A DNA stretch of 64,000 nucleotides from an uncultured Actinomycetota bacterium. GTDB taxonomy: Bacteria > Actinomycetota > Actinomycetes > Mycobacteriales > Mycobacteriaceae. A program made the position numbers and the translations under genes. Within the stretch, counting starts at the first letter, position 1. Every line of letters begins with the position of its first letter. The stretch is from contig CAWEFM010000001.1 of assembly GCA_963808345.1 (NCBI GenBank), positions 472,884 to 536,883 on the forward strand, given 5' to 3'. The notes beneath the pieces are model-generated. The model made no database searches. It worked only from the letters and a program-made list of their open reading frames with translations, and was not told where the DNA came from. Shown one piece after another: positions 1 through 64,000 of the stretch.

Positions 1-1
1 G

Positions 2-472
2 AAGGAGGCTCAGGCCAAGGTGGATGCCGCCGTCAAGGGCCAGGGGGTGGACACCACTGATGTCGCGGCACAGCTTGCCGCTGACCGCTTTTGGCGCAGG
101 ACTGAGCGCACCCTGGACAGCATCAAGGACCAGGGCAAGCTGGTTTCGGCAGCGCGGGAGTTGATCGCGAACGCCACCGATGCGGAGCTACCTGTGGTCG
201 CCGAAGAGATCGGGTCCTACCTGACCAGCAGGGGCGCCCCGACTGGCTGGCTGAATACCGCTCTGGGGCGACGGATTCCAGGTGCCGATGACTTGCGGGC
301 AGACGCCGCGCTCAAGAACAAGCGTGTGGCTGTGCTGAACCAGAACCACAACAGCCTCACCAAGGCGTTCGCTGCCGGTACGCCCACGCCGCCGTTGCTG
401 GACCCATTTTCGCCAAGCATCACGGCCGACGAGTACACGAACGGCCAGCCGTACAGCCCGACCGGCGAATAA
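2..472 (+). CDS. Hypothetical element protein (5' partial, frame open to the window edge)
   Basis: Open frame from position 2 to TAA at 472 with high-GC3 codons. No recognisable domain. Confidence 0.7.
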   Translation, partial: KEAQAKVDAAVKGQGVDTTDVAAQLAADRFWRRTERTLDSIKDQGKLVSAARELIANATDAELPVVAEEIGSYLTSRGAPTGWLNTALGRRIPGADDLRADAALKNKRVAVLNQNHNSLTKAFAAGTPTPPLLDPFSPSITADEYTNGQPYSPTGE

Positions 473-515
473 GCAATGCCCACAGCGCGGAAGGTGGTTT
501 CGGAATAGTGATTGT

Positions 516-716
516 CCGGCTGGCTTGGGCGTTTTCCGACGAAGGGTCCTCCTCCCTTCGGTCTGGGCTGGCCGGCTCGTCCGCTCGGGGCGGGTGCTGC
601 GCCACTGCTACCACGCGGTGGTCCACCTGGGCGGGCGTCGACTGGCGGCGGGGGCGTCGAGCGTCGAGGCAGGGCCTTTCGTGTCGGCTCTGACTTGGCT
701 CCGCCCCCGCCGTCAG
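516..716 (+). ncRNA. Candidate structured RNA / cis-regulatory leader of three tandem bulged hairpins
   Basis: Stems 516-530/561-575, 578-589/626-637 and 642-656/702-716 pair fully on the + strand when G-U is allowed, and each has an inner stem. Lies between the ORF ending at 472 and the ORF starting at 746. Confidence 0.55.
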
Positions 717-745
717 CTTCCACCCCACGAAGGGAGATCACCGCA

Positions 746-928
746 ATGAGTGAGGCACAACCGACAGCGGCTGTCCCGGTGTCTTCGACGCCGACGCGAG
801 TCACCGTCGCGCAGTTGGCCGACGGCATGTCGATCATGGACGCCTACAGGGCGGGCAGGTTCGCGGCGCTGGGAGCGCCAGCGCCACCGGCACGGGTGCC
901 ACGTTCAAGGCGCGGAATGCCCTGGTAG
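746..928 (+). CDS. Small hypothetical protein (60 aa, MSEAQPTAAVP...)
   Basis: ATG at 746 preceded by a GAAGGGAG RBS. It is the 3' part of the track ORF 512..928. Confidence 0.65.
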   Translation: MSEAQPTAAVPVSSTPTRVTVAQLADGMSIMDAYRAGRFAALGAPAPPARVPRSRRGMPW

Positions 929-957
929 TTCATCAGAATTCGATTGGAGGAAACGCG

Positions 958-1146
958 ATGGCTGAGAATGTTCGACCGACCGGAGCGCAGGACGCGGCTA
1001 CTCAGGCCCGCGCCGGTGAGGCCAGGGTGATCGGCAGCGACCAGGACCGCTCTGCTTCGGGGGCGCCTGACGCTGCGTCGGGCCTGGACACTTTGAAGGG
1101 CAACATCGCCAACGAGCCTGGCCCCGGCCCGCTGTTCACCAGGTAG
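958..1146 (+). CDS. Small hypothetical protein (62 aa)
   Basis: GGAGG RBS upstream. Ends 2 nt before the HNH gene. Confidence 0.7.
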   Translation: MAENVRPTGAQDAATQARAGEARVIGSDQDRSASGAPDAASGLDTLKGNIANEPGPGPLFTR

Positions 1147-1148
1147 CG

Positions 1149-1541
1149 ATGCCCCGACGCGCCCCGAAACTCTGCGCTCACCCGCTTTGTGGTGCTGTCG
1201 TCCCTGCTGGTCAGCGGCATTGCGACGAACACAAGCGGGAGCCGTGGAAGACGGCCGCGCCGACCGCGAGCGCGGTCGCGTCGAATGACCCGAACTGGCC
1301 GACCATCCGCCGGCGCATCCTTGAGCGCGACGGTCACCGCTGCCGACTGCGCTTCCCGGTGTGCAGTGGGGTCGCCACCCATGTGGATCACATCGTGGAA
1401 GCTGCGGACGGCGGCGACAACAGCGACGGCAACTTGCAAGCTGTGTGCGAGCCATGCCATAGGTCCAAGACGGGCCGTGATGCTCGCGCCCGTCAACTGG
1501 GAACCGGGAAGCACGCGCGGAGGTCTGATGGCGTCCAGTGA
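1149..1541 (+). CDS. HNH endonuclease, phage packaging-associated (HK97 gp74-like)
   Basis: N-terminal CxxxxC...C and ILERDGHRC...C...HVDHI...GG...NLQAVCEPCHRSKT HNH motif. Upstream of a TerS-like gene. Confidence 0.9.
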   Translation: MPRRAPKLCAHPLCGAVVPAGQRHCDEHKREPWKTAAPTASAVASNDPNWPTIRRRILERDGHRCRLRFPVCSGVATHVDHIVEAADGGDNSDGNLQAVCEPCHRSKTGRDARARQLGTGKHARRSDGVQ

Positions 1542-1717
1542 CGACCATGGTCTGGGCCGAGGTACTGCACCACGGTCTGGCTCAGGCGCTGCTGCGGGGT
1601 CTGCTACCGGGCCAGGTACTACCGACCATGGCGCGTTCATGCGACCGTTGCGGCGTTCACCGCTACGGTAGCGAGGACTTCGCGGCGCAGCATGTGTGCG
1701 ACGAGCGCACAACGTGA
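1538..1717 (+). CDS. Small putative zinc-binding protein (59 aa, CDRC...HVC), not in the ORF track
   Basis: GTG overlaps the HNH stop (GTGA). Translates VTTMVWAEVLHHGLAQALLRGLLPGQVLPTMARSCDRCGVHRYGSEDFAAQHVCDERTT*. Confidence 0.55.
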   Translation: MTTMVWAEVLHHGLAQALLRGLLPGQVLPTMARSCDRCGVHRYGSEDFAAQHVCDERTT

Positions 1718-1852
1718 CGATCACTCAGCGCCAAGCAAATTCCGTTACCGCCCAAGAGACGGCTAGGCACTGGGATTCATGCCCCGGCATTGCTTGCGTG
1801 AATGCAACTGGCGACACAGGCGGCTCTCGCACGCGAACATCGCGGACACCCG

Positions 1853-1971
1853 CTGACCACCATGACGGCCATCTGCTACGTCACCAGCATGGCGGCCATC
1901 TCGCCGGTGGTCACCAGCCTGCTGGCCATCTCGCCGGTCACCAGCATGGCGGCCATCTCGCCGGTCACCAG
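1853..1971. repeat. 27-bp tandem repeat (GTCACCAGCATGGCGGCCATCTCGCCG), 3 copies plus degenerate/partial flanking units
   Basis: Units at 1880-1906, 1910-1936 and 1937-1963, partial at 1964-1971, degenerate at 1853-1879. Confidence 0.9.
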
Positions 1972-2426
1972 TCCCCCGACCCAGGGCACCATCCGCCGAC
2001 TGAACAACACCCGCGACGCCTGTCCCCTCGCACCAACTGGGGCGACCGCTGCCACCATCCACCGAAGGGGCAAGCAGACCCACCGCCGAATGATGCTGCA
2101 CGCCAACACCTACAGCAAACACGGCACCGTCCACAGCAAACCACCATCCGGTCAACGCCGCTGACGACCATCCCCGCCACCCATCACCACGGTCACCATC
2201 GCCGCAGGTCAGACACCCCCACCGGGCTGGACCCCTCCCCCCAGTGCGCCGCCAGCATGGCTGACAACACGCGATTTCCGAGGCTGCAATGCACCCGTAA
2301 ACCCGCTTGCCGGTGGGCAGCAAACCGGCTTAGTCGTGCAGCAAACCTGCTGGTGGCACCGGCCGTGCGGGACGCGCCGGCATCGGAACGCGCTGGCCGC
2401 CGCCGGGCCGGCCGTAGACTTGGCGT

Positions 2427-2966
2427 ATGAGTGTTGACCAGCGCAGACGCGCCGTCGCGGAGCTGCTCGACGCAGACCCGTCGCTGTCGCAGCGGGCGAT
2501 CGCGGAGCGGCTCGGGGTCTCCCAGAAGACCATCAGCCGGGACCTGGCCGCGGTGGGTCAATTCGTGACTAACCTGTCCGGACGGGCGCCGGCGCCTGTT
2601 TCGCCGCAGGTCAATGGGGTGTCGCGTGGTGACTCGCTAGTCAAATCCATCGTCGCGGAGATGCGGAAGAACGGCTTAGAGCCCGATTCTCGCGAGGAAC
2701 AGCTACTCGACGTTGCCCGCCGGCTGGCCGATCGGTTGGATGTGCTTGATCAACTGGTCGCCAGGGACGGCGTGAGTCGCACGGTCAACGGGCGGGTTGC
2801 CCTTCATCCCGGCTTGGCCGAATCGAGGCAAGTCGAAGCGGTCCTGGTGCGCGCCCTCGCCGGCATCCAGTTGGAGGAGACCCACAAGAACGCGACCAAG
2901 CAGCGCGCGGCGAACACTAGGTGGGCGTCGCATCGGCTCAAGGCCGTCGCGCGAGGGGAGAGCTGA
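2427..2966 (+). CDS. HTH domain fused to P27-family-like terminase small subunit
   Basis: N-terminal HTH (SLSQRAIAERLGVSQKTISRDL). C-terminal LLDVARRLADRLDVL...DG...HPGLAESRQ...LVRAL pattern typical of actinobacterial P27-type TerS. Confidence 0.7.
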   Translation: MSVDQRRRAVAELLDADPSLSQRAIAERLGVSQKTISRDLAAVGQFVTNLSGRAPAPVSPQVNGVSRGDSLVKSIVAEMRKNGLEPDSREEQLLDVARRLADRLDVLDQLVARDGVSRTVNGRVALHPGLAESRQVEAVLVRALAGIQLEETHKNATKQRAANTRWASHRLKAVARGES

Positions 2967-2967
2967 G

Positions 2968-3402
2968 ATGGCCCGGAAGATCGCGGCCAGGGAGCCGGCG
3001 GCGCCGACCGTGCGGGTGCCCGGCGTCTACCGGGCGGTGCTCAGGGAGTGGTGCAGAGCCGAGGCCGTCGAGCAGCTCTCCGACCCGCTGACGGGCGTCC
3101 TGGCCGGCCCGGAGGCTGACGTCCTGGCCGAGGAGTTGTTCGCCGAGCGCGCCGGCCAACCGCTGAGTGTTCGTTGGTACGTCTTCAAGGATGCGGACCT
3201 GTTGCCGTTGCCGGCGCCGCTGGATGAGGTCGGCAGTGGGCGCGGACCGCGACGGCTGCGGGTGTGGCCCGACGACCGCGTTGATGCCGCTGAGTGGGCC
3301 GCCGACGTGGCGGCGAAGTATGAGAAGGCGCGGCACTTCCCTGGATGCGACCAGGCCTTTTTTCAGGCGGCTGCCGCCCTGACTGGAGCGGTTGGACACT
3401 GA
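2968..3402 (+). CDS. Hypothetical element protein
   Basis: ATG 1 nt after the TerS stop, GAGGGGAG RBS, high GC3. Confidence 0.7.
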   Translation: MARKIAAREPAAPTVRVPGVYRAVLREWCRAEAVEQLSDPLTGVLAGPEADVLAEELFAERAGQPLSVRWYVFKDADLLPLPAPLDEVGSGRGPRRLRVWPDDRVDAAEWAADVAAKYEKARHFPGCDQAFFQAAAALTGAVGH

Positions 3403-3403
3403 C

Positions 3404-3673
3404 ATGGCAATCACCGAAGGCAAAGGGAATTCGATCGCGTTCAGCGGCGGCGGCGTGCAGACCGAGCCACCGCAGTACCAGGGCAGTGCCCCGGTCTTCG
3501 CCAGGCCGGGAGAGCCGGAACCGAATGTGATCAGCGGGGAAGCCTTGCAGCCGCCGCAGGCCAGGCCGCGCCGTGAGGCAACGCGGACGAGGGCCGAAGC
3601 GCGCAAGCTGGGTCTGGCCCACGCAGAAGCACTCGACTTGTCCCGCGAGGAAGTGCTGGCCTACGAAGCCTGA
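3404..3673 (+). CDS. Hypothetical element protein (89 aa)
   Basis: ATG 1 nt after the previous stop, operon-like packing. Confidence 0.65.
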   Translation: MAITEGKGNSIAFSGGGVQTEPPQYQGSAPVFARPGEPEPNVISGEALQPPQARPRREATRTRAEARKLGLAHAEALDLSREEVLAYEA

Positions 3674-3881
3674 CGGCCCCGCGCTGGCTCCAGCTTCATC
3701 TTCCCGGCCGTTTGGCCGCTCCGAGAGTAAGCCCACCAGGCAGCACCCGAGATTAGGCAACAGCCGAGGGGTCCGGCGGGCGATACGCGGTCAAGCCGCC
3801 TGGTGGCCACGGCGCGAGAAATCCCAAGCCGAAGCCGGGGCTTGCATTCCGTTGCCGTACCCAAAGGCGAAGCAGCGGAGC

Positions 3882-4148
3882 CTAAGTCGCGGCATACCAT
3901 TCGGTGGTCACGATCATGTTGGCCTGCGCCACCACCACCTCGTCGGCGGCGATCCCGTCCCAGTCGCCGGTGCCGAGGATTTCGGCCTGCGCTCCTGAGT
4001 ACGGCCTCCACCCGGTGTGCGGCTGCCACGTCTCGGCCTTTGCGCGCTTCCATGCCTCCCAGTCGGCGGCGCTGTCACCCGTGACCGGCGCGTCAATCCG
4101 CAGCAGCTTGGTCGCGTACTGCGGCAACGCGTTTGCGTAGAAAAGCAT
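3882..4148 (-). CDS. Small hypothetical protein (88 aa, Trp-rich)
   Basis: MLFYANALPQYATKLLRID... with GAGG upstream. Divergent from the DAC gene. Confidence 0.6.
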   Translation of the reverse strand: MLFYANALPQYATKLLRIDAPVTGDSAADWEAWKRAKAETWQPHTGWRPYSGAQAEILGTGDWDGIAADEVVVAQANMIVTTEWYAAT

Positions 4149-4226
4149 CCTATGAACCTCATTTCGCCGGGACACGCTGGCACAAAATACAACGCCTGAC
4201 CTGCGGTTTTTATTTCTGAACGGGTC

Positions 4227-4260
4227 CGCGGCGAACCGCGGCGCGCGGCGAACCGCGGCG
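4227..4260. repeat. Perfect 17-bp tandem duplication CGCGGCGAACCGCGGCG x2
   Basis: Copies at 4227-4243 and 4244-4260, in the divergent intergenic region upstream of the DAC gene. Confidence 0.85.
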
Positions 4261-4350
4261 CAAGGCGGTTGCAGGCGACAGCGACCGCTGACGCCCGCGT
4301 ATCGGCGTCGGTTAGCCCACACCGGCTAGGGGGCATGACACGATCGGGGG

Positions 4351-6096
4351 GTGCAAGGCGACACCATTGAGCAGTTCATGTGGAGCTTCCAGCGCCAGTT
4401 CCGAACTTTGGTGGAGATGAGGCTTCGGAAGTCTCTGGAGGTGCTCGGTGTGCCTAACGAGCCGACGGTCTTCTTGATAGGTCTATTGAGAATGGGCGGC
4501 TCGGGCCATCCGCTTTGCGTAGAGCCCGAGCGAGGGCCGATCAGCCCGGCAGATTTCGACGGTCTGCATGACCGGGCCAGCGAGCTTTACCGCCAAGACC
4601 CCGACAGCAAGGTGATGAACACCGTCGCGTGGGTGCACGAACGGCGGCAGCAGTCAATCCGCCAGCGCGCCTATGGCAACGCCATCAGTGAGGTGCTAGA
4701 GGCAAAGCTCGGGCCTGGCTGGCGGTACTTCGTTTGGCTCCCGGCCCTGGTAGACGAGCACTTTGTGTTTACCGCGGTAGGGCTACCTGAGCGGGTCCTC
4801 GACGCCGCGCCGCACCTGGCATCCCGGACGATGGCCGACCGGCACCCCGTCACGCAATCGCTTGTCCAGGGCGTCATTGACGAGATCCTCCGGCTGAGCA
4901 GACGAGCGCTGTATGAGCCGGACGCTGGCGCCGGCCTCGACATCGGCGCCGAACCCGCCGACGTTGCCAGGGCGGCGGGCAGGGCCCTGACCCTCTCCGC
5001 CACCATGCTGGCCGGCAACGAGATGCCTACGGAGTTGTTCGACGGATTGAACCGGGTGGCGACTGCACGGTACGAACAGCGGGTGGGCACCGGATCGCTG
5101 CTAGTCACTCGCCGGGGCTCAGAGCACATCAAACGCTCTGTTACTCTCCGGGCGCCCGTCCGTATCAGCGAAACGAGAACGCTCAGGAAGCTGCTGGAGA
5201 CCAGCAGCCGTGACGGCGAGTCGCTACTCACCGACGGCGACGAGGTCTACGGGCTCGGACGACTGTTGAAGGGATATCCCGCTGACTCTGAGTCGGTGTT
5301 TGAGGTGCTCGTCGTCGGTGACGGCACCTGGGAGCTACGCCACGCCGGCATCGGGCTGGCGACCGTGCAATACGGTGCACCGCGGTTGCCCGAAGAGCCG
5401 GTGCGGCGCGATCAGTTCGACGATGTTTGCAGTCGGGTCTTCGGAGAATGCAACACCGATGCGCTGTGGGCGCTCGCCACGTCGGCAGGTAAGGCTGAGC
5501 ATGGAACGATGCTCGTCATCTCCGAAAGCGCCGTCGATGAGGCGGCCAGGCTTGGAAGCCAAGCATTGACTATCGACCCGACGACGCTCGACGACGGGCT
5601 CGTCCGGCAATTCACTGGTATCGACGGCGCTGTCCTTGTCGACCCATCCGGGCAATGCCATGCCGCGGGACTCATTCTCGACGGCACTGCTACCAGCGAG
5701 GGCGACCGTTCCCGCGGTGCGCGGTATAACTCCGCGGTGCGATATCTTTCCTCCACGAGAGGTACGCCGACAGTCATCCTGCTGGTGTCGGAAGACGGGA
5801 TGATCAATCTCCTACCAAGGCTCCGCCCAAGGATGAGTCGCGCCGAGCTGGTCGTCTTGCTCAATGAGTTGCGGGATGCGGCAGCTCTCGAACCCGTCCA
5901 CGCCGAACGGTTCTTTAGGGCATATCGCCGAATTGAGAAGGTGGCGTTCTATCTTTCGCCAGGCCAGATCGACGAAGTCAACGCCCTGATGGACGATCAT
6001 CGGGAGCGCCGCAAGGCGGACGGTGCGTCGATGTGGGTGAACGTGCCGCCGCTTCGCCCCGACCCGGAGATGACCGACGACTTCCTCGTCGATTGA
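4351..6096 (+). CDS. DisA_N/DAC (diadenylate cyclase-like) domain protein with long N-terminal sensor-like region
   Basis: HGTMLVIS, TGIDGAVLVD (DGA motif), RGARYNSA (variant of the RHR motif) and VSEDG in the C-terminal third. No DisA linker/HhH or CdaA TM segments are evident. Confidence 0.85.
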   Translation: MQGDTIEQFMWSFQRQFRTLVEMRLRKSLEVLGVPNEPTVFLIGLLRMGGSGHPLCVEPERGPISPADFDGLHDRASELYRQDPDSKVMNTVAWVHERRQQSIRQRAYGNAISEVLEAKLGPGWRYFVWLPALVDEHFVFTAVGLPERVLDAAPHLASRTMADRHPVTQSLVQGVIDEILRLSRRALYEPDAGAGLDIGAEPADVARAAGRALTLSATMLAGNEMPTELFDGLNRVATARYEQRVGTGSLLVTRRGSEHIKRSVTLRAPVRISETRTLRKLLETSSRDGESLLTDGDEVYGLGRLLKGYPADSESVFEVLVVGDGTWELRHAGIGLATVQYGAPRLPEEPVRRDQFDDVCSRVFGECNTDALWALATSAGKAEHGTMLVISESAVDEAARLGSQALTIDPTTLDDGLVRQFTGIDGAVLVDPSGQCHAAGLILDGTATSEGDRSRGARYNSAVRYLSSTRGTPTVILLVSEDGMINLLPRLRPRMSRAELVVLLNELRDAAALEPVHAERFFRAYRRIEKVAFYLSPGQIDEVNALMDDHRERRKADGASMWVNVPPLRPDPEMTDDFLVD

Positions 6097-6336
6097 AGCC
6101 CCGCCTGGTTCCCAATGTGGCCCGCGGCCCGGCCCGTGCAATGCCACCCCTGACGGTCGATCCGTCATCACCGGCTCTGCCCTCAGCCGTAGGCCGCGCC
6201 GCGCAGTGCTGGCCCGCACTTACCGCAATCGCGGGGGATCTAGGGAATATAGAGTGGCGGCCCCTGGCTGTTCCAGGGCCTTTCTCGTCGGCACCAGCGC
6301 TGACGCCCAGCTTGGGCACGCTGAAGTCCTGCCAAG

Positions 6337-6828
6337 TTATTCCTCGCGCGCCATCAACTGGTGAAGCTGCCGGATGAAGTCAGCCGCCCGCTTGCGTGAC
6401 TTGTCGTTGTTCTGCGGCGAGATTCGGACCGACTCTTCGTCTGTGGTGAAGTGAATCGTCGCGCTGGGCCGAACTTCCACCGGCGCCTGGTTCACGGTCG
6501 CCGCCTCCACGCTGAGATCTACCTTCCCGACCGTGTCGACCGAGCGGAACCAACCACTGATCGTCGCTTCGTCCGACCCGGCGGCCTTGCTGACCGTCAG
6601 TGAGCCGATCGCATCACCACGAAGCCAGTAAACGGTGAAGCATTCGTCTTCGGGTTTGGCTGGAAAGAATCCTTGGATGTTGTCCCGAGATCCCATGAAC
6701 TGGGCGAGGGCGTAGGCGAGTGCCGTCACCTCAATGTCAGTCAAGCTGCTGAGTTGCGCGTGGCCGGCGATGCCCGTTCGGATGTCAGTTTCGAGCTTGT
6801 CGGCGTACTCCTTGGTGGCGTCATCCAT
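6337..6828 (-). CDS. Hypothetical cargo protein (163 aa)
   Basis: MDDATKEYADKLE... start chosen downstream of the att arm repeats. Coding-like composition. Confidence 0.7.
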   Translation of the reverse strand: MDDATKEYADKLETDIRTGIAGHAQLSSLTDIEVTALAYALAQFMGSRDNIQGFFPAKPEDECFTVYWLRGDAIGSLTVSKAAGSDEATISGWFRSVDTVGKVDLSVEAATVNQAPVEVRPSATIHFTTDEESVRISPQNNDKSRKRAADFIRQLHQLMAREE

Positions 6829-6847
6829 AAGCGCGAGCCTAGAAGCG

Positions 6848-6876
6848 TGCCCACATTTTGCCCACACTTGCCCACA
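6848..6876. repeat. Three TGCCCACA direct repeats, putative tyrosine-integrase arm-type sites
   Basis: At 6848-6855, 6859-6866 and 6869-6876 (10-11 bp period), about 85 bp from the att core. Confidence 0.7.
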
Positions 6877-6958
6877 GAATTGCCTAATCGAGTGTGAATC
6901 ACTGTGATGTGTTTTGGCTGCTAGAGCGGTTTTCGGCTCTCTGAACTGGCCCCGGATT

Positions 6959-7044
6959 AGAACCACGACTTCTTCTCCGGGTCGGGGTCGTCGTACGTGA
7001 TCGGCAAGGCCGTCGTCACCGAGGACGAGGACTGGATCTTTTAA
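6959..7044 (+). pseudogene. nrdF2: Displaced 3' end of class Ib ribonucleotide reductase small subunit gene; attR of the element
   Basis: 6961-7044 reads NHDFFSGSGSSYVIGKAVVTEDEDWIF*, the hallmark NrdF C-terminus, preceded by an in-frame TAG. nrdF2 normally lies just upstream of Rv3046c-adhC. Confidence 0.9.
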
Positions 7045-7070
7045 GGTGGCCGCGGGCTACTCGGAGTGCT

Positions 7071-7607
7071 TCACTCGGGCGCACTGGCCCTCGCATCGCG
7101 CACGATGCGGAGAGCTTCGCCTTCTGTGCAGTCCAGGCCGGCATCTGTTATCTGGCGCTGCACCGCCTGCACCGCCTCATCCTCGCTGAGGTCGTCGGGA
7201 ACCTCAATTCGCCGCTGTTCCAGCTTCTCTCGTTGATTCATCTGCTCGCGCTCAGCTTCGGCTTGCTCGAGCACCTCGGTGACCACGCCGCCCGGTTTCA
7301 CAAACTCGGAAACGTTCAGCTCCCCGCTGACATCATCGGTTGCCGCGACGATTCGCGCGCGCCAGGCCTCATCGAGGTCGAGGCGCACAGAACCCGCACA
7401 TCCGGGGCACTCGAGGTCGTAGGCGGACACGTCGTCGCCGTGCCCGACAAGTTCTGTTGGCGTGCCGCCGGTTGCAGCGCGAATCGCGATGCGCTCGGAA
7501 GAGCCGCCCGGCCAGGCGGCCACTCCGATGGTCCTGGCGTCGTGCAAACCCAGCGCATCGCTGCCGGTGCAAACGATGCGGACACGGGATTCCGGCTCGA
7601 CGTTCAT
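7071..7607 (-). CDS. Hypothetical protein (C...H...CPGC possible Zn site)
   Basis: MNVEPESRVRIVC... with GGGGAG RBS and an acidic C-terminal helical region. Confidence 0.7.
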   Translation of the reverse strand: MNVEPESRVRIVCTGSDALGLHDARTIGVAAWPGGSSERIAIRAATGGTPTELVGHGDDVSAYDLECPGCAGSVRLDLDEAWRARIVAATDDVSGELNVSEFVKPGGVVTEVLEQAEAEREQMNQREKLEQRRIEVPDDLSEDEAVQAVQRQITDAGLDCTEGEALRIVRDARASAPE

Positions 7608-7908
7608 TCGCTCCCCAATCGACCTGTTGACCGTAGCAGGACACGCAGCGTGCCGGCTCTTCGTCCGAACCCGCCTGCCAGTCGCCACTGACCACGACAG
7701 ACCAAGAAGGCGGAATTCTCCCCAAGCGCCCGGGCGGCCGGCCACCGCACATTGGATCTGCGCGCGCCGCTATTGAGTTCAGCAACCTGTTCACCGAGTT
7801 CTGGTGGTTGTTCTAGGGTTTGGGCGCCACCGTGAACGGCGCGTGAATTGTGCGATTACAGCACTGTCACGCTGGCGCCGCCGACCCCTCAGCCACAACA
7901 CTGTTGGC

Positions 7909-8292
7909 GTGGCGATAACCCCAATTTCTCCGGTCGCGTTCTTCAAATCAGTGGTGCGGTGGCTGCAGGTCGGTTACCCGGAGGGCGTGCCCGGACCGGA
8001 CCGACTCGCGCTGCTGGCGCTGCTGCGCAGCACCCCGCTGACCGAAGAGCAGATCACCGAGGTCGTCGACGCCATCGACGAGGAAGACCTGTCGAACGGC
8101 AAAGTCGACCGCGACGTGATCGCCGACTTCATCTCCGACATGACGCACTACGACGCGGGTCCGGAGAACATCGCCCGGGTCGCGGCGCGACTGGCGGCTG
8201 CGGGCTGGCCGCTCGCGGGTATCCAAGGCGCCTCCGAAGACAACGCCGAACCGAGCGCCGCTAACGGCGAGGCAGCTCCCTCACAGAGTTGA
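7909..8292 (+). CDS. DUF3349 family protein (Rv3046c homolog)
   Basis: [22 protein letters not shown]...RLAAAGWPL motif and synteny. Confidence 0.85.
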
Positions 8293-9321
8293 CGTGTCGA
8301 TGACGAACCGGTACCGCACGTCGCTGGCCAGCACCCGCTCGTAGGCCTCGTTGACGTAGTCCGACTCGATGAGCTCGATCTCAGGCGTGACGTGGTGCTC
8401 GGCACAGAAGTCCAGCATCTCCTGGGTTTCGGCGATGCCGCCGATGTTCGATCCCGAAAGGCTGCGCCGCCCCAGCGCCAGCGGGAACGCGGGCACCTCC
8501 ATGGGGTGCTCGGGGATCCCCAGTTCGACGAGCGTGCCGTCGACGTCGAGCAGACTGAGGTAGTCGCCGAGGTTCAGGTTCGCCGAAACGGTGTTCAGGA
8601 TGAGGTCGAAGCTGCCACGTAAGTTGCGGAAGGTGTTGGGGTCCGACGTCGCGTAGTAGTGGTTGGCGCCTAAACGCAGGCCGTCCTCCATCTTCTTCAG
8701 CGACTGCGACAGCACCGTCACCTCGGCGCCCATTGCCGCGCCCAGCTTTACGCCCATGTGGCCCAGGCCGCCCAAGCCGATGATTGCCAGACGGGTGTTC
8801 TCGCCGGCCTGCCAGTGCCGCAGGGGAGAGAAGAGCGTGATGCCCGCACACAACAGCGGTGCGGCGTTGTCCAACGGAAGCGAGTCGGGAATGCGCACGA
8901 CGTAGTTCTCGTCGACCACGATCGCCTGGCTGTAGCCGCCCTGAGTGGGTTCACCGTCTCGGCCGACCGCGTTGTAGGTAAAGGTCGCGCCCGGCTTGCA
9001 GTACTGCTCGAGGCCGGCCCGGCAACTGCTGCATTCGCGGCAGGAGTCCACCATGCAGCCCACGCCGACGTGATCGCCGACCTTGAACTTGGCCACGTCG
9101 GATCCGACTTCGGTTACTTCGCCGGCGATTTCGTGGCCGGGAACAACCGGGTAGTTCGGCTGACCCCACTCGGCCTTGACGGTGTGAATGTCGGAGTGGC
9201 AGATCCCGGCGAACTTGATCTGGATAGCCACGTCGTGCGAGCCCGTCGTGCGGCGCACGATTGTGGTCTTGGTCAAGGGCTCGATCGGCGAGGTAGCGGC
9301 ATAAGCGGAAACAGTCGTCAT
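8281..9321 (-). CDS. adhC: NADP-dependent Zn alcohol dehydrogenase
   Basis: GICHSD, GHE, CxxCxxC structural Zn, GLGGLG and synteny with Rv3045. Confidence 0.95.
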
Positions 9322-9536
9322 CAAGACCCCTCGTCGAACCAACCGGAAACATAGAAAACCTTAGCGATTATAACGGTTCCTGGCGTCGTCACTTCAGGCG
9401 CACTAAAGCGCACGAACATTGGGTGGGAGCGAGGACGCTGGCATCGCGCGTCGAAACTGCACTCAGGTACACCTGCATCGAAGCGGCGCGTCGTCTCTCT
9501 GATTGCAGTGTCCGGCGCAGTGCTGCGAACTGGCCG

Positions 9537-10760
9537 CTAGTTGATCGGGGCGTTGATCAGGTGCAGGTCGTCGAGCATCCCGCGCGCGGCGATGACGCCC
9601 TGACCGGTCTGCCACACCTCGTTGTTGACGATGAAGACGCGGTTGTCGCGGGTGGCGGACAGCCGTCGCCAGGCGTTGCTGTCCAGCACGGTCGGCGCGC
9701 GGTTCTTGGCGACTGGCGACGCGAAGGAAACGTAGACCACGTCGCCGTCAGCGGCTGAAAAATCCGCTCCCGCCAGATCCGCGTCGCTGGCGGCGAGTTC
9801 GGTGAACGGCTTGTCGGTGAACCGCTGAGCACCGGGCCGGTCTACGCCGACCGCCCGAAGAACGCTCGCCGGGAAGTTGGCGGCGCCGTACACCCGCACC
9901 GTCTTGTCGGTCAGTTGGACGACCGAGACTTGATAGTGGGCGGCGTCGTGCGCCGCACCGGTCTGCTCGGCCTTGGCCTTGAAGTCGTTGACCACCTCGT
10001 CGGCGGCGGCGGCCCGCCCGGTGGCGGCGCCCACGCCGCGCAGGTCGTCCGCCCAGGCCGCACCGGGCGCCGCTGTGAACACTGTCGGGGCGATCGCGGC
10101 CAACGCGGAATACAGCTGCGGCGTCAGCGCCACTGAGCCGAGGATCAGGTCCGGTTTGGCGGCCGCGATCGCCGGCAGATTCGGGGCGTTGCCGCTACCG
10201 ACACCCGGCAACTGGTGGATGACGGCGCCCAAGTAGGACGGCTGGCTTTCGGAGCCGTCGGGCAGCGCGGCGTCGACGATGCGCGACTGCAGGCCCAGCG
10301 CGCACAAGGCGTCGAGCTGGTCACTGGAAAGCACCACTATGCGCTGCGGGTCGGCGTTGACCTGCGCTGTCGGCGGGTCGACGCCCTCGGCGTTGGGCGC
10401 CGAGCGCATCGGCGGACCAGGATCCGCCGCGGCCGGCTGCGGCGCGCACGACTCGTCGGGCCGGCGGGCATTGCCCAATACACCGGCCCCGGCGATTGTG
10501 GTCGTGCTGGTTCTCGCCGACTTAATCGCCGACGGTTGGCTGCCCGGCGGGGCGGGCCGGCAGCTGGTGCACACCGTGACCGAAACCGCCGTCAGCACCG
10601 CTGCTGCGGCCAGCGCGACGCCGGGGCGCGGCGGGTCGCCGCCGAGTAACCGTGGCGATCGCAAGGGCGGCGGAGCCGGGCGCGGCGGGTCGCCACCGAA
10701 TAACCGTGGCGATCGCAAGGGCGGCGGAGCCGGGCGCGGCGGGTCGCCACCGAATAACAC
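9537..10760 (-). CDS. fecB: Fe(III)-siderophore-binding lipoprotein FecB, with repeat-expanded N-terminus
   Basis: IAGAGVLGN..RPDESCA, PQRIVVL, DALCALG and KPDLILG motifs, synteny with Rv3044. Start uncertain (GTG at 10760). Confidence 0.9.
   Translation of the reverse strand: MLFGGDPPRPAPPPLRSPRLFGGDPPRPAPPPLRSPRLLGGDPPRPGVALAAAAVLTAVSVTVCTSCRPAPPGSQPSAIKSARTSTTTIAGAGVLGNARRPDESCAPQPAAADPGPPMRSAPNAEGVDPPTAQVNADPQRIVVLSSDQLDALCALGLQSRIVDAALPDGSESQPSYLGAVIHQLPGVGSGNAPNLPAIAAAKPDLILGSVALTPQLYSALAAIAPTVFTAAPGAAWADDLRGVGAATGRAAAADEVVNDFKAKAEQTGAAHDAAHYQVSVVQLTDKTVRVYGAANFPASVLRAVGVDRPGAQRFTDKPFTELAASDADLAGADFSAADGDVVYVSFASPVAKNRAPTVLDSNAWRRLSATRDNRVFIVNNEVWQTGQGVIAARGMLDDLHLINAPIN
10624..10758. 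repeat. 54-bp MIRU/VNTR-like tandem repeat, 2.5 copies
   Basis: Units start at 10624, 10678 and 10732. Contains the GGCGATCGCAAG..GCGG..GCCGGGCGC.GCGGGTCGCC mycobacterial repeat motif. Confidence 0.9.
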
Positions 10761-10919
10761 GGCTCCGACGGTAACACCGCCAGGCCTAGCGGAATCGGTA
10801 GCGACTAAGGAAATACGACAGTTTGTAGGACCTGGGCCGACAGGGCGGCGATCGAAGGCTAGGATTTGCCTGAAGAGGTCTGGGATTGCCCTGCCCACGG
10901 TGGATGTTTGGAGGACCCC

Positions 10920-12674
10920 TTGACAGCCGAAGCGCCCCCGTTACGAGAACTCGAGGCCAGTCGTCCATTCCCGGCGCGATTGGGCCCAAAGGGCAACCTG
11001 ATCTACCGGCTGGTCACCACCACCGATCACAAGCTGATCGGCATCATGTACGTCGTCACCTGCTTCGCCTTCTTCTTCATCGGCGGGCTGATGGCCCTGT
11101 TCATGCGAGCCGAACTGGCCGCGCCGGGTATGCAGTTCCTATCTACTGAGCAGTACAACCAGCTGTTCACCATGCACGGCACGATCATGCTGCTGTTCTA
11201 TGCCACCCCGATCGTGTTCGGGTTCGCCAACCTGGTGATGCCGCTGCAGATCGGCGCACCCGACGTGGCGTTCCCGCGGCTGAACGCGTTCTCGTTCTGG
11301 CTGTTTTTGTTCGGCGGCTTGATCTCGACCGCGGGCTTCATCACCCCGGGTGGGGCGGCGGACTTCGGCTGGACCGCATACACCCCGCTCACCGATGCCA
11401 TCCATTCACCAGGACCAGGCGGCGACCTGTGGATCATGGGCCTCGCCGTCGCCGGTTTGGGCACCATCCTGGGTGGGGTCAACATGATCACCACGGTGGT
11501 GTGCATGCGGGCACCGGGCATGACGATGTTCCGCATGCCGATCTTCACCTGGAACATCTTGGTGACGTCCATCCTGGTGCTGTTGGCCTTCCCGCTGCTG
11601 ACCGCCGCGCTGTTCGGGCTGGCCGCCGACCGCCACCTGGGCGCGCACGTATATGACCCCGCCAATGGTGGAGTGCTGTTGTGGCAGCACCTGTTCTGGT
11701 TCTTCGGCCACCCCGAGGTCTACATCGTCGCGCTGCCGTTCTTCGGCATCGTCACTGAAATCTTGCCGGTATTCGCCCGAAAGCCGATCTTCGGCTACAC
11801 CACGCTGGTGTACGCCACGCTGGCGATCGCGGCGCTGTCGGTGGCGGTGTGGGCGCACCACATGTTCGCCACCGGTGCGGTACTGCTGCCGTTCTTCTCG
11901 TTTATGACCTATCTGATCGCGGTGCCGACCGGAATCAAGTTCTTCAACTGGATCGGCACCTTGTGGAAGGGGCAGTTGACTTTCGAGACGCCGATGCTGT
12001 TCTCCATCGGCTTCCTGCTCACCTTCCTGCTGGGCGGACTGACCGGTGTGCTGCTGGCCAGCCCGCCGCTGGACTTCCACGTCACCGATAGCTACTTCGT
12101 GGTCGCTCACTTCCACTACGTGCTGTTCGGCACCATCGTCTTCGCCACCTACGCCGGTGTGTACTTCTGGTTCCCGAAAATGACTGGCCGGCTGCTCGAC
12201 GAGCGGCTGGGCAAGCTGCACTTCTGGCTGACCTTCATCGGTTTCCACGTGACGTTCCTCATCCAGCACTGGCTGGGTGACGCCGGTATGCCGCGCCGCT
12301 ACGCGGACTACCTGCCCAGCGATAATTTCACCTGGATGCACGCCTTCTCCACGGTCGGAGCGTTCATCCTCGGTGCGTCGATGCTGCCGTTCGTGTGGAA
12401 CGTGTTCAAGAGCTGGCGCTACGGCGAGGTGGTCACCGTCGACGACCCGTGGGGTTACGGCAATTCGCTGGAATGGGCCACCAGCTGCCCGCCGCCGCGG
12501 CACAACTTCACCGAGTTGCCGCGGATCCGCTCCGAGCGTCCGGCGTTCGAGCTGCACTACCCGCACATGGTGGAGCGGTTGCGCGCGGAAGCCCATATCG
12601 GCCGGCACGCCACCGCCGGTGAGTCCGACGAGGGCTTCGGCCCGCGGACGGAGCCGGATCGCGACGCCAGTTGA
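10920..12674 (+). CDS. ctaD: Cytochrome c oxidase subunit I
   Basis: [18 protein letters not shown] and AHFHY motifs. TTG start after GGAGG. Confidence 0.98.
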
Positions 12675-13937
<1,263 letters not shown>

Positions 13938-13963
13938 CGGTGTTCGCCGGGCCGCGCCCGGCC

Positions 13964-14017
13964 ACCAGACGTGAAAGCTTCAATTCCCGCGGCGTGTCGG
14001 GTGCTTTCGCGTCTGGT
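13964..14017. repeat. Intergenic palindromic element / possible terminator after serB2
   Basis: ACCAGACGTGAAAGC (13964-13978) pairs with GCTTTCGCGTCTGGT (14003-14017). Loop contains CGGCGTGTCG. Confidence 0.55.
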
Positions 14018-14077
14018 CGCGGGAAGAGGCAACCCCCGCGCGCCGGTGGTGACGGGGCGGTACGGCACGATAGTCGA

Positions 14078-14920
14078 GTGCCCGAAATCGGAAGCGAGGC
14101 AGTCGACCCCGATCTGCTCATCGACTTCAGGGATGTTTCGCTGCGCCGCGGTGGGCGCGTCCTGGTTGGTCCGGTGACCTGGTCGGTTGAACTCGACGAG
14201 CGCTGGGTGATCCTCGGGCCCAACGGGGCGGGCAAGACTTCGCTGCTGCGGATAGCAGCGGCGACCGAACATCCGTCGTCGGGCATCGCCTACGTGGTCG
14301 GTGAGCGGCTGGGCCGCGTCGACGTGAACGAACTGCGCGCCCGGGTGGGGTTGAGCTCGTCGTCGCTGGCGCAGCGGATACCCGGCAACGAAGTGGTGCG
14401 CGACCTCGTCGTGTCAGCCGGATACGCGGTGCTGGGCCGGTGGCGGGAGAACTACGAGGAAGTCGACTATCACCAGGCGGTCGACATGCTGGAGAATCTG
14501 GGGGCCGAGCATCTGGCCAACCGCACCTACGACACGCTCTCAGAAGGTGAGCGCAAGCGGGTGCTGATCGCTCGCGCGCTGATGACCGACCCGGAACTAC
14601 TGCTGCTCGACGAACCCGCCGCCGGCCTGGACCTCGGTGGCCGGGAGGAACTGGTGGCCCTGCTCACCGATCTGGCCGCCGACCCCGACGCGCCGGCCAT
14701 GGTGCTGGTCACCCACCACGTCGAGGAGATCCCGATCGGGTTCAGCCACTGCATGCTGCTGTCTGAGGGTCAGATCGTCGCCGCAGGCCTGCTGCCCGAC
14801 GTGCTCACTGCCGAGAACCTGTCCGCGGCGTTCGGGCAATCCATGGCGGTCGACGTCCTCGACGGGCGCTACTTCGCCCGCCGGGTACGCTCCCGCGCCG
14901 CTCACCGGAGGCGCGGGTGA
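14078..14920 (+). CDS. ABC transporter ATP-binding protein (Rv3041c homolog)
   Basis: GPNGAGKT, LSEGE and LLLLDEP motifs. Confidence 0.95.
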   Translation: MPEIGSEAVDPDLLIDFRDVSLRRGGRVLVGPVTWSVELDERWVILGPNGAGKTSLLRIAAATEHPSSGIAYVVGERLGRVDVNELRARVGLSSSSLAQRIPGNEVVRDLVVSAGYAVLGRWRENYEEVDYHQAVDMLENLGAEHLANRTYDTLSEGERKRVLIARALMTDPELLLLDEPAAGLDLGGREELVALLTDLAADPDAPAMVLVTHHVEEIPIGFSHCMLLSEGQIVAAGLLPDVLTAENLSAAFGQSMAVDVLDGRYFARRVRSRAAHRRRG

Positions 14921-15732
14921 ATTCGCCCGGCGAGCAGCCCGCTGTCCCGCTGCCGGTCCGGCCGGCGGCCACGGTGATGCTGGTCCGCGACACCGCCGAC
15001 GGCATCGCGGTCTTTTTGATGCGGCGACACTCGGCGATGCAATTCGCTGCCGGGGTGATGGTGTTTCCCGGCGGCGGCGTCGACGACCGCGACCGCAACA
15101 CCGACATCGCGTGGACGGGTCCCGATCCGGCGTGGTGGGCGCAGCGGTTCAGTGTCGAACCTGAGTTGGCCGGGGCGTTGGTCTGCGCCGCCGCACGTGA
15201 GACCTTCGAGGAGACCGGCGTGCTGTTCGCCGGTCCCGCCGACGACCCGCAGGGCATTGTCGGCGACGCGTCTGTGTACCAGGAGTCACGCGCCGCCTTG
15301 GCCGAGCGGACGCTGTCGTTCGCCGATTTCCTGCGCCGCGAGAACCTGGTGCTGCGTGCGGATCTGCTGCGCCCTTGGGCCAATTGGGTGACGCCGGAAG
15401 CTGAACGCACCCGCCGCTACGACACGTACTTCTTCGTCGGCGCCCTGCCCGAGGGTCAGCGCGCCGACGGGGAGAACACCGAAGCCGACCGGGCCGGCTG
15501 GACCACGCCGCAGGACGCGATCGACGACTTCACGGCCGGCCGGACGTTTTTGCTTCCGCCGACCTGGACTCAACTGGATTCACTGGTCGGCCAAACGGTG
15601 CGCGAGGTGCTGGCGGCCGAGCGCAACATCGCGCCGGTTCAGCCGGATCTTGCGGTCAAGGGCGACACCTTCGCGCTCGAGTTCTTCGACTCCGACCGTT
15701 ACAACCGGGCGCGCGGCCGGCGATGGATGTGA
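14917..15732 (+). CDS. NUDIX hydrolase (Rv3040c homolog)
   Basis: FPGGGVD...[10 protein letters not shown] motif. Confidence 0.93.
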
Positions 15733-16481
15733 GCGAGTTCGTCAGCATCCACACCGACGCCGGGCGGCCCGGCGTCGCCACCGTGGTGCTGTCCCGGCCG
15801 CCCACCAACGCCCTGACCCGCCAGGTCTACCGTGAGCTCGCGGCAGCGTCCGCCGGACTGGGGAAGCGCAGCGACGTCGCCGCGGTGGTGTTGTTCGGTG
15901 GTCACGAGATCTTCTCCGCCGGTGACGACATGCCTGCGTTGCGCAGTCTCACTGCGGACGAGGTCCACAGCTGGGTCGACGTCCGTCGGGCCGCCGTCGA
16001 AGCCGTCGCAGCGCTGCCCAAGCCGACCGTCGCCGCGATCACCGGTTACGCGCTGGGCACCGGGCTGACGCTGGCGTTGTCCGCCGACTGGCGGATCAGC
16101 GGCGACAACGCCAAGTTCGGCGCGACCGAGATCCTCGCCGGGTTGATTCCCGACGGTGCCGGGCTCACGTGGTTGGCGCAGGCGGTGGGCGCCGGACGCG
16201 CCAAGGAGCTGGTGTACAGCGGGCGGTTCTTCGATGCCGAGGAGGCGCTGGCGCTGGGCGTGGTCGACGACATGGTGGCGCCGGATCACGTCTACGAGGC
16301 CGCCGTGGCGTGGGCGAGTCGGTTCGTAGCCGCGCCCGCGCACGCGCTGGCCGCCGCGAAGGCGTGCGTCGACGACGTCTTTGCGAAGCCACCGGCCGAG
16401 CGGGTGGCCGCAGCGCGCCGCCGTTACGTGGAGGTATTCGCCGCCGGCGCTGAACATCCCGCCGGCGGGGTTGGCCAATGA
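15729..16481 (+). CDS. echA17: Enoyl-CoA hydratase family protein
   Basis: RPPTNAL, FSAGDD and [14 protein letters not shown] motifs, synteny with Rv3039c. Confidence 0.9.
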
Positions 16482-16555
16482 ACTACGGTGCGTGTCGGTC
16501 TGTCCTAAGCTGGCGCACGCGATTGCACAGTAAGCATCTACGCGGGGGTGTAGTG

Positions 16556-17566
16556 ATGCCGGTATCCCGTTCTCTTCGTTACGCTGTCGCCGGCCTGCTG
16601 TCGGTGCTGCCCCTGGCGTTCTCGTCGGCGACGGCCTGGGCCGAGGAGTCGGTCGTCATAGACTTCGTTCGGCACGGCCAGGATGCAGCCAATGCGGCGG
16701 GCGTGATCGAGACGACGCCGCCCGGTGATGAACTCACTCCCCTCGGCTATACCGAGGCGATGACCGTCGGCGCCATGCTCGCTCCGCAGAGCCCCTTCGC
16801 CGGGCTCTACGATTCGGACCTGTTACGGACGCAAGAGACCGCAGGGTGCGTACCAGGGTGCTTGGCAGACCTGACGCACATGACCCCGCAGGTGTTATCC
16901 GGCCTCAACGAGATCAATGCCGGCATCTACGAAGGTTCACCGGTGTACAGCCTCGAGGGTCTGCTGTACTTACTGGCCCCGGCTGCGTGGACGCTCGGAG
17001 CAGAGTTCGTGCCGATCCCGGGCTCCACCGACCCCAATGGGATAGCGTTCGACGAACGCTTTAGTGACGCCGTTCAAACGATCTATGGCAACACCGTCGC
17101 GAGCGGTGACAGCAGTCCGACCGACGTAGCCTTTTCCAGCGAAGGTGCGATCACTACCTGGACGCTGATGAACGTCAACAATCCCGACTTCTCCGCTGTC
17201 CTCACAACGTTGCTCGACACGGGACAGCTGCTGCCCAACACGGGCGAGGTCGTGGTCGAAGGCGAACCCGGGGATTGGACCCTGACGAGCTATGACGGGA
17301 TAGCGGTTCCGCAAGATCCGGGATTGCCGACCGAACTGTTCGTCGATGCCCGCAACCTGATCGAGGCGCCGCAGTTCGCGACTTACGACATCTACGAGGC
17401 GTTGGTCAACGGCTCCCCAACGATCACCAGCGCGATCGACGCCGGCCTCAATCAGATCCTGGCGGCGACGGAGCAGTTTCCGGGCGCGGTGATCGGGGAC
17501 ATCGTAAACGCGCTGGGCGGTGACTTCTCGAGCGCGGCGGCCAACTCGCTGCTGGCGTCGATCTGA
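16556..17566 (+). CDS. Secreted histidine phosphatase (phosphoglycerate mutase superfamily) protein
   Basis: Signal peptide ending AWA|EE, FVRHG and LNEINAGIYEG motifs. Confidence 0.85.
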   Translation: MPVSRSLRYAVAGLLSVLPLAFSSATAWAEESVVIDFVRHGQDAANAAGVIETTPPGDELTPLGYTEAMTVGAMLAPQSPFAGLYDSDLLRTQETAGCVPGCLADLTHMTPQVLSGLNEINAGIYEGSPVYSLEGLLYLLAPAAWTLGAEFVPIPGSTDPNGIAFDERFSDAVQTIYGNTVASGDSSPTDVAFSSEGAITTWTLMNVNNPDFSAVLTTLLDTGQLLPNTGEVVVEGEPGDWTLTSYDGIAVPQDPGLPTELFVDARNLIEAPQFATYDIYEALVNGSPTITSAIDAGLNQILAATEQFPGAVIGDIVNALGGDFSSAAANSLLASI

Positions 17567-17625
17567 GCCCAGTTGAGCGTCGCTGCCGGCACAGCCAAGG
17601 CGGGCGGCCGATAGGCTGGCTGACC

Positions 17626-18594
17626 ATGACGAGTAGCAATCCGGCACCGCAGCCGCATGCCACTGCGGAGCAGGTGGAAGCCGCCCGGCATGACAGCAAG
17701 CTCGCCCAGGTGCTCTACCACGACTGGGAGGCCGAGAGCTACGACGATAAGTGGTCGATCTCCTACGACCAGCGCTGCGTCGACTACGCCCGCGGCCGGT
17801 TCGACGCGATTGTGCCGGACACCGAAATCCGCAACCTGCCCTATGACCGCGCCCTCGAACTCGGTTGCGGCACAGGCTTTTTCCTGCTCAACCTGATCCA
17901 GTCCGGGGTTGCTCGGCGCGGTTCGGTCACCGATCTGTCGCCGGGCATGGTCAAGGTCGCCACCCGCAACGGTCAGTCGTTGGGCCTGGACATCGACGGC
18001 CGGGTCGCCGACGCCGAGGGCATCCCCTACGACGACGACACCTTCGACCTGGTGGTCGGGCACGCAGTGCTGCATCACATCCCCGACGTCGAGCTGTCGC
18101 TGCGAGAGGTGATCCGGGTACTGCGACCCGGCGGCCGGTTCGTGTTCGCCGGCGAACCGACCACCGTCGGCAACCGATACGCCCGTGCGCTGGCAGACCT
18201 CACCTGGAACACCACCATCCGGGTTGTCAAGCTGCCCGGTCTGGGCGCCTGGCGCCTCGCGCAGGCGGAGCTCGACGAGAACTCACGGGCGGCCGCGCTG
18301 GAGTGGGTGGTCGACCTGCACACCTTCACGCCACGCGAGCTGGAGACGATGGCCACCAACGCCGGCGCGACCCAAGTTCACACTGCCAGTGAGGAATTCA
18401 CCGCGGCGATGCTGGGCTGGCCGGTCCGCACCTTCGAATCAACCGTCCCGCCCGGACGGTTGGGTTGGAATTGGGCGCATTTCGCTTTCAACGGCTGGAA
18501 GGCGCTGAGCTGGGTGGACGCCATGGTGTGGCGCCGCGTCGTGCCCAAAGGCTGGTTCTACAACGTCATGATCACGGGAATCAAACCGTCCTGA
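17626..18594 (+). CDS. Class I SAM-dependent methyltransferase (Rv3038c homolog)
   Basis: LELGCGTG motif and synteny. Confidence 0.93.
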   Translation: MTSSNPAPQPHATAEQVEAARHDSKLAQVLYHDWEAESYDDKWSISYDQRCVDYARGRFDAIVPDTEIRNLPYDRALELGCGTGFFLLNLIQSGVARRGSVTDLSPGMVKVATRNGQSLGLDIDGRVADAEGIPYDDDTFDLVVGHAVLHHIPDVELSLREVIRVLRPGGRFVFAGEPTTVGNRYARALADLTWNTTIRVVKLPGLGAWRLAQAELDENSRAAALEWVVDLHTFTPRELETMATNAGATQVHTASEEFTAAMLGWPVRTFESTVPPGRLGWNWAHFAFNGWKALSWVDAMVWRRVVPKGWFYNVMITGIKPS

Positions 18595-19760
18595 ACTTCG
18601 GGCTCGACGATGTCGCCTACCTGACGTCGGAGGCGGGCGCCGCCGCGCTGGAGGTGGTTGCGAAATTCGCCCTGACCAATCGGGTCGCCGAGGTGGCCGC
18701 ACTGCGCGCGCAGTTCGGCGAGCGCACACCGGCGCTCGTGGAAACGGTGCTGCTGCGCCGGCGCGCGGCCCTGAAACTGGCGGAACTGCCCGGCACCGAC
18801 GACTGGCTGTTCACCGACGAAGCGCTGCAGCAAGCCAGTGCCGCCCCAGTCGCACTGCATCGGGCACAGCGGCTGGGGGGCCGCGTCGTGCACGACGTGA
18901 CCTGCTCCATCGGCACCGAGCTGGCCGCACTGCGCAGCTCGGCGGTACGGGCGGTGGGAAGTGATATCGACCCGGTGCGACTGGCCATGGCGCAGCACAA
19001 CCTCGGCGACGCCGTGGACCTGTGCCGCGCCGACGCACTGCATCCGGTGACGCGGGAGACGACCGTCGTCGTCGATCCCGGGCGGCGCAGCGCCGGCCGC
19101 CGGCGGTTCCATCCGCGTGACTATCAGCCTGCGCTGGACCGGTTGCTGACTGTGTACCGGCATCGCAGGTTGGTGGTGAAGTGTGCCCCCGGAATCGACT
19201 TCGACCAGATCCGTCAGTTGGGCTTCGACGGGGAGATCGAGGTGACTTCGTGTCGCGGATCGGTGCGGGAGGCCTGCCTGTGGTCGGCGGCTCTCACCGA
19301 GCCTGGGGTGCGTCGCCGGGCGAGCGTCCTCGACCGCTGCGAACAGCTCACCGATGCCGAGCCCGATGACTGCCCGACAGCGCCCGCGGGGCAGTGGATC
19401 GTCGATCCCGACGGCGCGGTCGTGCGCGCCGGGCTGGTCCGCCACTACGCCGCGCGGCACGGGCTGTGGCAGCTCGACCCGAACATCGCCTACCTGTCCG
19501 GGAACCGGCTGCCGCCAGGCGTGCGGGGCTTCGAAGTCCTCGACCAAGTCAAGTTCGATGCAAAGCGGCTGAGCAAAGCGTTGTCGGCGCTGGACTGCGG
19601 CTCGGTCGAAATCCTGGTGCGAGGTGTGGACGTCGATCCGGACGTCTTGCGGCGCCGACTCCGGCTGCGCGGCAGCCGGTCAATGGCGGTCGTCGTCACC
19701 CGGATCGGAACAGGTGCGGCCGGTGCGGCCGCCGCGTTCATCTGCAAACCGTCCAGCTGA
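18591..19760 (+). CDS. SAM-dependent methyltransferase with THUMP-like domain (Rv3037c homolog)
   Basis: LFTDEALQQAS, HDVTCSIG and DPDGAVVRAG motifs. Start uncertain, possibly a CTG overlapping the upstream stop. Confidence 0.85.
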   Translation: MNFGLDDVAYLTSEAGAAALEVVAKFALTNRVAEVAALRAQFGERTPALVETVLLRRRAALKLAELPGTDDWLFTDEALQQASAAPVALHRAQRLGGRVVHDVTCSIGTELAALRSSAVRAVGSDIDPVRLAMAQHNLGDAVDLCRADALHPVTRETTVVVDPGRRSAGRRRFHPRDYQPALDRLLTVYRHRRLVVKCAPGIDFDQIRQLGFDGEIEVTSCRGSVREACLWSAALTEPGVRRRASVLDRCEQLTDAEPDDCPTAPAGQWIVDPDGAVVRAGLVRHYAARHGLWQLDPNIAYLSGNRLPPGVRGFEVLDQVKFDAKRLSKALSALDCGSVEILVRGVDVDPDVLRRRLRLRGSRSMAVVVTRIGTGAAGAAAAFICKPSS

Positions 19761-19835
19761 GCCCAAGGTAAGGTAGTCAGCAGTCACTTTCCCGGGTGCT
19801 CGGCCGCTTGTTGAGTCTGCAAGGACAATTTCACG

Positions 19836-20534
19836 ATGCGAAAATTAGTGGCTGCCGCAATGGTGGCGGTCGCGTCCCTGCTGCCCGCCCAGACCGGAGC
19901 CGTGGACGGGGTTGCCGTCGCGCAACCGTCGTGCGCTGCGCTGGGCGGCAGCATCGAAAGCGGTCAGTCCTGTCACGTGGCGGCGTCGGGCCCCAGCTAC
20001 ACGCTCAATTTGACCTTTCCCACCGACTACCCCGATCAGCAGGCGCTCACTGACTTTTTGTCGCAGAACCGCGACGGCTTCGTCAATGTGGCGCAGACCT
20101 CCGGTGCCCGTGACGTGCCCTACCAGATGGAGGTCACCGCCGAGCAGTTTCGCTCCGGCCAACCGCCGCACGGCACCCAAAGCGTGATGCTCAAGGTGTT
20201 CGAGGACCTCGGTGGCCCCCGGCCGTCCACGTCCTACAAAGGCTTTAATTACGACCTCGGCAAAGGCCATCCCGTCACGTTCGACAACCTGTTCGCGCCG
20301 GGAAGCAAACCGCTGGACGCGATCTACCCGATCGTGCAGCGCGAGGTCGGCCAGAACGGGTTGGGCGCAGCGATTTCGCCCGGCACCGGCCTCGATCCGA
20401 CGCACTACCAGAACTTCGCGATCACCGACGACGACGTGATCTTCTACTTTGCGCCGGGTGAGCTGTTGCCGTCCTCCGCCGGTACCAGCCGGGCGCGCGT
20501 GCCGCGCAGCGCGCTGCCGCCGTTGACGGTGTAG
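19836..20534 (+). CDS. Secreted TB22.2/MPT64-like (DUF3298) protein (Rv3036c homolog)
   Basis: Signal peptide, DYPDQQAL and YQNFAITDD..IFYF motifs. Confidence 0.9.
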   Translation: MRKLVAAAMVAVASLLPAQTGAVDGVAVAQPSCAALGGSIESGQSCHVAASGPSYTLNLTFPTDYPDQQALTDFLSQNRDGFVNVAQTSGARDVPYQMEVTAEQFRSGQPPHGTQSVMLKVFEDLGGPRPSTSYKGFNYDLGKGHPVTFDNLFAPGSKPLDAIYPIVQREVGQNGLGAAISPGTGLDPTHYQNFAITDDDVIFYFAPGELLPSSAGTSRARVPRSALPPLTV

Positions 20535-20586
20535 AGGCAAAAGGCTCAAGGCTCAGTGCCGGCGCCGGTACCGCTCGACCAACCGC

Positions 20587-21864
20587 TCAGCTGGGCGCGA
20601 AGCTGTACACCTGCCCGACGCTGGTGGCGGCCACCACCCGGCGGTCTGCTCCCACCGACACCCCGACCGGGTAGCCGGATGCGGCTGGCAGCGGGTAGCC
20701 GTTGAGAGTGTGGCCGTCGGCCGGATCGAAGACGAGCAGCGACAGGCCTGTCGACCCGGGTCCGGGTCCACCGGCGACGACGGCATAGCCGGCATGACTT
20801 CCGGCCAGGCTCGACGACGACAGCGGGCTGACGTCATCGCGGCGCCACACCTGCTGGCCGTGATCGCCGGCGTCCTTGACGGCGACCAGTCTGGTGTCGG
20901 GGCCGCCGCCGGACACGATCAGCCCGGACGGCAGCACGGCTGGCGGGGTCTGCGCGAAAAACTTCAAGTCGACCGACCATTTCGGTTTCCCGTCGGCGGC
21001 GTGCAGCGCCCACAGCCGGTTGTCGCGGCCGTTGACGTAGACCGTCGCGCCGTCGCGAGACAGCACCGGGCTGGCGAGCACCCCGGCGCTGACCGCGCCG
21101 CTGGTCCACTCGCGGGTCAGCAGCGGGTGCTGACCGGGATGGTATTTCAGCGCCACCAGCACCGCGGCCCCGGCGCCGGGTTCCCACAGGCTGGTGACCA
21201 CGAGGTTGCCGGCCGCGGAGAAGGCAGGAGCGGCCGCGATCGGGCAGTCCGGACGCGCCGGCGCGCAGTCAGCCAGTCCGCGGGCCGAGTCGGTGGGGTC
21301 GACGGCGTCGACCAAATCCATCGGGCTGCCGACCACAGTTCCACGGTGGGCGTCGAAGACCACCACCTGTCCGAGGTGGGTGACCACCAGGAGTTGTCCG
21401 TTGCCGATGATCCGGGGTGTCAGCGGCATCCCGATCACCGGCCGGCGCCACCGAATCCATTGGGTGGGCGGGAACGCCAGCATCGCCCCGGGCTGGCCGA
21501 CAAAGACGTTGTCGAAACCGTCGAACAGCGGGCTGGAGAAGCCGCCGCCCTGAAACAACCGGGTGCACCACCGCTGCCGGCCGTTGTCGTTGTTTTCCCA
21601 CTCCATCAGCGAACACCCGCCGGATGTTTGCGCGTTGAGCGCGACCCAACTGCGGCCATTGAGCGCTGCGCCGGCGGTCAGTTCGCCTTTCACCGAGCGG
21701 GTCCACCGCAGAGCCAGCGAGGTCGCACCGGCGGTCGCGGTGTAGCTGCTGTTGGACGCGTCGCCGTATTGAGCGGGCCAGCCCGGCGCGGGGGCGGTGT
21801 TGACCCAGGAGTCGGTGTTACCGCAGCCGCCCACCGCGGCGGTGAGCGCCGTCGCCGACATCAT
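20587..21864 (-). CDS. PQQ-like beta-propeller lipoprotein (Rv3035 homolog)
   Basis: Lipobox VGGC-GNTDSW, beta-propeller repeats and synteny. Start uncertain. Confidence 0.85.
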   Translation of the reverse strand: MMSATALTAAVGGCGNTDSWVNTAPAPGWPAQYGDASNSSYTATAGATSLALRWTRSVKGELTAGAALNGRSWVALNAQTSGGCSLMEWENNDNGRQRWCTRLFQGGGFSSPLFDGFDNVFVGQPGAMLAFPPTQWIRWRRPVIGMPLTPRIIGNGQLLVVTHLGQVVVFDAHRGTVVGSPMDLVDAVDPTDSARGLADCAPARPDCPIAAAPAFSAAGNLVVTSLWEPGAGAAVLVALKYHPGQHPLLTREWTSGAVSAGVLASPVLSRDGATVYVNGRDNRLWALHAADGKPKWSVDLKFFAQTPPAVLPSGLIVSGGGPDTRLVAVKDAGDHGQQVWRRDDVSPLSSSSLAGSHAGYAVVAGGPGPGSTGLSLLVFDPADGHTLNGYPLPAASGYPVGVSVGADRRVVAATSVGQVYSFAPS

Positions 21865-21906
21865 CGAGAGCCATCGCCGCAGCGCTGCAGCCCCCGCCGC
21901 GCGTCC

Positions 21907-21960
21907 AGTGTGCGGGTTCTTGCGACGATTCGGGCTTTTTTCCTCCATAACCCGCACACT
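21907..21960. repeat. 12-bp inverted repeat (AGTGTGCGGGTT / AACCCGCACACT), mycobacterial intergenic palindrome
   Basis: Arms at 21907-21918 and 21949-21960. Confidence 0.6.
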
Positions 21961-22091
21961 CGGCGGACGACGGCGGGGGAGTCGCCAGAACACGGTGGGG
22001 CTCCAGATCCTTTCGAAGCGCGGCGGCAAGGCCAGCGGGTACAGGTGAGGGTAGCTCGTGGCGGTCTGACCAAGAGGTTAGGCTTCCGGCC

Positions 22092-22829
22092 ATGACGAGC
22101 ATGTGGGGCGCGCCGCTGCATCGCCGTTGGCGTGGCTCAAAACTGCGGGACCCACGCCAGGCCCGTTTCCTCACCGTGGCGTCGCTGAAATGGGTGCTGT
22201 CCAATCGGGCCTACACACCGTGGTATCTCGTCCGCTACTGGCGGCTGCTGAAGTTCAAGCTGACCAACCCGCACATCATCACCCGCGGCATGGTGTTCCT
22301 CGGCAAGGGCGTCGAGATCCACGCGACGCCGGAGCTCGCTCAACTGGAAATAGGCCGCTGGGTGCATATCGGCGACAAGAACACCATCCGGGCCCACGAG
22401 GGCTCGCTGCGGTTCGGCGACAAGGTGGTCCTCGGCCGCGACAACGTCGTCAATACTTACCTCGACGTCGAGTTCGGCGATTCCGTCCTGATGGCGGACT
22501 GGTGTTACGTCTGCGATTTCGACCATCGGATGGACGACATCACCCTGCCGATCAAGGACCAGGGCATCATCAAGAGCCCGGTGCGGATCGGGCCGGATAC
22601 CTGGATCGCCACGAAGGTGACGGTGCTGCGCGGCACCACGGTCGGGCGGGGCTGCGTGCTGGGGTCGCACGCGGTGGTCAAGGGCGACATACCGGACTAC
22701 TCGGTCGCGGTGGGCGCACCAGCCAAAGTGGTGAAAAACCGCCAACTGGCCTGGGAGACATCGGCGGCCCAGCGCGCTCAGCTCGCCGCAGCACTGGCCG
22801 ACATCGAACGCAAAAAGGCCGCACGCTGA
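22092..22829 (+). CDS. Hexapeptide-repeat acyltransferase (Rv3034c homolog)
   Basis: Left-handed beta-helix repeats, DFDH and AVGAPAKVVK. Confidence 0.93.
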   Translation: MTSMWGAPLHRRWRGSKLRDPRQARFLTVASLKWVLSNRAYTPWYLVRYWRLLKFKLTNPHIITRGMVFLGKGVEIHATPELAQLEIGRWVHIGDKNTIRAHEGSLRFGDKVVLGRDNVVNTYLDVEFGDSVLMADWCYVCDFDHRMDDITLPIKDQGIIKSPVRIGPDTWIATKVTVLRGTTVGRGCVLGSHAVVKGDIPDYSVAVGAPAKVVKNRQLAWETSAAQRAQLAAALADIERKKAAR

Positions 22830-22849
22830 CCCTGGCTGGTTGACGGCGG

Positions 22850-24187
22850 TCAGATGCGCTGGTAGCGGCGCAGCGCTTCGGTCCGCTCAGCGCGGTGATC
22901 GACGATTGGCGCCGGGTATTTCGCCGGCCGCTCGCCGGTGAGGGAATGCACGTCCGCGACGTCGGCGAGCTCAGGCACCCAGCGGCGAATGTAGTCACCC
23001 GACGGATCGAATTTCTCGCCTTGCGTGGTGGGATTGAATACCCGGAAGTACGGCGCGGCGTCGGTGCCCGAACCCGCGCACCACTGCCAGCCGTGTTGAT
23101 TGTTGGCCATGTCGCCGTCCACCAGCTGCTCGAGGAACCAGCGGGCGCCCCACTGCCATGGCAGGTGCAGGTCTTTGACCAGAAACGACGCCACGATCAT
23201 CCGGACCCGGTTGTGCATGTATCCGATTCCGGACAGCTGCCGCATGCCGGCGTCGACGATCGGATATCCGGTTTGGCCGGCTTTCCACGCCTCGAAGTGA
23301 CGTTGGGCCTCGGCACGGGTATCGACTTCGATCGCGTTGAAGTCCTCGTTCCAGTTCCGCCAGGCGCTGCGCGGCCAGTAGTGCAGCACCGTCGCATAGA
23401 AGTCGCGGAAAGCCAGTTCCCGCAGATACGCCTGCGGACTGTTCCGGCGCAGATTCAGGTCGGCGACCATGGTTCGCGGATGTATGGTGCCGAACTTGAG
23501 GTGCGCAGACATCCGGCTGGTGCCGTGTAGGTCCGGCCGGTTGCGGTCTTTGGCGTAGCGGTCGATTCCGCGCTCGAGAAATTCCGTCCACAGCCCAAGC
23601 GCAGCCGCTTCACCGGCGGCAAGGTCGAGTTCGACGCCGGGGTCGGGGATCTGGGTTCGTTTGGCGCATTTGGCCTTGAGCTTCGCCGGATCCACCCAAT
23701 GCGCCGATTCCGGACCAGTGTTGGCCGGTGGCCGCCGATCGGTGTTTCGCCATCGCTGCAGAAACGGCGTGAACACCTTGTAGGGAGTGCCGTCGTCTTT
23801 GGTCACCCGGCCGGGCGACACCAGATAGGGCGACCCCGTCGCCACCAGCGGCACCTGACCCAACGCCACCCGCACCCGCTCGTCACGGCGCCGCCCGAAC
23901 GGCGCGAAGTCTTCCGACACGTGCACCGCGGACGCCTCGACATCCTTGGCGATCGACGGGATCAACTGCTCCGGCAGCCCACGAGCCACCAGCAGTCGGC
24001 CGTCCAGGTCGTCGGCCAATCGCCGCAGCGAGTCACATAGGAATTGCATCCGGCGCGGACCCGATGATTCCAGTCGCGGATCCAGCACGAAACATGCCAG
24101 CACGTCTTGTCCGTCAGCGGCGGCGGACTGCAGCGCCGGCAGATCGCGCAACCGTAGGTCACGACGAAACCACAGCACAGCAGTCAC
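22850..24187 (-). CDS. phr: Deoxyribodipyrimidine (CPD) photolyase
   Basis: WFRRDLR, TSRMSAHLKFG, GYPIVDAGMRQL, MHNRVRM and FRVFNP motifs. GTG overlaps the tspO stop. Confidence 0.93.
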   Translation of the reverse strand: MTAVLWFRRDLRLRDLPALQSAAADGQDVLACFVLDPRLESSGPRRMQFLCDSLRRLADDLDGRLLVARGLPEQLIPSIAKDVEASAVHVSEDFAPFGRRRDERVRVALGQVPLVATGSPYLVSPGRVTKDDGTPYKVFTPFLQRWRNTDRRPPANTGPESAHWVDPAKLKAKCAKRTQIPDPGVELDLAAGEAAALGLWTEFLERGIDRYAKDRNRPDLHGTSRMSAHLKFGTIHPRTMVADLNLRRNSPQAYLRELAFRDFYATVLHYWPRSAWRNWNEDFNAIEVDTRAEAQRHFEAWKAGQTGYPIVDAGMRQLSGIGYMHNRVRMIVASFLVKDLHLPWQWGARWFLEQLVDGDMANNQHGWQWCAGSGTDAAPYFRVFNPTTQGEKFDPSGDYIRRWVPELADVADVHSLTGERPAKYPAPIVDHRAERTEALRRYQRI

Positions 24188-24690
24188 CGATTGAGCCGCC
24201 AGATACGGACGGACAGCAGGAAGGCGAAGGCACACCAGAGCGGATAGGGCAGCAACACCAGGCCGGTCCGTGGCGCGGCATCGGCGGTCCGGCGGGTGAG
24301 GTCGGTCGTGCTGACCGCCAGGACACCGGCGCCCAAAGCGGACAACCCGAGTTTGCGGTACTTGAAAAAGAGCCAACTCCAGCCGGCGTTCAGCACCAGG
24401 TTGATGGTCAACGCGCCGACGTATCGGCGCAGTGCATTTCGCTGACCGGTGGCCCGCAACCGGTCGACAGCGACCGCGGCGGTAGCTGCGATGTCGGTGT
24501 AGAGGGTGGTCCAGGCCAGCGGGAACACCCAATCGGGTGGCACGTAGGACGGCTTTCGCAACTGGGCATACCAAGCGGGTTGCTGACCCAGGTTGGCGAT
24601 CGTACCGACACCGGCGGCCGCGGCGACCCCCAGTGTCGTTGCGGAAAGGGTCTTTTTGTCTACCAGATTTCCGCTGGTTACCATCCACAC
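24184..24690 (-). CDS. tspO: TspO/MBR tryptophan-rich sensory protein
   Basis: WYAQLRKPSYVPPDWVFP..WT.LY, LNAGWSWLFF and PYPLW motifs. Confidence 0.93.
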   Translation of the reverse strand: MWMVTSGNLVDKKTLSATTLGVAAAAGVGTIANLGQQPAWYAQLRKPSYVPPDWVFPLAWTTLYTDIAATAAVAVDRLRATGQRNALRRYVGALTINLVLNAGWSWLFFKYRKLGLSALGAGVLAVSTTDLTRRTADAAPRTGLVLLPYPLWCAFAFLLSVRIWRLNR

Positions 24691-24695
24691 ATCAT

Positions 24696-24724
24696 TTCAG
24701 TAATTTAAGTATTAATCAACTGAA
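24696..24724. promoter_or_regulatory. Palindromic double operator TTCA-N5-TTAA-N3-TTAA-N5-TGAA between tspO and marR
   Basis: TTCAGTAATTTAAGTATTAATCAACTGAA read directly from the sequence. Confidence 0.7.
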
Positions 24725-24758
24725 TGAACAGGGGAATTACGGATATGCTGTTACCGCC

Positions 24759-25253
24759 ATGGCCACTGACGAGCACTCAAACGGGCGCGCTGCGCTGGAG
24801 TCGACGATTTCGGCTGACCTGCGCGTGCTGTCGGCGGAGTCCGACCAGATCGGTCGGCTGTTCGCTGCGGCCCACGATGTACGCTCGACCGACTTCCGGG
24901 CCCTGCTGCATATCATGGTGGCCGAAACCGCCGGCAAGCCCATTACTTCTGGTGACCTTCGGCAGTTGATGGGGCTTTCCGGTGCGGCGATCACCTACAT
25001 GGTGGACCGGATGATCGACTCCGGTCACCTGCGGCGGGAAACCCATCCGGCCGACCGCCGCAAAGTGGTGTTGCGCTACGCCGAACCTGGGTTCGACACT
25101 GCGCGCGCGTTCTTCGTCCCGCTCGGGATGCACTCCAAGGCTGCTTTGGCCGATTTGGGCGACGACGATTTAGCCGCCGGGCATCGGGTATTCACCGCGT
25201 TGATCACTGCCATGCGGCGCTACCAAGATGAACTCAAAGCCGCGGAAGTCTAG
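24759..25253 (+). CDS. MarR-family regulator (CrtR-like)
   Basis: AITYMVDRMIDSGHLRRETHPADRRKVVL winged HTH. Divergent from tspO-phr. Confidence 0.9.
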   Translation: MATDEHSNGRAALESTISADLRVLSAESDQIGRLFAAAHDVRSTDFRALLHIMVAETAGKPITSGDLRQLMGLSGAAITYMVDRMIDSGHLRRETHPADRRKVVLRYAEPGFDTARAFFVPLGMHSKAALADLGDDDLAAGHRVFTALITAMRRYQDELKAAEV

Positions 25254-25323
25254 CGGCTACAGGGCTCGGTTGTCCTGCCGCGACATCACCTCATCTGCAC
25301 GTAATGAATAGAAACGAACCGGC

Positions 25324-26370
25324 ATGACGCCTGACCAACCCGAGATCGAAACGCGGAAGCGGCGCCACATCGATGTGTGCCTCGAGGAGGCGGTGTCCTA
25401 TTGCGGCGTGACGACCGGCTTGGAGCGTTTCCGGCTGCCGTACAACGCGTTGACGCAGACCAGCCTCGCCCACATCGACCTGTCCACAACCTTCCTCGGT
25501 GTGCCCTTGGAGGCTCCGGTACTGATCGGCGCGATGACTGGCGGCGCGGACATGTCGGGCACCATCAATCGGAACCTGGCCGCAGCCGCACAAGAGCTGG
25601 GCATCGGGATGATGCTCGGGTCGCAGCGGATCATGCTGGACAGCGTGCTCGGCGAGCGGGCCGCACACAGCTTCAGCGTGCGAGACGTGGCCCCAGATGT
25701 GTTGCTGCTGGGCAATATCGGGTTGGCTCAATTGACAAAATCGGCATTACCCGACGTCGCCAAAGCGCTTGACCGGGTAGGGGCTGACGCTTTGGCAGTG
25801 CACACCAATCCGCTCCAAGAAGCAGTGCAGCGCAACGGTGACACCGATTTCTCCGGGTCGTTGGAGCGGCTGCGAGACGTCGCTGCGGCACTGCCGTACC
25901 CGGTGATGCTGAAGGAAGTAGGGCACGGCATCGGTGGCGCCGCTGTCGCGCAACTGATTCAGCCGTCGGGCGAGCCGCCGGTCGCTGCCATCGACGTCGC
26001 GGGAGCAGGTGGCACATCCTGGTCGCGCGTCGAGCAGTTTGTTCGTTACGGCCGATTACGCTACCCCGATCTGGCGGACTGGGGCGTCCCCACAGCGCGT
26101 GCGATCGTCGAGGTCCGCGCGGCGTTGCCGGCCATTCCGCTGGTTGCCTCCGGCGGCATCCGCTCGGGCATGGACGCCGCCAAGGCGCTCGCACTCGGGG
26201 CCGACGTCGTTGCAGTGGCACGGCCGTTGCTGGCTCCGGCGATCGAATCCGCCGATGCCGCAGCGGAATGGCTCCAGCGGTTCGTCGAAGAACTCAAGAT
26301 ATCCCTACATGGTTGCGGCGCAGCGGATTTGACCACCCTGAGCGACGTGGGCGTCGAGCCCTCCCATTAG
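25324..26370 (+). CDS. fni: Type II isopentenyl-diphosphate delta-isomerase
   Basis: RKRRHI, AMTGG, GSQR, HTNPLQE, KEVGHG and AGAGGTSW motifs. Confidence 0.95.
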
Positions 26371-26386
26371 CCGCGGGTGTGCAGAC

Positions 26387-27640
26387 ATGGCAGTGATCTT
26401 GGCTTACGGCTCGCCTGCGCTCGGGCATCTCCTTCCTCTCGGTGCGCTGTTGCGGGAATTGGCAGACCGCGAGCACGAAGTACACCTGCGCACGATGGCC
26501 GCAGAAGTTACGCGGATGCGGCGAGTCGGCCTGCACACCGAGCCGGTCGACCCTCGCATCGAGGCCATCGTGGGGCGAGACTGGACTGCGCACAACGCGT
26601 TGGGCGTGTTGAAGATGTCCATCGATGTGCTGTGCCGGCGGGCGGTTCTGGAGGTCGACGATCTACGCGCGGCAATTGACGATGTTCGGCCGGATGCTCT
26701 CATTGTCGACGCAAACTGTTGGGGCGCAATGTCGTTCGCAGAAGCCGCGGGCATTCCATGGGTGGTGTTCTCGCCTTTCAGCCCGTACCTGCGGGCACGC
26801 GGAGTGCCGCCGTTCGGTCCTGGCCTGCGGCCGTTGCCGGGCATTGTCGGTGAGCTCCGCGACGCGTCGATGCGTCCGTTCGTGCGGTATCTGTTCGATC
26901 GACCGATAGTGCCGCGGGTGAACGCTGTTCGCGACGAACTGGGCGTTCCTGCCATCAGCAGTGTCGACGATCTGATGCGGCGCCCGCAGCTGCTGTTGGC
27001 GGTCGGTGGCGAGCCGTTCGAATATCCGCATGTCGGGTGGGGGGAGGGCGTGCACCTCATCGGCGCCTGCACCTTTCAGCCCGATCCGACGCCGACGCCG
27101 GAGTGGGTGCGCGCAATCGAACGGCCCATCGTGCTGGTGAGCACTTCTTCTATCAAGCAGGCCGACACGGTGCTGGGGTCGACTGCACTGCAGGCGCTGG
27201 CCGGTGAACCGGTTCATGTCATCGCGACGTTCCCTGCGGGGATCCCGCCGGACCTGCCCCGGCCGCCCAACGCCACGGTGTGCCGATTCGTCCCGCACGA
27301 CTTGCTGCTTGAACGCGCCAGCTGCGCTGTCACTCACGGGGGCATGGGCACCACCGTCAAAGCACTCGACCGGGGTGTGCCGGTGTGCGTGGTGCCTTTC
27401 GCCCGCGATCAAGCCGAAGTCGCACGGCGCGTCGAAGTGGCGCGTTGCGGCACCCGGTTGCCGGCCAAAAAGCTCACCGCACTGCGATTACGCGAGTCGG
27501 TGCGCAAAGCGATGACAATGGTCGAGGGCGCCCGCCGGGTTGCCGCCGGCTTCACCGCGACCGGAGGTGTCGCGCGGGGAGCCGACTTGATCGAACAACG
27601 CATTCTGGCCCGTGCCGCAGGCGAATTGGCCGCCGAGTGA
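26387..27640 (+). CDS. Family 1 (MGT/UGT-like) glycosyltransferase
   Basis: GHLLP N-terminal motif and FVPHDLLL...VTHGGMGT...P..RDQ C-terminal UGT signature. Confidence 0.9.
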   Translation: MAVILAYGSPALGHLLPLGALLRELADREHEVHLRTMAAEVTRMRRVGLHTEPVDPRIEAIVGRDWTAHNALGVLKMSIDVLCRRAVLEVDDLRAAIDDVRPDALIVDANCWGAMSFAEAAGIPWVVFSPFSPYLRARGVPPFGPGLRPLPGIVGELRDASMRPFVRYLFDRPIVPRVNAVRDELGVPAISSVDDLMRRPQLLLAVGGEPFEYPHVGWGEGVHLIGACTFQPDPTPTPEWVRAIERPIVLVSTSSIKQADTVLGSTALQALAGEPVHVIATFPAGIPPDLPRPPNATVCRFVPHDLLLERASCAVTHGGMGTTVKALDRGVPVCVVPFARDQAEVARRVEVARCGTRLPAKKLTALRLRESVRKAMTMVEGARRVAAGFTATGGVARGADLIEQRILARAAGELAAE

Positions 27641-27692
27641 CCTGCGGCGTCAACTGCCGGCCGAACCCGGGCGCCGCAACGGTTTTCGACGA

Positions 27693-28250
27693 TTACCGGG
27701 CGACCTTGCGGCGTCGATCCGTGGGTGCCGAAGCCTGATCGACGATCGGTGCCGGTCGATGGTCCAGCAGTTCGGTCTCGAAACCAGACATGGCGCTGAC
27801 CATCGCCATGAACACGCGGTGCGCGGCCACCAGGTCTCGTTCATCAAGCGCTGCCAGCGTGCGGCGCAGATGGACCCCGAGCGGACCGAAGAAGTCGTGC
27901 GCCAGAGCCAGCCCGCTGGGCTCATAACGAAGCAGCGACTTTCGCCGGTCACCGGGATCGGCTTCACGCCGGATGTGCCCGGCCTCGATCATTCGGTCGA
28001 CGAGATAGGTGATAGCGGCCGACGACAAGTCCATCCGTTCCCGCAACTGGGCCAATGTCAGCGGGATGCCCGCCGTTTCAGCCACCATGATGTGCAGCAA
28101 CGCGTGAAAATCTCCGCCACTCACGTCGTTTCGGCGGGCGAAGTAACGACCTATGCGGTCGGACTGCGCAGTTACCGCCCGCATATCAGCCGACATCAGC
28201 TTTTCCAGCTCAGCTCGGCTGAGCGGTACATTGCTGCCGCGTTTGGCCAC
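27693..28250 (-). CDS. MarR-family regulator, paralog of 24759..25253
   Basis: DFHALLHIMVAETAG and AITYLVDRMIEAGHIRRE.DP.DRRK motifs. Confidence 0.9.
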   Translation of the reverse strand: MAKRGSNVPLSRAELEKLMSADMRAVTAQSDRIGRYFARRNDVSGGDFHALLHIMVAETAGIPLTLAQLRERMDLSSAAITYLVDRMIEAGHIRREADPGDRRKSLLRYEPSGLALAHDFFGPLGVHLRRTLAALDERDLVAAHRVFMAMVSAMSGFETELLDHRPAPIVDQASAPTDRRRKVAR

Positions 28251-28341
28251 CTGACCGCATCCTTCTCAGCGATACATTCGAACGTATTGGCGCCAGTGCG
28301 AACCACCACCGGTTGACCAGGATTCTAGGCAACCTCAGGCG

Positions 28342-28743
28342 TCAGATGGAGCTTTTGATCGCCGAGACCAGTGCGTCGGGGTAGGCGACGGTGACGGTCA
28401 GCGCCGAATGGTCACGAAAACCGAGGACGCGGTGGACAGGCGGCTCGAAACGGATGCAGGCACCGGCGTGGGCGTTAGTTCCGAAGGTAAGGCCGTCATC
28501 GACGAACGACAACCTGGGGCCGACGGCCGTCCACCACCGGTAGGGCCCGCTGACCTGCGCATCGACCACCTGTGACAGCGGTACCTCGACGCGGAACGGC
28601 CCGTAAACGGCCACGAGACGACGGTCGTCGGTCAACGTGACACCCTGCCGATCCGGCCAGGCGCGAAACACCCCCCACAGCGGCGCCAGCCGAACGTCGT
28701 AGCGGTACGGGAAGTGGCGACCTTGATCATCGTGTGCCGACAT
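28342..28743 (-). CDS. Conserved hypothetical protein
   Basis: GPYRWW..GPRLSFVDDGLTFGTN actinobacterial motif. Confidence 0.8.
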   Translation of the reverse strand: MSAHDDQGRHFPYRYDVRLAPLWGVFRAWPDRQGVTLTDDRRLVAVYGPFRVEVPLSQVVDAQVSGPYRWWTAVGPRLSFVDDGLTFGTNAHAGACIRFEPPVHRVLGFRDHSALTVTVAYPDALVSAIKSSI

Positions 28744-28824
28744 GGCTCGTTCCCATCGTCAGTGAGCTGCGGCGCATCGATGCAGGGTGCGCCGGGCGGA
28801 TCGCTGTCCGCCTAACCTGTCACT

Positions 28825-29181
28825 ATGCCAACCGGGTCAGCACGGCTACACACAGAACTGTCCCGAGTCGCCGGCAGCGGAGGCCCGGCGGCACCTTCGG
28901 CACGGACCGCGCTCGGCGATGGGCCGGTGGCCTCGCGGCTGCAGGCGGCGATCCTGGCGCTGGCACAGCACCGTGCTCCGGGAGGCAGCATCTGTCCCTC
29001 CGATGCCGCCCGGGCCGTGGGCGGCGAAAACTGGCGTGAACTGACCACCCAAAGCCGGGAAACCGCCGTCAAGTTGGCCCGAGCCGGAGACGTGCAGATT
29101 CTGCAGGGCGGCGTTGTGCGCGATCCGCACCGGCCGATGCGCGGGCCTATCCGCATCCGCGCCGCGGGGCAAGATTCATGA
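28825..29181 (+). CDS. DUF3253 family protein
   Basis: SICPSDAARAV...GPIRIR motif. True start may be downstream. Confidence 0.8.
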   Translation: MPTGSARLHTELSRVAGSGGPAAPSARTALGDGPVASRLQAAILALAQHRAPGGSICPSDAARAVGGENWRELTTQSRETAVKLARAGDVQILQGGVVRDPHRPMRGPIRIRAAGQDS

Positions 29182-29678
29182 ACCCCTGGCCCAAGCCCGA
29201 CGTGCCGGGTCCCGGGCAGGAGTCTGTTTGGAACTACCCTCGCCCGCCGCGCTTGGAGCGGTTCACCGGCCAGATCACCGTAGAACTGGGCGATGAGATC
29301 ATCGCGTCGACGACTCGGGCCTGGCGGGTGCTGGAGACGAGTCACCCGCCCAGCTACTACCTGCCTCGTGACGCTTTCGCCAAGAGCGTCTTACGTCCCG
29401 CCAGTGGGTCGTCGTGGTGCGAATGGAAGGGCCGGGCCGCCTACTACGATCTGGTGACGGCGGCCCGACAGGCGGCCAGCGCCGCATGGACCTACGACCA
29501 GCCCAACCCGCGGTTCGCCGAACTCGCGGGCGCCATCGCCGTGATGGCTGCCAACGTCGACCGCTGCACGGTGAACGGCGAACAGGTGACGGCGCAACCC
29601 GGCGGCTTCTACGGCGGTTGGGTCAACAGCTGGATCACCGGGCCGTTCAAGGGAGGACCCGGCTCCTTCGGGTGGTAG
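29178..29678 (+). CDS. DUF427 family protein
   Basis: ESVWNYPRPP, LETSHPP, CEWKG and FYGGW motifs. Confidence 0.9.
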   Translation: MNPWPKPDVPGPGQESVWNYPRPPRLERFTGQITVELGDEIIASTTRAWRVLETSHPPSYYLPRDAFAKSVLRPASGSSWCEWKGRAAYYDLVTAARQAASAAWTYDQPNPRFAELAGAIAVMAANVDRCTVNGEQVTAQPGGFYGGWVNSWITGPFKGGPGSFGW

Positions 29679-29785
29679 CCGTTCTGTTACGTCGACCACT
29701 CAACAACTAGAAACACACGCGTTCCCAAGGTGACCGAAAACACTCCCAACGCCGCCGTTGCCAATCCACAGCTGGGCCTATATTC

Positions 29786-29805
29786 TTAACTATTAACTTC
29801 CTGAA
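29786..29805. promoter_or_regulatory. Operator-like box TTAA-N3-TTAA-N5-TGAA upstream of ANTAR-qcrB
   Basis: TTAACTATTAACTTCCTGAA. Confidence 0.65.
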
Positions 29806-29929
29806 ATTGTTCGCTGTTGCGCGCAAGATCGGGGAGGGACACATGACCTTTGCTCTGGGGCGGAGTTGAAGCGTCGGCGACCGTCAAGTTGACGGTCGTC
29901 GCCGCTTGCCTAGCTGCGAAAGGGATTCC

Positions 29930-30673
29930 GTGGTCAATCAGGCCAGTGTGGCGTCGCTCAAACCGGGCGACTCGATCCTGATTCGGATGAGCGATCTGGT
30001 CCGGGATCTGGAGAGCCAGGTCGGCAGCGACTTCAGTTTGGGATCGACCCTCGATGAGCTGACCTTGAATGCGGCGCAACTTGTTCCCGGCGCGGCGTAT
30101 GCGGGTATCACGGTCAGGACGAGAACTGGTGACATTGATACCGTCGCGGCCACCGACCGTTATCCGGTCCTGCTCGACGATATTCAGCGCAGTTACAACG
30201 AAGGGCCGTGTCTGTTTGCGGCTCAGCACGATCACCTTGTTCGGGTGGACGATCTGCGTACCGAGGACCGCTGGCCGCGGTATTCCCGCGAAGCGGTGGC
30301 CACGACGCCGATTCGCTCGGTGATGTCTTTGCAATTGTTTGCTCACCGCCCCAGCTCCGCGTCGTTGAACCTGTACTCAGAGCACGTCAAAGCGTTCGGT
30401 GCGGAGTCGGCGACCTTGGGGTTGGTCTTCGCCGCGTACACGACGTTGACGTGGAGCATGTTGAGCCGTGATCAGCAGTTCAGAAAAGGGCTGAGCTCTC
30501 GGGACACGATCGGTCAAGCCAAGGGCATTCTGATGGAGCGCTTTCATATCAGTGCCGAGGCCGCATTCGAGCTGCTCAAGCGGCGCTCGCAAGAGTCCAA
30601 CACGCCTGTCATCGCGATCGCTCGTCGACTCACCGACCCCGGCGAGCGGGACTTCTGGAAGCCTGCGTCATGA
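29930..30673 (+). CDS. GAF-ANTAR domain protein
   Basis: [13 protein letters not shown] and LNLY GAF motifs, [15 protein letters not shown]...AFELL...SQ ANTAR. Start at 29930 or 29987. Confidence 0.9.
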
Positions 30674-32382
30674 GTGTGAAAATCAGTGCGCCGAAGCTGG
30701 ACGTAGGCGCGGTGCTGGCCCGGCAGGGCGATGACATCGACTCGCGGTATCACCCGTCGGCGGCGGTGCGGCGGCAACTGAACAAGGTGTTCCCGACGCA
30801 CTGGTCGTTCTTGCTGGGCGAGATCGCGCTCTACAGCTTCATCGTGTTGCTGCTCACCGGCGTGTACCTCACGTTGTTCTTCGACCCGTCGATGACCGAG
30901 GTGACCTATAACGGCGTCTACCAGCCGCTGCGCGGTGTGGAGATGTCGAAGGCCTACGCGTCGACGTTGGACATCAGCTTCGAGGTGCGCGGCGGCTTGT
31001 TCGTGCGGCAGGTGCACCACTGGGCGGCGTTGCTGTTCGCCGCGTCGATCATGGTGCACCTGGCGCGGGTGTTCTTCACCGGAGCGTTCCGCCGGCCGCG
31101 GGAGGCCAACTGGGTGATCGGGTCGCTGCTGCTGATCCTGGCGATGTTCGAGGGCTTCTTCGGTTATTCGCTGCCCGACGACCTGCTTTCCGGCACCGGT
31201 ATCCGCGCAGCGCTGTCCGGGATCACGATGAGTATTCCGGTGGTCGGAACCTGGTTGCACTGGGCGTTGTTCGGTGGCGACTTCCCGGGCACGGTGCTGA
31301 TGCCGCGGTTGTATGCCATTCACATCCTGCTGTTCCCCGGCATCATCCTGGCCTTGATCGGCGTCCACTTGGCGATGGTCTGGTTCCAGAAGCACACCCA
31401 GTTTCCCGGGCCCGGACGTACCGAGACCAACGTCGTCGGGGTGCGGGTGATGCCAGTGTTCGCGGTCAAGTCTGGCGCGTTCTTCGCCCTGACCGTGGCA
31501 GTGCTCGGCTTGATGGGGGGGTTGTTGCAGATCAACCCGATCTGGAATATGGGCCCCTACAAGCCTTCACAGGTGTCGGCGGGTTCGCAGCCGGACTTCT
31601 ACATGATGTGGACTGACGGCTTGATCCGCATCTTCCCGCCCTGGGAAATCTATTTCGGCCACCACACGGTTCCGCAGTCGGTCTGGGTGGCGTTGCTGAT
31701 GGGTGTGATCCTCGGGCTGTTGACGGTGTATCCGTTCCTGGAGAGGCGGTTTGCCCGGGACGATGCCCACCACAACCTGCTGCAACGGCCGCGCGACGTG
31801 CCGGTGCGCACTGCGGTGGGGTCAATGGCGATCGCCCTGTACATCGTGCTGACCTACAGCGCGATGAACGACATCATCGCCTACAAGTTCCACGTCTCGC
31901 TCAACGCCACAACCTGGGTCGGGCGTATCGGCATGGTGGTGGTGCCGCCGCTGGTCTACTTTGTCACCTACCGCTGGTGCGTTGCTTTGCAACGCAGCGA
32001 CCGCCAAGTGCTCGAGCACGGTATCGAGACCGGCATCATCAAACGCCTGCCACACGGCGCTTACATCGAACTGCACCAGCCCCTCGGCCCGGTCGACGGC
32101 CACGGCCATCCGCTGCCGCTGACCTACCAGGGCACCGCACTGCCGAAGAAGATGAACAAATTGGGCTCGGCCGGTACTCCCGGTCACGGCAGCCTGTTGC
32201 GCGCCGACCCTGCGGGCGAGGACGCCGCCTTGCGCCGCGCCGTCCACACCGGCGAACAGCGTGCCCTCACCGCCCTACGGGAACATCAGCACACCAACGG
32301 CTCGGGCAACGGCTCAAGCAATCACTCGAGCAATGGATCCACTAACGGTCACCGCAACGGGCGCGGCGGCTCCGACGGTTAA
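30670..32382 (+). CDS. qcrB: Cytochrome bcc complex cytochrome b subunit, stand-alone paralog
   Basis: KVFPTHWSF, heme-ligand His residues (HHWAA, VHLAR, IHIL, VHLA) and [12 protein letters not shown]. No qcrC/qcrA adjacent. Confidence 0.95.
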
Positions 32383-32797
32383 GACGGTGTAACAACTCAG
32401 CGCGCGGCAACCGCAATACAGCGCAACGTCGTCAACGCCGTGCGCTGGCGTGGGGGGACGTCGCGTGCGCCGACGCCGGTATGCGCAATCGCGATCAGGC
32501 CGCAGACTACACGGGTGGGGCGTTGGGGTTGCAGTCGAAACCGTCGGGCCGGCAAAGGGATCGGTGGTAGCGAGTCACTGAGGTTCAGTTGCCGGCGAAC
32601 GCCCGGTATCGCTGTGACAGCACCGGCTGACGTGTCAACGGGCTCGGCAAACCAGTGCAGTGCCGGTCCAGGCCTGCGCCCGATCAGCAATCAGCCAAGC
32701 CCAGCAGGGTAATTTATTCGAAGACCACGCCCGGAATTTAGTGACAAGATGGGAAACGACGTCGGACGGGGAACATGAACCTACGAGGGTTGTATTC

Positions 32798-33190
32798 GTG
32801 ACTATTAGGCAACGCACAACGGCGATTACGTTCTGGGGTGGGGCGGCCGCAGTTGTCTTCGCAGTGGCGTACTCCGGCGGTCGCATACAGCCGGCCGGTG
32901 CGGAGACGGGATTTGCCGCGGCGAGCGCTTCGTCAAGTTCAGCGAGGGCGACGCCCGCTCCCGTGTCCCAACCTTTGCCCGAAGCTCCCGATGGCGGAAG
33001 GGCCGGCGGCGCGATCCCGGTGCAGCCGGCCGGCGGGGGAGGATGCATCATCGGCCTGAACTGCGGGTGCACTCAACGTTCGCTTTCCTGCAGTCGGGGG
33101 CACGCCAGGCCGCGCGCCGGTGTGAACCGCAATGTGCCACCGCCTGCTCCTCCGCCGGAAGCCGGTCCCGACGGCCCGCCGCCGCCCTGA
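32798..33190 (+). CDS. Hypothetical exported Pro-rich protein with CIIGLNCGC motif
   Basis: N-terminal hydrophobic segment, GGGGCIIGLNCGC and a Pro-rich tail. Confidence 0.65.
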   Translation: MTIRQRTTAITFWGGAAAVVFAVAYSGGRIQPAGAETGFAAASASSSSARATPAPVSQPLPEAPDGGRAGGAIPVQPAGGGGCIIGLNCGCTQRSLSCSRGHARPRAGVNRNVPPPAPPPEAGPDGPPPP

Positions 33191-33519
33191 CAACGAGGGT
33201 GTGACGACGAGATTTCACCGACCGGTGCTGAGGGCAAAATCACGCTGAAGATCGCGCGCCGACCGGGCCCGGAGTGGTTGGGGCACTGTCGTTCCGGGTA
33301 ATCGAACCGCCATGGGTGAATGGGCGCAGTCAGATGGCCGTGCGATGGACCGGGTCAGAAACCGTGTTCGGATCTCGCCGGTCCCGGATGCAGCAGGGAC
33401 GTTAGCGCCGGGCCCAGAAGCGGTCCTGCCGAGACGCTGAGCATCAGCAGGCGGAGGGCGGAGCAGGAAGTGCCGTCTCCATAGCATTGGTCCGATTCCT
33501 TTGGGCAGGAGAAGTCAGT

Positions 33520-33831
33520 ATGGGCGATAACGCAGCAGACCCTATCGATCATCACCGCACGACTCGTGCGCACGCCGGTCAGAACATGAAGAACACCGCG
33601 GCGATGCCGGGACTGGTGTTCGTCGTGTTCGCAGTTACCGCCTTTGTCCTCGCCTTGGCTTCCTTGGCGAGCCGGCACTACCATGCGGCCGAGATATGCG
33701 TCGGTGTGGCCGTTGCTGCGGCGGTGATAGCATCGAGTTGGCTTTACGCCCAACGCAGACGGGTGCGCACCGTTGAAGATGAGTGGATGAAAGAGCACCC
33801 TGAGGCGGCGCCGGCTCCACCGGACAGCTGA
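33520..33831 (+). CDS. usfY: UsfY-like membrane protein
   Basis: DPIDHHRTTRAHAG..MK...MPG followed by two TM helices. Confidence 0.8.
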   Translation: MGDNAADPIDHHRTTRAHAGQNMKNTAAMPGLVFVVFAVTAFVLALASLASRHYHAAEICVGVAVAAAVIASSWLYAQRRRVRTVEDEWMKEHPEAAPAPPDS

Positions 33832-33875
33832 CGCGGCTGATTGGGAGAGCCGCCCGGCAGCTACAGTCCTCGCGG

Positions 33876-34211
33876 TTACTTCTTCAGGGGGTCGTGGCCC
33901 CAATTCATCAGTGAGTATCGCCATCTGGTGTCCCCGACACCTCCCGAGGGCTGCTGCTTGAGGTGCCGCTTCGCGTAGCCGACAACCTTGCGCATATGGG
34001 CGTAATCGTCTTTTGTCAGTTCACTTTCCTTCGATTTCAGGATTGCGATGATGTGTCGTCCGCTGGCGTGTCCAGTGGATTCCTTGCCACCGGATTTCTG
34101 GCCGACCTCCTTCGATTCGTCGGTCTTAAGCCACTTTTCGAGTTCGGAAGCCGTCATGTTGACGGTCTTGCGGAACTCTTCCCAAGCTTGATTGTCGTCA
34201 TCCGAAGGCAT
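33876..34211 (-). CDS. DUF3140 family protein
   Basis: VNMTASELEKWL...WRYSLMNWGHDPLK. Confidence 0.9.
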   Translation of the reverse strand: MPSDDDNQAWEEFRKTVNMTASELEKWLKTDESKEVGQKSGGKESTGHASGRHIIAILKSKESELTKDDYAHMRKVVGYAKRHLKQQPSGGVGDTRWRYSLMNWGHDPLKK

Positions 34212-34241
34212 CGACGCTCTCCCAGTTCAGAAGTGTTGTGG

Positions 34242-34463
34242 CTACTTCTTATCAGGCTTCAAAGCATTCGGCTTGTGCACCGCGTCGGCGCCGGTCTTGT
34301 CACTTTCCACCCGGTACTGCGGATCGTCCTTCGCGGCGCGAACCTGTCGGCCGCCGGCCTTCGTGTCGCTGGTGATCTTCTCTTCGACGGTGCCTTTCAC
34401 GTTCTGACCGTGACTTTTCCACTGCACCTTGTCACCTTTTTTGAAGTCTTTCTCGCCCATCAT
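34242..34463 (-). CDS. DUF2945 / HVA1-like Tudor domain protein
   Basis: FKKGDKVQWKSH...YRVESDKTG..AVHKP.AL with GAAAGGA RBS. Confidence 0.85.
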   Translation of the reverse strand: MMGEKDFKKGDKVQWKSHGQNVKGTVEEKITSDTKAGGRQVRAAKDDPQYRVESDKTGADAVHKPNALKPDKK

Positions 34464-34585
34464 GTTCCTTTCGTTTTGCGGAAAGTGGTCTGCGCGGATC
34501 AGACATGGTTTACCCGATGCGTGGGTAAGCAATCGCCTGGCAGCGGTTGTTGTAAAGCAACATCTGCAACCCAGTCAGTTGCCAG

Positions 34586-34619
34586 TTGACACAAAAATCT
34601 TAAATATTAAGCTAGTGAA
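34586..34619 (+). promoter_or_regulatory. SigA-type promoter TTGACA-N16-TAAGCT overlapped by operator TTAA-N3-TTAA-N5-TGAA
   Basis: TTGACA at 34586-34591, TAAGCT at 34608-34613, operator at 34600-34619. Confidence 0.7.
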
Positions 34620-34648
34620 ATAGCTCGGCTGTAACGGAGGGGTGAACG

Positions 34649-36178
34649 ATGCGCTGCGTCGTGTTCGGCGCCACCGGATACCTCGGTACCCGGCTGGTTC
34701 CCGAGTTGATTTCGGCCGGCCACGACGTGCGTGTGATGGCGCGCACTCCGGCCAAACTAGACGCCGTGCCTTGGCGTCAGCACGTGCAGGTGGTCGAGGG
34801 CGACGTCACCGACGCCGAGCAGGTGCGGCAAGCCCTGGAGGGTCAGGAGGTCCTCTACTACCTCGTGCACTCGATGCTCAAGTCGGACTTCGTCGACACC
34901 GATGCGCGGGCGGCTGCGACCGTCGCGCACGCTGCCACTGACGCCGAGTTGTCCCGCATCGTGTACATGGGCGGCATCATCGCCAAGGATCAGCAGCTGT
35001 CCGATCACCTCGCCTCGCGTGCCGAGGTGGGGCGGTTGCTGATGGAATCCGGTGTGCCCACTGTCGAGCTGCGAGCGGCGGTGATCACCGGTGCGGGGTC
35101 GGCGAGTTTCGAGATGCTGCGCTACCTGACCGAACGGCTACCCGTGATGATTATGCCGCGCTGGCTGCGCACCACGGTGCAGCCGATCGCGGTACGCGAC
35201 GTGTTGTATTACCTCGTGCACGCCGCCGCTCTGCCCCCGGAAGTCAACCGGCCCTTCGACATCGGCGGCCCGGACAGGTTCACCTACACCGAGATGAGCC
35301 GGAAGTATGCCGCAGTCGCGGCGCTGCCGCGCCGGTTCGCGATCCCGGTACCGGTGCTCACACCGAAGTTGTCTTCGCATTGGGTCAACTTCGTCACCCC
35401 GATTCCGCGCGAGCTGGCGGCGTCGCTGATGGACTCCTTGAAAAACGACGTGGTCTGCGCCGAACACGACATTGCGGAACACGTCCCCGATCCAGCGGGG
35501 GGGCTAACTGCGTACGAAGAGTCCGTCGAGCTGGCCCTGGCCGGCGCGCGAGAGGACGACTTGCGCACTCGCTGGTCTCGGCCCGACGCCGATAAAGCAC
35601 CGTCGCGCCCGCTGCCCACTGATCCGGAGTGGTCGGGTGGCTCGCTTCATCAAGACGTACGCGAACGCCAGGTTCAGACCGATCCTGAAACACTCTGGCG
35701 TGCAATCGAAATCAACGTCGCCGAGTCGATCGGTGCGGAACGCAGCCGGTCGGCGGCGTCGTTGGCGTGGGCGTTGCGCGGGTGGACCGGCCAACTGTCC
35801 GGCCGGGCTGGTCGCAGCGGACGGCAATCCCACCGCCTGCAATCCGGTGCGGCACTGACCGGGTGGAGTGTCGAGCAGATCGCACCGCCGCACCTGCTGC
35901 GGCTGCGGGCGGAGGCCCGGCTGCCCGGGCGGCTCTGGCTCGAGTTGTCCGTGCACGCCCACCATGATCAGGGCGCCGTTCTGCGGGAACGCGTGCTGTT
36001 CCAGCCGCACGGCCTCAGCGGTGAATCATTCTGGCGAGCTTGCGCACCGCTCCGATACGCCATCTTCAGCGGCATCGCCCGCAGCGTCAGCCGTGGCGCC
36101 GCACAGCTCAGTAAGCCAGCACCGGGGAACTTGTCGGCGGTGCACGCAACCGGCCAGACGGTGCCCTCCGACGTCTGA
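34649..36178 (+). CDS. Atypical SDR / NAD-binding protein with DUF2867-like C-terminus (YbjT-like)
   Basis: GATGYLG, YYLVHS, GSASFEMLRYL and EARLPGRLWLE motifs. Confidence 0.88.
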   Translation: MRCVVFGATGYLGTRLVPELISAGHDVRVMARTPAKLDAVPWRQHVQVVEGDVTDAEQVRQALEGQEVLYYLVHSMLKSDFVDTDARAAATVAHAATDAELSRIVYMGGIIAKDQQLSDHLASRAEVGRLLMESGVPTVELRAAVITGAGSASFEMLRYLTERLPVMIMPRWLRTTVQPIAVRDVLYYLVHAAALPPEVNRPFDIGGPDRFTYTEMSRKYAAVAALPRRFAIPVPVLTPKLSSHWVNFVTPIPRELAASLMDSLKNDVVCAEHDIAEHVPDPAGGLTAYEESVELALAGAREDDLRTRWSRPDADKAPSRPLPTDPEWSGGSLHQDVRERQVQTDPETLWRAIEINVAESIGAERSRSAASLAWALRGWTGQLSGRAGRSGRQSHRLQSGAALTGWSVEQIAPPHLLRLRAEARLPGRLWLELSVHAHHDQGAVLRERVLFQPHGLSGESFWRACAPLRYAIFSGIARSVSRGAAQLSKPAPGNLSAVHATGQTVPSDV

Positions 36179-36193
36179 CAAGCGGAGACGGCA

Positions 36194-37675
36194 ATGACTT
36201 TCGTTGATAGGCGTTGGTGCTTCGCCGATCAACTGGGCCGGCACTTCCTCGACGATCCCGGCCAGCCTGTGCTTTTGATCGAATCCCGGGCCGTCTTCGG
36301 GCGTCGGCGCTTTCACCGCCGCAAAGCACATCTGGTCCTTTCCGCGCTGCGCCACCGCGCTGCCGAACTCGGCGAGCAGGCGCAGTTCTTTCAAACCGGC
36401 ACCTATCGGGAAGCTCTCGACCAAGTGCGTGACCCGGTCAGCGTGTGTGGGCCCACTTCCTGGGCGGCTCAGCGCTTCGTGCATGCGTTGCCGACCGTCG
36501 AGGTGCTTCCCGAGCGCGGATTCTGCACCGACCGGGCGACATTCGAACACTGGGCGGGCAACCAACGCAGCCTGTTGCTGGAGAACTTCTACCGCGATTC
36601 GCGTCGCCGCTTCGACTTGCTCATGGACGGCAACCAGCCGGTCGCCAATCGATGGAACTTTGATGCCGACAACCGGGAGGCTCCGCCGAAAGACACCGAT
36701 CGCATGGCTGTTCCGAGGCCGTGGTGGCCCGAAGAGGACGAGATCGACGAAGCAGTCCGCGCCGATCTGGACCGCTGGGAACGCGACGGGCAGGCGTCGT
36801 TCGTCGGGCGTGACGGTCCGCGAGAGTTCGCCGTGACCACTGCTGAAGCTCAGCAAGCGTTTCAGGTGTTCCTCCGAGATCGCCTTCCGCAGTTCGGGCC
36901 GAAGCAGGACGCCATGCTGTCGGCCGACCCGTGGATGGCGCACAGCGCTTTGTCTGCCTCGATGAACCTGGGCCTACTCCACCCGTTGGACTGTGCCTAC
37001 GCGGCTCAAGACGCCTACAGCGACGGGCGGGCACCGCTGGCCAGCGTCGAGGGTTACATCCGGCAGATCGTCGGCTGGCGCGACTACATCTGGCACAACT
37101 ACTGGCACTTCGGCGAGGCTTACCGCCGCCGCAACGCGCTGGCGGCCCGCACGCAGCTGCCGCAATGGTTCACCGAGCTCGACGCGGACGCCGTGGCGGC
37201 GCGTTGCCTGCGCGACGTACTGGCTGACGTGCGCGAGCACGGTTGGGTGCATCACATTCCGCGCCTGATGGTGCTGTCGAACTACGCGCTGCAGCGCGGT
37301 TGGCAACCAGGTGCGGTAGCCGACTGGTTTCACCGCAGCTTCGTCGACGGCTACGACTGGGTGATGATCGGCAATGTCATCGGCATGTCTCAGCACGCGG
37401 ACGGCGGATTGTTGGCGACGAAGCCCTATGCCGCCGGCGGCGCCTACATCGACCGCATGAGTGATTACTGCGGGCGGTGCCGGTACCGCCCGGATCGCCG
37501 GGTCGGCGACGACGGCTGCCCGTTCACCGGCGGCTACTGGTTTTTCCTCGCCCGCAACGCCGAGCGGCTCGCCGGCAACCGCCGGATGTCTCGGCCGCTG
37601 TCCGGGATGCAGCGGCTCAAAGATCTGGACGAGGTGGTGGCCCAACAACAGCGGCTGGGCAACCGTCCGCCGTGA
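36194..37675 (+). CDS. FeS-containing bacterial cryptochrome/(6-4) photolyase (PhrB/CryB-like)
   Basis: DQL N-terminus, WNFDADNR, HHIPRLM, TKPYAAGGAYIDRMSDYCGRC and CPF motifs. Four conserved Cys. Confidence 0.92.
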   Translation: MTFVDRRWCFADQLGRHFLDDPGQPVLLIESRAVFGRRRFHRRKAHLVLSALRHRAAELGEQAQFFQTGTYREALDQVRDPVSVCGPTSWAAQRFVHALPTVEVLPERGFCTDRATFEHWAGNQRSLLLENFYRDSRRRFDLLMDGNQPVANRWNFDADNREAPPKDTDRMAVPRPWWPEEDEIDEAVRADLDRWERDGQASFVGRDGPREFAVTTAEAQQAFQVFLRDRLPQFGPKQDAMLSADPWMAHSALSASMNLGLLHPLDCAYAAQDAYSDGRAPLASVEGYIRQIVGWRDYIWHNYWHFGEAYRRRNALAARTQLPQWFTELDADAVAARCLRDVLADVREHGWVHHIPRLMVLSNYALQRGWQPGAVADWFHRSFVDGYDWVMIGNVIGMSQHADGGLLATKPYAAGGAYIDRMSDYCGRCRYRPDRRVGDDGCPFTGGYWFFLARNAERLAGNRRMSRPLSGMQRLKDLDEVVAQQQRLGNRPP

Positions 37676-37730
37676 TGCGTTGCCGGCGAACTTTTTTGCC
37701 ACACTATGCAACAGTACGGAAGGAGCCGAC

Positions 37731-39131
37731 ATGGCGGTGACGATGGCATTGTTCACTCGTGACCTGCGCGTGCACGACAATCCGGTCCTGGTTCACGCAG
37801 CCACGAACGGTGACGCGGTATTGCCGGTGTTCATCGTCGACCAGGCGATCACCTCCAGCAGCTATCTGAGCCCCAATAAAGCGAGCTTTCTCGCCGCGGC
37901 TCTCACCGAACTCGACGGTGAGTTGCGTCGCCGCGGCGGGCGGCTGATCGTGCGTCACGGGCCGGTGGTGGCAGAAGTGGAGCGGATGGTCGCCGAAATG
38001 TCGGTCTCCGAGGTCCATGTGGCTTCCGACGTGAGCAGCTATGCCCAGGACCGGGAGCAGCGGCTGCGGAATTGTCTGGCCGCTTACGGCTGCCGGCTCG
38101 AAGTGCACTCGTCAACCGTCACCGTGTCCGAACCTGGTGAGCTCAGGCCGCTCAATGGGCAGAACCACTTCGCAGTGTTCACTCCGTACTACCGCAAGTG
38201 GATCGCTGCTGAAACGCGCCGGGTGCTGCCTGCACCCGGGAAGCTCAATGTCGCTAGCACACAGAGTGATCCGCTGCCGCAGGCAACTCAATTAGCGGCC
38301 GGATCACCGTCACCTGAGCTGGCGGTGGGCGGGGAAACCACCGCCCGGCAGCTGGTGAAGAAGTGGCTGGCGGGTCCGGTGGACGAATACCATCTCATCC
38401 ACGACGACCTCGCCGCCGATGCGACGTCGCGGCTGTCGCCTTATCTGCATTTCGGCTGTTTCTCGCCCGTCGAACTGGTCTATCGCAGCCGATCGTCGAC
38501 GGACGGGTCTGCGGCGTTCATCCGTCAGCTTGCCTGGCGTGATTTCCACGCCCAGGTGCTGGCGGCCCGTCCCGACGCCGCGCGCGAGAATTACCGCAAC
38601 TCTGGCGGCGGTTGGCGCCACGATCCGACGATGTTCGACGCCTGGCGCCGCGGCTGCACCGGGTATCCGATCGTCGACGCCGGAATGCGCCAGCTGCAAG
38701 CTCAAGGATGGATGCACAACCGGGCCAGGCTGATTACCGGCAGTTTCTTGACGAAGACTTTGCAGCTCGACTGGCGGCTGGGCGCAGAACATTTCATGAG
38801 CCTGCTCGTCGACGGCGACGTGGCCAACAATCAGCTCAACTGGCAGTGGGTTGCCGGCACGGGTACGGACACCCGCCCCTACCGGGTGCTCAACCCGCTG
38901 CGTCAAGCCGAGCGGTTCGACCCCGACGGCGACTACGTGCGACGCTGGATTCCCGAACTCGCCCACCTCCCCGGCGCGCAGGTGCACAGCCCGTGGCTGC
39001 TGAAACCCGATGCGGCAACGGATTATCCGGAGCGCATCGTCGATCACCGCGAGGCCGTCGCCGCGGCGCGAATCAGCGGCGGCAGCACCCGGGCGGTCTC
39101 GGCGGCTTCGGGCAGCCACGGCCGGAACTGA
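37731..39131 (+). CDS. phr: Second CPD-type DNA photolyase
   Basis: FTRDLRVHDNP, TSRLSPYLHFG, GYPIVDAGMRQL and WMHNRARL motifs. GAAGGAG RBS. Confidence 0.92.
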   Translation: MAVTMALFTRDLRVHDNPVLVHAATNGDAVLPVFIVDQAITSSSYLSPNKASFLAAALTELDGELRRRGGRLIVRHGPVVAEVERMVAEMSVSEVHVASDVSSYAQDREQRLRNCLAAYGCRLEVHSSTVTVSEPGELRPLNGQNHFAVFTPYYRKWIAAETRRVLPAPGKLNVASTQSDPLPQATQLAAGSPSPELAVGGETTARQLVKKWLAGPVDEYHLIHDDLAADATSRLSPYLHFGCFSPVELVYRSRSSTDGSAAFIRQLAWRDFHAQVLAARPDAARENYRNSGGGWRHDPTMFDAWRRGCTGYPIVDAGMRQLQAQGWMHNRARLITGSFLTKTLQLDWRLGAEHFMSLLVDGDVANNQLNWQWVAGTGTDTRPYRVLNPLRQAERFDPDGDYVRRWIPELAHLPGAQVHSPWLLKPDAATDYPERIVDHREAVAAARISGGSTRAVSAASGSHGRN

Positions 39132-39153
39132 GCTGCGGCAGGAGTCGACAGAC

Positions 39154-40395
39154 GTGGACGACACCGAAGTGCTGATCATCGGCGCGGGCCTGGCCGGCCT
39201 GCGCTGCGCTGCTGTGCTGACCTCGGCGGGCCGCGACGTGGCGGTGTGGGAAGCCGGCGAGACGGTCGGCGGCCGGGTGCGCACCGACGTCATCGACGGC
39301 TTCCGGTGTGACCGGGGCTTTCAAGTGCTGAATCCGGCCTACCCGGAATTACAGCGGGCAGTGGATGTTTCTGCTTTGCGACTACAGAATTTCGCCGCCG
39401 GAGTCATCGTTCGCCGCGATCAAGGCACTGCCCAGTACGTCCATCCGCTTCACCATCCTGGCCGGCTGCTTCCGATGCTGAGGAAGGCAGCGGTCGGGCC
39501 GCGTGAGTTGGTGGCCCTGACCCGCTGGGTCGCGCCGGCGCTTCGGCCCAAAGCCCTCAAGTCGCTGCACCGCGCAGATCTCAGTCTCGCGGAGGCGTTG
39601 CAGCGGGCCGGAGTACGCGGTGAAGTGCGCAGGGTGATCGACCGGTTCCTGGCCGGTGTGCTCCTCGACGACACTGGATCGAGCTCCAACGCGTTCGCAT
39701 TGTTGCTCGCGCGCACCTTCGCCCTCGGTGTGCCCGCCTTGCCAGCCGAGGGCATGCATGCCCTGCCGCTGCTACTCGCCAATGACCTGGGTGATCGAAT
39801 CGCGCTGCAGCGCACTGCGAGTCGCATCGACCGCGACTCAGCCGGCTGGCGGGTTTCGGACGGTGAGCATCAGGTGCGGGCGCGACAGGTGGTGGTCGCC
39901 GCCGACCCTACGACAGCGGCGGCTCTGACGGACCAAGCGGCACCGCAGATGCACGGTGTCGTCACCGACTGGTGGGCCAGCGACGAGCCGCCGCCCGGTG
40001 AAACGCTGCTGTGGGTCGACGGCCGTGCGCCTGCGCGCGGACCGGTGCTCAACGTCGCGGTGATCAGTGCGGTCGCACCGACATATGCGCCGCCGGATCG
40101 GCATCTGATCGCGGCGTCGGCGTTACCCGGTCGCGACGGCACGGCACCGTCCGAGACCGCGACGCGCCGACATGCCGCCGATATTCTCGGTGTGGACGCC
40201 GGTCGGTGGGAGTTGGTGAAACGACACGTTATTGGCGAAGCACTGCCGGCGCAGTTGCCACCGCTCAGCGTGCGCCGACCGGTGCGCACGCCCGCCGGAA
40301 TCTGGTTGTGCGGCGACCACCGCGACACCGCATCCATTCAGGGGGCGTTGGTCAGCGGCCGCCGCACCGCTGCAGCGCTACTGCGCGCTCGTTAG
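39154..40395 (+). CDS. FAD-dependent oxidoreductase (amine oxidase / phytoene desaturase-like)
   Basis: GAGLAG, GGRVRTD, DRGFQV and CGDH...SIQGALVSG motifs. Confidence 0.9.
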   Translation: MDDTEVLIIGAGLAGLRCAAVLTSAGRDVAVWEAGETVGGRVRTDVIDGFRCDRGFQVLNPAYPELQRAVDVSALRLQNFAAGVIVRRDQGTAQYVHPLHHPGRLLPMLRKAAVGPRELVALTRWVAPALRPKALKSLHRADLSLAEALQRAGVRGEVRRVIDRFLAGVLLDDTGSSSNAFALLLARTFALGVPALPAEGMHALPLLLANDLGDRIALQRTASRIDRDSAGWRVSDGEHQVRARQVVVAADPTTAAALTDQAAPQMHGVVTDWWASDEPPPGETLLWVDGRAPARGPVLNVAVISAVAPTYAPPDRHLIAASALPGRDGTAPSETATRRHAADILGVDAGRWELVKRHVIGEALPAQLPPLSVRRPVRTPAGIWLCGDHRDTASIQGALVSGRRTAAALLRAR

Positions 40396-40782
40396 CATTT
40401 TGTCCATGCGGCGCAAGGCGATCGAGCACACTGTCAGATAAGGCGCTGACCACCACGGCACTGCGATGGTGACCCGCGCGCCGCCGTCGACCGGGTCCAC
40501 TCGGTGGCTGGTCGCCGGCACACCGGCCACCGTCCACGACCAGAACCGGCCCGGGTCGAATTCGGTGACGACGAAGGGCACGCCGGCCGGCAGCAAGGTG
40601 TACACCGTGCCGGTCGCGTGCAGGCTGAGCTCCGGATAGGCCGGATCGAGTTCGGCGTGCCGGATCGGCGGACCCCACCGCGGCCAGGCGTCCAGATCGA
40701 CCAGAAGTCGCCACGCCGCTTGCGGTGGTGCCGCGATCAACCGGTCGACTGTGAGCATGATGCCGTTGATGCCCTCACCCAT
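40378..40782 (-). CDS. SRPBCC (polyketide cyclase/START) family protein
   Basis: IAAPPQAAW.LL.DLDAWPRWGP pattern. Confidence 0.8.
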   Translation of the reverse strand: MGEGINGIMLTVDRLIAAPPQAAWRLLVDLDAWPRWGPPIRHAELDPAYPELSLHATGTVYTLLPAGVPFVVTEFDPGRFWSWTVAGVPATSHRVDPVDGGARVTIAVPWWSAPYLTVCSIALRRMDKMLTSAQ

Positions 40783-40911
40783 GGGGGACAGGGTTCCCCG
40801 CGCAACTGCGGCTAAGCAGCTTCGACCGGATCAACTTCGATTGTCCCAGCATCCGACGGCGCGACACGGGGCCACAGTTTGCCCGCTCCGGCGAGGGGGA
40901 ACCCGCCGACG

Positions 40912-41592
40912 ATGAGCGTCACCGAACTTGCCGCCATGCCGTTTCGTTGGGGTTCTGCCCTCCGGCGCGCCCGCGTCTTCCATCCCGATGGCCTGCTGAT
41001 CGAGGGTTCGATCGAGCGAACCGCACCCGCTGAGGATGGCCTGCCGATACCGTCGTGCGACGTTGTCTGCCGGGTGTCCAAGGCCCTCGGGACACCGGGC
41101 GCGTTGCCCGACATCATCGGACTGGCTCTGCGGATTCCCCCGGACGCCGACGACGGTGCCGCCTGGGACATCCTGCTGGCCTCCGCCGGCTCTGGTGTGC
41201 TGAGCCGGGCCGTCGGTCTGCGGCCGGTCACCTCGTGGACGGGGCCCACCCTGACGAGTCTGATGCCGCTGCGCTACCGGGGCGGCAACTGGTGGTTGCG
41301 CGCGCAGCTGACCACCGAGATCCCCGGCTCGGGAGTGTCGTTGGGCAACGTGCGCAAGCAACTGCAGCACGGCACGATTGAGGTCACACTCGAACAGGCT
41401 CAGGGTACTTCGCCCTTCGACGATCTGGCACGCCTGACGCTGCACGGGTTGCTTGTCGCCCCGCACGGTGGGGACGTCGCGTTCGACCCGGTACTGCACA
41501 CCGCGCCCGGGGTGGAGCTGCACCCGAGCTGGCTCGCGGGCCTGCGGGCGCGCGCCTATGACCGCAGCCGCGACGGCCGCGACGCCGACTGA
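40912..41592 (+). CDS. Catalase-related fold hypothetical protein (often annotated phosphodiesterase)
   Basis: RVFHPDG, LPDIIGLALR, FDPV and RARAY..SR motifs. SigF-like GTTT-N15-GGGGAA at 40877-40901. Confidence 0.75.
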   Translation: MSVTELAAMPFRWGSALRRARVFHPDGLLIEGSIERTAPAEDGLPIPSCDVVCRVSKALGTPGALPDIIGLALRIPPDADDGAAWDILLASAGSGVLSRAVGLRPVTSWTGPTLTSLMPLRYRGGNWWLRAQLTTEIPGSGVSLGNVRKQLQHGTIEVTLEQAQGTSPFDDLARLTLHGLLVAPHGGDVAFDPVLHTAPGVELHPSWLAGLRARAYDRSRDGRDAD

Positions 41593-41945
41593 CGGTGCCG
41601 GCACGCCAGCAGCACCCAGGACAGGGCCGCGGCGGCGAAGGCCAGCGCCTGCGCGATGCGGGTGGCATGGGACGGGTAGCACACACCCGCGACGTAGCGC
41701 TCGGTGAACCCCGCCGTCGGCAGCGGATTCATCCCGGCCCGAACCCGAGCCCACTCTTCGAGTCGGGTCAGCGGGCACGGTAACTCGAAAGCCACCACGC
41801 ACACCCCCCAGCCGACGGCGGGTAGGTGCAGCACAATGCTGCGCGGCCAGCGCAGCGCCAGGAACCCGCCGCTGGGCAGGTAGAGCAGGTAGCCGAAGTG
41901 TGCGCCAACGGTCACGGCGACGGCGGCAACATATCTTCGGTTCAT
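41556..41945 (-). CDS. DUF2784 family membrane protein
   Basis: HFGYL...HLPAVGWG...CPLT.LE motif. Confidence 0.8.
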   Translation of the reverse strand: MNRRYVAAVAVTVGAHFGYLLYLPSGGFLALRWPRSIVLHLPAVGWGVCVVAFELPCPLTRLEEWARVRAGMNPLPTAGFTERYVAGVCYPSHATRIAQALAFAAAALSWVLLACRHRQSASRPSRLRS

Positions 41946-41955
41946 GCCGCCCCAA

Positions 41956-42954
41956 CTAGGGTGTGCCGGCGCGCAACTGGTAACGCCGCTCGGCATAGGC
42001 CAGGTCGTCACGCCACAGTTTGCCGGCCGCGTAGCGCATCAGCGGGGTGATCAGTGGCGCCGCGGTCAACGCCCGCGTGAAGCCCGAGCGGTCTGATTGT
42101 GCGATGACGGCTTCGGTCACCGCGGTGCGCGGCCGGCCGTCGGAGTGCAGAGACAGTGGCGTGGCATGGGTTTCGACGACCGAGCCGGCGCCTTCCCCGT
42201 CGACGATGCGCATGACGATGCAGCGGGCCTGCGGACTGGTGAATTCCGCGACGACGGGCACCCCCAGCCGGCCGAGGCGGAAGGTCACCGCGACCAGGAA
42301 ACGGTCGCTTTCCTCGGTCGGCGTGGTGAGAACTTCGAGCCGGGTGAACGAGTACGGGTGAAACCACGCGCCGTGCCATGGATCAAGCCGGTTGGCGATG
42401 ATGTCTGAAGGCTCACAGACACCGACCACCTGCGTTGCGGCAGCCAGGGTGTCGCCGATCGGCCGGGTCGACATGACCGGCTCCTCTAGCGGCGCCTCAC
42501 CGCCCGCGGCGTCCAAGCGCACCCAGATCAGCACACCGTCATCGTGACTGGGATATGTCGTCCAACCGAACCCGTCGAAGTCACCGTCGATCGTCAACCC
42601 GTGCCAGCGGCAGATCAGGGCGCCGCAGTGCACGGTCGCGGTGGCGAGATCCGCCCCGAGATGCGGGCAACTGCGCGGACCGACGCACAATTCGCCGTTC
42701 TGACCGCGCCACGCGACGATCTCCACACCGGCGACCCGCGTGCCGAGGGCACGACCGGCGGCCAGCGAACGGCTCTCGGCGAACACGTACCAGTTGCCGG
42801 TGGGTCGGCGCTGCGAGCGGTTCAACGCGGCGTCGATGATGGCCGGTTGTGCGTCGCGGTACGTCGGACGTTGACCAGCCCAGCTGATCGGCGCCATCAG
42901 TTGCAGCGGCCAGTCTTTCGGCCAACGTCGCCGCACACGGTCGTGAATGTTCAT
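41956..42954 (-). CDS. crtV: Rieske 2Fe-2S + DUF5914 protein (Streptomyces CrtV-like)
   Basis: CPHLGA...CRWHG Rieske motif and ANRLDPWHGAWFHPYSF. Coupled to crtU. Confidence 0.8.
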   Translation of the reverse strand: MNIHDRVRRRWPKDWPLQLMAPISWAGQRPTYRDAQPAIIDAALNRSQRRPTGNWYVFAESRSLAAGRALGTRVAGVEIVAWRGQNGELCVGPRSCPHLGADLATATVHCGALICRWHGLTIDGDFDGFGWTTYPSHDDGVLIWVRLDAAGGEAPLEEPVMSTRPIGDTLAAATQVVGVCEPSDIIANRLDPWHGAWFHPYSFTRLEVLTTPTEESDRFLVAVTFRLGRLGVPVVAEFTSPQARCIVMRIVDGEGAGSVVETHATPLSLHSDGRPRTAVTEAVIAQSDRSGFTRALTAAPLITPLMRYAAGKLWRDDLAYAERRYQLRAGTP

Positions 42955-44495
42955 CGCCGGCGCTGCCTTTCTCGGGTGGCGAGCCACCGCAGCACCGGAG
43001 ATCGACCTTCGTTGGCGACGGTGTGCAGCGGATGGCCTGCAAGCCCCCATTGTGCCAACAGGTGGTTGGCGGCCGACCAGCCGCTGGTCGCCGCACGCTC
43101 CATGAGCGCTACCGGTAGGTCGATACGGATGCCGTCACCGGCCAGGACCAGCCCGGGCTGAGGCGAGATGACGTGCGGTCGGTCCGCGTAGGTGCCGGGC
43201 GCGAACAACGGACAATCGCTTCGGTACAGCACGCGTTCGCGCACTACCTTCGCCTCGGCCGTCTCCGGATAGATCTCCTGCAGCCGGCGCAGCATCGCGT
43301 TGCCGGGAAGCTCGTCGGGCAGTGCGTACGAATGCAATTCGACTACCGAGCCGTGATGACGCTGCGCCCACTGGGCGGCTTCGTGCTCGTAGCGCTCCAG
43401 GACGCTGATGTTGTCGATCGGCTCGTGGCCGGCGGTGCCCAGAAACGCGGGCCGGTGCGCGGCCACGGGTCGATCGAGCCACAGCCGGTGCACGGCGAAG
43501 GTCGGGGCGGTGCGCAACCGCTGGATGTTGTCCCGCCACGATGCGTCGCCGAGATCTCCCGACGCGTCCACCAGATGCTGCAGACCGGTGACATCGGTGG
43601 CCAGCACCACCGCGTCGGCGTCCAAGTGGTCTTCGCGACCGGTGCGCACCCGAAAGGTGGTTTCCGGCGCGGTTCCGCCGATCGTCTGGATGCTTGCCAC
43701 TTCGGTGCCCAGCCGGAACCGCACCCCGCGCCCGGTCAAGTACTTCCGCAGCGGGTTCCACAGTGCGACGTCGTAATTGGCGTTCGGGACATCGAAGATC
43801 AGGCCCTCACTGGAGCCGAGGAAGTAGATGTGAAACATGGTCGCCAGCTCGGCGGCCGACAGCTGGGTTGGATCGGCGAAGAAGCTGCGGGAGAACACCT
43901 CGAAGGCGAGATGACGCGCAGGCGTCGGGAAATTGATTGCTTTGAGAAAAGTTTCGGCGTCGGTATGGTCCAAGTCGTCGTAAATCCGCGGCACCGACAC
44001 TGACGCCAGCGGCGCAGCGGCGCGGGCATTGATCCGTGCCAGGTCGCTGAATCGGAAGGTGGGACTACGCAAAGCGAACAGTAAGGCGTTCCACGGCGGT
44101 GTTCGTGGCAGGCCGCGGAAAGTATCGCGACGGCCGGCGCCGTCGATGAGCGGGTAGTCGTCGACCGGAGTCAACATGGACAGCTGCGGGTCGACGCGGC
44201 GCAATAGCGCGCGCAAGTTGTAGTACTGGCGAAAGAACGCGTGGAATCCGCGGTTCATCGCCAGATCGGTACCGTCGGGGCCTTGTTGCTCCTCGGTCCA
44301 GCCGCCCACCCGACCGCCCAGGTAGCGTTCGCGTTCGACGACGTCGACGCTGACGCCGCGTTCGGCCAAACCGGTCGCCGCGGTCAGGCCCGCGATGCCA
44401 GCGCCGACGACGACTGCCCGCGGCCGCGGTGACATGGCGTCAGCGGTGGGCAGCCCGCCGGGCGCCGGGATCGTGTGGTGGCGCCGGTCGATCAT
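42951..44495 (-). CDS. crtU: Isorenieratene synthase (beta-carotene desaturase/methyltransferase)
   Basis: GAGIAG, RGFHAFFRQYYN and LPVALMERAA motifs. Confidence 0.9.
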   Translation of the reverse strand: MIDRRHHTIPAPGGLPTADAMSPRPRAVVVGAGIAGLTAATGLAERGVSVDVVERERYLGGRVGGWTEEQQGPDGTDLAMNRGFHAFFRQYYNLRALLRRVDPQLSMLTPVDDYPLIDGAGRRDTFRGLPRTPPWNALLFALRSPTFRFSDLARINARAAAPLASVSVPRIYDDLDHTDAETFLKAINFPTPARHLAFEVFSRSFFADPTQLSAAELATMFHIYFLGSSEGLIFDVPNANYDVALWNPLRKYLTGRGVRFRLGTEVASIQTIGGTAPETTFRVRTGREDHLDADAVVLATDVTGLQHLVDASGDLGDASWRDNIQRLRTAPTFAVHRLWLDRPVAAHRPAFLGTAGHEPIDNISVLERYEHEAAQWAQRHHGSVVELHSYALPDELPGNAMLRRLQEIYPETAEAKVVRERVLYRSDCPLFAPGTYADRPHVISPQPGLVLAGDGIRIDLPVALMERAATSGWSAANHLLAQWGLAGHPLHTVANEGRSPVLRWLATRERQRRR

Positions 44496-45217
44496 TGCGG
44501 CGCGATACCGACGAAAGTGTGGACGATGTTGCTTTCCCAGCCGGGCATGGTTTCGCTGCAAACCGCGGTGAACCCGGCGTCGCGCAGCCGTCGGCGCAGC
44601 CGGTCGGCGCCGTCGAAAGAGAGCACGCTGCGCCACAAATGGCGGTAGAGCGTGGTGTCGCGGGTGTGCCGCCAGCCAGCGGGAATGATGATGCCCCAGC
44701 ACACCGCATGCCATACCGCGGTGGCCGCACGCGAGTCCCGCACCGAATAGTCGTGCACCGCCAGAGTGCCGCCTGGCCGCAGCAGCGTCCGGAAGGCCTG
44801 CAACTGGCTGTCGGGGTCGGCAAGATTGCGTATCAGGTATGCCGCGAAGATGGCGTCGAACGGGCCGCTGACGCCGTGATCGGCGAGCTTCTCGATGGGT
44901 GAGTGCACGAACTGCACCGACGGCGGCCATAGCTTGGCCCGTGCGGTGTCGAGCATTCCCTGCGACGCGTCGACGGCGACGATCTCGGCCTCCGGCGCGA
45001 CTGTGAGCAGCGCTGCCGTCGATGCGCCGGTTCCACAGCCGGCATCCAGCAGCCGTAATCCTTTCCCGCGGCCGGGGATTTGCATGCGGCGCGCCGAGCG
45101 GCGCAGGTGCGTGTGATAGCCGGGATTCGCACCGACCAGTCGGTCGTACGCGGCGGCTCCGACGTCGAAAGCGGCCGGCACCTCGCCGCGCGGCAGGCCG
45201 GTGTTACCCACGCTCAC
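44492..45217 (-). CDS. crtT: SAM-dependent methyltransferase of the carotenoid cluster (CrtT-like)
   Basis: LLDAGCGTGAST and YDRLVGANPGY motifs. Lies between the cyclase genes and crtU. Confidence 0.8.
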   Translation of the reverse strand: MSVGNTGLPRGEVPAAFDVGAAAYDRLVGANPGYHTHLRRSARRMQIPGRGKGLRLLDAGCGTGASTAALLTVAPEAEIVAVDASQGMLDTARAKLWPPSVQFVHSPIEKLADHGVSGPFDAIFAAYLIRNLADPDSQLQAFRTLLRPGGTLAVHDYSVRDSRAATAVWHAVCWGIIIPAGWRHTRDTTLYRHLWRSVLSFDGADRLRRRLRDAGFTAVCSETMPGWESNIVHTFVGIAPQ

Positions 45218-45515
45218 GTTGGCGCTCCCATCCCAGCAGTACCGCGGTGACGAGGGCGAAGCCGAAAAGGAAGTCCTCGACCGGAATGTCAAAGGGGAAC
45301 CGCAATCCGGTGATGTGCGCGCTGTTGTAGATCACCACGGGCGCGCTCAACTTGGTCAGCCAGCCGTCGACGAGGCTTTGGAACCCGAACACGATCAGCA
45401 TCGACAGCCAGTAGGCGGGTCGCCGGAACAGGCCGGTCCGCAACACGCCGACCTCGACAGCGCAGACGACGACTGCGGCCAGTACGGCCGGCACGGTGTA
45501 GCCCAGCCCGCTCAC
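45204..45515 (-). CDS. crtYd: Heterodimeric lycopene beta-cyclase subunit
   Basis: Small TM protein with VDGWLT...IPVEDFLFGF. Confidence 0.85.
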   Translation of the reverse strand: MSGLGYTVPAVLAAVVVCAVEVGVLRTGLFRRPAYWLSMLIVFGFQSLVDGWLTKLSAPVVIYNSAHITGLRFPFDIPVEDFLFGFALVTAVLLGWERQRERG

Positions 45516-45835
45516 CGGCGCTCGACCCGGTCGAGGATGGCGTTGACCGCGTCGTAGGTCAGCAGTGCGCACACCGGGATGACGAAGAAGAACAACACTT
45601 CCTCGATCGGCACCCGCACCGGAAGGTAAAGGCCGATGATGTAGGCGGGGTTGTATGCCCACACATGAGCGGCGACCGCCACTTCATCCCACACCAAAAA
45701 CACTGCCGCAACCGGTAACACGGCACCCGCGAGCCGGCGTGGCCGGCGGTACACGCCGGGTCTGAACACCTCCAAGGGCATGGTGATCGCCAGGCATGCG
45801 GCGAGCAGAATCAGGTACTGCCAGCGGTCGGTCAT
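45512..45835 (-). CDS. crtYc: Heterodimeric lycopene beta-cyclase subunit
   Basis: FLVWD...PIEEVLFF..IP motif. Confidence 0.85.
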   Translation of the reverse strand: MTDRWQYLILLAACLAITMPLEVFRPGVYRRPRRLAGAVLPVAAVFLVWDEVAVAAHVWAYNPAYIIGLYLPVRVPIEEVLFFFVIPVCALLTYDAVNAILDRVERR

Positions 45836-46779
45836 ACCGAACCAGGTGCGCGTTCGCCGGACGAGCGCGCTCGCCACGAGCGGACCAAGCCGGCGCCGGC
45901 AACCTGGAGGCGTCGCGCGATGCCGACGCTGGCGCGGTGGCTGAATACCGCGAAGTCGCTGGCTTCGATCCGATCCAGGATCTCCGAGTACAGCGTCAAC
46001 GCCGTTGTCACACAGGGCCGCGAGCGCAGCGCGAGCAGCGGTACTCCGGCGGCGGCGAACCGGTAGACACCCCGGGTGATGTGATGCTGTTCGGCGAGTG
46101 CGCGCCGGACGCGCTCGTCGGTGCACCGATGGGCGTGACACCACATCAACAGTTCCCGGTCGACGCCGTGGCCGGCCAGTTCGTCGGCGGGCAGGTACAC
46201 CCGCCCACGCTCCAAGTCTTCGTCGACGTCGCGCAGGAAGTTCGTGAGCTGAAAAGCAGTGCCCAGCGCGGCGGCGTAAGGTGCGGCTTCTTCTGCGGGA
46301 CCGACCGTGCCGAGTATCGGTAGGAGTTGCAGGCCAATGGCTTCGGCGGAACCCTTGATGTATCGGTTAAGCGAGGTGCGGTCGGGATAGTCGGCGATGG
46401 TCAGATCCATCCGCATCGAGGCCAGGAAGTCGTCGAACAGTTCCGAGGCGATTCCGTAGCGGCGTGCGGTGTGGGTGACCGCCGCGAGCACCGGGTCGTC
46501 GTGGTTGTCGCCGCCGGTGAAGAAGCGCTCGCAGAGCTGCTGTAGCCGCTCGGCCCGAGCGTCGGTGGGCAGACCGGAGTCCAAGTCATCGAGGATGTCG
46601 TCGGCGTGCCGGGCAAAACCGTAGAGCGCGTGCACCGGCGGACGTTGATCCGGTGCTAGTAACCGGGTGGCCAGGAAGAACGTCCGCCCGTGCCGGGCGT
46701 TGATCTCGCGGCACCGTCGGTATGCTGCGCGCAACCGCGGGTCGTCGATGCCGGCGGCGTCCAATTCGGTGCGGATCAC
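45832..46779 (-). CDS. crtB: Phytoene synthase
   Basis: HGRTFFLAT, ADDILD and FQLTNFLRDVDED..RGRVYLP motifs. Confidence 0.95.
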   Translation of the reverse strand: MIRTELDAAGIDDPRLRAAYRRCREINARHGRTFFLATRLLAPDQRPPVHALYGFARHADDILDDLDSGLPTDARAERLQQLCERFFTGGDNHDDPVLAAVTHTARRYGIASELFDDFLASMRMDLTIADYPDRTSLNRYIKGSAEAIGLQLLPILGTVGPAEEAAPYAAALGTAFQLTNFLRDVDEDLERGRVYLPADELAGHGVDRELLMWCHAHRCTDERVRRALAEQHHITRGVYRFAAAGVPLLALRSRPCVTTALTLYSEILDRIEASDFAVFSHRASVGIARRLQVAGAGLVRSWRARSSGERAPGSV

Positions 46780-48305
46780 GGCAGCTGCGCTTCGGTCGCA
46801 GCGGCGGTCGTCGCTCGGGTGGACCGAGTGACGGTGCCGGTGATGCGGTCGGCGGCCAGCCGCCCGGAGATCAACGCGGTCGGAACACCGACGCCGGGCA
46901 CCGTCGATGACCCGGCCAGCACCGCGTTGGGCGCGCCGCGCACGGTGTTGGCCGGCCGGAACGGTCCGGTTTGGCCGAAGGTGTGGGCCAGCGCGAAGGG
47001 GGTCCCAAACGCCATGTCCTGGCGCGCCCAGTCGGCCGGAGTGGTGACCTGCAGTATCTGGGCGTCGCTGCGCAACCCGGGCAGTAGACGATCTGCGACG
47101 GTGTCGACGATCTGCTCGGCGTAGGCGTTGCCGCTGCGCGCCCAGTCGATCGCACTGCGTTGCAGGTTGGGCGCCGGTGCGAGCACGAAGAGCAGGTCAC
47201 GCCCGGCCGGAGCGAGAGCCGGATCACCGGCTGTGGGTCTAGTGACCAACAGCGAGGGATCACGCATCAGTTGGCCGTCGCGGATGATGTCGGTGAACGT
47301 CTGGTCCCACGAGGCGCCGAAGGAAATGGTGTGATGCGCGGTGTCGGCGGGGACGCTGCGGCAACCCACATGCACCACCACCGCCGACGGTGAAGGCCGC
47401 AGCGCCAGCGGGCGTCGGGGCTGGTGCCCCAGCAGCGAATAACTTGATGGCAGTTCGGTTGTCAGAACCACTGCGTCAGCAGCGATGCGCCGGCCGCCGT
47501 CGGTGTGCACCCCGGCGACGCGGTCGCCGGTGCGCTCGAGTTCGGTCACCTTCTCGCCGTAGTGAAACAGCACGCCGGCGTCGGCGGCTGCGGCGGCCAG
47601 GCTGTCGGATAGCGCCCGCATCCCCCCGACGGGAAAGTACACGCCGGAGATTGTGTCCATGTAGGCGATCACCGCGTAGGCCGCCAGCGCGTCCTGCGGT
47701 GCGACCCCGGCGTACAGCGACTGGAAGGTGAACACTCGCCGTAGCCGCTCGTCGGCGATGTAGCGCCGCACCATGGTGTCCCACTTGCGGAACCCGCCAA
47801 TCATCAACAGCCGCGCAAGATTCGGCGTCAGCAGTGACAGCGGCGAATCGAAGTTCTTCGCGATGAATCCGTCGAATTCGGTGCAATACAGGCGGGTCAG
47901 CCACTCGCGAAGCCGCCGATACCCCGCAGCTTCGCGCGGGCCGGCGAAGTGCTCGATGTTCGTGGCCATCCGGTCGGCGTCGGCGTGCACGTCGAGGGCG
48001 CTGCCGTCGGCGAAGGTGGCGCGGTATGCCGGATCCACCGGCCTAAGGGTGAGCCGACGCTCCCGCGTCTCGCCCACGGCGGCGAAGACGTCGTCGATGA
48101 TGTCAGGCATCGTCAGGACCGTGGGGCCGGTGTCCAACCGGTAGCCGTCGATGTCGGCCCGGCCGGCGCGCCCGCCCGGCCACGGTTCGCGTTCAACGAC
48201 GGTGACCTGCCTGCCGCGCCCGGCCAGATGCAGTGCGGCCGCCAAGCCGGCCAGACCAGCGCCGACGACGACCACATGATCGGTGTTTCCCGGTACGGTG
48301 CGCAT
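46776..48305 (-). CDS. crtI: Phytoene desaturase
   Basis: GAGLAG, DTGPTVLTMP, QTGPFRP and PGVGVP..LISG.LAA motifs. Confidence 0.95.
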   Translation of the reverse strand: MRTVPGNTDHVVVVGAGLAGLAAALHLAGRGRQVTVVEREPWPGGRAGRADIDGYRLDTGPTVLTMPDIIDDVFAAVGETRERRLTLRPVDPAYRATFADGSALDVHADADRMATNIEHFAGPREAAGYRRLREWLTRLYCTEFDGFIAKNFDSPLSLLTPNLARLLMIGGFRKWDTMVRRYIADERLRRVFTFQSLYAGVAPQDALAAYAVIAYMDTISGVYFPVGGMRALSDSLAAAAADAGVLFHYGEKVTELERTGDRVAGVHTDGGRRIAADAVVLTTELPSSYSLLGHQPRRPLALRPSPSAVVVHVGCRSVPADTAHHTISFGASWDQTFTDIIRDGQLMRDPSLLVTRPTAGDPALAPAGRDLLFVLAPAPNLQRSAIDWARSGNAYAEQIVDTVADRLLPGLRSDAQILQVTTPADWARQDMAFGTPFALAHTFGQTGPFRPANTVRGAPNAVLAGSSTVPGVGVPTALISGRLAADRITGTVTRSTRATTAAATEAQLP

Positions 48306-48333
48306 TACGCGCACGCTACCGGGGCCGGGTGCG

Positions 48334-49482
48334 TCATTGCGCGCGCTCCGTGCAAACGGCGGCCATGTTGGTCAGCGCAAACCGCACCGATTCGTCAACT
48401 AACATGTCGCTCACATGGTTTCGCGCTGACGCCACGCGGTCGGTGATCATTTCCTCGATCCACTGCACGGCGCCGGTCTCGACGATGATTGCCCGCCAGC
48501 GCTGCACCGCGTCGTCGTCGAGCTCGTCGCTGTTCATCAGTTCGGCGAGCTGACGCCGGGTCGGGCCATCGGCCAGTTGGTGTGCGGCCATCACAAGGCT
48601 GGTCGGCTTGCGTTCGACCAAGTCGCCACCGCTGGGCTTGCCGGTGGCCGACGTCGACCCGAAGACGCCGAGGATGTCGTCGCGCAGCTGGAAAGCTTCC
48701 CCGACCGCAGTGCCGTAACGGCCGAGCTTGGACAGGATGTGGTCGTCGCAGCCCGCCATCGCCGCACCGATCTCTAAAGGCCGGCGCACCGTGTAGTTGC
48801 CGGATTTGCGGCGGGCCACGTCAAGCACCGCTTCCAGCGCAGGGAGATCGCGAACGTCACCGGCCAGGTCGGCGAACTGGCCCACCGCCAGTTCGGTGCG
48901 CATAGCGTCGTATCGCGGCCAAGCATCGCGCAGCGCCCGCCGATCCACACCGCTCTCGCGCAGCATCTGCTCGGCCCAGATCAGACACAGATCGCCGAGC
49001 AGGATGGCGGCCGATTCGCCGAACTTGCCTGCCGAGCCGGACAGACCGCGGTCGCGGTGCCAGTGCCCGAGTTGGATGTGCGCTGCGGGACGGCCGCGCC
49101 GGGACGCCGAGCCGTCCATGACGTCGTCTTGCAGCAGGGCGAAGGCGTGCAGCAACTCCAGGCTGGCGGCTGCGCCGAGGGCCGCGTCGCCGGGCATGGC
49201 GCCGCTCAGCCAGCCCAGGTACATGAAGGTCGACCGTAGGCATTTGCCCCCGGACACGAAGTTCATCAGGATGTCGCCGGCGACCTCGACGCCGGCTCCG
49301 CGCAACTCCTGCTCGCAGCGCTCGGCGACGAATTCTGCGACCCGCCGCAAGACCGCGCCGCGCACATCGGAACGCCAAGCGTCGAAGTTGGCGGGATCAG
49401 CCCACAACCCGCTGGTCAGCGCTTCGTGCTCTGCGACCGGCACCAACGACAGACCCCGCGTCAAGGCCCGTGACTCGCCCAC
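48334..49482 (-). CDS. crtE: Geranylgeranyl diphosphate synthase
   Basis: GGKCLR, QDDVMD...RRG and FQLRDD motifs. Start uncertain (GTG at 49482 with GAGAGGGG RBS). Confidence 0.9.
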   Translation of the reverse strand: MGESRALTRGLSLVPVAEHEALTSGLWADPANFDAWRSDVRGAVLRRVAEFVAERCEQELRGAGVEVAGDILMNFVSGGKCLRSTFMYLGWLSGAMPGDAALGAAASLELLHAFALLQDDVMDGSASRRGRPAAHIQLGHWHRDRGLSGSAGKFGESAAILLGDLCLIWAEQMLRESGVDRRALRDAWPRYDAMRTELAVGQFADLAGDVRDLPALEAVLDVARRKSGNYTVRRPLEIGAAMAGCDDHILSKLGRYGTAVGEAFQLRDDILGVFGSTSATGKPSGGDLVERKPTSLVMAAHQLADGPTRRQLAELMNSDELDDDAVQRWRAIIVETGAVQWIEEMITDRVASARNHVSDMLVDESVRFALTNMAAVCTERAQ

Positions 49483-49589
49483 CGACGCCCCTCTCACAAG
49501 CTCTGGTGCTCGCCGGCTAGAACGGCTCAACGTCTGCGTTGATACCCGTTGACATCTTTGGCAAACCGACGGCGGCAGCACCCAATCTC

Positions 49590-49618
49590 TTCACAACCTT
49601 AAAGGTTCACTTTTTTAA
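49590..49618. promoter_or_regulatory. Tandem operator TTCA-N5-TTAA-N3-TTCA-N5-TTAA upstream of crtE
   Basis: TTCACAACCTTAAAGGTTCACTTTTTTAA. Confidence 0.7.
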
Positions 49619-49679
49619 TCTCTAGCGGGAGGGGGTCGGTGCGGCCTGTATCACGCTCGGGCCGGCGGCAGCGTCGCAG

Positions 49680-50171
49680 TCAGGACCGCAACGGCGGCTC
49701 CGTCGCCGCGGTAGTCGCCAATCCTTCCAGCCACAGTTGGTGCTGGCGGTGCATACGGTTGGGCGTCAGCACATTGCCCAACCGGGCCAGCAAGCCATAT
49801 TGCGTCTCTTCGGTCCTGATGTGGCAGCCGCCGTCCGGGGTCGGGGTCAGCAGCCATGCATGGTAGGCCTCGACGCCTCGACCTTCAGCCAACCAGGCGA
49901 TACGTTGCATCGGCTCGAATTCGGTGACCTTCGTGCGCAGCCTCACCCCGAACGTCTTCCAGCGAAAGGTGGTGTGCTCGCCCAGTGCTTGCGCCCCTCC
50001 GTCGAGGACGACGTCGGCCGAATTCGAGTAGTAGGTCGGCCAAAGCGGAGCTTTGACCAGGCACGCCCAGACGTTCTGCACCGGCGCGGCGACGCTGAGT
50101 TCGTTGCTGACGAACACCGGTGCCCGCCGGGGATCGAACCGTTCCGGCCAGCGAATCGGTGAACTGTCCAC
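49680..50171 (-). CDS. SRPBCC family protein
   Basis: VAAPVQNVW..L....WP, FRWKTFG and TEETQ motifs. Confidence 0.8.
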   Translation of the reverse strand: MDSSPIRWPERFDPRRAPVFVSNELSVAAPVQNVWACLVKAPLWPTYYSNSADVVLDGGAQALGEHTTFRWKTFGVRLRTKVTEFEPMQRIAWLAEGRGVEAYHAWLLTPTPDGGCHIRTEETQYGLLARLGNVLTPNRMHRQHQLWLEGLATTAATEPPLRS

Positions 50172-50231
50172 GTTGCCTTGTATAACTCTTCTCCGGTGAA
50201 CGTTCGCCGATTTCCGGCATATCGTGAGCCG

Positions 50232-50855
50232 ATGACCGCCTCCCGACGTGAGCGCCTCGCGCTCGTCGAAACCTTTCGTGCTGTGGGACCCGACGCACCC
50301 ACCCTCTGCGGCGCATGGACCACCCGAGATCTCGCCGCTCACCTGGTGCTGCGGGAACGACGTCTCGACGCGACGCCTGGAATCCTGATTCCGGCGCTGG
50401 CCGGCTACACCGCCAAAGTGCAGGATCAACTCGCACGGTCGAAAAGCTGGGACGAGTTGGTCGACCTGGTGGCAGCCGGGCCGCCGCTGTACTCGCCGTT
50501 CAAGGCGCTGGACTCGGTGGCCAACCTCGGCGAGCTGTTCATCCATCACGAGGACGTGCGCCGCGCGGTCGAGGGCTGGCAGCCGCGGGCGCTCGATGCC
50601 TCGATCGCCACAGCGCTTCGCCGGCCGCTTCACTTGATGAGTCGGCTGACGCTGGCCAAGGCGCCGGCGCAAGTGGTGCTGCGAACATCAGGCGGTGAAC
50701 AAATAGCCGCTGTGGGCCGTGGTCCGGCGGTCACGGTGACCGGTGAAGCGCAGGAGTTGTTGTTGTTCGTCGCGGGCCGTGCGGTCGCGAATGTTGAGTT
50801 TGACGCCGATCCCGAGACTGTTGCCGCGGTGCAGGAAGCGCGGCGGAGCCTGTAG
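50232..50855 (+). CDS. TIGR03085-like mycothiol-dependent/DinB-superfamily metal-binding protein
   Basis: APTLCGAWTTRDLAAHL and ELFIHHEDVRRA motifs. Confidence 0.88.
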   Translation: MTASRRERLALVETFRAVGPDAPTLCGAWTTRDLAAHLVLRERRLDATPGILIPALAGYTAKVQDQLARSKSWDELVDLVAAGPPLYSPFKALDSVANLGELFIHHEDVRRAVEGWQPRALDASIATALRRPLHLMSRLTLAKAPAQVVLRTSGGEQIAAVGRGPAVTVTGEAQELLLFVAGRAVANVEFDADPETVAAVQEARRSL

Positions 50856-50870
50856 CGTCCGCCGATCGAT

Positions 50871-52229
50871 TCAGACGGTCGTGCGGCCGAGGACGTGGCG
50901 CAGGGCCTGCTCCAGCTGCGGGTGGCGGAACCGGTGACCGGCTCGTTGCAGGCGAGCAGCAACGACGTTCTGGTTCGCGCACGCGAGCTCGCGAGCGCCC
51001 TGCTCGCCGAGCAGCACCCGCGGGCCCAGCGGCGGCACCCGCAGCACCGCGGGCCGGTGCAGGACGTGTGCGAGGGTGCGGGTGTAGTCGATATTGCGGG
51101 CCGGCTGCGGTGCGACGGCGTTGACCGGTCCGGACAGTGCGGTGTCCCACAGCCCTCGGTGATAGATGTCGACGAGGTCATCGACGCCGATCCACGACAG
51201 CCACTGATGGCCATCGCCGATCGGCCCGCCGAGCCCGGCGCTGAACAGCGGGCGCAGCAGCCGAAGGGTGCCTCCGCGCGGGGACTGCACGATGCCGGTG
51301 CGCACCTGCATGACCCGAACGCCTGCCTGTTCGGCCGGGGTAGTCGCGCCTTCCCACTCGGCGACCACGTCGGCGAGGAAACCGTCGCCGCGGCCGCTGT
51401 CTTCGGTCAACGGCTCGTCGCCACGGTCATAGCCGTAAAACCCGATCGCTGACGCGGACACCAGCACAGCCGGCCGGTCGTCGCTGCGTGCGACCAGTTC
51501 GGCCAGGCGCCGGGTCGGCGCGATTCGGCTGTCGCGGATCGCACGGCGGTGTGCGTCACTGAACCGGCCGGCGATCGAGGCGCCGGCCAGATGGACCACC
51601 GCGTCCACCCCGGCCAGCAGCCCCGGGTCGGGGTCGTCCGGAATCCACCGCCGCTCAGCGGAATTCGTGGCGGCGTGGCGTACCAGCCGGATGACCCGGT
51701 GGCCGCCGGTGGTCAGGAAGGCGGTCAGCGCCGAACCGACCAGCCCGGAGGATCCGGTGACGGCGACGGTCTGCGGTGACAGGCCGTTCTCGGTGGCCCG
51801 GCGATGCGTTGCGAGATCGTCGGCCAGCTGCTGATGCCGGTAGCTGAACATCGGGCGCAGCGCGAACGCCGGGACCGGGGTGTCAACGCGATCGATCACC
51901 CGGGTGCGCATGCCGTCGACCTCGGCGAAGTCGTGCGTGTGCCGCCAGCGGACGGCCCACCGGACCGGCAGCGACGCCGGCCCGTCCGAGCCGATCTGGT
52001 CGACGAAACGCCGCGGCGGGTCGTAGGCGTCGGGCTGGTGGTCGGCGACCCAGCGCAGCCCGCCGGGCAGCGCCAGCCGGGCCTGGCCGTCGGCCAGCGA
52101 GTCGGCTTCGTTGAGCAACCGCATCGGCGACCAGGGCGGCGACAGCCGGGCGAAGGCTCCCGGCCGGCCGTGCCAAGCGAACACCTCATCGCGCGGCGCG
52201 TCGACCACGCTGGCGTACTGCAGACTCAT
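50871..52229 (-). CDS. SRPBCC-fused TIGR01777 epimerase-family protein
   Basis: VFAWHGRPGA N-terminus, GSSGLVG, HLAG, SASAIGFYG and GPVNAVAP motifs. Confidence 0.9.
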   Translation of the reverse strand: MSLQYASVVDAPRDEVFAWHGRPGAFARLSPPWSPMRLLNEADSLADGQARLALPGGLRWVADHQPDAYDPPRRFVDQIGSDGPASLPVRWAVRWRHTHDFAEVDGMRTRVIDRVDTPVPAFALRPMFSYRHQQLADDLATHRRATENGLSPQTVAVTGSSGLVGSALTAFLTTGGHRVIRLVRHAATNSAERRWIPDDPDPGLLAGVDAVVHLAGASIAGRFSDAHRRAIRDSRIAPTRRLAELVARSDDRPAVLVSASAIGFYGYDRGDEPLTEDSGRGDGFLADVVAEWEGATTPAEQAGVRVMQVRTGIVQSPRGGTLRLLRPLFSAGLGGPIGDGHQWLSWIGVDDLVDIYHRGLWDTALSGPVNAVAPQPARNIDYTRTLAHVLHRPAVLRVPPLGPRVLLGEQGARELACANQNVVAARLQRAGHRFRHPQLEQALRHVLGRTTV

Positions 52230-52269
52230 CGCTCGACGGTACAGCGACGGGCAGCACCTCGAGCAGCAG

Positions 52270-53511
52270 CTAGCGGTCCGGCAACGCGTGCTCGACGATG
52301 GGCAGTCGGGGCCGCGGCTGGCGTTCGGAGCGCTTGGCGGACAGATACACCTGGGCGGTTTGCTCGGCTACGGTACGCCAGTCGAAGTCGGAGGTCAGCC
52401 GTTGTCGAGCGGCCCGGGCGCGCCGCTGGGCGGCGGCTGGATCGTCGAGCACCGTGCGCACCGCCAGCGCCAGGCCGGCGACGTCTCGGGGCGGGAAGGA
52501 CGTTCCCGTCTGGCCGTCGATCACCGCCTCACCGAGGCCGCCGGTGTTCGACGTCACCAGTGGGATGCCGGCCGCGGCGGCTTCCAGGGCGACGAGTCCG
52601 AACGGCTCGTAGTGGCTGGGAAATACCGCGGCGTCGGCGCGATGGAGCAGGGTCAGCAACTGCTGGTGGTCGGCGCGCCCGAGGAACTTCGTCGCCTTGA
52701 GCACCCGGTGCTTGCGGGCCTGTTCGACGAGCCAGTCCTGCTGCGTGCCGTCCCCGGCAATGGTCAGCGTCGTCCCGGGGTGCGTGCTCCTGATACGGGG
52801 CAGTGCGGCAATGACGTCGTGGACACCTTTCTCGTATTCCAGCCGGCCGACGAACAGCAGTTCGGCCGGCCCGCTGCGGCGGCGACGCAACGCGAACGGC
52901 CAGCGGGCCGCGTCAATACCGTTGCGGATCACGGTGATCTCGGACAAACCCGGTCCGAACAGCTCAGTGATCTCATCACGCATCGAGGCCGAACAGGTGA
53001 TCAACGAATCGGATTCGCGCACCAGCCACGACTCGAGCGCGTGCACTTGACGGCTGATCGGCCCGGCAACCCAGCCGGAATGCCGACCTGCTTCGGTAGC
53101 GTGCATGGTGGAAATCATTGGCACGTCGAAAAATTCGGACAGTGCGATGGCGGGGTGGGCCACCAGCCAGTCGTGCGCGTGCACCACGTCGGGACGCCAG
53201 GCGCGCCCCCCGGTCTGCTTCAGCGCGAGCCCGGCGCGGATCATGGCGTGGCCCATGGCCAGCGTCCAGGCCATCATGTCGCTGCTGAAGGTGAACTCGT
53301 GCGGATCATGCGCCGCGGCGACCACCCGCACACCGTCGCTGATGTCCTCGGAGGTCGGGTGGGTGCTCGGATCGGTGGCGGTCGGGCGGCGCGACAACAC
53401 GACCACTTCGTGTCCGGCGTCTGCCAGCGCAGTCGACAGCTGGTGCACGTGTCGGCCCAGCCCGCCGATCACCACCGGCGGGTACTCCCACGACACCATC
53501 AGGATTTTCAT
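52270..53511 (-). CDS. GT4 alpha-1,4-glucosyltransferase (Rv3032 homolog, MGLP/glucan synthesis)
   Basis: SWEYPPV..GGLGRHV, HAHDW and YEPFGLVALEA motifs, synteny. Confidence 0.93.
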   Translation of the reverse strand: MKILMVSWEYPPVVIGGLGRHVHQLSTALADAGHEVVVLSRRPTATDPSTHPTSEDISDGVRVVAAAHDPHEFTFSSDMMAWTLAMGHAMIRAGLALKQTGGRAWRPDVVHAHDWLVAHPAIALSEFFDVPMISTMHATEAGRHSGWVAGPISRQVHALESWLVRESDSLITCSASMRDEITELFGPGLSEITVIRNGIDAARWPFALRRRRSGPAELLFVGRLEYEKGVHDVIAALPRIRSTHPGTTLTIAGDGTQQDWLVEQARKHRVLKATKFLGRADHQQLLTLLHRADAAVFPSHYEPFGLVALEAAAAGIPLVTSNTGGLGEAVIDGQTGTSFPPRDVAGLALAVRTVLDDPAAAQRRARAARQRLTSDFDWRTVAEQTAQVYLSAKRSERQPRPRLPIVEHALPDR

Positions 53512-55094
53512 CGCGGCAGTCTTCGCGCGTCCAACGCCCCGAAGAGCCCGTCGGCCCGGTTCCAGCCGTCGGCGAGCCGCTGCGCTGCCTCGCGCCGGCC
53601 CGACGCCAGCGCCCCGGCGATCTCCCGGGTGGCGTGCGCGTGCAGATGCGCGCGGTAGCGGGCATAGTCGGCCGCCGAATCCTTGCTCACCATGAACGGC
53701 CAATCGCTGGACACCGTCAGCAGCGTCTCCCGCAGGATCTGGTCGGCGATGCGGTCGCGGGGGGTGGGGCCGTCCAACGACGCAGGCTGGGCCAGCGCCT
53801 TGTCGACCGTGCTCAGCGCCGTGTCGACCACCTCGAGGTTGAGCTGCACCAGATCAGCGACCTTCTCGCCGGCCCACACCTGCCAGTCCTTGCCCGAACC
53901 CCAGGAGCTGCGTGGTATGTCGACCGGCGAGCCGACGAATCCACCCGTGACCGCGTCGCGCAGCGTGCCGACCCGCACGCCGGCGGCCGGCAGTGCCCGC
54001 AGCACCCGCGCCAACCAAACCGGTCCCTCGTACCACCAGTGGCCGAACAGTTCGGTGTCGAACGCCGCCACCACGTGGGCGGGGCGGCCGATCCGCTCGG
54101 ATTCGGTGAGCAACCGGCGGCGCACCACGTCGACGAAGTCGGCGACGTGCTCATCGACCGCGCGGTCGGCGCGCTCGGGATCGTAAGGCGCCTTGGCTTC
54201 CGAGGGGACACTGCGGCCGGTGACGCGTGCCGGCTTCAGGCCGGTGTGGTGGTCGTAGGTGTGGAAGTCGCGGTAGGCGGCGTGGCCGGGGTAGCCGGAT
54301 TTCGGCGACCACACCCGGTAGCTGACCTGAAGGTCGCGCCCGAACGCCACCACGTCGGTGTCACCGACCGGCCGGCCCAACGCGGTGTCGCCGTGCAACG
54401 ACGGTCCGTCGACCATGAAGTGACCGACGCCGGCGGCGGCGTACTCGTACTCCATGCCCGGTGCGTATGCGCATTCCGGCGCCCAGATGCCGGTCGGTGT
54501 GTGAGCCAGCCGCTGCTGCGCGTCGGCGAGGCCCTCACGCAGCGCGAATTCGCGGAGCCGCGGCGTGAGCAGCGGTGCAAATGGGTGTGAGAGAGGACCG
54601 CCCAGCAGTTCCAGGGTGCCCGTGTCGATGAGTGCGCGCAGCAGCGGACTGGCGCCGTGGCGCCACAGGGTGGCGAAGTCGGCGAGCGCTTGGCTGGCTT
54701 CGGCGTGCTCGCGTATCCCGAACGCCCGCAGCGTGTCCGGCTGACGCGCTGCGGATGAAGCGGAGGTGAGGGCGGGCCGGGCGCCGGCGGCTTCGGCGGC
54801 GCGCATCTGCCAGTTGGCCAGCCAGTGGTACATGCCGTCGAGGCAGTACGGATCGTCGAGTTGCGCGGTCACCACCGGCGTCATCCCCAGCGTGACCAGC
54901 CGCTGCCGGTCCTCGCCGGCCAGCGTGTGCAGCACCCGCAGCAACGGCAGGTAAGAAGCTGACCAGGATTGATAGAGCCACTCCTCGCCGACCGGCCAGC
55001 GACCGTGATGCGCCAGCCAGGGCAGGTGGGTGTGCAGGACCAGGCTGAAAAGACCCGGCACCCGGCTACCGGTCGGTCGATTCATCTGCGCCAC
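53508..55094 (-). CDS. GH57 branching-enzyme-like protein (Rv3031 homolog)
   Basis: LHTHLPW, WAPECAY, FDTELFGHWW and SSDWPF motifs. Confidence 0.93.
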   Translation of the reverse strand: MAQMNRPTGSRVPGLFSLVLHTHLPWLAHHGRWPVGEEWLYQSWSASYLPLLRVLHTLAGEDRQRLVTLGMTPVVTAQLDDPYCLDGMYHWLANWQMRAAEAAGARPALTSASSAARQPDTLRAFGIREHAEASQALADFATLWRHGASPLLRALIDTGTLELLGGPLSHPFAPLLTPRLREFALREGLADAQQRLAHTPTGIWAPECAYAPGMEYEYAAAGVGHFMVDGPSLHGDTALGRPVGDTDVVAFGRDLQVSYRVWSPKSGYPGHAAYRDFHTYDHHTGLKPARVTGRSVPSEAKAPYDPERADRAVDEHVADFVDVVRRRLLTESERIGRPAHVVAAFDTELFGHWWYEGPVWLARVLRALPAAGVRVGTLRDAVTGGFVGSPVDIPRSSWGSGKDWQVWAGEKVADLVQLNLEVVDTALSTVDKALAQPASLDGPTPRDRIADQILRETLLTVSSDWPFMVSKDSAADYARYRAHLHAHATREIAGALASGRREAAQRLADGWNRADGLFGALDARRLPR

Positions 55095-55149
55095 TCCTCG
55101 ATGCCGGCTTGGCAGCTGTTCAAGCCGGCATCACCGACCGCGGTGCGGC

Positions 55150-55962
55150 TCACGGCCGCACCGCGGTCGCGATCAGATCGAGACTGTCATCGATGCGGCG
55201 GATGTCCTGCGGATCTTCTGACCCCACCACGTCGAAGTCGGCCGCGGTCACCGAGGCGACATCGCGCAACAGTTCGGCGGGCCAGGGTGCGTCGGCGATC
55301 GCCCGGGCGATCTGGGCGTTGATGATCGAGCCGCCGTGCCGGGCGTCCATCTCCAGCAGCCGTGGTCCATGAAAAACTCCGTACACCCCGTCCATCGCCA
55401 ACCCGCCGTCGACCAGCAGTTCGATCAGTTCATCGGCGTTCAGCTCGCGGGTGTGGAAGGGATTGATCGGAGTGTCGCGGCCGGGGGAGAAGGTGATCCG
55501 GTTGGGTGTGGACACCATCAGCAGTCCCGACGGCCGCAGCACCCGGGCGCACTCCCGGATGAATCCAGGCTGGTCCCACAGGTGCTCGATGACCTGGAAA
55601 TTGACCACGGCGTCGACTGAGCCGTCAGCCAGCGGAAGCTCCTTCAGGTTGGCATGCATCACCTCCACTGCGGGATAGCGGGCGCGCACGTGGGCCACTG
55701 TGGCGGTGTCGTAGTCGACGGCGATCACCCGGCGGGCCACGTGCGCGATCAAGTCGGCTCCGTACCCCTCCCCGCAACCGGCCTCGAGCACATCGCGGCT
55801 CGCGCACCGCCCAGCCAGCCGCTGATAGACCACTTCGTGGCGGCGAAACCAGTAGTTCTCCACTTCCAGGCCCGGAATGGTGCGCTCGCCGGTCAGCATC
55901 AAGGCCGCATCGGCGCCTGGCGGATCGTCGACGGGACGGTGATCGGGGGCAAAAGCGGTCAT
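55150..55962 (-). CDS. SAM-dependent methyltransferase (Rv3030 homolog)
   Basis: LTGERTIPG..ENYWFRRH and LEAGCGEGYG motifs. Confidence 0.93.
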   Translation of the reverse strand: MTAFAPDHRPVDDPPGADAALMLTGERTIPGLEVENYWFRRHEVVYQRLAGRCASRDVLEAGCGEGYGADLIAHVARRVIAVDYDTATVAHVRARYPAVEVMHANLKELPLADGSVDAVVNFQVIEHLWDQPGFIRECARVLRPSGLLMVSTPNRITFSPGRDTPINPFHTRELNADELIELLVDGGLAMDGVYGVFHGPRLLEMDARHGGSIINAQIARAIADAPWPAELLRDVASVTAADFDVVGSEDPQDIRRIDDSLDLIATAVRP

Positions 55963-56112
55963 TGGAGAGCAGGCTATCGGCGAAGCGCCGCGGGGGCGAA
56001 CGGGTCGCCACGGATCCGGGTGCGAAGCCGCAGCCCGCGGGGATGTGGGCCACGCAACAACCGAAGGAGGAAGCGGCGAACACCCGATCCGACCAGCTAT
56101 GGTGAAGGAGCA

Positions 56113-56153
56113 GTCCGAACTAAGTTACCGGCTAGTAACATGCGAGTTCGGAC
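56113..56153. promoter_or_regulatory. Palindromic site upstream of fixA (GTTAC-N6-GTAAC inside GTCCGAACT...AGTTCGGAC)
   Basis: GTTAC at 56124-56128 and GTAAC at 56135-56139. Outer arms at 56113-56121 and 56145-56153. Confidence 0.55.
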
Positions 56154-56221
56154 GCATAGTCGCTACCACAAATTCTGCCGCGGACCGCGGCCGAATCCTT
56201 CGAGGAGGATTAACCACACCC

Positions 56222-57022
56222 ATGACGAACATCGTGGTTCTGATCAAGCAGGTTCCCGACACCTGGTCGGAGCGCAATCTTACCGACGGTGACTACACCT
56301 TGGACCGTGAGGCAGCGGACGCGGTACTCGACGAAATCAACGAACGTGCCGTCGAAGAGGCGCTGCTGATCCGGGAGAAAGAAGCCACTGACGGCGCTGA
56401 GGGATCGGTGACCGTCCTGACCGCGGGCCCGCAGCGCGCCACCGAAGCGATTCGCAAGGCGCTGTCGATGGGCGCCGACAAGGCGGTCCATCTGCTCGAC
56501 GACGGGCTGCACGGCTCCTGCGTCGTGCAGACCGGCTGGGCGTTGGCCCGCGCGTTAGGCACCATCGAGGGCACGGAACTGGTCATCGCCGGTAACGAGG
56601 CCACCGACGGCGCAGGCGGCGCCGTGCCGGCCGTCATCGCCGAGTACCTGGGCCTGCCGCAACTTACCCACATGCGCAACCTGACCGTCGGTGACGGCAA
56701 GATCACCGGCGAGCGCGAAACCGACGACGGGGTGTACACACTCGAGGCTGCGCTACCGGCCGTGGTGAGCGTGAACGAGAAGATCAACGAACCGCGCTTC
56801 CCGTCCTTCAAAGGCATCATGGCCGCCAAGAAGAAGGAAGTGACCACTCTCACCCTCGCCGAGATCGGTGTCGAGGCTGACGAGGTGGGATTGGCGAACG
56901 CCGGTTCGAAGGTGCTGACGGCCAACCCGAAACCGCCGAAAACCGCCGGCGAGAAGGTCACCGACGAGGGTGACGGTGGCAGCAAAATCGCTGAGTACCT
57001 GGTCGGTGAGAAGCTCATCTGA
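56222..57022 (+). CDS. fixA: Electron transfer flavoprotein beta subunit
   Basis: MTNIVVLIKQVPDT, ALSMGAD and NEPRFPS motifs. Confidence 0.97.
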   Translation: MTNIVVLIKQVPDTWSERNLTDGDYTLDREAADAVLDEINERAVEEALLIREKEATDGAEGSVTVLTAGPQRATEAIRKALSMGADKAVHLLDDGLHGSCVVQTGWALARALGTIEGTELVIAGNEATDGAGGAVPAVIAEYLGLPQLTHMRNLTVGDGKITGERETDDGVYTLEAALPAVVSVNEKINEPRFPSFKGIMAAKKKEVTTLTLAEIGVEADEVGLANAGSKVLTANPKPPKTAGEKVTDEGDGGSKIAEYLVGEKLI

Positions 57023-57081
57023 CTCTCGCGACACCGCTGATCCGCACACCCACTTCGACACTGGAAGACGCGAACCAACTC

Positions 57082-58038
57082 ATGGCTGAAGTACTGGTAC
57101 TGGTCGAGCACGCCGACGGCGCGCTGAAGAAGGTCACGACCGAATTGCTCACCGCCGCCCGGAAGCTGGGCGAGCCCGCCGCCGTCGTCGTCGGCGCTCC
57201 CGGCACCGCAGAGCCGCTGATCGACGGGCTCAAGGCGGCCGGCGCCGAGAAAATCTACGTCGCCGAATCAGACATCGTCGACAACTATCTGGTCACGCCG
57301 TTCGTCGACGTGCTGGCCTCGCTGGCCGAATCGGCCAGCCCGGCCGCGGTCCTGCTGTCCTCCAACGCCACCGGTAAGGAGGTGTCTGGCCGGCTGGCCG
57401 CGCGGACCGGCGCGGGCCTGCTGGTCGACGTGGTCGACGTAGGGGAAGGCGGCAAAGGCGTGCACTCCATCTTTGGTGGTGCGTTCACCGTGGAGGCGCA
57501 AGCTAACGGTGACACCCCGGTGATCACCGTGCGGGCCGGGGCGATCGACGCCGAACCCGCCGACGGTGCCGGCGAGCAGGTCACCGTCGAGGTCCCTGAA
57601 CCTGCGGAGAACGCCACCAGGATCACCGACCGCCAGCCCGCGGTCGCCGGGGACCGCCCAGAGCTCACCGAAGCCACGATCGTGGTGTCCGGCGGCCGTG
57701 GTGTGGGCAGCGCCGAAAAGTTCAGCGTGGTCGAGGATCTCGCCGATTCGCTCGGCGCGGCTGTCGGCGCGTCGCGCGCCGCGGTGGACTCCGGCTACTA
57801 CCCGGGCCAGTTCCAGGTGGGTCAGACCGGCAAGACGGTCTCGCCGCAGCTCTACATCGCCCTGGGCATCTCCGGGGCGATCCAGCACCGCGCCGGTATG
57901 CAGACGTCGAAGACCATCGTCGCGGTGAATAAAGACGAAGAGGCACCGATCTTCGAGATCGCCGACTACGGCGTGGTCGGCGACTTGTTCAAGGTGGCTC
58001 CGCAACTCACCGAGGCGGTCAAGACCCGCAAGGGCTGA
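57082..58038 (+). CDS. fixB: Electron transfer flavoprotein alpha subunit
   Basis: [21 protein letters not shown] and GISGAIQH motifs. Confidence 0.97.
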
Positions 58039-58061
58039 CTGTCTGGGCGGCTACCCGCAAG

Positions 58062-58089
58062 AATCCGACACGCTGCGGCGTGTCGGATT
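58062..58089 (+). terminator. Hairpin after fixB (AATCCGACACGC-TGCG-GCGTGTCGGATT)
   Basis: Perfect 12-bp stem with 4-nt loop, between convergent genes. Confidence 0.6.
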
Positions 58090-58133
58090 TGCGTTCGCTC
58101 GGGCACGTTGTGGCCGGCGGTGTCTCTGACTCA

Positions 58134-58567
58134 CTAATAATCAATCGATTGCTTGACGAGAGTGTGATCGCCAGGCGCGGGCAGGCTTGCCGCTGGGGAG
58201 TCTGGGCGCGCCCCGAAATACACCAAACCTCCCTCGTCCCCGCCGCGCTCGAGATGCGGCTTGGAGTCGTTTGCGGTGAGCGCGTAGTCACCCGCACGGC
58301 GAAAGCGATGATTGCCAATCGAACCGTCGGGTTCGACGTCCCACAGGTGCTGCTCGCCGGCGAGGACGATGACGCTGGAGGTGGCCGCATGGCGATGAAT
58401 CGGGCAGTGGCCGCCATCGCCTTGCCAGCGCACGACCATGTCGAGTGTGCCGGCGTCCCGGTCGTAGCCAAAATGGTGTAGTCGTGACGAATCTTGTACT
58501 TCGATCCCGGGCGCCCGGTCACTTCCTTTTACCGGTGGCGCGATGCGTCGAACGTGCCTTCGGTCAT
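58134..58567 (-). pseudogene. Cupin-fold protein pseudogene
   Basis: MTEGTFDASRHR*KEVTG... has an in-frame TAA at 58529-58531. A frame change near 58469 joins HDYTIL to GYDRDAG...CPIHRH..TSSVIVLAGEQH. Confidence 0.7.
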
Positions 58568-58586
58568 GGTGCAACCTCCTGCAGTG

Positions 58587-60389
58587 TCAGCGACGGATGA
58601 GCGCCGATGCCTCGGTGTCGAGCCCGTCGAGTGTTCCGGTAGCCCGCCAGGCCGCAAGGACGTCGGCGTATTCGGTTGGGCTGCCGAAGAAGAAACTGTC
58701 TTGGCGCAACCTGGCCCTCGCCTGGCCTTCGCGGTTGTAGTAGCCCGGCGTGCACGCCTCGCGCCGCCCGGCTATCACGTTGGAGCGCTCGACGACGGTG
58801 TCGACCCACGCCGCTTCCGCATCGGCCGTGGCTTCCGCCTCAGTGACGCCGTGCTGCAACGCCCAGGCGATCACCCAGGCAATGTGTCGAGATTGGATGT
58901 CGATCAAATACGGGAAATTCACGGTGAAGCCCGACTGGGAAATGCTTTCGATGAAGCAGTTCGGGAAGCCGTTGACATGCAGACCGTGGAAGGTGCGCAC
59001 GCCGTCTGCCCACTTCTTACTGAGCGTCAGCCCGTCCCGGCCGACGATCTCGAAGCCGGTGCGCTGCCGGTAGGCGGTGCCTACTTCGAAGCCGGTCGCG
59101 AAAACCAAGCAGTCAAGCGGGTATTCGGCGCCGTTGACCAGAACGCCTGCTTCGGTGATCTGCTCGACGCCGCGGCCGCGTGTGTCGATTAGGGTGACGT
59201 TGTCGCGGTTGAACGCCTGCAGGTACTCGTCGTGAAAGCACGGCCGTTTGCAGAAATAGTTGTACCAGGGCTTGAGCGCCTCGGCGGTGGCGGCGTCGCT
59301 CACGATCGCGTCGACGCGCGCCCGGATCTCCTCCATTTTGGCGAAGTCCGCCAGTTCCGTCGGGGTTAGCTGATCGGGTTCTGCACTGACGGTGTGTCGC
59401 ACGATCGGCATCTTCCTGGTGAGGCTTGTCCACGCGTCGTCGACCAGGTCCTCGTCGGCTTCCCCGCCTGCGGTAAGGATCTGGAAGTTCTCGATGCGGC
59501 GCCGCTGCCATCCGGGCTGCAGCGAGGCCGCCCACCGCGGGTCTGTCGGCCTATTGGCTCGGATGTCGACCGTGGATGGGGTTCGCTGAAAGACGAGCAG
59601 CTGCTGCACCGCTTCGGCCAGGCGGGGAACGCACTGAATAGCTGTCGCACCGGTTCCGATGATGCCGACCCGCTTGTCCGACAGCCTATTCAAGTCGCTG
59701 CCGGTGTAGTCGTAATCCCAGCGGCTGGTGTGAAATGCATGACCGCTGAATGTCGAGATGCCGGGAATGCCCGGCAGTTTCGGTCTCTGCAGATACCCGT
59801 TGGCCATGGCGACAAACCGCGCCTGAATCCTGTCCCCGCGGTCGGTGGCGATCACCCACCGCGAAGTGTCCGATTGCCAACTGATTTCGTTTACTTCGGT
59901 TTGCAGACATGCGCCACGGTAGAGGTCATAGTGCTCGGCAATTCGACGGCAGTGGGCGAAGATCTCGCCGCCCTTGGCATACTTCTCACTGGGAATGTAG
60001 CCGAGCTCTTCGAGCAACGGCAGGTAAATGTATGATTCTACGTCGCAAGCGATTCCGGGATAGCGATTCCAATACCAGGTACCGCCGACGTCGGCGGCTT
60101 TGTCGATCAGCCGCACACTGTCGACGCCGAGTTCTTTGCATCGCGCTCCGATGAGCAGTCCGCCGAAACCGGCTCCCACAACCGCGACGTCGACGGCGTC
60201 GGCGAGGGGATCGCGCGTGAAGTTCGGTTCGGCCCACGGATCGACACCGAAGCGAGCGAACGCGCCCGCCACTTGCACATATTGTGCGATCCCGTCCGGC
60301 CGCAGTCGCCGGTCCCGTTCTTGGGCATATTTGATCCGCAGCGCTTTTGGATCGACTGCAAAGTCCGCGCGCTCAATCACCGTCACCAT
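58587..60389 (-). CDS. Baeyer-Villiger monooxygenase
   Basis: GAGFGG, GGTWYWNRYPGIACD, FSGHAFHTSRWD (FxGxxxHxxxWD) and GTGATA motifs. Confidence 0.93.
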   Translation of the reverse strand: MVTVIERADFAVDPKALRIKYAQERDRRLRPDGIAQYVQVAGAFARFGVDPWAEPNFTRDPLADAVDVAVVGAGFGGLLIGARCKELGVDSVRLIDKAADVGGTWYWNRYPGIACDVESYIYLPLLEELGYIPSEKYAKGGEIFAHCRRIAEHYDLYRGACLQTEVNEISWQSDTSRWVIATDRGDRIQARFVAMANGYLQRPKLPGIPGISTFSGHAFHTSRWDYDYTGSDLNRLSDKRVGIIGTGATAIQCVPRLAEAVQQLLVFQRTPSTVDIRANRPTDPRWAASLQPGWQRRRIENFQILTAGGEADEDLVDDAWTSLTRKMPIVRHTVSAEPDQLTPTELADFAKMEEIRARVDAIVSDAATAEALKPWYNYFCKRPCFHDEYLQAFNRDNVTLIDTRGRGVEQITEAGVLVNGAEYPLDCLVFATGFEVGTAYRQRTGFEIVGRDGLTLSKKWADGVRTFHGLHVNGFPNCFIESISQSGFTVNFPYLIDIQSRHIAWVIAWALQHGVTEAEATADAEAAWVDTVVERSNVIAGRREACTPGYYNREGQARARLRQDSFFFGSPTEYADVLAAWRATGTLDGLDTEASALIRR

Positions 60390-61020
60390 CCCCGCCGGAT
60401 GCCGCCATGAGGCCGTGGCGTACCAGGCTCAGATACGCGTCGACGACCTCCTCTTCGTGCCTCACCTCGACCAGGTCCTCCAGGAACCGACGGGCGCCGA
60501 CCAGGAAGTGAGCCTGCGCTTCGATCTCGGCGTCAGTCATCGGGCGCACGGAGCCGTTCGCAATACCGTCACGCAGCCGTGCGGAAAGCAGCGCGACCCA
60601 GGCCGTGATGCCTTGGCGGTACAAGTCGGGCTCAAAGAATCTGATCTCGTCGACCAATCGCACGTGAGCCGGGTTACGGCGCACGTAGTCGATGTAGGCC
60701 AGCAGCCCGGCGCGGTGACGTTGAAAGAAATCACCGGTTTGATCGTCGCGCTGATCTTCCGAGGCAGCCAGCGTGGCGTTGAAGTCCGCGATCAGTCTGC
60801 CCATCATGGCGCGCAGCAGTTCAGCCCGCGAGCCGAAGTGATAGTGCAAATTACCCACCGCAGTGTGAGCCCGCGCGGCGATGCCGGTCACCGACGCACG
60901 ATGCAGGCCATGCTCGCTGGCTTCAGCTAGCGCGGCATCCAGTATCAGCGCCTGCGTTCTCCGGCGCTTCGCGTATCCCCCGCGCGGAAACTGGGCTTGT
61001 ACCTCGTCGGTGTGGGCCAC
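60373..61020 (-). CDS. TetR-family regulator
   Basis: ILDAALAEA...SVTGIAARAH.AVGNLHYHFGSR HTH. Confidence 0.9.
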   Translation of the reverse strand: MAHTDEVQAQFPRGGYAKRRRTQALILDAALAEASEHGLHRASVTGIAARAHTAVGNLHYHFGSRAELLRAMMGRLIADFNATLAASEDQRDDQTGDFFQRHRAGLLAYIDYVRRNPAHVRLVDEIRFFEPDLYRQGITAWVALLSARLRDGIANGSVRPMTDAEIEAQAHFLVGARRFLEDLVEVRHEEEVVDAYLSLVRHGLMAASGGDGDGD

Positions 61021-61024
61021 CGTA

Positions 61025-61050
61025 GAATTCTGAACCAGTTTTCAAAATTC
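61025..61050. promoter_or_regulatory. TetR operator-like palindrome GAATTCTGAA-N6-TTCAAAATTC
   Basis: 9/10 inverted repeat 4 nt upstream of the tetR GTG, overlapping a CAGAAT -10-like hexamer (leaderless arrangement). Confidence 0.6.
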
Positions 61051-61218
61051 CACAACGCCGGAGTGCTGATCGCCGCCGCGCGGGACGCCATATTGTCACT
61101 TGGCGTGCACGGACACGTCACGGTGTCGATGCCGATTCGCTGACCGGCTGCGCGACGTTGGTGGCATGAGCCGCGACGACGATCGTGCCCGCGCAGCCGG
61201 GGTGGAGGAGCGGCGCAG

Positions 61219-62079
61219 ATGAGGTCCGCTTCCGTCCTGATTCCCGCGGACGAGCCGGGCTGCTGCGCGGCACAGTCGCGAGTTACGCCGCGCTACTCGC
61301 TGCTGCTGTCCACCGATCCTGAGCTGATCGACGCTGCGCAGCGACTGCGTTACGACGTGTTCAGCAGCGAGCCCGGATTCGCATTACGGCGGGCCACCGG
61401 CGCCGACGGCAGGGCCGGTGCGGACGGCGACCGATTCGACGAGTTCTGCGATCACCTGCTGGTCCGCGAGGAGAACTCCGGTGAACTGGTGGGTTGCTAC
61501 CGGATGCTTTCGCCGGCGGGCGCGATTGCAGCCGGCGGGCTCTATGTTGCAACGGAATTCGAAGTCAGCTCACTCGATGCGCTGCGACCGTCGCTGGTGG
61601 ACATGGGTCGCGCGGTGGTGCGCCGGGACCACCGCAACGGCGCGGTCGTGCTGTTGATGTGGGCGGGCATTCTGGCCTACCTGGATCGGCAGGGCTATGA
61701 CTACGTCACCGGCTGCGTATCGGTTCCGCTCAGCGCCGGCGGGGCGGCGCCGGGTACTCATATCCGCGGTGTGCGCGACTTCGTGCTCAGCCGCCACGCC
61801 GCCGAACCGCAACACCGGGTGTATCCGCATCGCCCGGTGCTGGTCGACGGACGGCACCTCGACGACGTCGACGCCCCGGCACGACCGGCGATTCCGGCGT
61901 TGATGCGGGGTTACCTGCGGCTCGGCACCCGGATCTGCGGTGAGCCGGCCTACGATCCCGACTTCGATGTCGGTGACTTCCCGGCGCTGCTGGACAAGCG
62001 GCGCGCCGACGTCCGCTATCTGCGGAGGCTTCGTTCGGTGTCGGCGGCAGCCGAGGCGGCAGGTGGCACAACACGATGA
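61219..62079 (+). CDS. GNAT/OlsB-like N-acyltransferase (Rv3027c homolog)
   Basis: AQRLRY.VF, D.FD..CDHLLV, YLRLG..ICGEP and DPDF motifs. Confidence 0.88.
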   Translation: MRSASVLIPADEPGCCAAQSRVTPRYSLLLSTDPELIDAAQRLRYDVFSSEPGFALRRATGADGRAGADGDRFDEFCDHLLVREENSGELVGCYRMLSPAGAIAAGGLYVATEFEVSSLDALRPSLVDMGRAVVRRDHRNGAVVLLMWAGILAYLDRQGYDYVTGCVSVPLSAGGAAPGTHIRGVRDFVLSRHAAEPQHRVYPHRPVLVDGRHLDDVDAPARPAIPALMRGYLRLGTRICGEPAYDPDFDVGDFPALLDKRRADVRYLRRLRSVSAAAEAAGGTTR

Positions 62080-62954
62080 AGCCCTCACCGGTCGCCGGCC
62101 ATTCGTGGTTACCCCGGGCGTCGTGTGACAGCGGGTGTGTGCGCTCAGCGGTGTCGCGGCCAGCTGCGGTGATCTTCCGGGTGATGCTGCGCAGTGTGCT
62201 GGCTCTGGTGGCGGTGCCGGCGCTGCCGGTGCTGGCCGTACCGCTGCCTGGCCGGTTACGGGTGCACCGCACGTACTGCCGGCTGATGTTGTGCTGCTTC
62301 GGTGTGCGGATCACGGTGTCGGGCGGGCCGGTCCGCAACCTGCGCGGGGTGCTGGTCGTCAGCAGTCACGTGTCCTGGCTGGACATCTTCGTGATCGGCG
62401 CGGTGCTACCCGGATCGTTCGTGGCGCGTGCCGACATGGTCACCGGTCGGTGGGTCCGGCTGCTGGGCCGCGCAATGCAGGTGATCCCGATCGAGCGTGC
62501 CAGTTTGCGGCGGCTGCCGGGCGTGGTGGACACCGTCGCAGACCGGCTCCGCGCCGGGCGCACCGTCGTGGCTTTTCCCGAAGGCACCACCTGGTGTGGG
62601 CGGCTCGGCGGTGAGCCGGATCTCGCGGCCGGGCACATGCATCGAGGTTTCGGGTCCTTCTACCCGGCGATGTTCCAGGCCGCAATCGACGCGGGCCGGC
62701 CGGTGCAGCCGTTGCGGCTGACCTACCACCAACCGGATGGCACAGCGTCGACGATCCCGGCTTACGTCGGCGACGACGGCCTGTGCCGGTCGATCGGCCG
62801 GGTGATCGCCGCGCCTCGCACGTTGGCGCGCGTGCACGTCGAATCCTTGCAGCTCTCCGGCGACAGTCGGCGGGAGCTGGCTCGTCGGTGCCAGACCGCG
62901 GTGCGCACCGCCGCGGCGCCGCAGCCTGGCCACCGTCAGGCGCTGTCAGCCTGA
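62076..62954 (+). CDS. PlsC/OlsA-like acyltransferase (Rv3026c homolog)
   Basis: SHVSWLD (HxxxxD) and FPEGT motifs. Confidence 0.88.
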   Translation: MKPSPVAGHSWLPRASCDSGCVRSAVSRPAAVIFRVMLRSVLALVAVPALPVLAVPLPGRLRVHRTYCRLMLCCFGVRITVSGGPVRNLRGVLVVSSHVSWLDIFVIGAVLPGSFVARADMVTGRWVRLLGRAMQVIPIERASLRRLPGVVDTVADRLRAGRTVVAFPEGTTWCGRLGGEPDLAAGHMHRGFGSFYPAMFQAAIDAGRPVQPLRLTYHQPDGTASTIPAYVGDDGLCRSIGRVIAAPRTLARVHVESLQLSGDSRRELARRCQTAVRTAAAPQPGHRQALSA

Positions 62955-62999
62955 GCGCCCGGATCGTCTGCGAAGGCGCGCCGGTATTCTGGGCGGGTC

Positions 63000-64000
63000 A
63001 TGGTGTACCTCGATCACGCCGCCACCACCCCGATGCATCCAGCTGCCATCGAGGCGACGACGGCTGCGCTGGCAACTGTCGGCAATGCCTCCTCGTTGCA
63101 CACCGCCGGCCGGGCCGCGCGGCGACGAATGGAGGAATCCCGGGAGCTGATTGCCGCCAAGCTGGGCGCGCGGCCCTCGGAGGTGATCTTCACCGCCGGT
63201 GGCACCGAAAGCGACAACCTCGCCGTCAAAGGCATCTTCTGGGCCCGCCGCGACGCCCAGCCGCGCCGCCGGCGCATCGTAGTCACCGCGGTCGAACACC
63301 ACGCGGTGCTCGACTCGGTGATGTGGCTTGCCGAACACGAGGGCGCCGAGATCACCTGGCTGCCCACCGACCTTGATGCCTCGGTGTCGCCGGCGGCTTT
63401 GCGGGACGCGTTGAACGGCGACGACGATGTCGCGCTGGTTTCGGTGATGTGGGCCAACAACGAGGTCGGTACGATCATGCCGATCACCGAGTTGGCGGAC
63501 GTGGCAGGTGAATTCGGCGTGCCGATGCACAGCGATGCCGTCCAGGCGGTGGGTCAGTTGCCGGTCGATTTCGCCACCAGCGGCCTGTCGGCAATCAGTG
63601 TGGCCGCGCACAAGTTCGGCGGTCCGCCCGGAGTCGGTGCGTTGCTGCTGCGCAGGGACGTCGGCTGTGCGCCGCTGTCCCACGGCGGCGGTCAGGAACG
63701 CGACATCCGCTCGGGCACACCCGATGTCGCCGGCGTAGTGGGAATGGCTGTCGCGGCGCAGATCGCTGTTGACGGGCTGGAGGCGAACAGTCCGCGGCTG
63801 CGGCTACTGCGGGACCGGCTGATCAACGGTGTGCTGAGCGATATTCCCGACTCGCGCCTCAACGGTGCCCGCGGCGCAATGCGGCTGCCCGGCAACGCGC
63901 ACTTCTCTTTCGCCGGCTGTGAAGGCGACGCGTTGCTGATGTTGCTGGACGCCAACGGCATCGAATGTTCTACCGGGTCGGCCTGCACCGCCGGTGTGGC
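63000..64000 (+). CDS. iscS: Cysteine desulfurase (3' partial)
   Basis: [36 protein letters not shown] and STGSAC motifs. Runs off the window end. Confidence 0.95.

Follow-up and report, generated by a model that had tools for sequence, protein, structure and literature searches.

In an environmental mycobacterium, an integrase-bearing element of ~13.9 kb has integrated into the 3′ end of nrdF and carries, next to its attR, a diadenylate cyclase gene of the CdaG/DS-2C type as accessory cargo. Judged by its sequence, the encoded protein is an intact member of this already named three-domain c-di-AMP synthase family, and the locus contributes no new kind of protein at the sequence level. We suggest that the CdaG cargo is probably a gated, phage-triggered c-di-AMP synthase that would arrest the infected cell. 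The features of the locus, in coordinates of the window (the whole stretch of 64,000 nucleotides that was analysed), are as follows.

1..6958, no strand: right half of the ~13.9-kb element (Pfam, PHROG, PADLOC and other profile matches to its genes)
1149-1541: HNH gene within the element
2427-2966: HTH/small-terminase-like gene (weak small-terminase PHROG match, E 4e-8)
4351..6096, plus strand: CdaG/DS-2C-type diadenylate cyclase gene, 581 aa (ORF; Pfam DACNG+DACNH+DAC; NF053872; AlphaFold2)
4378..4989, plus strand: DACNG domain, residues 10-213 (PF21752, E 2.7e-43)
5032..5346, plus strand: DACNH domain, residues 228-332 (PF21750, E 4e-21)
5488..5811, plus strand: DAC catalytic domain, residues 380-487 (PF02457, E 4.9e-9; Foldseek to DisA and CdaA)
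5623-5631, plus strand: DGA motif, D425-G426-A427, within the DAC domain
5722-5730, plus strand: RYN motif, R458-Y459-N460, within the DAC domain
5839..6018, plus strand: C-terminal helical region, residues 497-556 (three helices in the AlphaFold2 model)
6337..6828, minus strand: convergent orphan gene, 163 aa (GC3 0.76; no family match)
6846..6866, plus strand: 21-bp direct repeat, with another copy a short way in from the opposite end of the element (locus L002, 11111-11131)
6959..7046, plus strand: attR, where ~88 bp of the nrdF 3′ end recur (repeat comparison)

The cyclase gene starts with GTG and is uninterrupted by stops in the ORF reading of the window. The database version of the protein comprises 572 aa and begins at M10. 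Since the residues upstream of M10 are kept in the aligned homologues, the long 581-aa form is plausible. The initial annotation had described a C-terminal DAC fold with an intact DGA motif, which was confirmed by the ORF, PF02457 and Foldseek, and ~350 aa of unrelated N-terminal sequence, which Pfam resolves into the DACNG and DACNH domains. The AlphaFold2 model (pLDDT 90, pTM 0.82) gave 61 Foldseek matches for the DAC fold at E ≤ 1e-3, the best being 9y4s (5e-6); those listed are all DisA, CdaA, DacA or CdaM, plus 2fb5 of Bacillus cereus. A sequence search of the PDB with the 581-aa protein yielded no match at E ≤ 1.

The NCBIfam model NF053872 (DS2_3_antiphage) aligned to residues 6-577 of 581 over profile positions 1-575 of 576 (E 2e-177), and the order DACNG, DACNH, DAC and C-terminal helices was found within a single ~575-aa protein. 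The score of 591 bits lies under the curated equivalog cut-off of 630 bits, so the protein should be regarded as a divergent member for which the same function is not automatic. It shares with CdaG/DS-2C the four-part architecture across the full length, the DG[AS] and R[YF]N motifs, the size (~575-585 aa) and the setting, the family often being found in defence or mobile regions. It differs from the third gene of the DS-2 system in being solitary, without an adjoining phospholipase or CD-NTase, and in its host, a mycobacterium already owning a DisA-type cyclase; its identity to an enterobacterial plasmid member of CdaG is about 29%. The C-terminal helix bundle is named as part of CdaG in a preprint (bioRxiv 10.64898/2026.08.10.743972). 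At E ≤ 1e-30, the family comprises 1553 representatives. Since Pfam and NCBIfam models already cover it, the architecture is not new. PADLOC (2023 library) gave no match to the 581-aa protein, but the same library also misses the DAC of a Citrobacter DS-2 operon and a Flagellimonas member, and the blank is explained by the library date rather than by the protein.

Canonical DACs carry an RHR motif. The RYN at R458-N460, originally read as an alteration of RHR, is indeed present but represents the family signature: of the 150 best-matching representatives of the CdaG family, 145 have R[YF]N together with DG[ASG], and none has RHR. The longer family pattern G-x-R-[YF]-N is likewise present in the protein. 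D425, G426, R458 and N460 are invariant among 54 sequences. RYN was also found in the DAC of a Citrobacter plasmid operon (HTH, patatin, nucleotidyltransferase, DAC) and in the Flagellimonas member (L022). The catalytic motifs can therefore be read, at the level of sequence, as intact and of the family type. Like DisA and CdaA, the protein has the DAC fold (Foldseek E 5e-6 to 5e-4) and the DGA motif, and by analogy c-di-AMP would be its expected product. Unlike them, it carries RYN where they have RHR, lacks an HhH DNA-binding domain and a membrane anchor, and has other N-terminal domains; DisA and CdaA are core, whereas the gene here is sporadic and mobile. It is hardly credible that the protein is a catalytically dead pseudo-enzyme in which RHR was replaced by RYN. 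The canonical motif is RHR, and its His and second Arg are missing here, but R[YF]N is under strong conservation in the family, and RYN is shared with L022, a congener of one active species, and with a member from a DS-2-type operon. DS-2C enzymes are, moreover, active: according to a preprint (bioRxiv 10.64898/2026.08.10.743927), three purified proteins showed activity, two of them gave c-di-AMP by LC-MS, and the in vitro product of the family's enzymes is 3′3′-c-di-AMP. The purified enzymes were active without a trigger (bioRxiv 10.64898/2026.08.10.743927), an observation that by itself gives gating no support.

The DACNG domain was modelled alone with a pLDDT of 91.6, and Foldseek returned no PDB match at E ≤ 1e-3. 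Its best VIA match, Roadblock/LC7 (Z 6.5, rmsd 3.4, 113 aligned), falls inside the stated noise range of the tool and is followed by IclR-LBD and GAF-like folds. No enzyme-like fold was matched, and DACNG was dropped as a candidate enzymatic effector domain. Among 54 sequences, W11, Q14, C56, E58 and P59 of DACNG are near-invariant, and Y241, E242, R279, K280, E283 and W327 of DACNH are invariant. Domains of the DACNG/DACNH type are termed probable sensors in the literature; since the DACNG fold has no clear match, "sensor" is a label so far. The distant relation of DACNH to DAC cited in a preprint was not reproduced by hhalign, as the profile-profile comparison (global and local) gave no similarity, with a probability <1%. 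It should be noted that a homodimer prediction for two copies of residues 349-581 scored 0.00, which has no bearing either way on pairing.

The position of the cargo next to attR, proposed from the outset, was borne out by the nrdF 3′-end repeat at 6959-7046. The att copy joined to nrdF is located at 10937-11024 of locus L002; over 87 bp the two copies are 92% identical, with uninterrupted matches of 22, 27 and 12 bp. The element begins about 6.86 kb to the left of the window, where it contains Ymh, integrase, HTH, primase and HNH genes. The tyrosine integrase adjoins the nrdF-side att copy and is read in two frames. Empty nrdF sites are present in relatives, and a literature search on mycobacterial integrases with attB in nrdF gave one unrelated review. 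The element contains the att repeats, the two-frame integrase, the primase, the two HNH genes and the HTH gene with its weak small-terminase match, and several of its ORFs have no family match; it is plausible that the element is a phage satellite (PICI-like). No TM, SAVED or CBASS effector family was matched in the element (Pfam, PADLOC and other profile searches), in line with the earlier claim as to TM and SAVED. Two HNH endonucleases are present in it, both of phage or homing type. The promoter scan at the locus gave no promoter-like site, and the terminator scan gave one hairpin (6262-6278) not above shuffles. No RNA sequencing runs containing the locus are listed, the locus appearing only as small shares in metagenome DNA runs.

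The longest ORF of the convergent gene spans 6337..6966 (209 aa). Its GC3, however, is 0.76 from the ATG at 6828 onwards but 0.50 upstream of that codon, and the database form of the protein has 163 aa, which argues for the 163-aa call. The length and the lack of family given in the initial annotation were thus upheld: Pfam, PHROG, PADLOC and NCBIfam gave no match to this protein. Its proposed partnership with the cyclase was not. A two-gene module, with the 163-aa protein as effector or regulator of the cyclase, could draw on their adjacency, the coding-like GC3 and the common cargo position. It is nevertheless very improbable, since no homologue of the gene was found in 80 fetched loci of DAC homologues, only one other (84% identity) exists among 5.8 billion clusters, the protein is without a family match, and the stretch of similar DNA in the closest DAC loci reaches no further than 6109, short of the gene. 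From these comparisons, the 163-aa gene appears to have no conserved part in the cyclase function. No inverted repeat was found between the two convergent genes.

At the DNA level, the closest loci resemble the window at 4330-6109 only, the similarity running no more than about 20 bp past the ORF, and the gene is present in none of 60 relatives, 36 of which belong to the same genus. As far as such alignments tell, the gene moves as a one-gene cassette. Defence or mobility Pfam families occur among the nearest genes in 20 of 48 homologue loci, a rate counted without a matched control set; examples are AbiE, TIR-NB-ARC, SIR2-HerA, pAgo-SIR2, DarTG, type I R-M, integrases and transposases. The remaining 28/48 loci have housekeeping or uncharacterised neighbours only, and no conserved neighbour of the CdaG gene was found across the 48. 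The initial idea of a mobile, defence-linked DAC cargo stands as regards mobility, intactness and the ties of the family and of these 20 loci to phage defence, but not as regards a partner gene or an altered motif. In five loci of Nocardioidaceae type (L019-L021, L026, L027), the gene has a stable setting, with genes for a cation ATPase, HSP20 and pirin at its side. This setting points to a physiological role in some lineages. In two others (L008 and L015), patatin and weak CD-NTase-like genes adjoin the DAC gene.

The host genome carries a gene for a DisA-sized DAC (91.6 bits), and 36/50 CdaG genomes likewise carry a housekeeping-type DAC, which argues for a gated rather than a constitutive enzyme. 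In the other 14/50, no second DAC was detected, and 10 of these 14 are also without SMODS; signalling through native c-di-AMP receptors therefore cannot be a general rule. Contig C5 of the host contains a complete CBASS with a phospholipase effector (E 3e-107), a cyclase (E 3e-114) and E2 (E 1e-47) by PADLOC, together with an RmrA/CapH-CapP-like regulator; the single SMODS match of the genome is on this contig. No CD-NTase or phospholipase was found beside the DAC gene in the element or its flanks, whereas in the DS-2 operon a phospholipase and a cGAS adjoin the DAC. As in CBASS, signalling in a defence would be the task of a cyclic-dinucleotide synthase, but the enzyme fold is different and no effector gene is linked. 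With PanS of Panoptoo/PanDA, the protein would share the recruitment of a DAC domain for anti-phage defence. According to a preprint (bioRxiv 10.64898/2026.08.10.743972), PanS is a constitutive enzyme of ~150 aa paired with a 2TM-beta membrane effector, and it is reported never to share a genome with a housekeeping DAC. CdaG, in contrast, has ~580 aa (581 here), no conserved partner and a housekeeping DAC in most of its genomes, and profile scans matched no 2TM-beta effector family among the neighbours of the gene.

Based on the above, we suggest the following course of action for the cyclase. The N-terminal domains would keep the protein inactive until a phage cue allows the DAC domains of two protomers to pair and to make c-di-AMP. 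The targets of the resulting burst of c-di-AMP would be the receptors through which the host itself responds to c-di-AMP (in ion and osmolyte uptake, the cell wall and recombination), or else another receptor, and the infected cell would be arrested in this way. Alternatively, a DS-2 system may be split over two loci, with the CdaG of the element acting in trans with the phospholipase, CD-NTase and E2 of the host CBASS. The complete CBASS on C5 would suit such an arrangement, as would the pairing of patatin and a CD-NTase-like or nucleotidyltransferase gene with the DAC in L008, L015 and the Citrobacter plasmid. DS-2 is the sole validated system of the family. According to one article (PMC13092281), it is a phospholipase, cGAS and DAC operon, its DAC catalytic mutants lose defence in E. 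coli, and 15/30 homologues of the E. coli-type DS-2C lie within CBASS operons. But the cyclase and the CBASS here are on different contigs, the gene travels alone, and SMODS was matched in only 10/50 CdaG-bearing genomes (9 above the cut-off), so co-occurrence is not the rule and may be due to chance here. We consider a split system unlikely.

To much the same degree, it is unlikely that the enzyme has nothing to do with immunity and instead acts in stress signalling or host manipulation, resetting c-di-AMP-dependent physiology (ion and osmotic balance, recombination, cell wall) on behalf of the element or of the cell. The host natively uses c-di-AMP, the five cation ATPase/HSP20/pirin loci keep the gene in a stable setting, and more than half of the homologue loci have no defence or mobility neighbours. 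Against this stand the link of the family to defence islands (PMC13092281) and the enrichment of CdaG branches in antiphage neighbours (bioRxiv 10.64898/2026.08.10.743972). The sporadic distribution and the one-gene cassette transfer also resemble those of accessory immune genes.

Returning to the phage-triggered cyclase, a broader proposal can be made, although we hold it to be doubtful. A solitary CdaG gene may by itself be a self-sufficient immune sensor, with native receptors in place of a dedicated effector as the abortive-infection arm. If so, in hosts with native c-di-AMP signalling (36/50 CdaG genomes, and the present mycobacterium with its DisA-type gene), a phage-triggered burst would recruit housekeeping receptors as effectors, and the DS-2 form linked to CBASS would be the derived one, serving hosts that lack these receptors. 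The role of CdaG/DS-2C outside CBASS operons is a point left by the two 2026 preprints and the DefensePredictor paper. The present locus is a clean natural case, in which a single gene has entered a small mobile element as a cassette. For the genus, the biology of c-di-AMP is well studied, and a tractable surrogate host is available along with many collected phages. The locus could therefore serve to find out whether a solitary CdaG defends alone and what reads its signal. Among 50,697 phage records, one contains a partial relative (DACNH+DAC), and relatives were found at three loci of IMG/VR.

The gene at window 4351-6096 (+) is a 581-codon open frame with a GTG start. Its product is a further member of an already known protein family, CdaG/DS-2C diadenylate cyclases, and not a new protein. 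NCBIfam NF053872 "DS2_3_antiphage" covers residues 6-577 (E 2e-177) at 591 bits, slightly below the equivalog cut-off of 630. The initial annotation had described ~350 aa of unrelated N-terminal sequence; this description has to be replaced, since Pfam places two named domains there, ahead of the cyclase domain:

Residues 10-213: DACNG (PF21752), Pfam E 2.7e-43
Residues 228-332: DACNH (PF21750), Pfam E 4e-21
Residues 380-487: DAC (PF02457), Pfam E 4.9e-9

The DefensePredictor study (PMC13092281) describes E. coli DS-2 as made up of phospholipase, cGAS and DAC, and reports that mutation of two predicted catalytic DAC residues abolished DS-2 defence. In the preprint by Ragucci et al. (bioRxiv 10.64898/2026.08.10.743927), the third protein is named DS-2C, with DACNG, DACNH and DAC; in vitro activity is reported for three such proteins, c-di-AMP was detected by LC-MS for two of them, and the immune role is stated to be undefined. 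A second preprint (bioRxiv 10.64898/2026.08.10.743972) names the family CdaG, following Galperin 2023, finds CdaG branches enriched in antiphage neighbours, and describes DACNG, DACNH and the C-terminal bundle as being of unknown function. By analogy with the members studied in these papers, the cyclase would synthesize c-di-AMP and its family would act in defence.

The DGA motif is unbroken, as first noted (D425-G426-A427). Across an alignment of 54 family members, reaching down to 27% identity, there is no variation at D425, G426, R455, G456, R458, N460 and S461. RYN (R458-Y459-N460) does occupy the RHR position, but calling it an alteration was not justified. When 1.84 billion representatives were searched with an HMM, 3071 proteins matched at E≤1e-3, of which 1553 reached E≤1e-30. 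R[YF]N was present in 145 of the 150 best representatives and RHR in none; two of the remaining five end before the motif, two are divergent at it and one was read by the pattern as RGD. The motif is also kept in a Flagellimonas member (IDGS and GARYNSA) and in a 581-aa homologue (IDGT and GSRYNSG) on a Citrobacter IncC/IncP plasmid, where HTH, patatin, nucleotidyltransferase and cyclase genes are consecutive. Judging by this conservation, RYN is a family signature and no lesion.

The AlphaFold2 model, built from 54 sequences, was confident (pLDDT 90, pTM 0.82). Its C-terminal half resembles DisA and CdaA structures (Foldseek, 61 matches at E≤1e-3), and three helices follow the DAC domain at residues 497-556. 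DACNG modelled alone was also confident (pLDDT 91.6) and gave no Foldseek match at E≤1e-3. Its top VIA matches were Roadblock/LC7, MglB and Ragulator, IclR ligand-binding and GAF domains, with Z of 6.5 to 5, inside the range that this tool labels common arrangements. The modelled fold would agree with a sandwich of regulatory or ligand-binding type; no enzyme-like match was prominent in either comparison. No similarity between DACNH and DAC was found by hhalign. Residues conserved in the 54-sequence alignment (C56, E58 and P59 in DACNG; Y241, E242, R279, K280, E283 and W327 in DACNH) likely mark functional surfaces.

The gene lies at the right end of an element inserted at the nrdF 3' end. The terminal ~88 bp of nrdF (10937-11024 of L002, the locus reaching left of the window, G000:C1:472884-536883) are repeated at window 6959-7046 with 92% identity over 87 bp, and ~13.9 kb separate the two copies. 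The proposed cargo position beside attR was thereby borne out.

Left of the window: nrdH/I/E, PE-PPE protein, TetR regulator, monooxygenase and nrdF
L002 11112-11912 (+), window about -6772 to -5972: Hypoth_Ymh/TIGR02391-like gene, immediately inside attL
L002 12029-12784 (-) and 12513-13043 (-), window about -5855 to -4841: tyrosine integrase in two overlapping frames, both matching phrog_1 at successive profile positions
Other element genes: HTH gene, Toprim primase, two HNH endonucleases, HTH protein with a weak small-terminase PHROG match
Right-end cargo: cyclase, then the 163-aa gene at window 6337-6828 (-), with coding-like GC3
Window 7071-7745 (-): 224-aa ORF between attR and the DUF3349 gene, no family match
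Right of the cyclase region: DUF3349 gene, zinc-binding alcohol dehydrogenase, Peripla_BP_2 periplasmic binding protein, COX1 (cytochrome oxidase subunit I), ACT-HAD phosphatase

In other species of the genus (among them G029, G030, G003, G008, G023, G004, G063 and G033) the nrdF end lies at most about 1.1 kb from the DUF3349 gene, and the site is empty in at least eight other species. Several core copies are present in some genomes: three in G022 (one contig), two in G013 (2.6 kb apart) and four in G026 (four contigs). Based on this short spacing and these multiple copies, the insertion is real and the nrdF 3' end looks like a hotspot of repeated integration in the genus; cargo varies among the insertions of relatives. 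Going by its gene content, the element may be a satellite. The Ymh gene adjoins attL on the inner side, so accessory cargo is found at both ends; this gene gave only a marginal HEPN-type match in PADLOC (E 9e-4). The integrase is split by a frameshift; this is either genuine, in which case the element is immobilised, or an error of the assembly. An exact, GCCCACA-rich 21-bp direct repeat inside each end (window 6846-6866, L002 11111-11131) may provide recombinase or regulator binding sites. The 224-aa ORF is chromosomal and outside the element, since its DNA is 82% identical in the relative G013.

The cyclase gene has a GC3 of 0.75, below that of flanking core genes (0.85-0.87), and no homologue was found in 60 relatives, 36 of them of the same genus. 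Its nearest public relatives share 71-75% protein identity, and their DNA matches only window 4330-6109, i.e., the ORF with ~20 bp before and 13 bp after it. Full-length relatives were found on 6 of 72,556 plasmids. A shorter DACNH+DAC form, without DACNG and covering at most query residues ~222-531, occurs on five further plasmids (Bacillus and Priestia) and in a single Bacillus phage among 50,697 phage records.

Clustering of 877 neighbour ORFs from 55 loci revealed no conserved cyclase neighbour; the biggest non-DAC cluster covered 7 loci. Neighbours were scanned with Pfam in 48 loci (7 at ±7 kb, 41 with up to two ORFs of ≥110 aa per side), omitting 7 ORFs >1000 aa and 26 selected ORFs of L053-L062. 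Defence or mobility families adjoin DAC in 20 of these loci (raw count):

L004, L035: AbiE
L007: DarT-Macro
L010: TIR-NB-ARC
L012: SIR2 and HerA
L014: multi-ubiquitin/E1
L015: patatin, EAD1-trypsin
L016: Piwi and SIR2
L018: Ymh gene
L022: PLD, ParB, S24
L031: HEPN
L032: resolvase
L033: type I restriction enzyme
L035, L036, L039: integrases
L041, L042: transposases
L043: methylase/PDDEXK
L049: Mrr
L053: D12 methylase

In the remaining 28 the neighbours are housekeeping or unknown genes, including a group with cation ATPase, HSP20 and pirin. A patatin with a weak CD-NTase-like gene makes L008 and L015 DS-2-like.

Among 50 genomes with a CdaG locus, many of them incomplete MAGs, 36 carry a housekeeping-type DAC (E≤1e-21) and 10 a SMODS match (9 over the cut-off). 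No other DAC was detectable in 14, ten of which also lack SMODS. The unpublished genome G073 (locus L011) counts once in both tallies and contributes a single row to alignments A3 and A4 as well as to the neighbour scan; nothing is concluded from it alone.

Taken as a whole, the initial annotation was confirmed in its observation and supported in part in its interpretation. We lean towards a solitary, phage-triggered c-di-AMP synthase. Since CdaG usually shares its genome with a housekeeping DAC, and constant synthesis would disturb native c-di-AMP signalling, gating of the enzyme is probable, as we propose, by its N-terminal part. Because there is no conserved neighbour and 40 of the 50 genomes lack a CD-NTase, the reader of the signal is probably unlinked: native c-di-AMP receptors where present, the unlinked CBASS in G000, or an unknown receptor. 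A non-immune signalling role seems unlikely to us. That the adjacent 163-aa gene is the partner is very doubtful: it has no family match (Pfam, PADLOC, PHROG, NCBIfam), a single homologue (84% identity) among 5.8 billion clusters, and none in any of the 80 loci retrieved around DAC homologues. A dead enzyme is hardly credible with RYN as the family signature. The locus offers a tractable test case for the function of solitary CdaG.

Contig C5 of G000 carries a DisA-sized DAC gene (370-aa ORF, 91.6 bits) and a complete CBASS (L094 5625-9334) with an RmrA/CapH-CapP-like regulator, patatin phospholipase, CD-NTase and E2. With phospholipase and cyclase on C5 and CdaG in the element, G000 has every DS-2 part, though unlinked; this favours CdaG working in trans with the CBASS, which we nevertheless consider improbable. 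After the CBASS comes a 772-aa ORF that matched no family, and an intein-bearing dnaB (L094 12560-15895, -) lies nearby.

Follow-up and report, generated by a model that had tools for sequence, protein, structure and literature searches.

A conserved box predicted to be a CrtR-type MarR operator links carotenoid, photolyase, ANTAR and qcrB genes in a mycobacterial island

What could join carotenoid, photolyase and tspO genes to an RNA-binding ANTAR protein and a respiratory cytochrome b in one mycobacterial gene island? We analyzed a window of 64,000 nucleotides from an uncultured soil Mycobacterium (Mycobacteriaceae; assembly GCA_963808345.1, here G000; 3.74 Mb, 66% GC). A sequence-only reading of this window had proposed that four AT-rich sites of the same geometry form a shared operator, and all four sites were located where it had placed them.

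Box 1, 24696–24724, no strand assigned: full palindrome TTCA-N5-TTAA-N3-TTAA-N5-TGAA between the divergent tspO and MarR1 genes; PWM score 34–37 bits
Box 2, 29777–29805 (core 29786–29805), plus strand: three-quarter site ahead of GAF-ANTAR/qcrB; 28 bits
Box 3, 34586–34619 (core 34600–34619), plus strand: overlaps TTGACA-N16-TAAGCT; 33.5 bits
Box 4, 49590–49618, minus strand: degenerate TTAA-N5-TGAA-N3-TTAA-N5-TGAA immediately upstream of crtE; about 20 bits

The common geometry is confirmed, with corrections for boxes 2, 3, and 4. A 20-nt core, TTAA-N3-TTAA-N5-TGAA, is shared by boxes 1–3 and occurs exactly at 24696 (−), 24705 (+), 29786 (+), and 34600 (+), whereas box 4 is a degenerate copy that carries this core with one mismatch at 49590 (−). 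In boxes 2 and 3, both of them three-quarter sites, a conserved left flank CTATA(A/T)(A/T)C stands in place of TTCA-N5. The promoter hexamers that had been read over box 3 are present as TTGACA (34586–34591) and TAAGCT (34608–34613), separated by a 16-nt spacer.

No core match appeared in 100 dinucleotide shuffles of the window. The exact core is expected 0.0096 times per genome from base composition, and the window sites are its only occurrences in the whole assembly, so that the motif is not one common to unrelated promoters. The PWM scores alone are weak evidence, because a reversed-sequence control reached 27 bits once; the case for the boxes is carried by the exact pattern together with conservation at orthologous genes. 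Further PWM matches in G000 (16–20 bits) fall inside the range of this control and were not counted as regulon members. These next-best sites lie at two paralogous unknown genes (C3), another GAF-ANTAR gene (C4), and an SPL-family gene (C3); only the site at the SPL-family gene shows conservation, limited to 3 genomes.

The gene neighbors that the sequence-only reading had named are all correct by Pfam. The genes around box 1 are as follows.

phr1, 22850–24187, minus strand: CPD-type photolyase, leftward from box 1 (DNA_photolyase and FAD_binding_7)
tspO, 24184–24690, minus strand: leftward from box 1 (TspO_MBR)
MarR1, 24759–25253, plus strand: CrtR-type MarR repressor of 164 amino acids without cysteine (MarR_2), the candidate box binder
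idi2/fni, 25324–26370, plus strand: type-2 IPP isomerase-like gene 3′ of MarR1 (FMN_dh)
Glycosyltransferase (GT), 26387–27640, plus strand: 3′ of MarR1 (EryCIII-like_C/UDPGT)
MarR2, 27693–28250, minus strand: old paralogue of MarR1 (57% identity) without cysteine and with no box ahead of it in the window

Box 2 precedes a two-gene unit, and box 3 lies between a leftward pair and a rightward operon; the carotenoid genes follow at box 4.

GAF-ANTAR, 29930–30673, plus strand: RNA-binding regulator, GTG start at 29930 from leader alignment (ANTAR, GAF_2)
Island qcrB, 30670–32382, plus strand: cytochrome bc1 subunit (Cytochrom_B_N_2, Cytochrome_B)
DUF3140, 33876–34211, minus strand: leftward from box 3
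Hva1_TUDOR/DUF2945, 34242–34532, minus strand: leftward from box 3
SDR-DUF2867, 34649–36178, plus strand: first gene after box 3
FeS-BCP/DPRP, 36194–37675, plus strand: photolyase-related gene of the box 3 operon
phr2, about 37749–39131, plus strand: second photolyase of the box 3 operon
Flavoprotein, 39010–40395, plus strand: amine-oxidase type, box 3 operon
Carotenoid operon, 41956–49581, minus strand: crtE, crtI, crtB, crtYc/Yd (lycopene cyclases), methyltransferase, desaturase, and Rieske-DUF5914

The order MarR1–idi2–(GT) is kept in relatives, as is the order of the SDR operon in close relatives, and the carotenoid operon shows synteny in relatives as well.

When the genome and the orthologous promoters were scanned, the exact core proved to be confined to the clustered window sites in G000, and the box to be kept by position across Mycobacterium. 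Of 36 genomes from the same genus, 22 contain exact cores, against none of 24 genomes from other families; the reversed motif gives no match in the same-genus genomes, and in a family-wide sample the core is essentially restricted to the genus. The box lies 33–35 bp ahead of the start codon in 73 of 80 MarR1 orthologues and within 150 bp upstream in 78 of them. The contig search comprised the best 80 matches; M. kansasii and M. marinum are absent among the matches listed. Box and MarR gene occur together in 21 of the 36 genomes and are both missing from 7, with 1 genome having the box only and 7 the MarR gene only. The SDR-DUF2867 orthologues have an upstream box in 41 of 44 cases, and the box also stands upstream of crtE, tspO–phr, and mmpL in relatives, recurring over dozens of species. 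Individual arrangements are likewise preserved: tspO–box–MarR1 at 50 related sites, DUF2945–box–SDR at 16, and a box between divergent MarR and mmpL genes in 8 of 10 tested relatives. In L075, L098, L008, L009, L013, and L022, crtE and MarR diverge from a pair of boxes. The four closest relatives (G061–G064) each possess exactly four box places that correspond to those of the window. An outlier in G063, where an exact box is flanked by ino1 and a phosphoesterase gene, was treated as chance or species-specific.

We therefore read the boxes as predicted operators of the CrtR-type repressor MarR1, to which MarR2 may bind as well, and put the probability of this reading at roughly 0.8. It rests on the fixed distance of 33–35 bp, the co-occurrence with MarR genes, the recurrence at crtE, tspO–phr, mmpL, SDR, and ANTAR genes, and the TTAA element, and to this extent the proposed link of the four sites to a local CrtR-type MarR holds up. 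A bound repressor would block RNA polymerase, since every box reaches into or borders on the −10/+1 region of a promoter. Six units would be controlled in this way: tspO–phr1; MarR1–idi2–GT, which would be autoregulated; GAF-ANTAR–qcrB; DUF2945–DUF3140; SDR–FeS-BCP–phr2–flavoprotein; and, weakly, the crtE operon. By analogy to CrtR of M. kansasii and Corynebacterium glutamicum, light or a small ligand, for instance a photo-oxidation product or an isoprenoid pyrophosphate, would bring about derepression, and the units together would constitute a photoprotection regulon.

MarR1 belongs to the MarR family by Pfam (MarR_2/MarR), and MarR2 is placed there by its identity to MarR1. Both match the NCBIfam MarR model only weakly (29 bits; cut-off 240), and a MarR profile run against the PDB returned generic MarR structures only. 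Thiol-based sensing of the OhrR/MosR type was discarded, since both proteins are devoid of cysteine, and no obvious sensing chemistry is visible in them. In the phylogeny, every box-adjacent MarR, MarR1 included, falls into one clade, and MarR2 forms a separate clade with 100/100 support and a long stem.

That MarR2, or mixed dimers of MarR1 and MarR2, are the main box binders and exert a two-input control, for example with one ligand per paralogue, in place of a simple circuit autoregulated by MarR1, is the alternative that survives best, but we consider it unlikely. The recognition helix and wing of MarR2 (AAITYLVDRMI, DRRK) are almost identical to those of MarR1, and MarR2 is co-inherited in the island at most loci, usually at the end of a box-headed operon (DUF2945–ANTAR–MarR2 in most relatives). 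However, members of the long-stemmed MarR2 clade are never directly adjacent to a box, the window copy is instead preceded by a different 16-bp imperfect palindrome, and genomes that hold a MarR1-type gene alone (mmpL pairs) still feature the full palindrome.

The operator reading with MarR1 as principal binder leaves the standing of box 2 to be considered. The protein encoded behind it has the organization of its class, a C-terminal ANTAR domain (62 bits) and an N-terminal sensor domain, although the GAF_2 match is weak (21 bits) and under the cut-off. The ANTAR and qcrB genes overlap by an ATGA (30670–30673). Island QcrB is full-length and matches the NCBIfam model bc1_QcrB_actin with 763 bits (cut-off 500), whereas neither qcrC nor qcrA lies near its gene, which is therefore not part of a qcrC–qcrA–qcrB operon. 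Six genomes carry the island copy (G000, G013, and G061–G064), and this clade is represented by MAGs only. A second qcrB copy was found in G013, G061, G062, G063, and G064, with the qcrC–qcrA–qcrB operon seen in G063; in G000, which is 81% complete, only the island copy is present.

Box 2 might lack a function and be a mere by-product of a local duplication that copied the SDR promoter region, in which case the other boxes would be genuine CrtR operators and qcrB would not respond to light or CrtR. The SDR-type left flank of box 2 is suggestive of such a duplication, its score is the lowest among the exact sites, and the arrangement is limited to the six genomes. The exact core of box 2 is nevertheless kept at the same place in G000 and G061–G064 although the leader around it varies in both sequence and length, and it is the best-conserved block of the ANTAR intergenic alignment. 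Moreover, island ANTAR genes reside in box-headed units at 34 of 38 loci, including other arrangements, indicating that box control of ANTAR would predate the rearrangement. We regard the by-product explanation as slightly less probable again than predominant binding by MarR2. The earlier suggestion that an ANTAR protein and a cytochrome b join a photoprotection regulon thus fares well for ANTAR, which follows a box widely, whereas the qcrB link is confined to one small group of genomes. A leader hairpin with a small upstream open reading frame (29834–29905) was rejected as a conserved element, since it occurs in the window and L032 only and is missing in L033–L035. An Rfam scan of the whole window gave no family at the gathering score; among the Rfam families, no riboswitch or known ANTAR-target RNA accounts for the leaders.

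It is very improbable that the boxes are mostly core promoter elements (sigma A −10 sequences TAAnnT/TATAAA, back to back where divergent) or the site of a non-local AT-binding protein. In favor of this reading, the second TTAA plus two bases gives a gene-facing TAAnnT in boxes 2–4 and, within box 1, in the half toward tspO (the half toward MarR1 has TAATCA), CTATAAAC lies ahead of the three-quarter sites, and a consensus scan puts hexamers resembling a −10 in or at boxes 2 and 3. Against it, four near-invariant quartets with fixed N5/N3/N5 spacing and dyad symmetry go well beyond the needs of a −10 TANNNT, the outer TGAA would fall at about +1, and the box stands at no other promoter of the genome and is distributed among genomes along with the MarR gene.

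The assignment to MarR1 as a CrtR-type repressor agrees with published systems. CrtR of M. kansasii represses crt, mmpL1, and fni, and light co-induces crt, crtR, fni, and phrB–tspO–mmpL2 in this species (PMC9861118). As in M. kansasii, where a MarR-type repressor adjoins fni and crt genes, MarR1 precedes idi2 in the window, and MarR genes pair with crtE and mmpL in relatives. From the shared crtR–fni, crtE-divergent, and mmpL-divergent synteny, we infer that MarR1 is the orthologue of M. kansasii CrtR. The same gene classes (crtE operon, crtR, fni, mmpL, tspO, and photolyase) stand directly at boxes here and in relatives that include M. asiaticum, M. szulgai, M. gordonae, M. intermedium, and M. 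bohemicum; because these classes are CrtR-repressed or light-induced in M. kansasii, their position supports the operator reading (PMC9861118). The window differs in that genes for pigments, photolyases, and regulators are united in one island, which also has a second MarR.

Repression of crt genes by a MarR-type CrtR, which the sequence-only reading had called established, is indeed documented for C. glutamicum (PMC5401885) and M. kansasii (PMC9861118). In C. glutamicum, CrtR is an autoregulated MarR repressor encoded divergently from crtE with an operator that overlaps the −35/−10 region, its regulon consists of a single intergenic site, and light does not induce phrB in that species (PMC5401885, PMC6739363, PMC7432914). 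Binding requires TTAA, and the published operator oligonucleotide is TTAA-N5-TTAA (PMC5401885); the 52-bp footprint fits multi-dimer sites (PMC6739363). The repressor is released in vitro by GGPP and other isoprenoid pyrophosphates (PMC5401885, PMC6739363, PMC7432914). The M. kansasii and C. glutamicum proteins share only 36% identity (PMC9861118), and the mycobacterial box differs in being a 29-bp four-quartet palindrome or a 20-bp three-quarter site that recurs at four or more promoters. In both settings, a TTAA-bearing operator, predicted in silico here, is located at crtE and at the promoter of the regulator itself.

The sequence-only reading had known of no description of an ANTAR protein and a cytochrome b in a photoprotection regulon. 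The pigment–photolyase–TspO link is already known at the transcript level, as crt, photolyase, and TspO genes are co-induced in M. kansasii; the M. kansasii study defines no operator or motif, contains no text match to either ANTAR or qcrB, and, on reading without a term search, SDR-DUF2867, FeS-BCP, DUF2945, and DUF3140 were not noticed among its light-induced loci (PMC9861118). In the literature that we searched, no mycobacterial operator was described, nor were the SDR/FeS-BCP/photolyase and DUF2945–ANTAR units as targets or a box-controlled extra qcrB. New here, all as predictions, are only the operator and, as regulon members, the ANTAR, qcrB, and SDR/FeS-BCP genes.

A sharply defined, genus-wide box makes the predicted mycobacterial CrtR target accessible to footprints, reporters, and ligand screens, all with a site of just 29 bp, and the box could be used in mycobacterial genetics as a small promoter part that responds to light or a ligand. 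The predicted regulon extends past pigments and photolyases to the SDR-DUF2867/FeS-BCP operon, DUF2945, DUF3140, ANTAR, and, for some soil lineages, an additional QcrB. Phototrophs replace photodamaged subunits under light induction. Quite tentatively, environmental mycobacteria might have placed a GAF-ANTAR protein, and one clade also a spare cytochrome b, under the light/CrtR switch of the pigments and photolyases, by which light remodels or repairs the haem-containing bc1 complex and adds a post-transcriptional tier, with two inputs possibly provided by MarR1 and MarR2. Because QcrB serves as a drug target in pathogenic mycobacteria, a paralogue expressed only under certain conditions is of some interest.

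Carotenoid genes, often together with photolyase genes, are likewise repressed in the dark and induced by light under the B12-dependent MerR regulators CarH/LitR of Myxococcus, Thermus, Streptomyces, and Bacillus. The likeness is confined to the level of the regulon: CarH/LitR belong to another regulator family, have tandem direct repeats as operator, and use a different chromophore. Neither G000 nor G061 yielded a B12-binding regulator of the CarH kind: B12-binding_2 has no match in G000, and its sole match in G061 lies in a 1211-amino acid open frame that we take to be MetH, so CarH/LitR was rejected as the regulator.

Carotenoid expression in M. smegmatis depends on SigF, and a second, parallel input of this kind is conceivable for the crtE unit only, with the four boxes left unexplained by it. 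At the position of box 4, G061–G064 have the perfect palindrome TTCA-N5-TTAA-N3-TTAA-N5-TGAA. Relative to the nearest relative, box 4 carries two core-position substitutions (TTAA to TTCA and TGAA to TTAA); by its sequence, the crtE box is weakened in the window genome. Between this box and the crtE coding region lies the following element, which we assign to the SigF type by consensus.

SigF-like promoter, 49543–49567, minus strand: GGTTT-N15-GGGTA

Being 3′ of box 4, this promoter would escape occlusion by the repressor. Similar motifs occur 3′ of the crtE box in L116, L009/L075, L013, and L014. Another SigF-like match in the window, at 59794, lies in coding-like sequence and was dismissed as chance. 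The island also contains a UsfY homologue.

The four AT-rich sites on which the sequence-only reading was built are all present where it placed them. The core of these boxes, TTAA-N3-TTAA-N5-TGAA (20 nt), is found exactly at 24696 (-)/24705 (+), 29786 (+), and 34600 (+) in a pattern search of the window, and with one mismatch at 49590 (-). The matches at 24696 and 24705 are the halves of a single 29-bp palindrome, TTCA-N5-TTAA-N3-TTAA-N5-TGAA. Gene assignment with Pfam and NCBIfam places boxes 1–4 in the following island.

Genes of the island and position of the boxes (window coordinates, strand)
22850-24187, -: phr1
24184-24690, -: tspO, then box 1
24759-25253, +: MarR1, first gene right of box 1
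After MarR1: idi2 (type-2 IPP isomerase-like), then a glycosyltransferase
27693-28250, -: MarR2
Between MarR2 and box 2: an unknown gene, DUF3253, DUF427
29930-30673, +: GAF-ANTAR, after box 2
30670-32382: full-length QcrB (bc1_QcrB_actin, 763 bits; cut-off 500)
33487-33831, +: UsfY homologue downstream of qcrB (NCBIfam equivalog, 101.6 bits)
Left of box 3, -: DUF3140 and Hva1_TUDOR/DUF2945
After box 3, +: SDR-DUF2867, FeS-BCP/DPRP, second photolyase, flavin amine-oxidase-type protein
All -, then box 4: Rieske-DUF5914, desaturase, methyltransferase, crtYd, crtYc, crtB, crtI, crtE

An ATGA overlap joins the GAF-ANTAR and QcrB genes, and box 3 overlaps TTGACA-N16-TAAGCT. The UsfY homologue, of a family whose gene lies near sigF in M. 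tuberculosis, is also kept in the island at four related loci (L032-L035).

The motif is not common in unrelated promoters: exact cores in the whole assembly (3.74 Mb, 66% GC, 81% complete) are confined to the window sites, with 0.0096 expected by base composition, and 100 dinucleotide shuffles of the window yielded none. Among 60 relatives, the exact core is present in 22 of 36 same-genus genomes and absent from all 24 that belong to different families of the order; a reversed-pattern control found nothing in the same-genus genomes. In a family-wide sample of 300 genomes from 33 genera, the core occurs in 9/23 same-genus genomes versus 5/277 others, the latter roughly matching the reversed control. 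Box and MarR occur together in 21 of the 36 same-genus genomes, with box only in one (83% complete), MarR only in seven, and neither in seven (Fisher p = 0.003, the genomes being kin and not independent).

The boxes are also conserved at the MarR1, SDR, ANTAR, and crtE promoters of relatives. Among the best 80 matches of a MarR-alignment profile search, all Mycobacterium and mainly soil MAGs (named species: M. asiaticum, M. szulgai, M. gordonae, M. intermedium, M. bohemicum, and M. montefiorense), 78 show a box no more than 150 bp upstream of the MarR1 orthologue, and in 73 the box ends 33–35 bp before its start codon. In the same set, a box precedes 41 of 44 SDR-DUF2867 genes. The usual order is phr< tspO< (mmpL<) BOX MarR1> idi2> (GT>) MarR2< ANTAR< (DUF3140<) DUF2945< BOX SDR> ... 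crtYdYcBIE< BOX. In species lacking the island, the full palindrome lies between MarR and a divergent MmpL gene in 8 of 10 tested, and some other species have two boxes between crtE and MarR. The four closest relatives (G061-G064) have exactly four box places each, at tspO/MarR1, ANTAR-qcrB, SDR, and crtE; G063 has one additional outlier box. A further exact box, not part of the island, separates genes for a SOUL haem-binding protein (-) and a PE-PPE domain protein (+) at locus L020 (G030:C3:163674); a PE-family gene is mildly light-induced in M. kansasii.

The proposal that an ANTAR regulator belongs to a photoprotection regulon is supported by this comparison: among the best 80 loci, 34 of 38 with an island ANTAR have it within a box-headed unit. 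The gene adjoins the box in 14, stands elsewhere behind DUF2945/DUF3140, and shows the window-type order box-ANTAR-qcrB in 4. Judged from these genomes, the predicted regulon membership of qcrB is clade-restricted. G000, the window's own incomplete assembly, has the island qcrB only; G013 and G061-G064 carry an island copy alongside a second one, which in G063 lies within a qcrC-qcrA-qcrB operon. The more distant species G001, G014, and G030 have a single qcrB, and in G029 a fragment accompanies one full-length match. In a tree of the window gene and L123-L136, the island genes from G000, G013, and G061 cluster tightly outside the canonical copies, and the island genes from G062-G064 cluster with the canonical qcrB of these genomes. 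These two groups point to gene conversion or repeated duplication at the same locus. Because island synteny is identical, a single old duplication with later gene conversion in the G062-G064 clade seems a more economical history than two separate duplications.

The C. glutamicum CrtR operator requires TTAA, the published oligonucleotide being TTAA-N5-TTAA (PMC5401885), and the CrtR footprint covers 52 bp across the crtE -35/-10 (PMC6739363). A 15-bp TTAA motif is common to other Actinobacteria, the species tested including no mycobacterium (PMC7432914). M. kansasii CrtR, 36% identical to that of C. glutamicum, acts as a repressor of crtE, mmpL1, and fni; light induction is seen at the CRT locus and at phrB-tspO-mmpL2, and a photo-oxidation product is suggested as signal, as speculation only (PMC9861118). 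The pigment–photolyase–TspO link was therefore already known at the transcript level. "Motif," "operator," "qcrB," and "ANTAR" have no text match in PMC9861118, and the literature searched holds nothing further on a mycobacterial CrtR operator or an ANTAR–light link; in that library, the operator and the extra members, ANTAR and qcrB included, are not described.

In a maximum-likelihood tree, all box-adjacent MarRs (tspO/mmpL-paired, crtE-paired, and MarR1) form one clade, which makes MarR1 a CrtR-type regulator and the prime candidate binder. MarR2-type proteins form a separate clade on a long stem (support 100/100). MarR2 may also bind the boxes, since its recognition helix and wing are nearly those of MarR1 (57% overall identity). 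Neither protein contains cysteine, and no CarH/LitR-like regulator was found in G000 or G061. MarR2 itself has no CrtR-type box in the window; an imperfect 16-bp palindrome, ATACGTTCGAATGTAT, at 28272-28287, ~22 bp upstream, may be a separate operator.

The central TTAA-N3-TTAA is always retained, and the 7-bp distance between its centres matches that of several MarR palindromes; the outer TTCA/TGAA quartets could be contacted by the wings or could accommodate additional dimers. Three-quarter sites, the core without the outer TTCA, are oriented towards the downstream gene, and their second TTAA plus two bases gives a -10-like TAAnnT. To their left lies a conserved CTATA(A/T)(A/T)C, whose opposite strand gives TATAGT, likely the -10 of the divergent unit. 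Whichever hexamer serves, the box covers the -10/+1 region on the rightward side and, in the leftward promoter, the spacer/-35, the usual geometry of MarR repression by occlusion.

The crtE box is a perfect palindrome in G061-G064, and box 4 is the orthologous site with two core substitutions (PWM score ~20 bits versus 28–37 for the others). GGTTT-N15-GGGTA, SigF-like by consensus, lies at 49543-49567 (-), 24 bp downstream of box 4 and ahead of the crtE coding region, so that crtE probably has a second input that the box cannot occlude. Similar but non-homologous motifs follow the crtE box at L116, L009/L075, L013, and L014, which suggests dual SigF and CrtR control. Overall, the comparative evidence supports a predicted CrtR-type MarR regulon, newly defining its mycobacterial operator and expanding its membership, which is broad for ANTAR; it likewise supports co-regulation of all four units by a local MarR, with the reservations that qcrB is confined to one clade and the crtE site is weakened here.

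In the ANTAR leader (29834-29905), a strong Shine-Dalgarno sequence serves an upstream ORF of 8 codons and a GC-rich hairpin follows, an arrangement common only to the window and L032; the L033-L035 leaders are ~50 nt shorter. The leader from box 3 to SDR is 29 nt in the window, which lacks the conserved perfect palindrome GGGTATACCC of the ~100-nt leaders of many relatives (alignment A3, e.g. L095, L103, and L107). Elsewhere in G000, a single TTAA-N5-TGAA unit whose N3-spaced flanks are degenerate (C3:54377-54404; L113:3377-3404) precedes a spore-photoproduct-lyase-family gene by 22 bp, which may add a weak fifth target, linked to UV repair; the unit is kept in G000, G061, and G013 and not in G062-G064. 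TTAA-N5-TTAA-N3-TTTA (C4:437073-437100; L112:4073-4100) stands at the probable start of another of at least eight GAF-ANTAR paralogues and scores 17 bits, within noise. Two tandem unknown genes with no Pfam match (C3:424357 and 425763; L111:4357 and 5763) share a repeated upstream block with TGAA-GTA-TTAA (17–20 bits).
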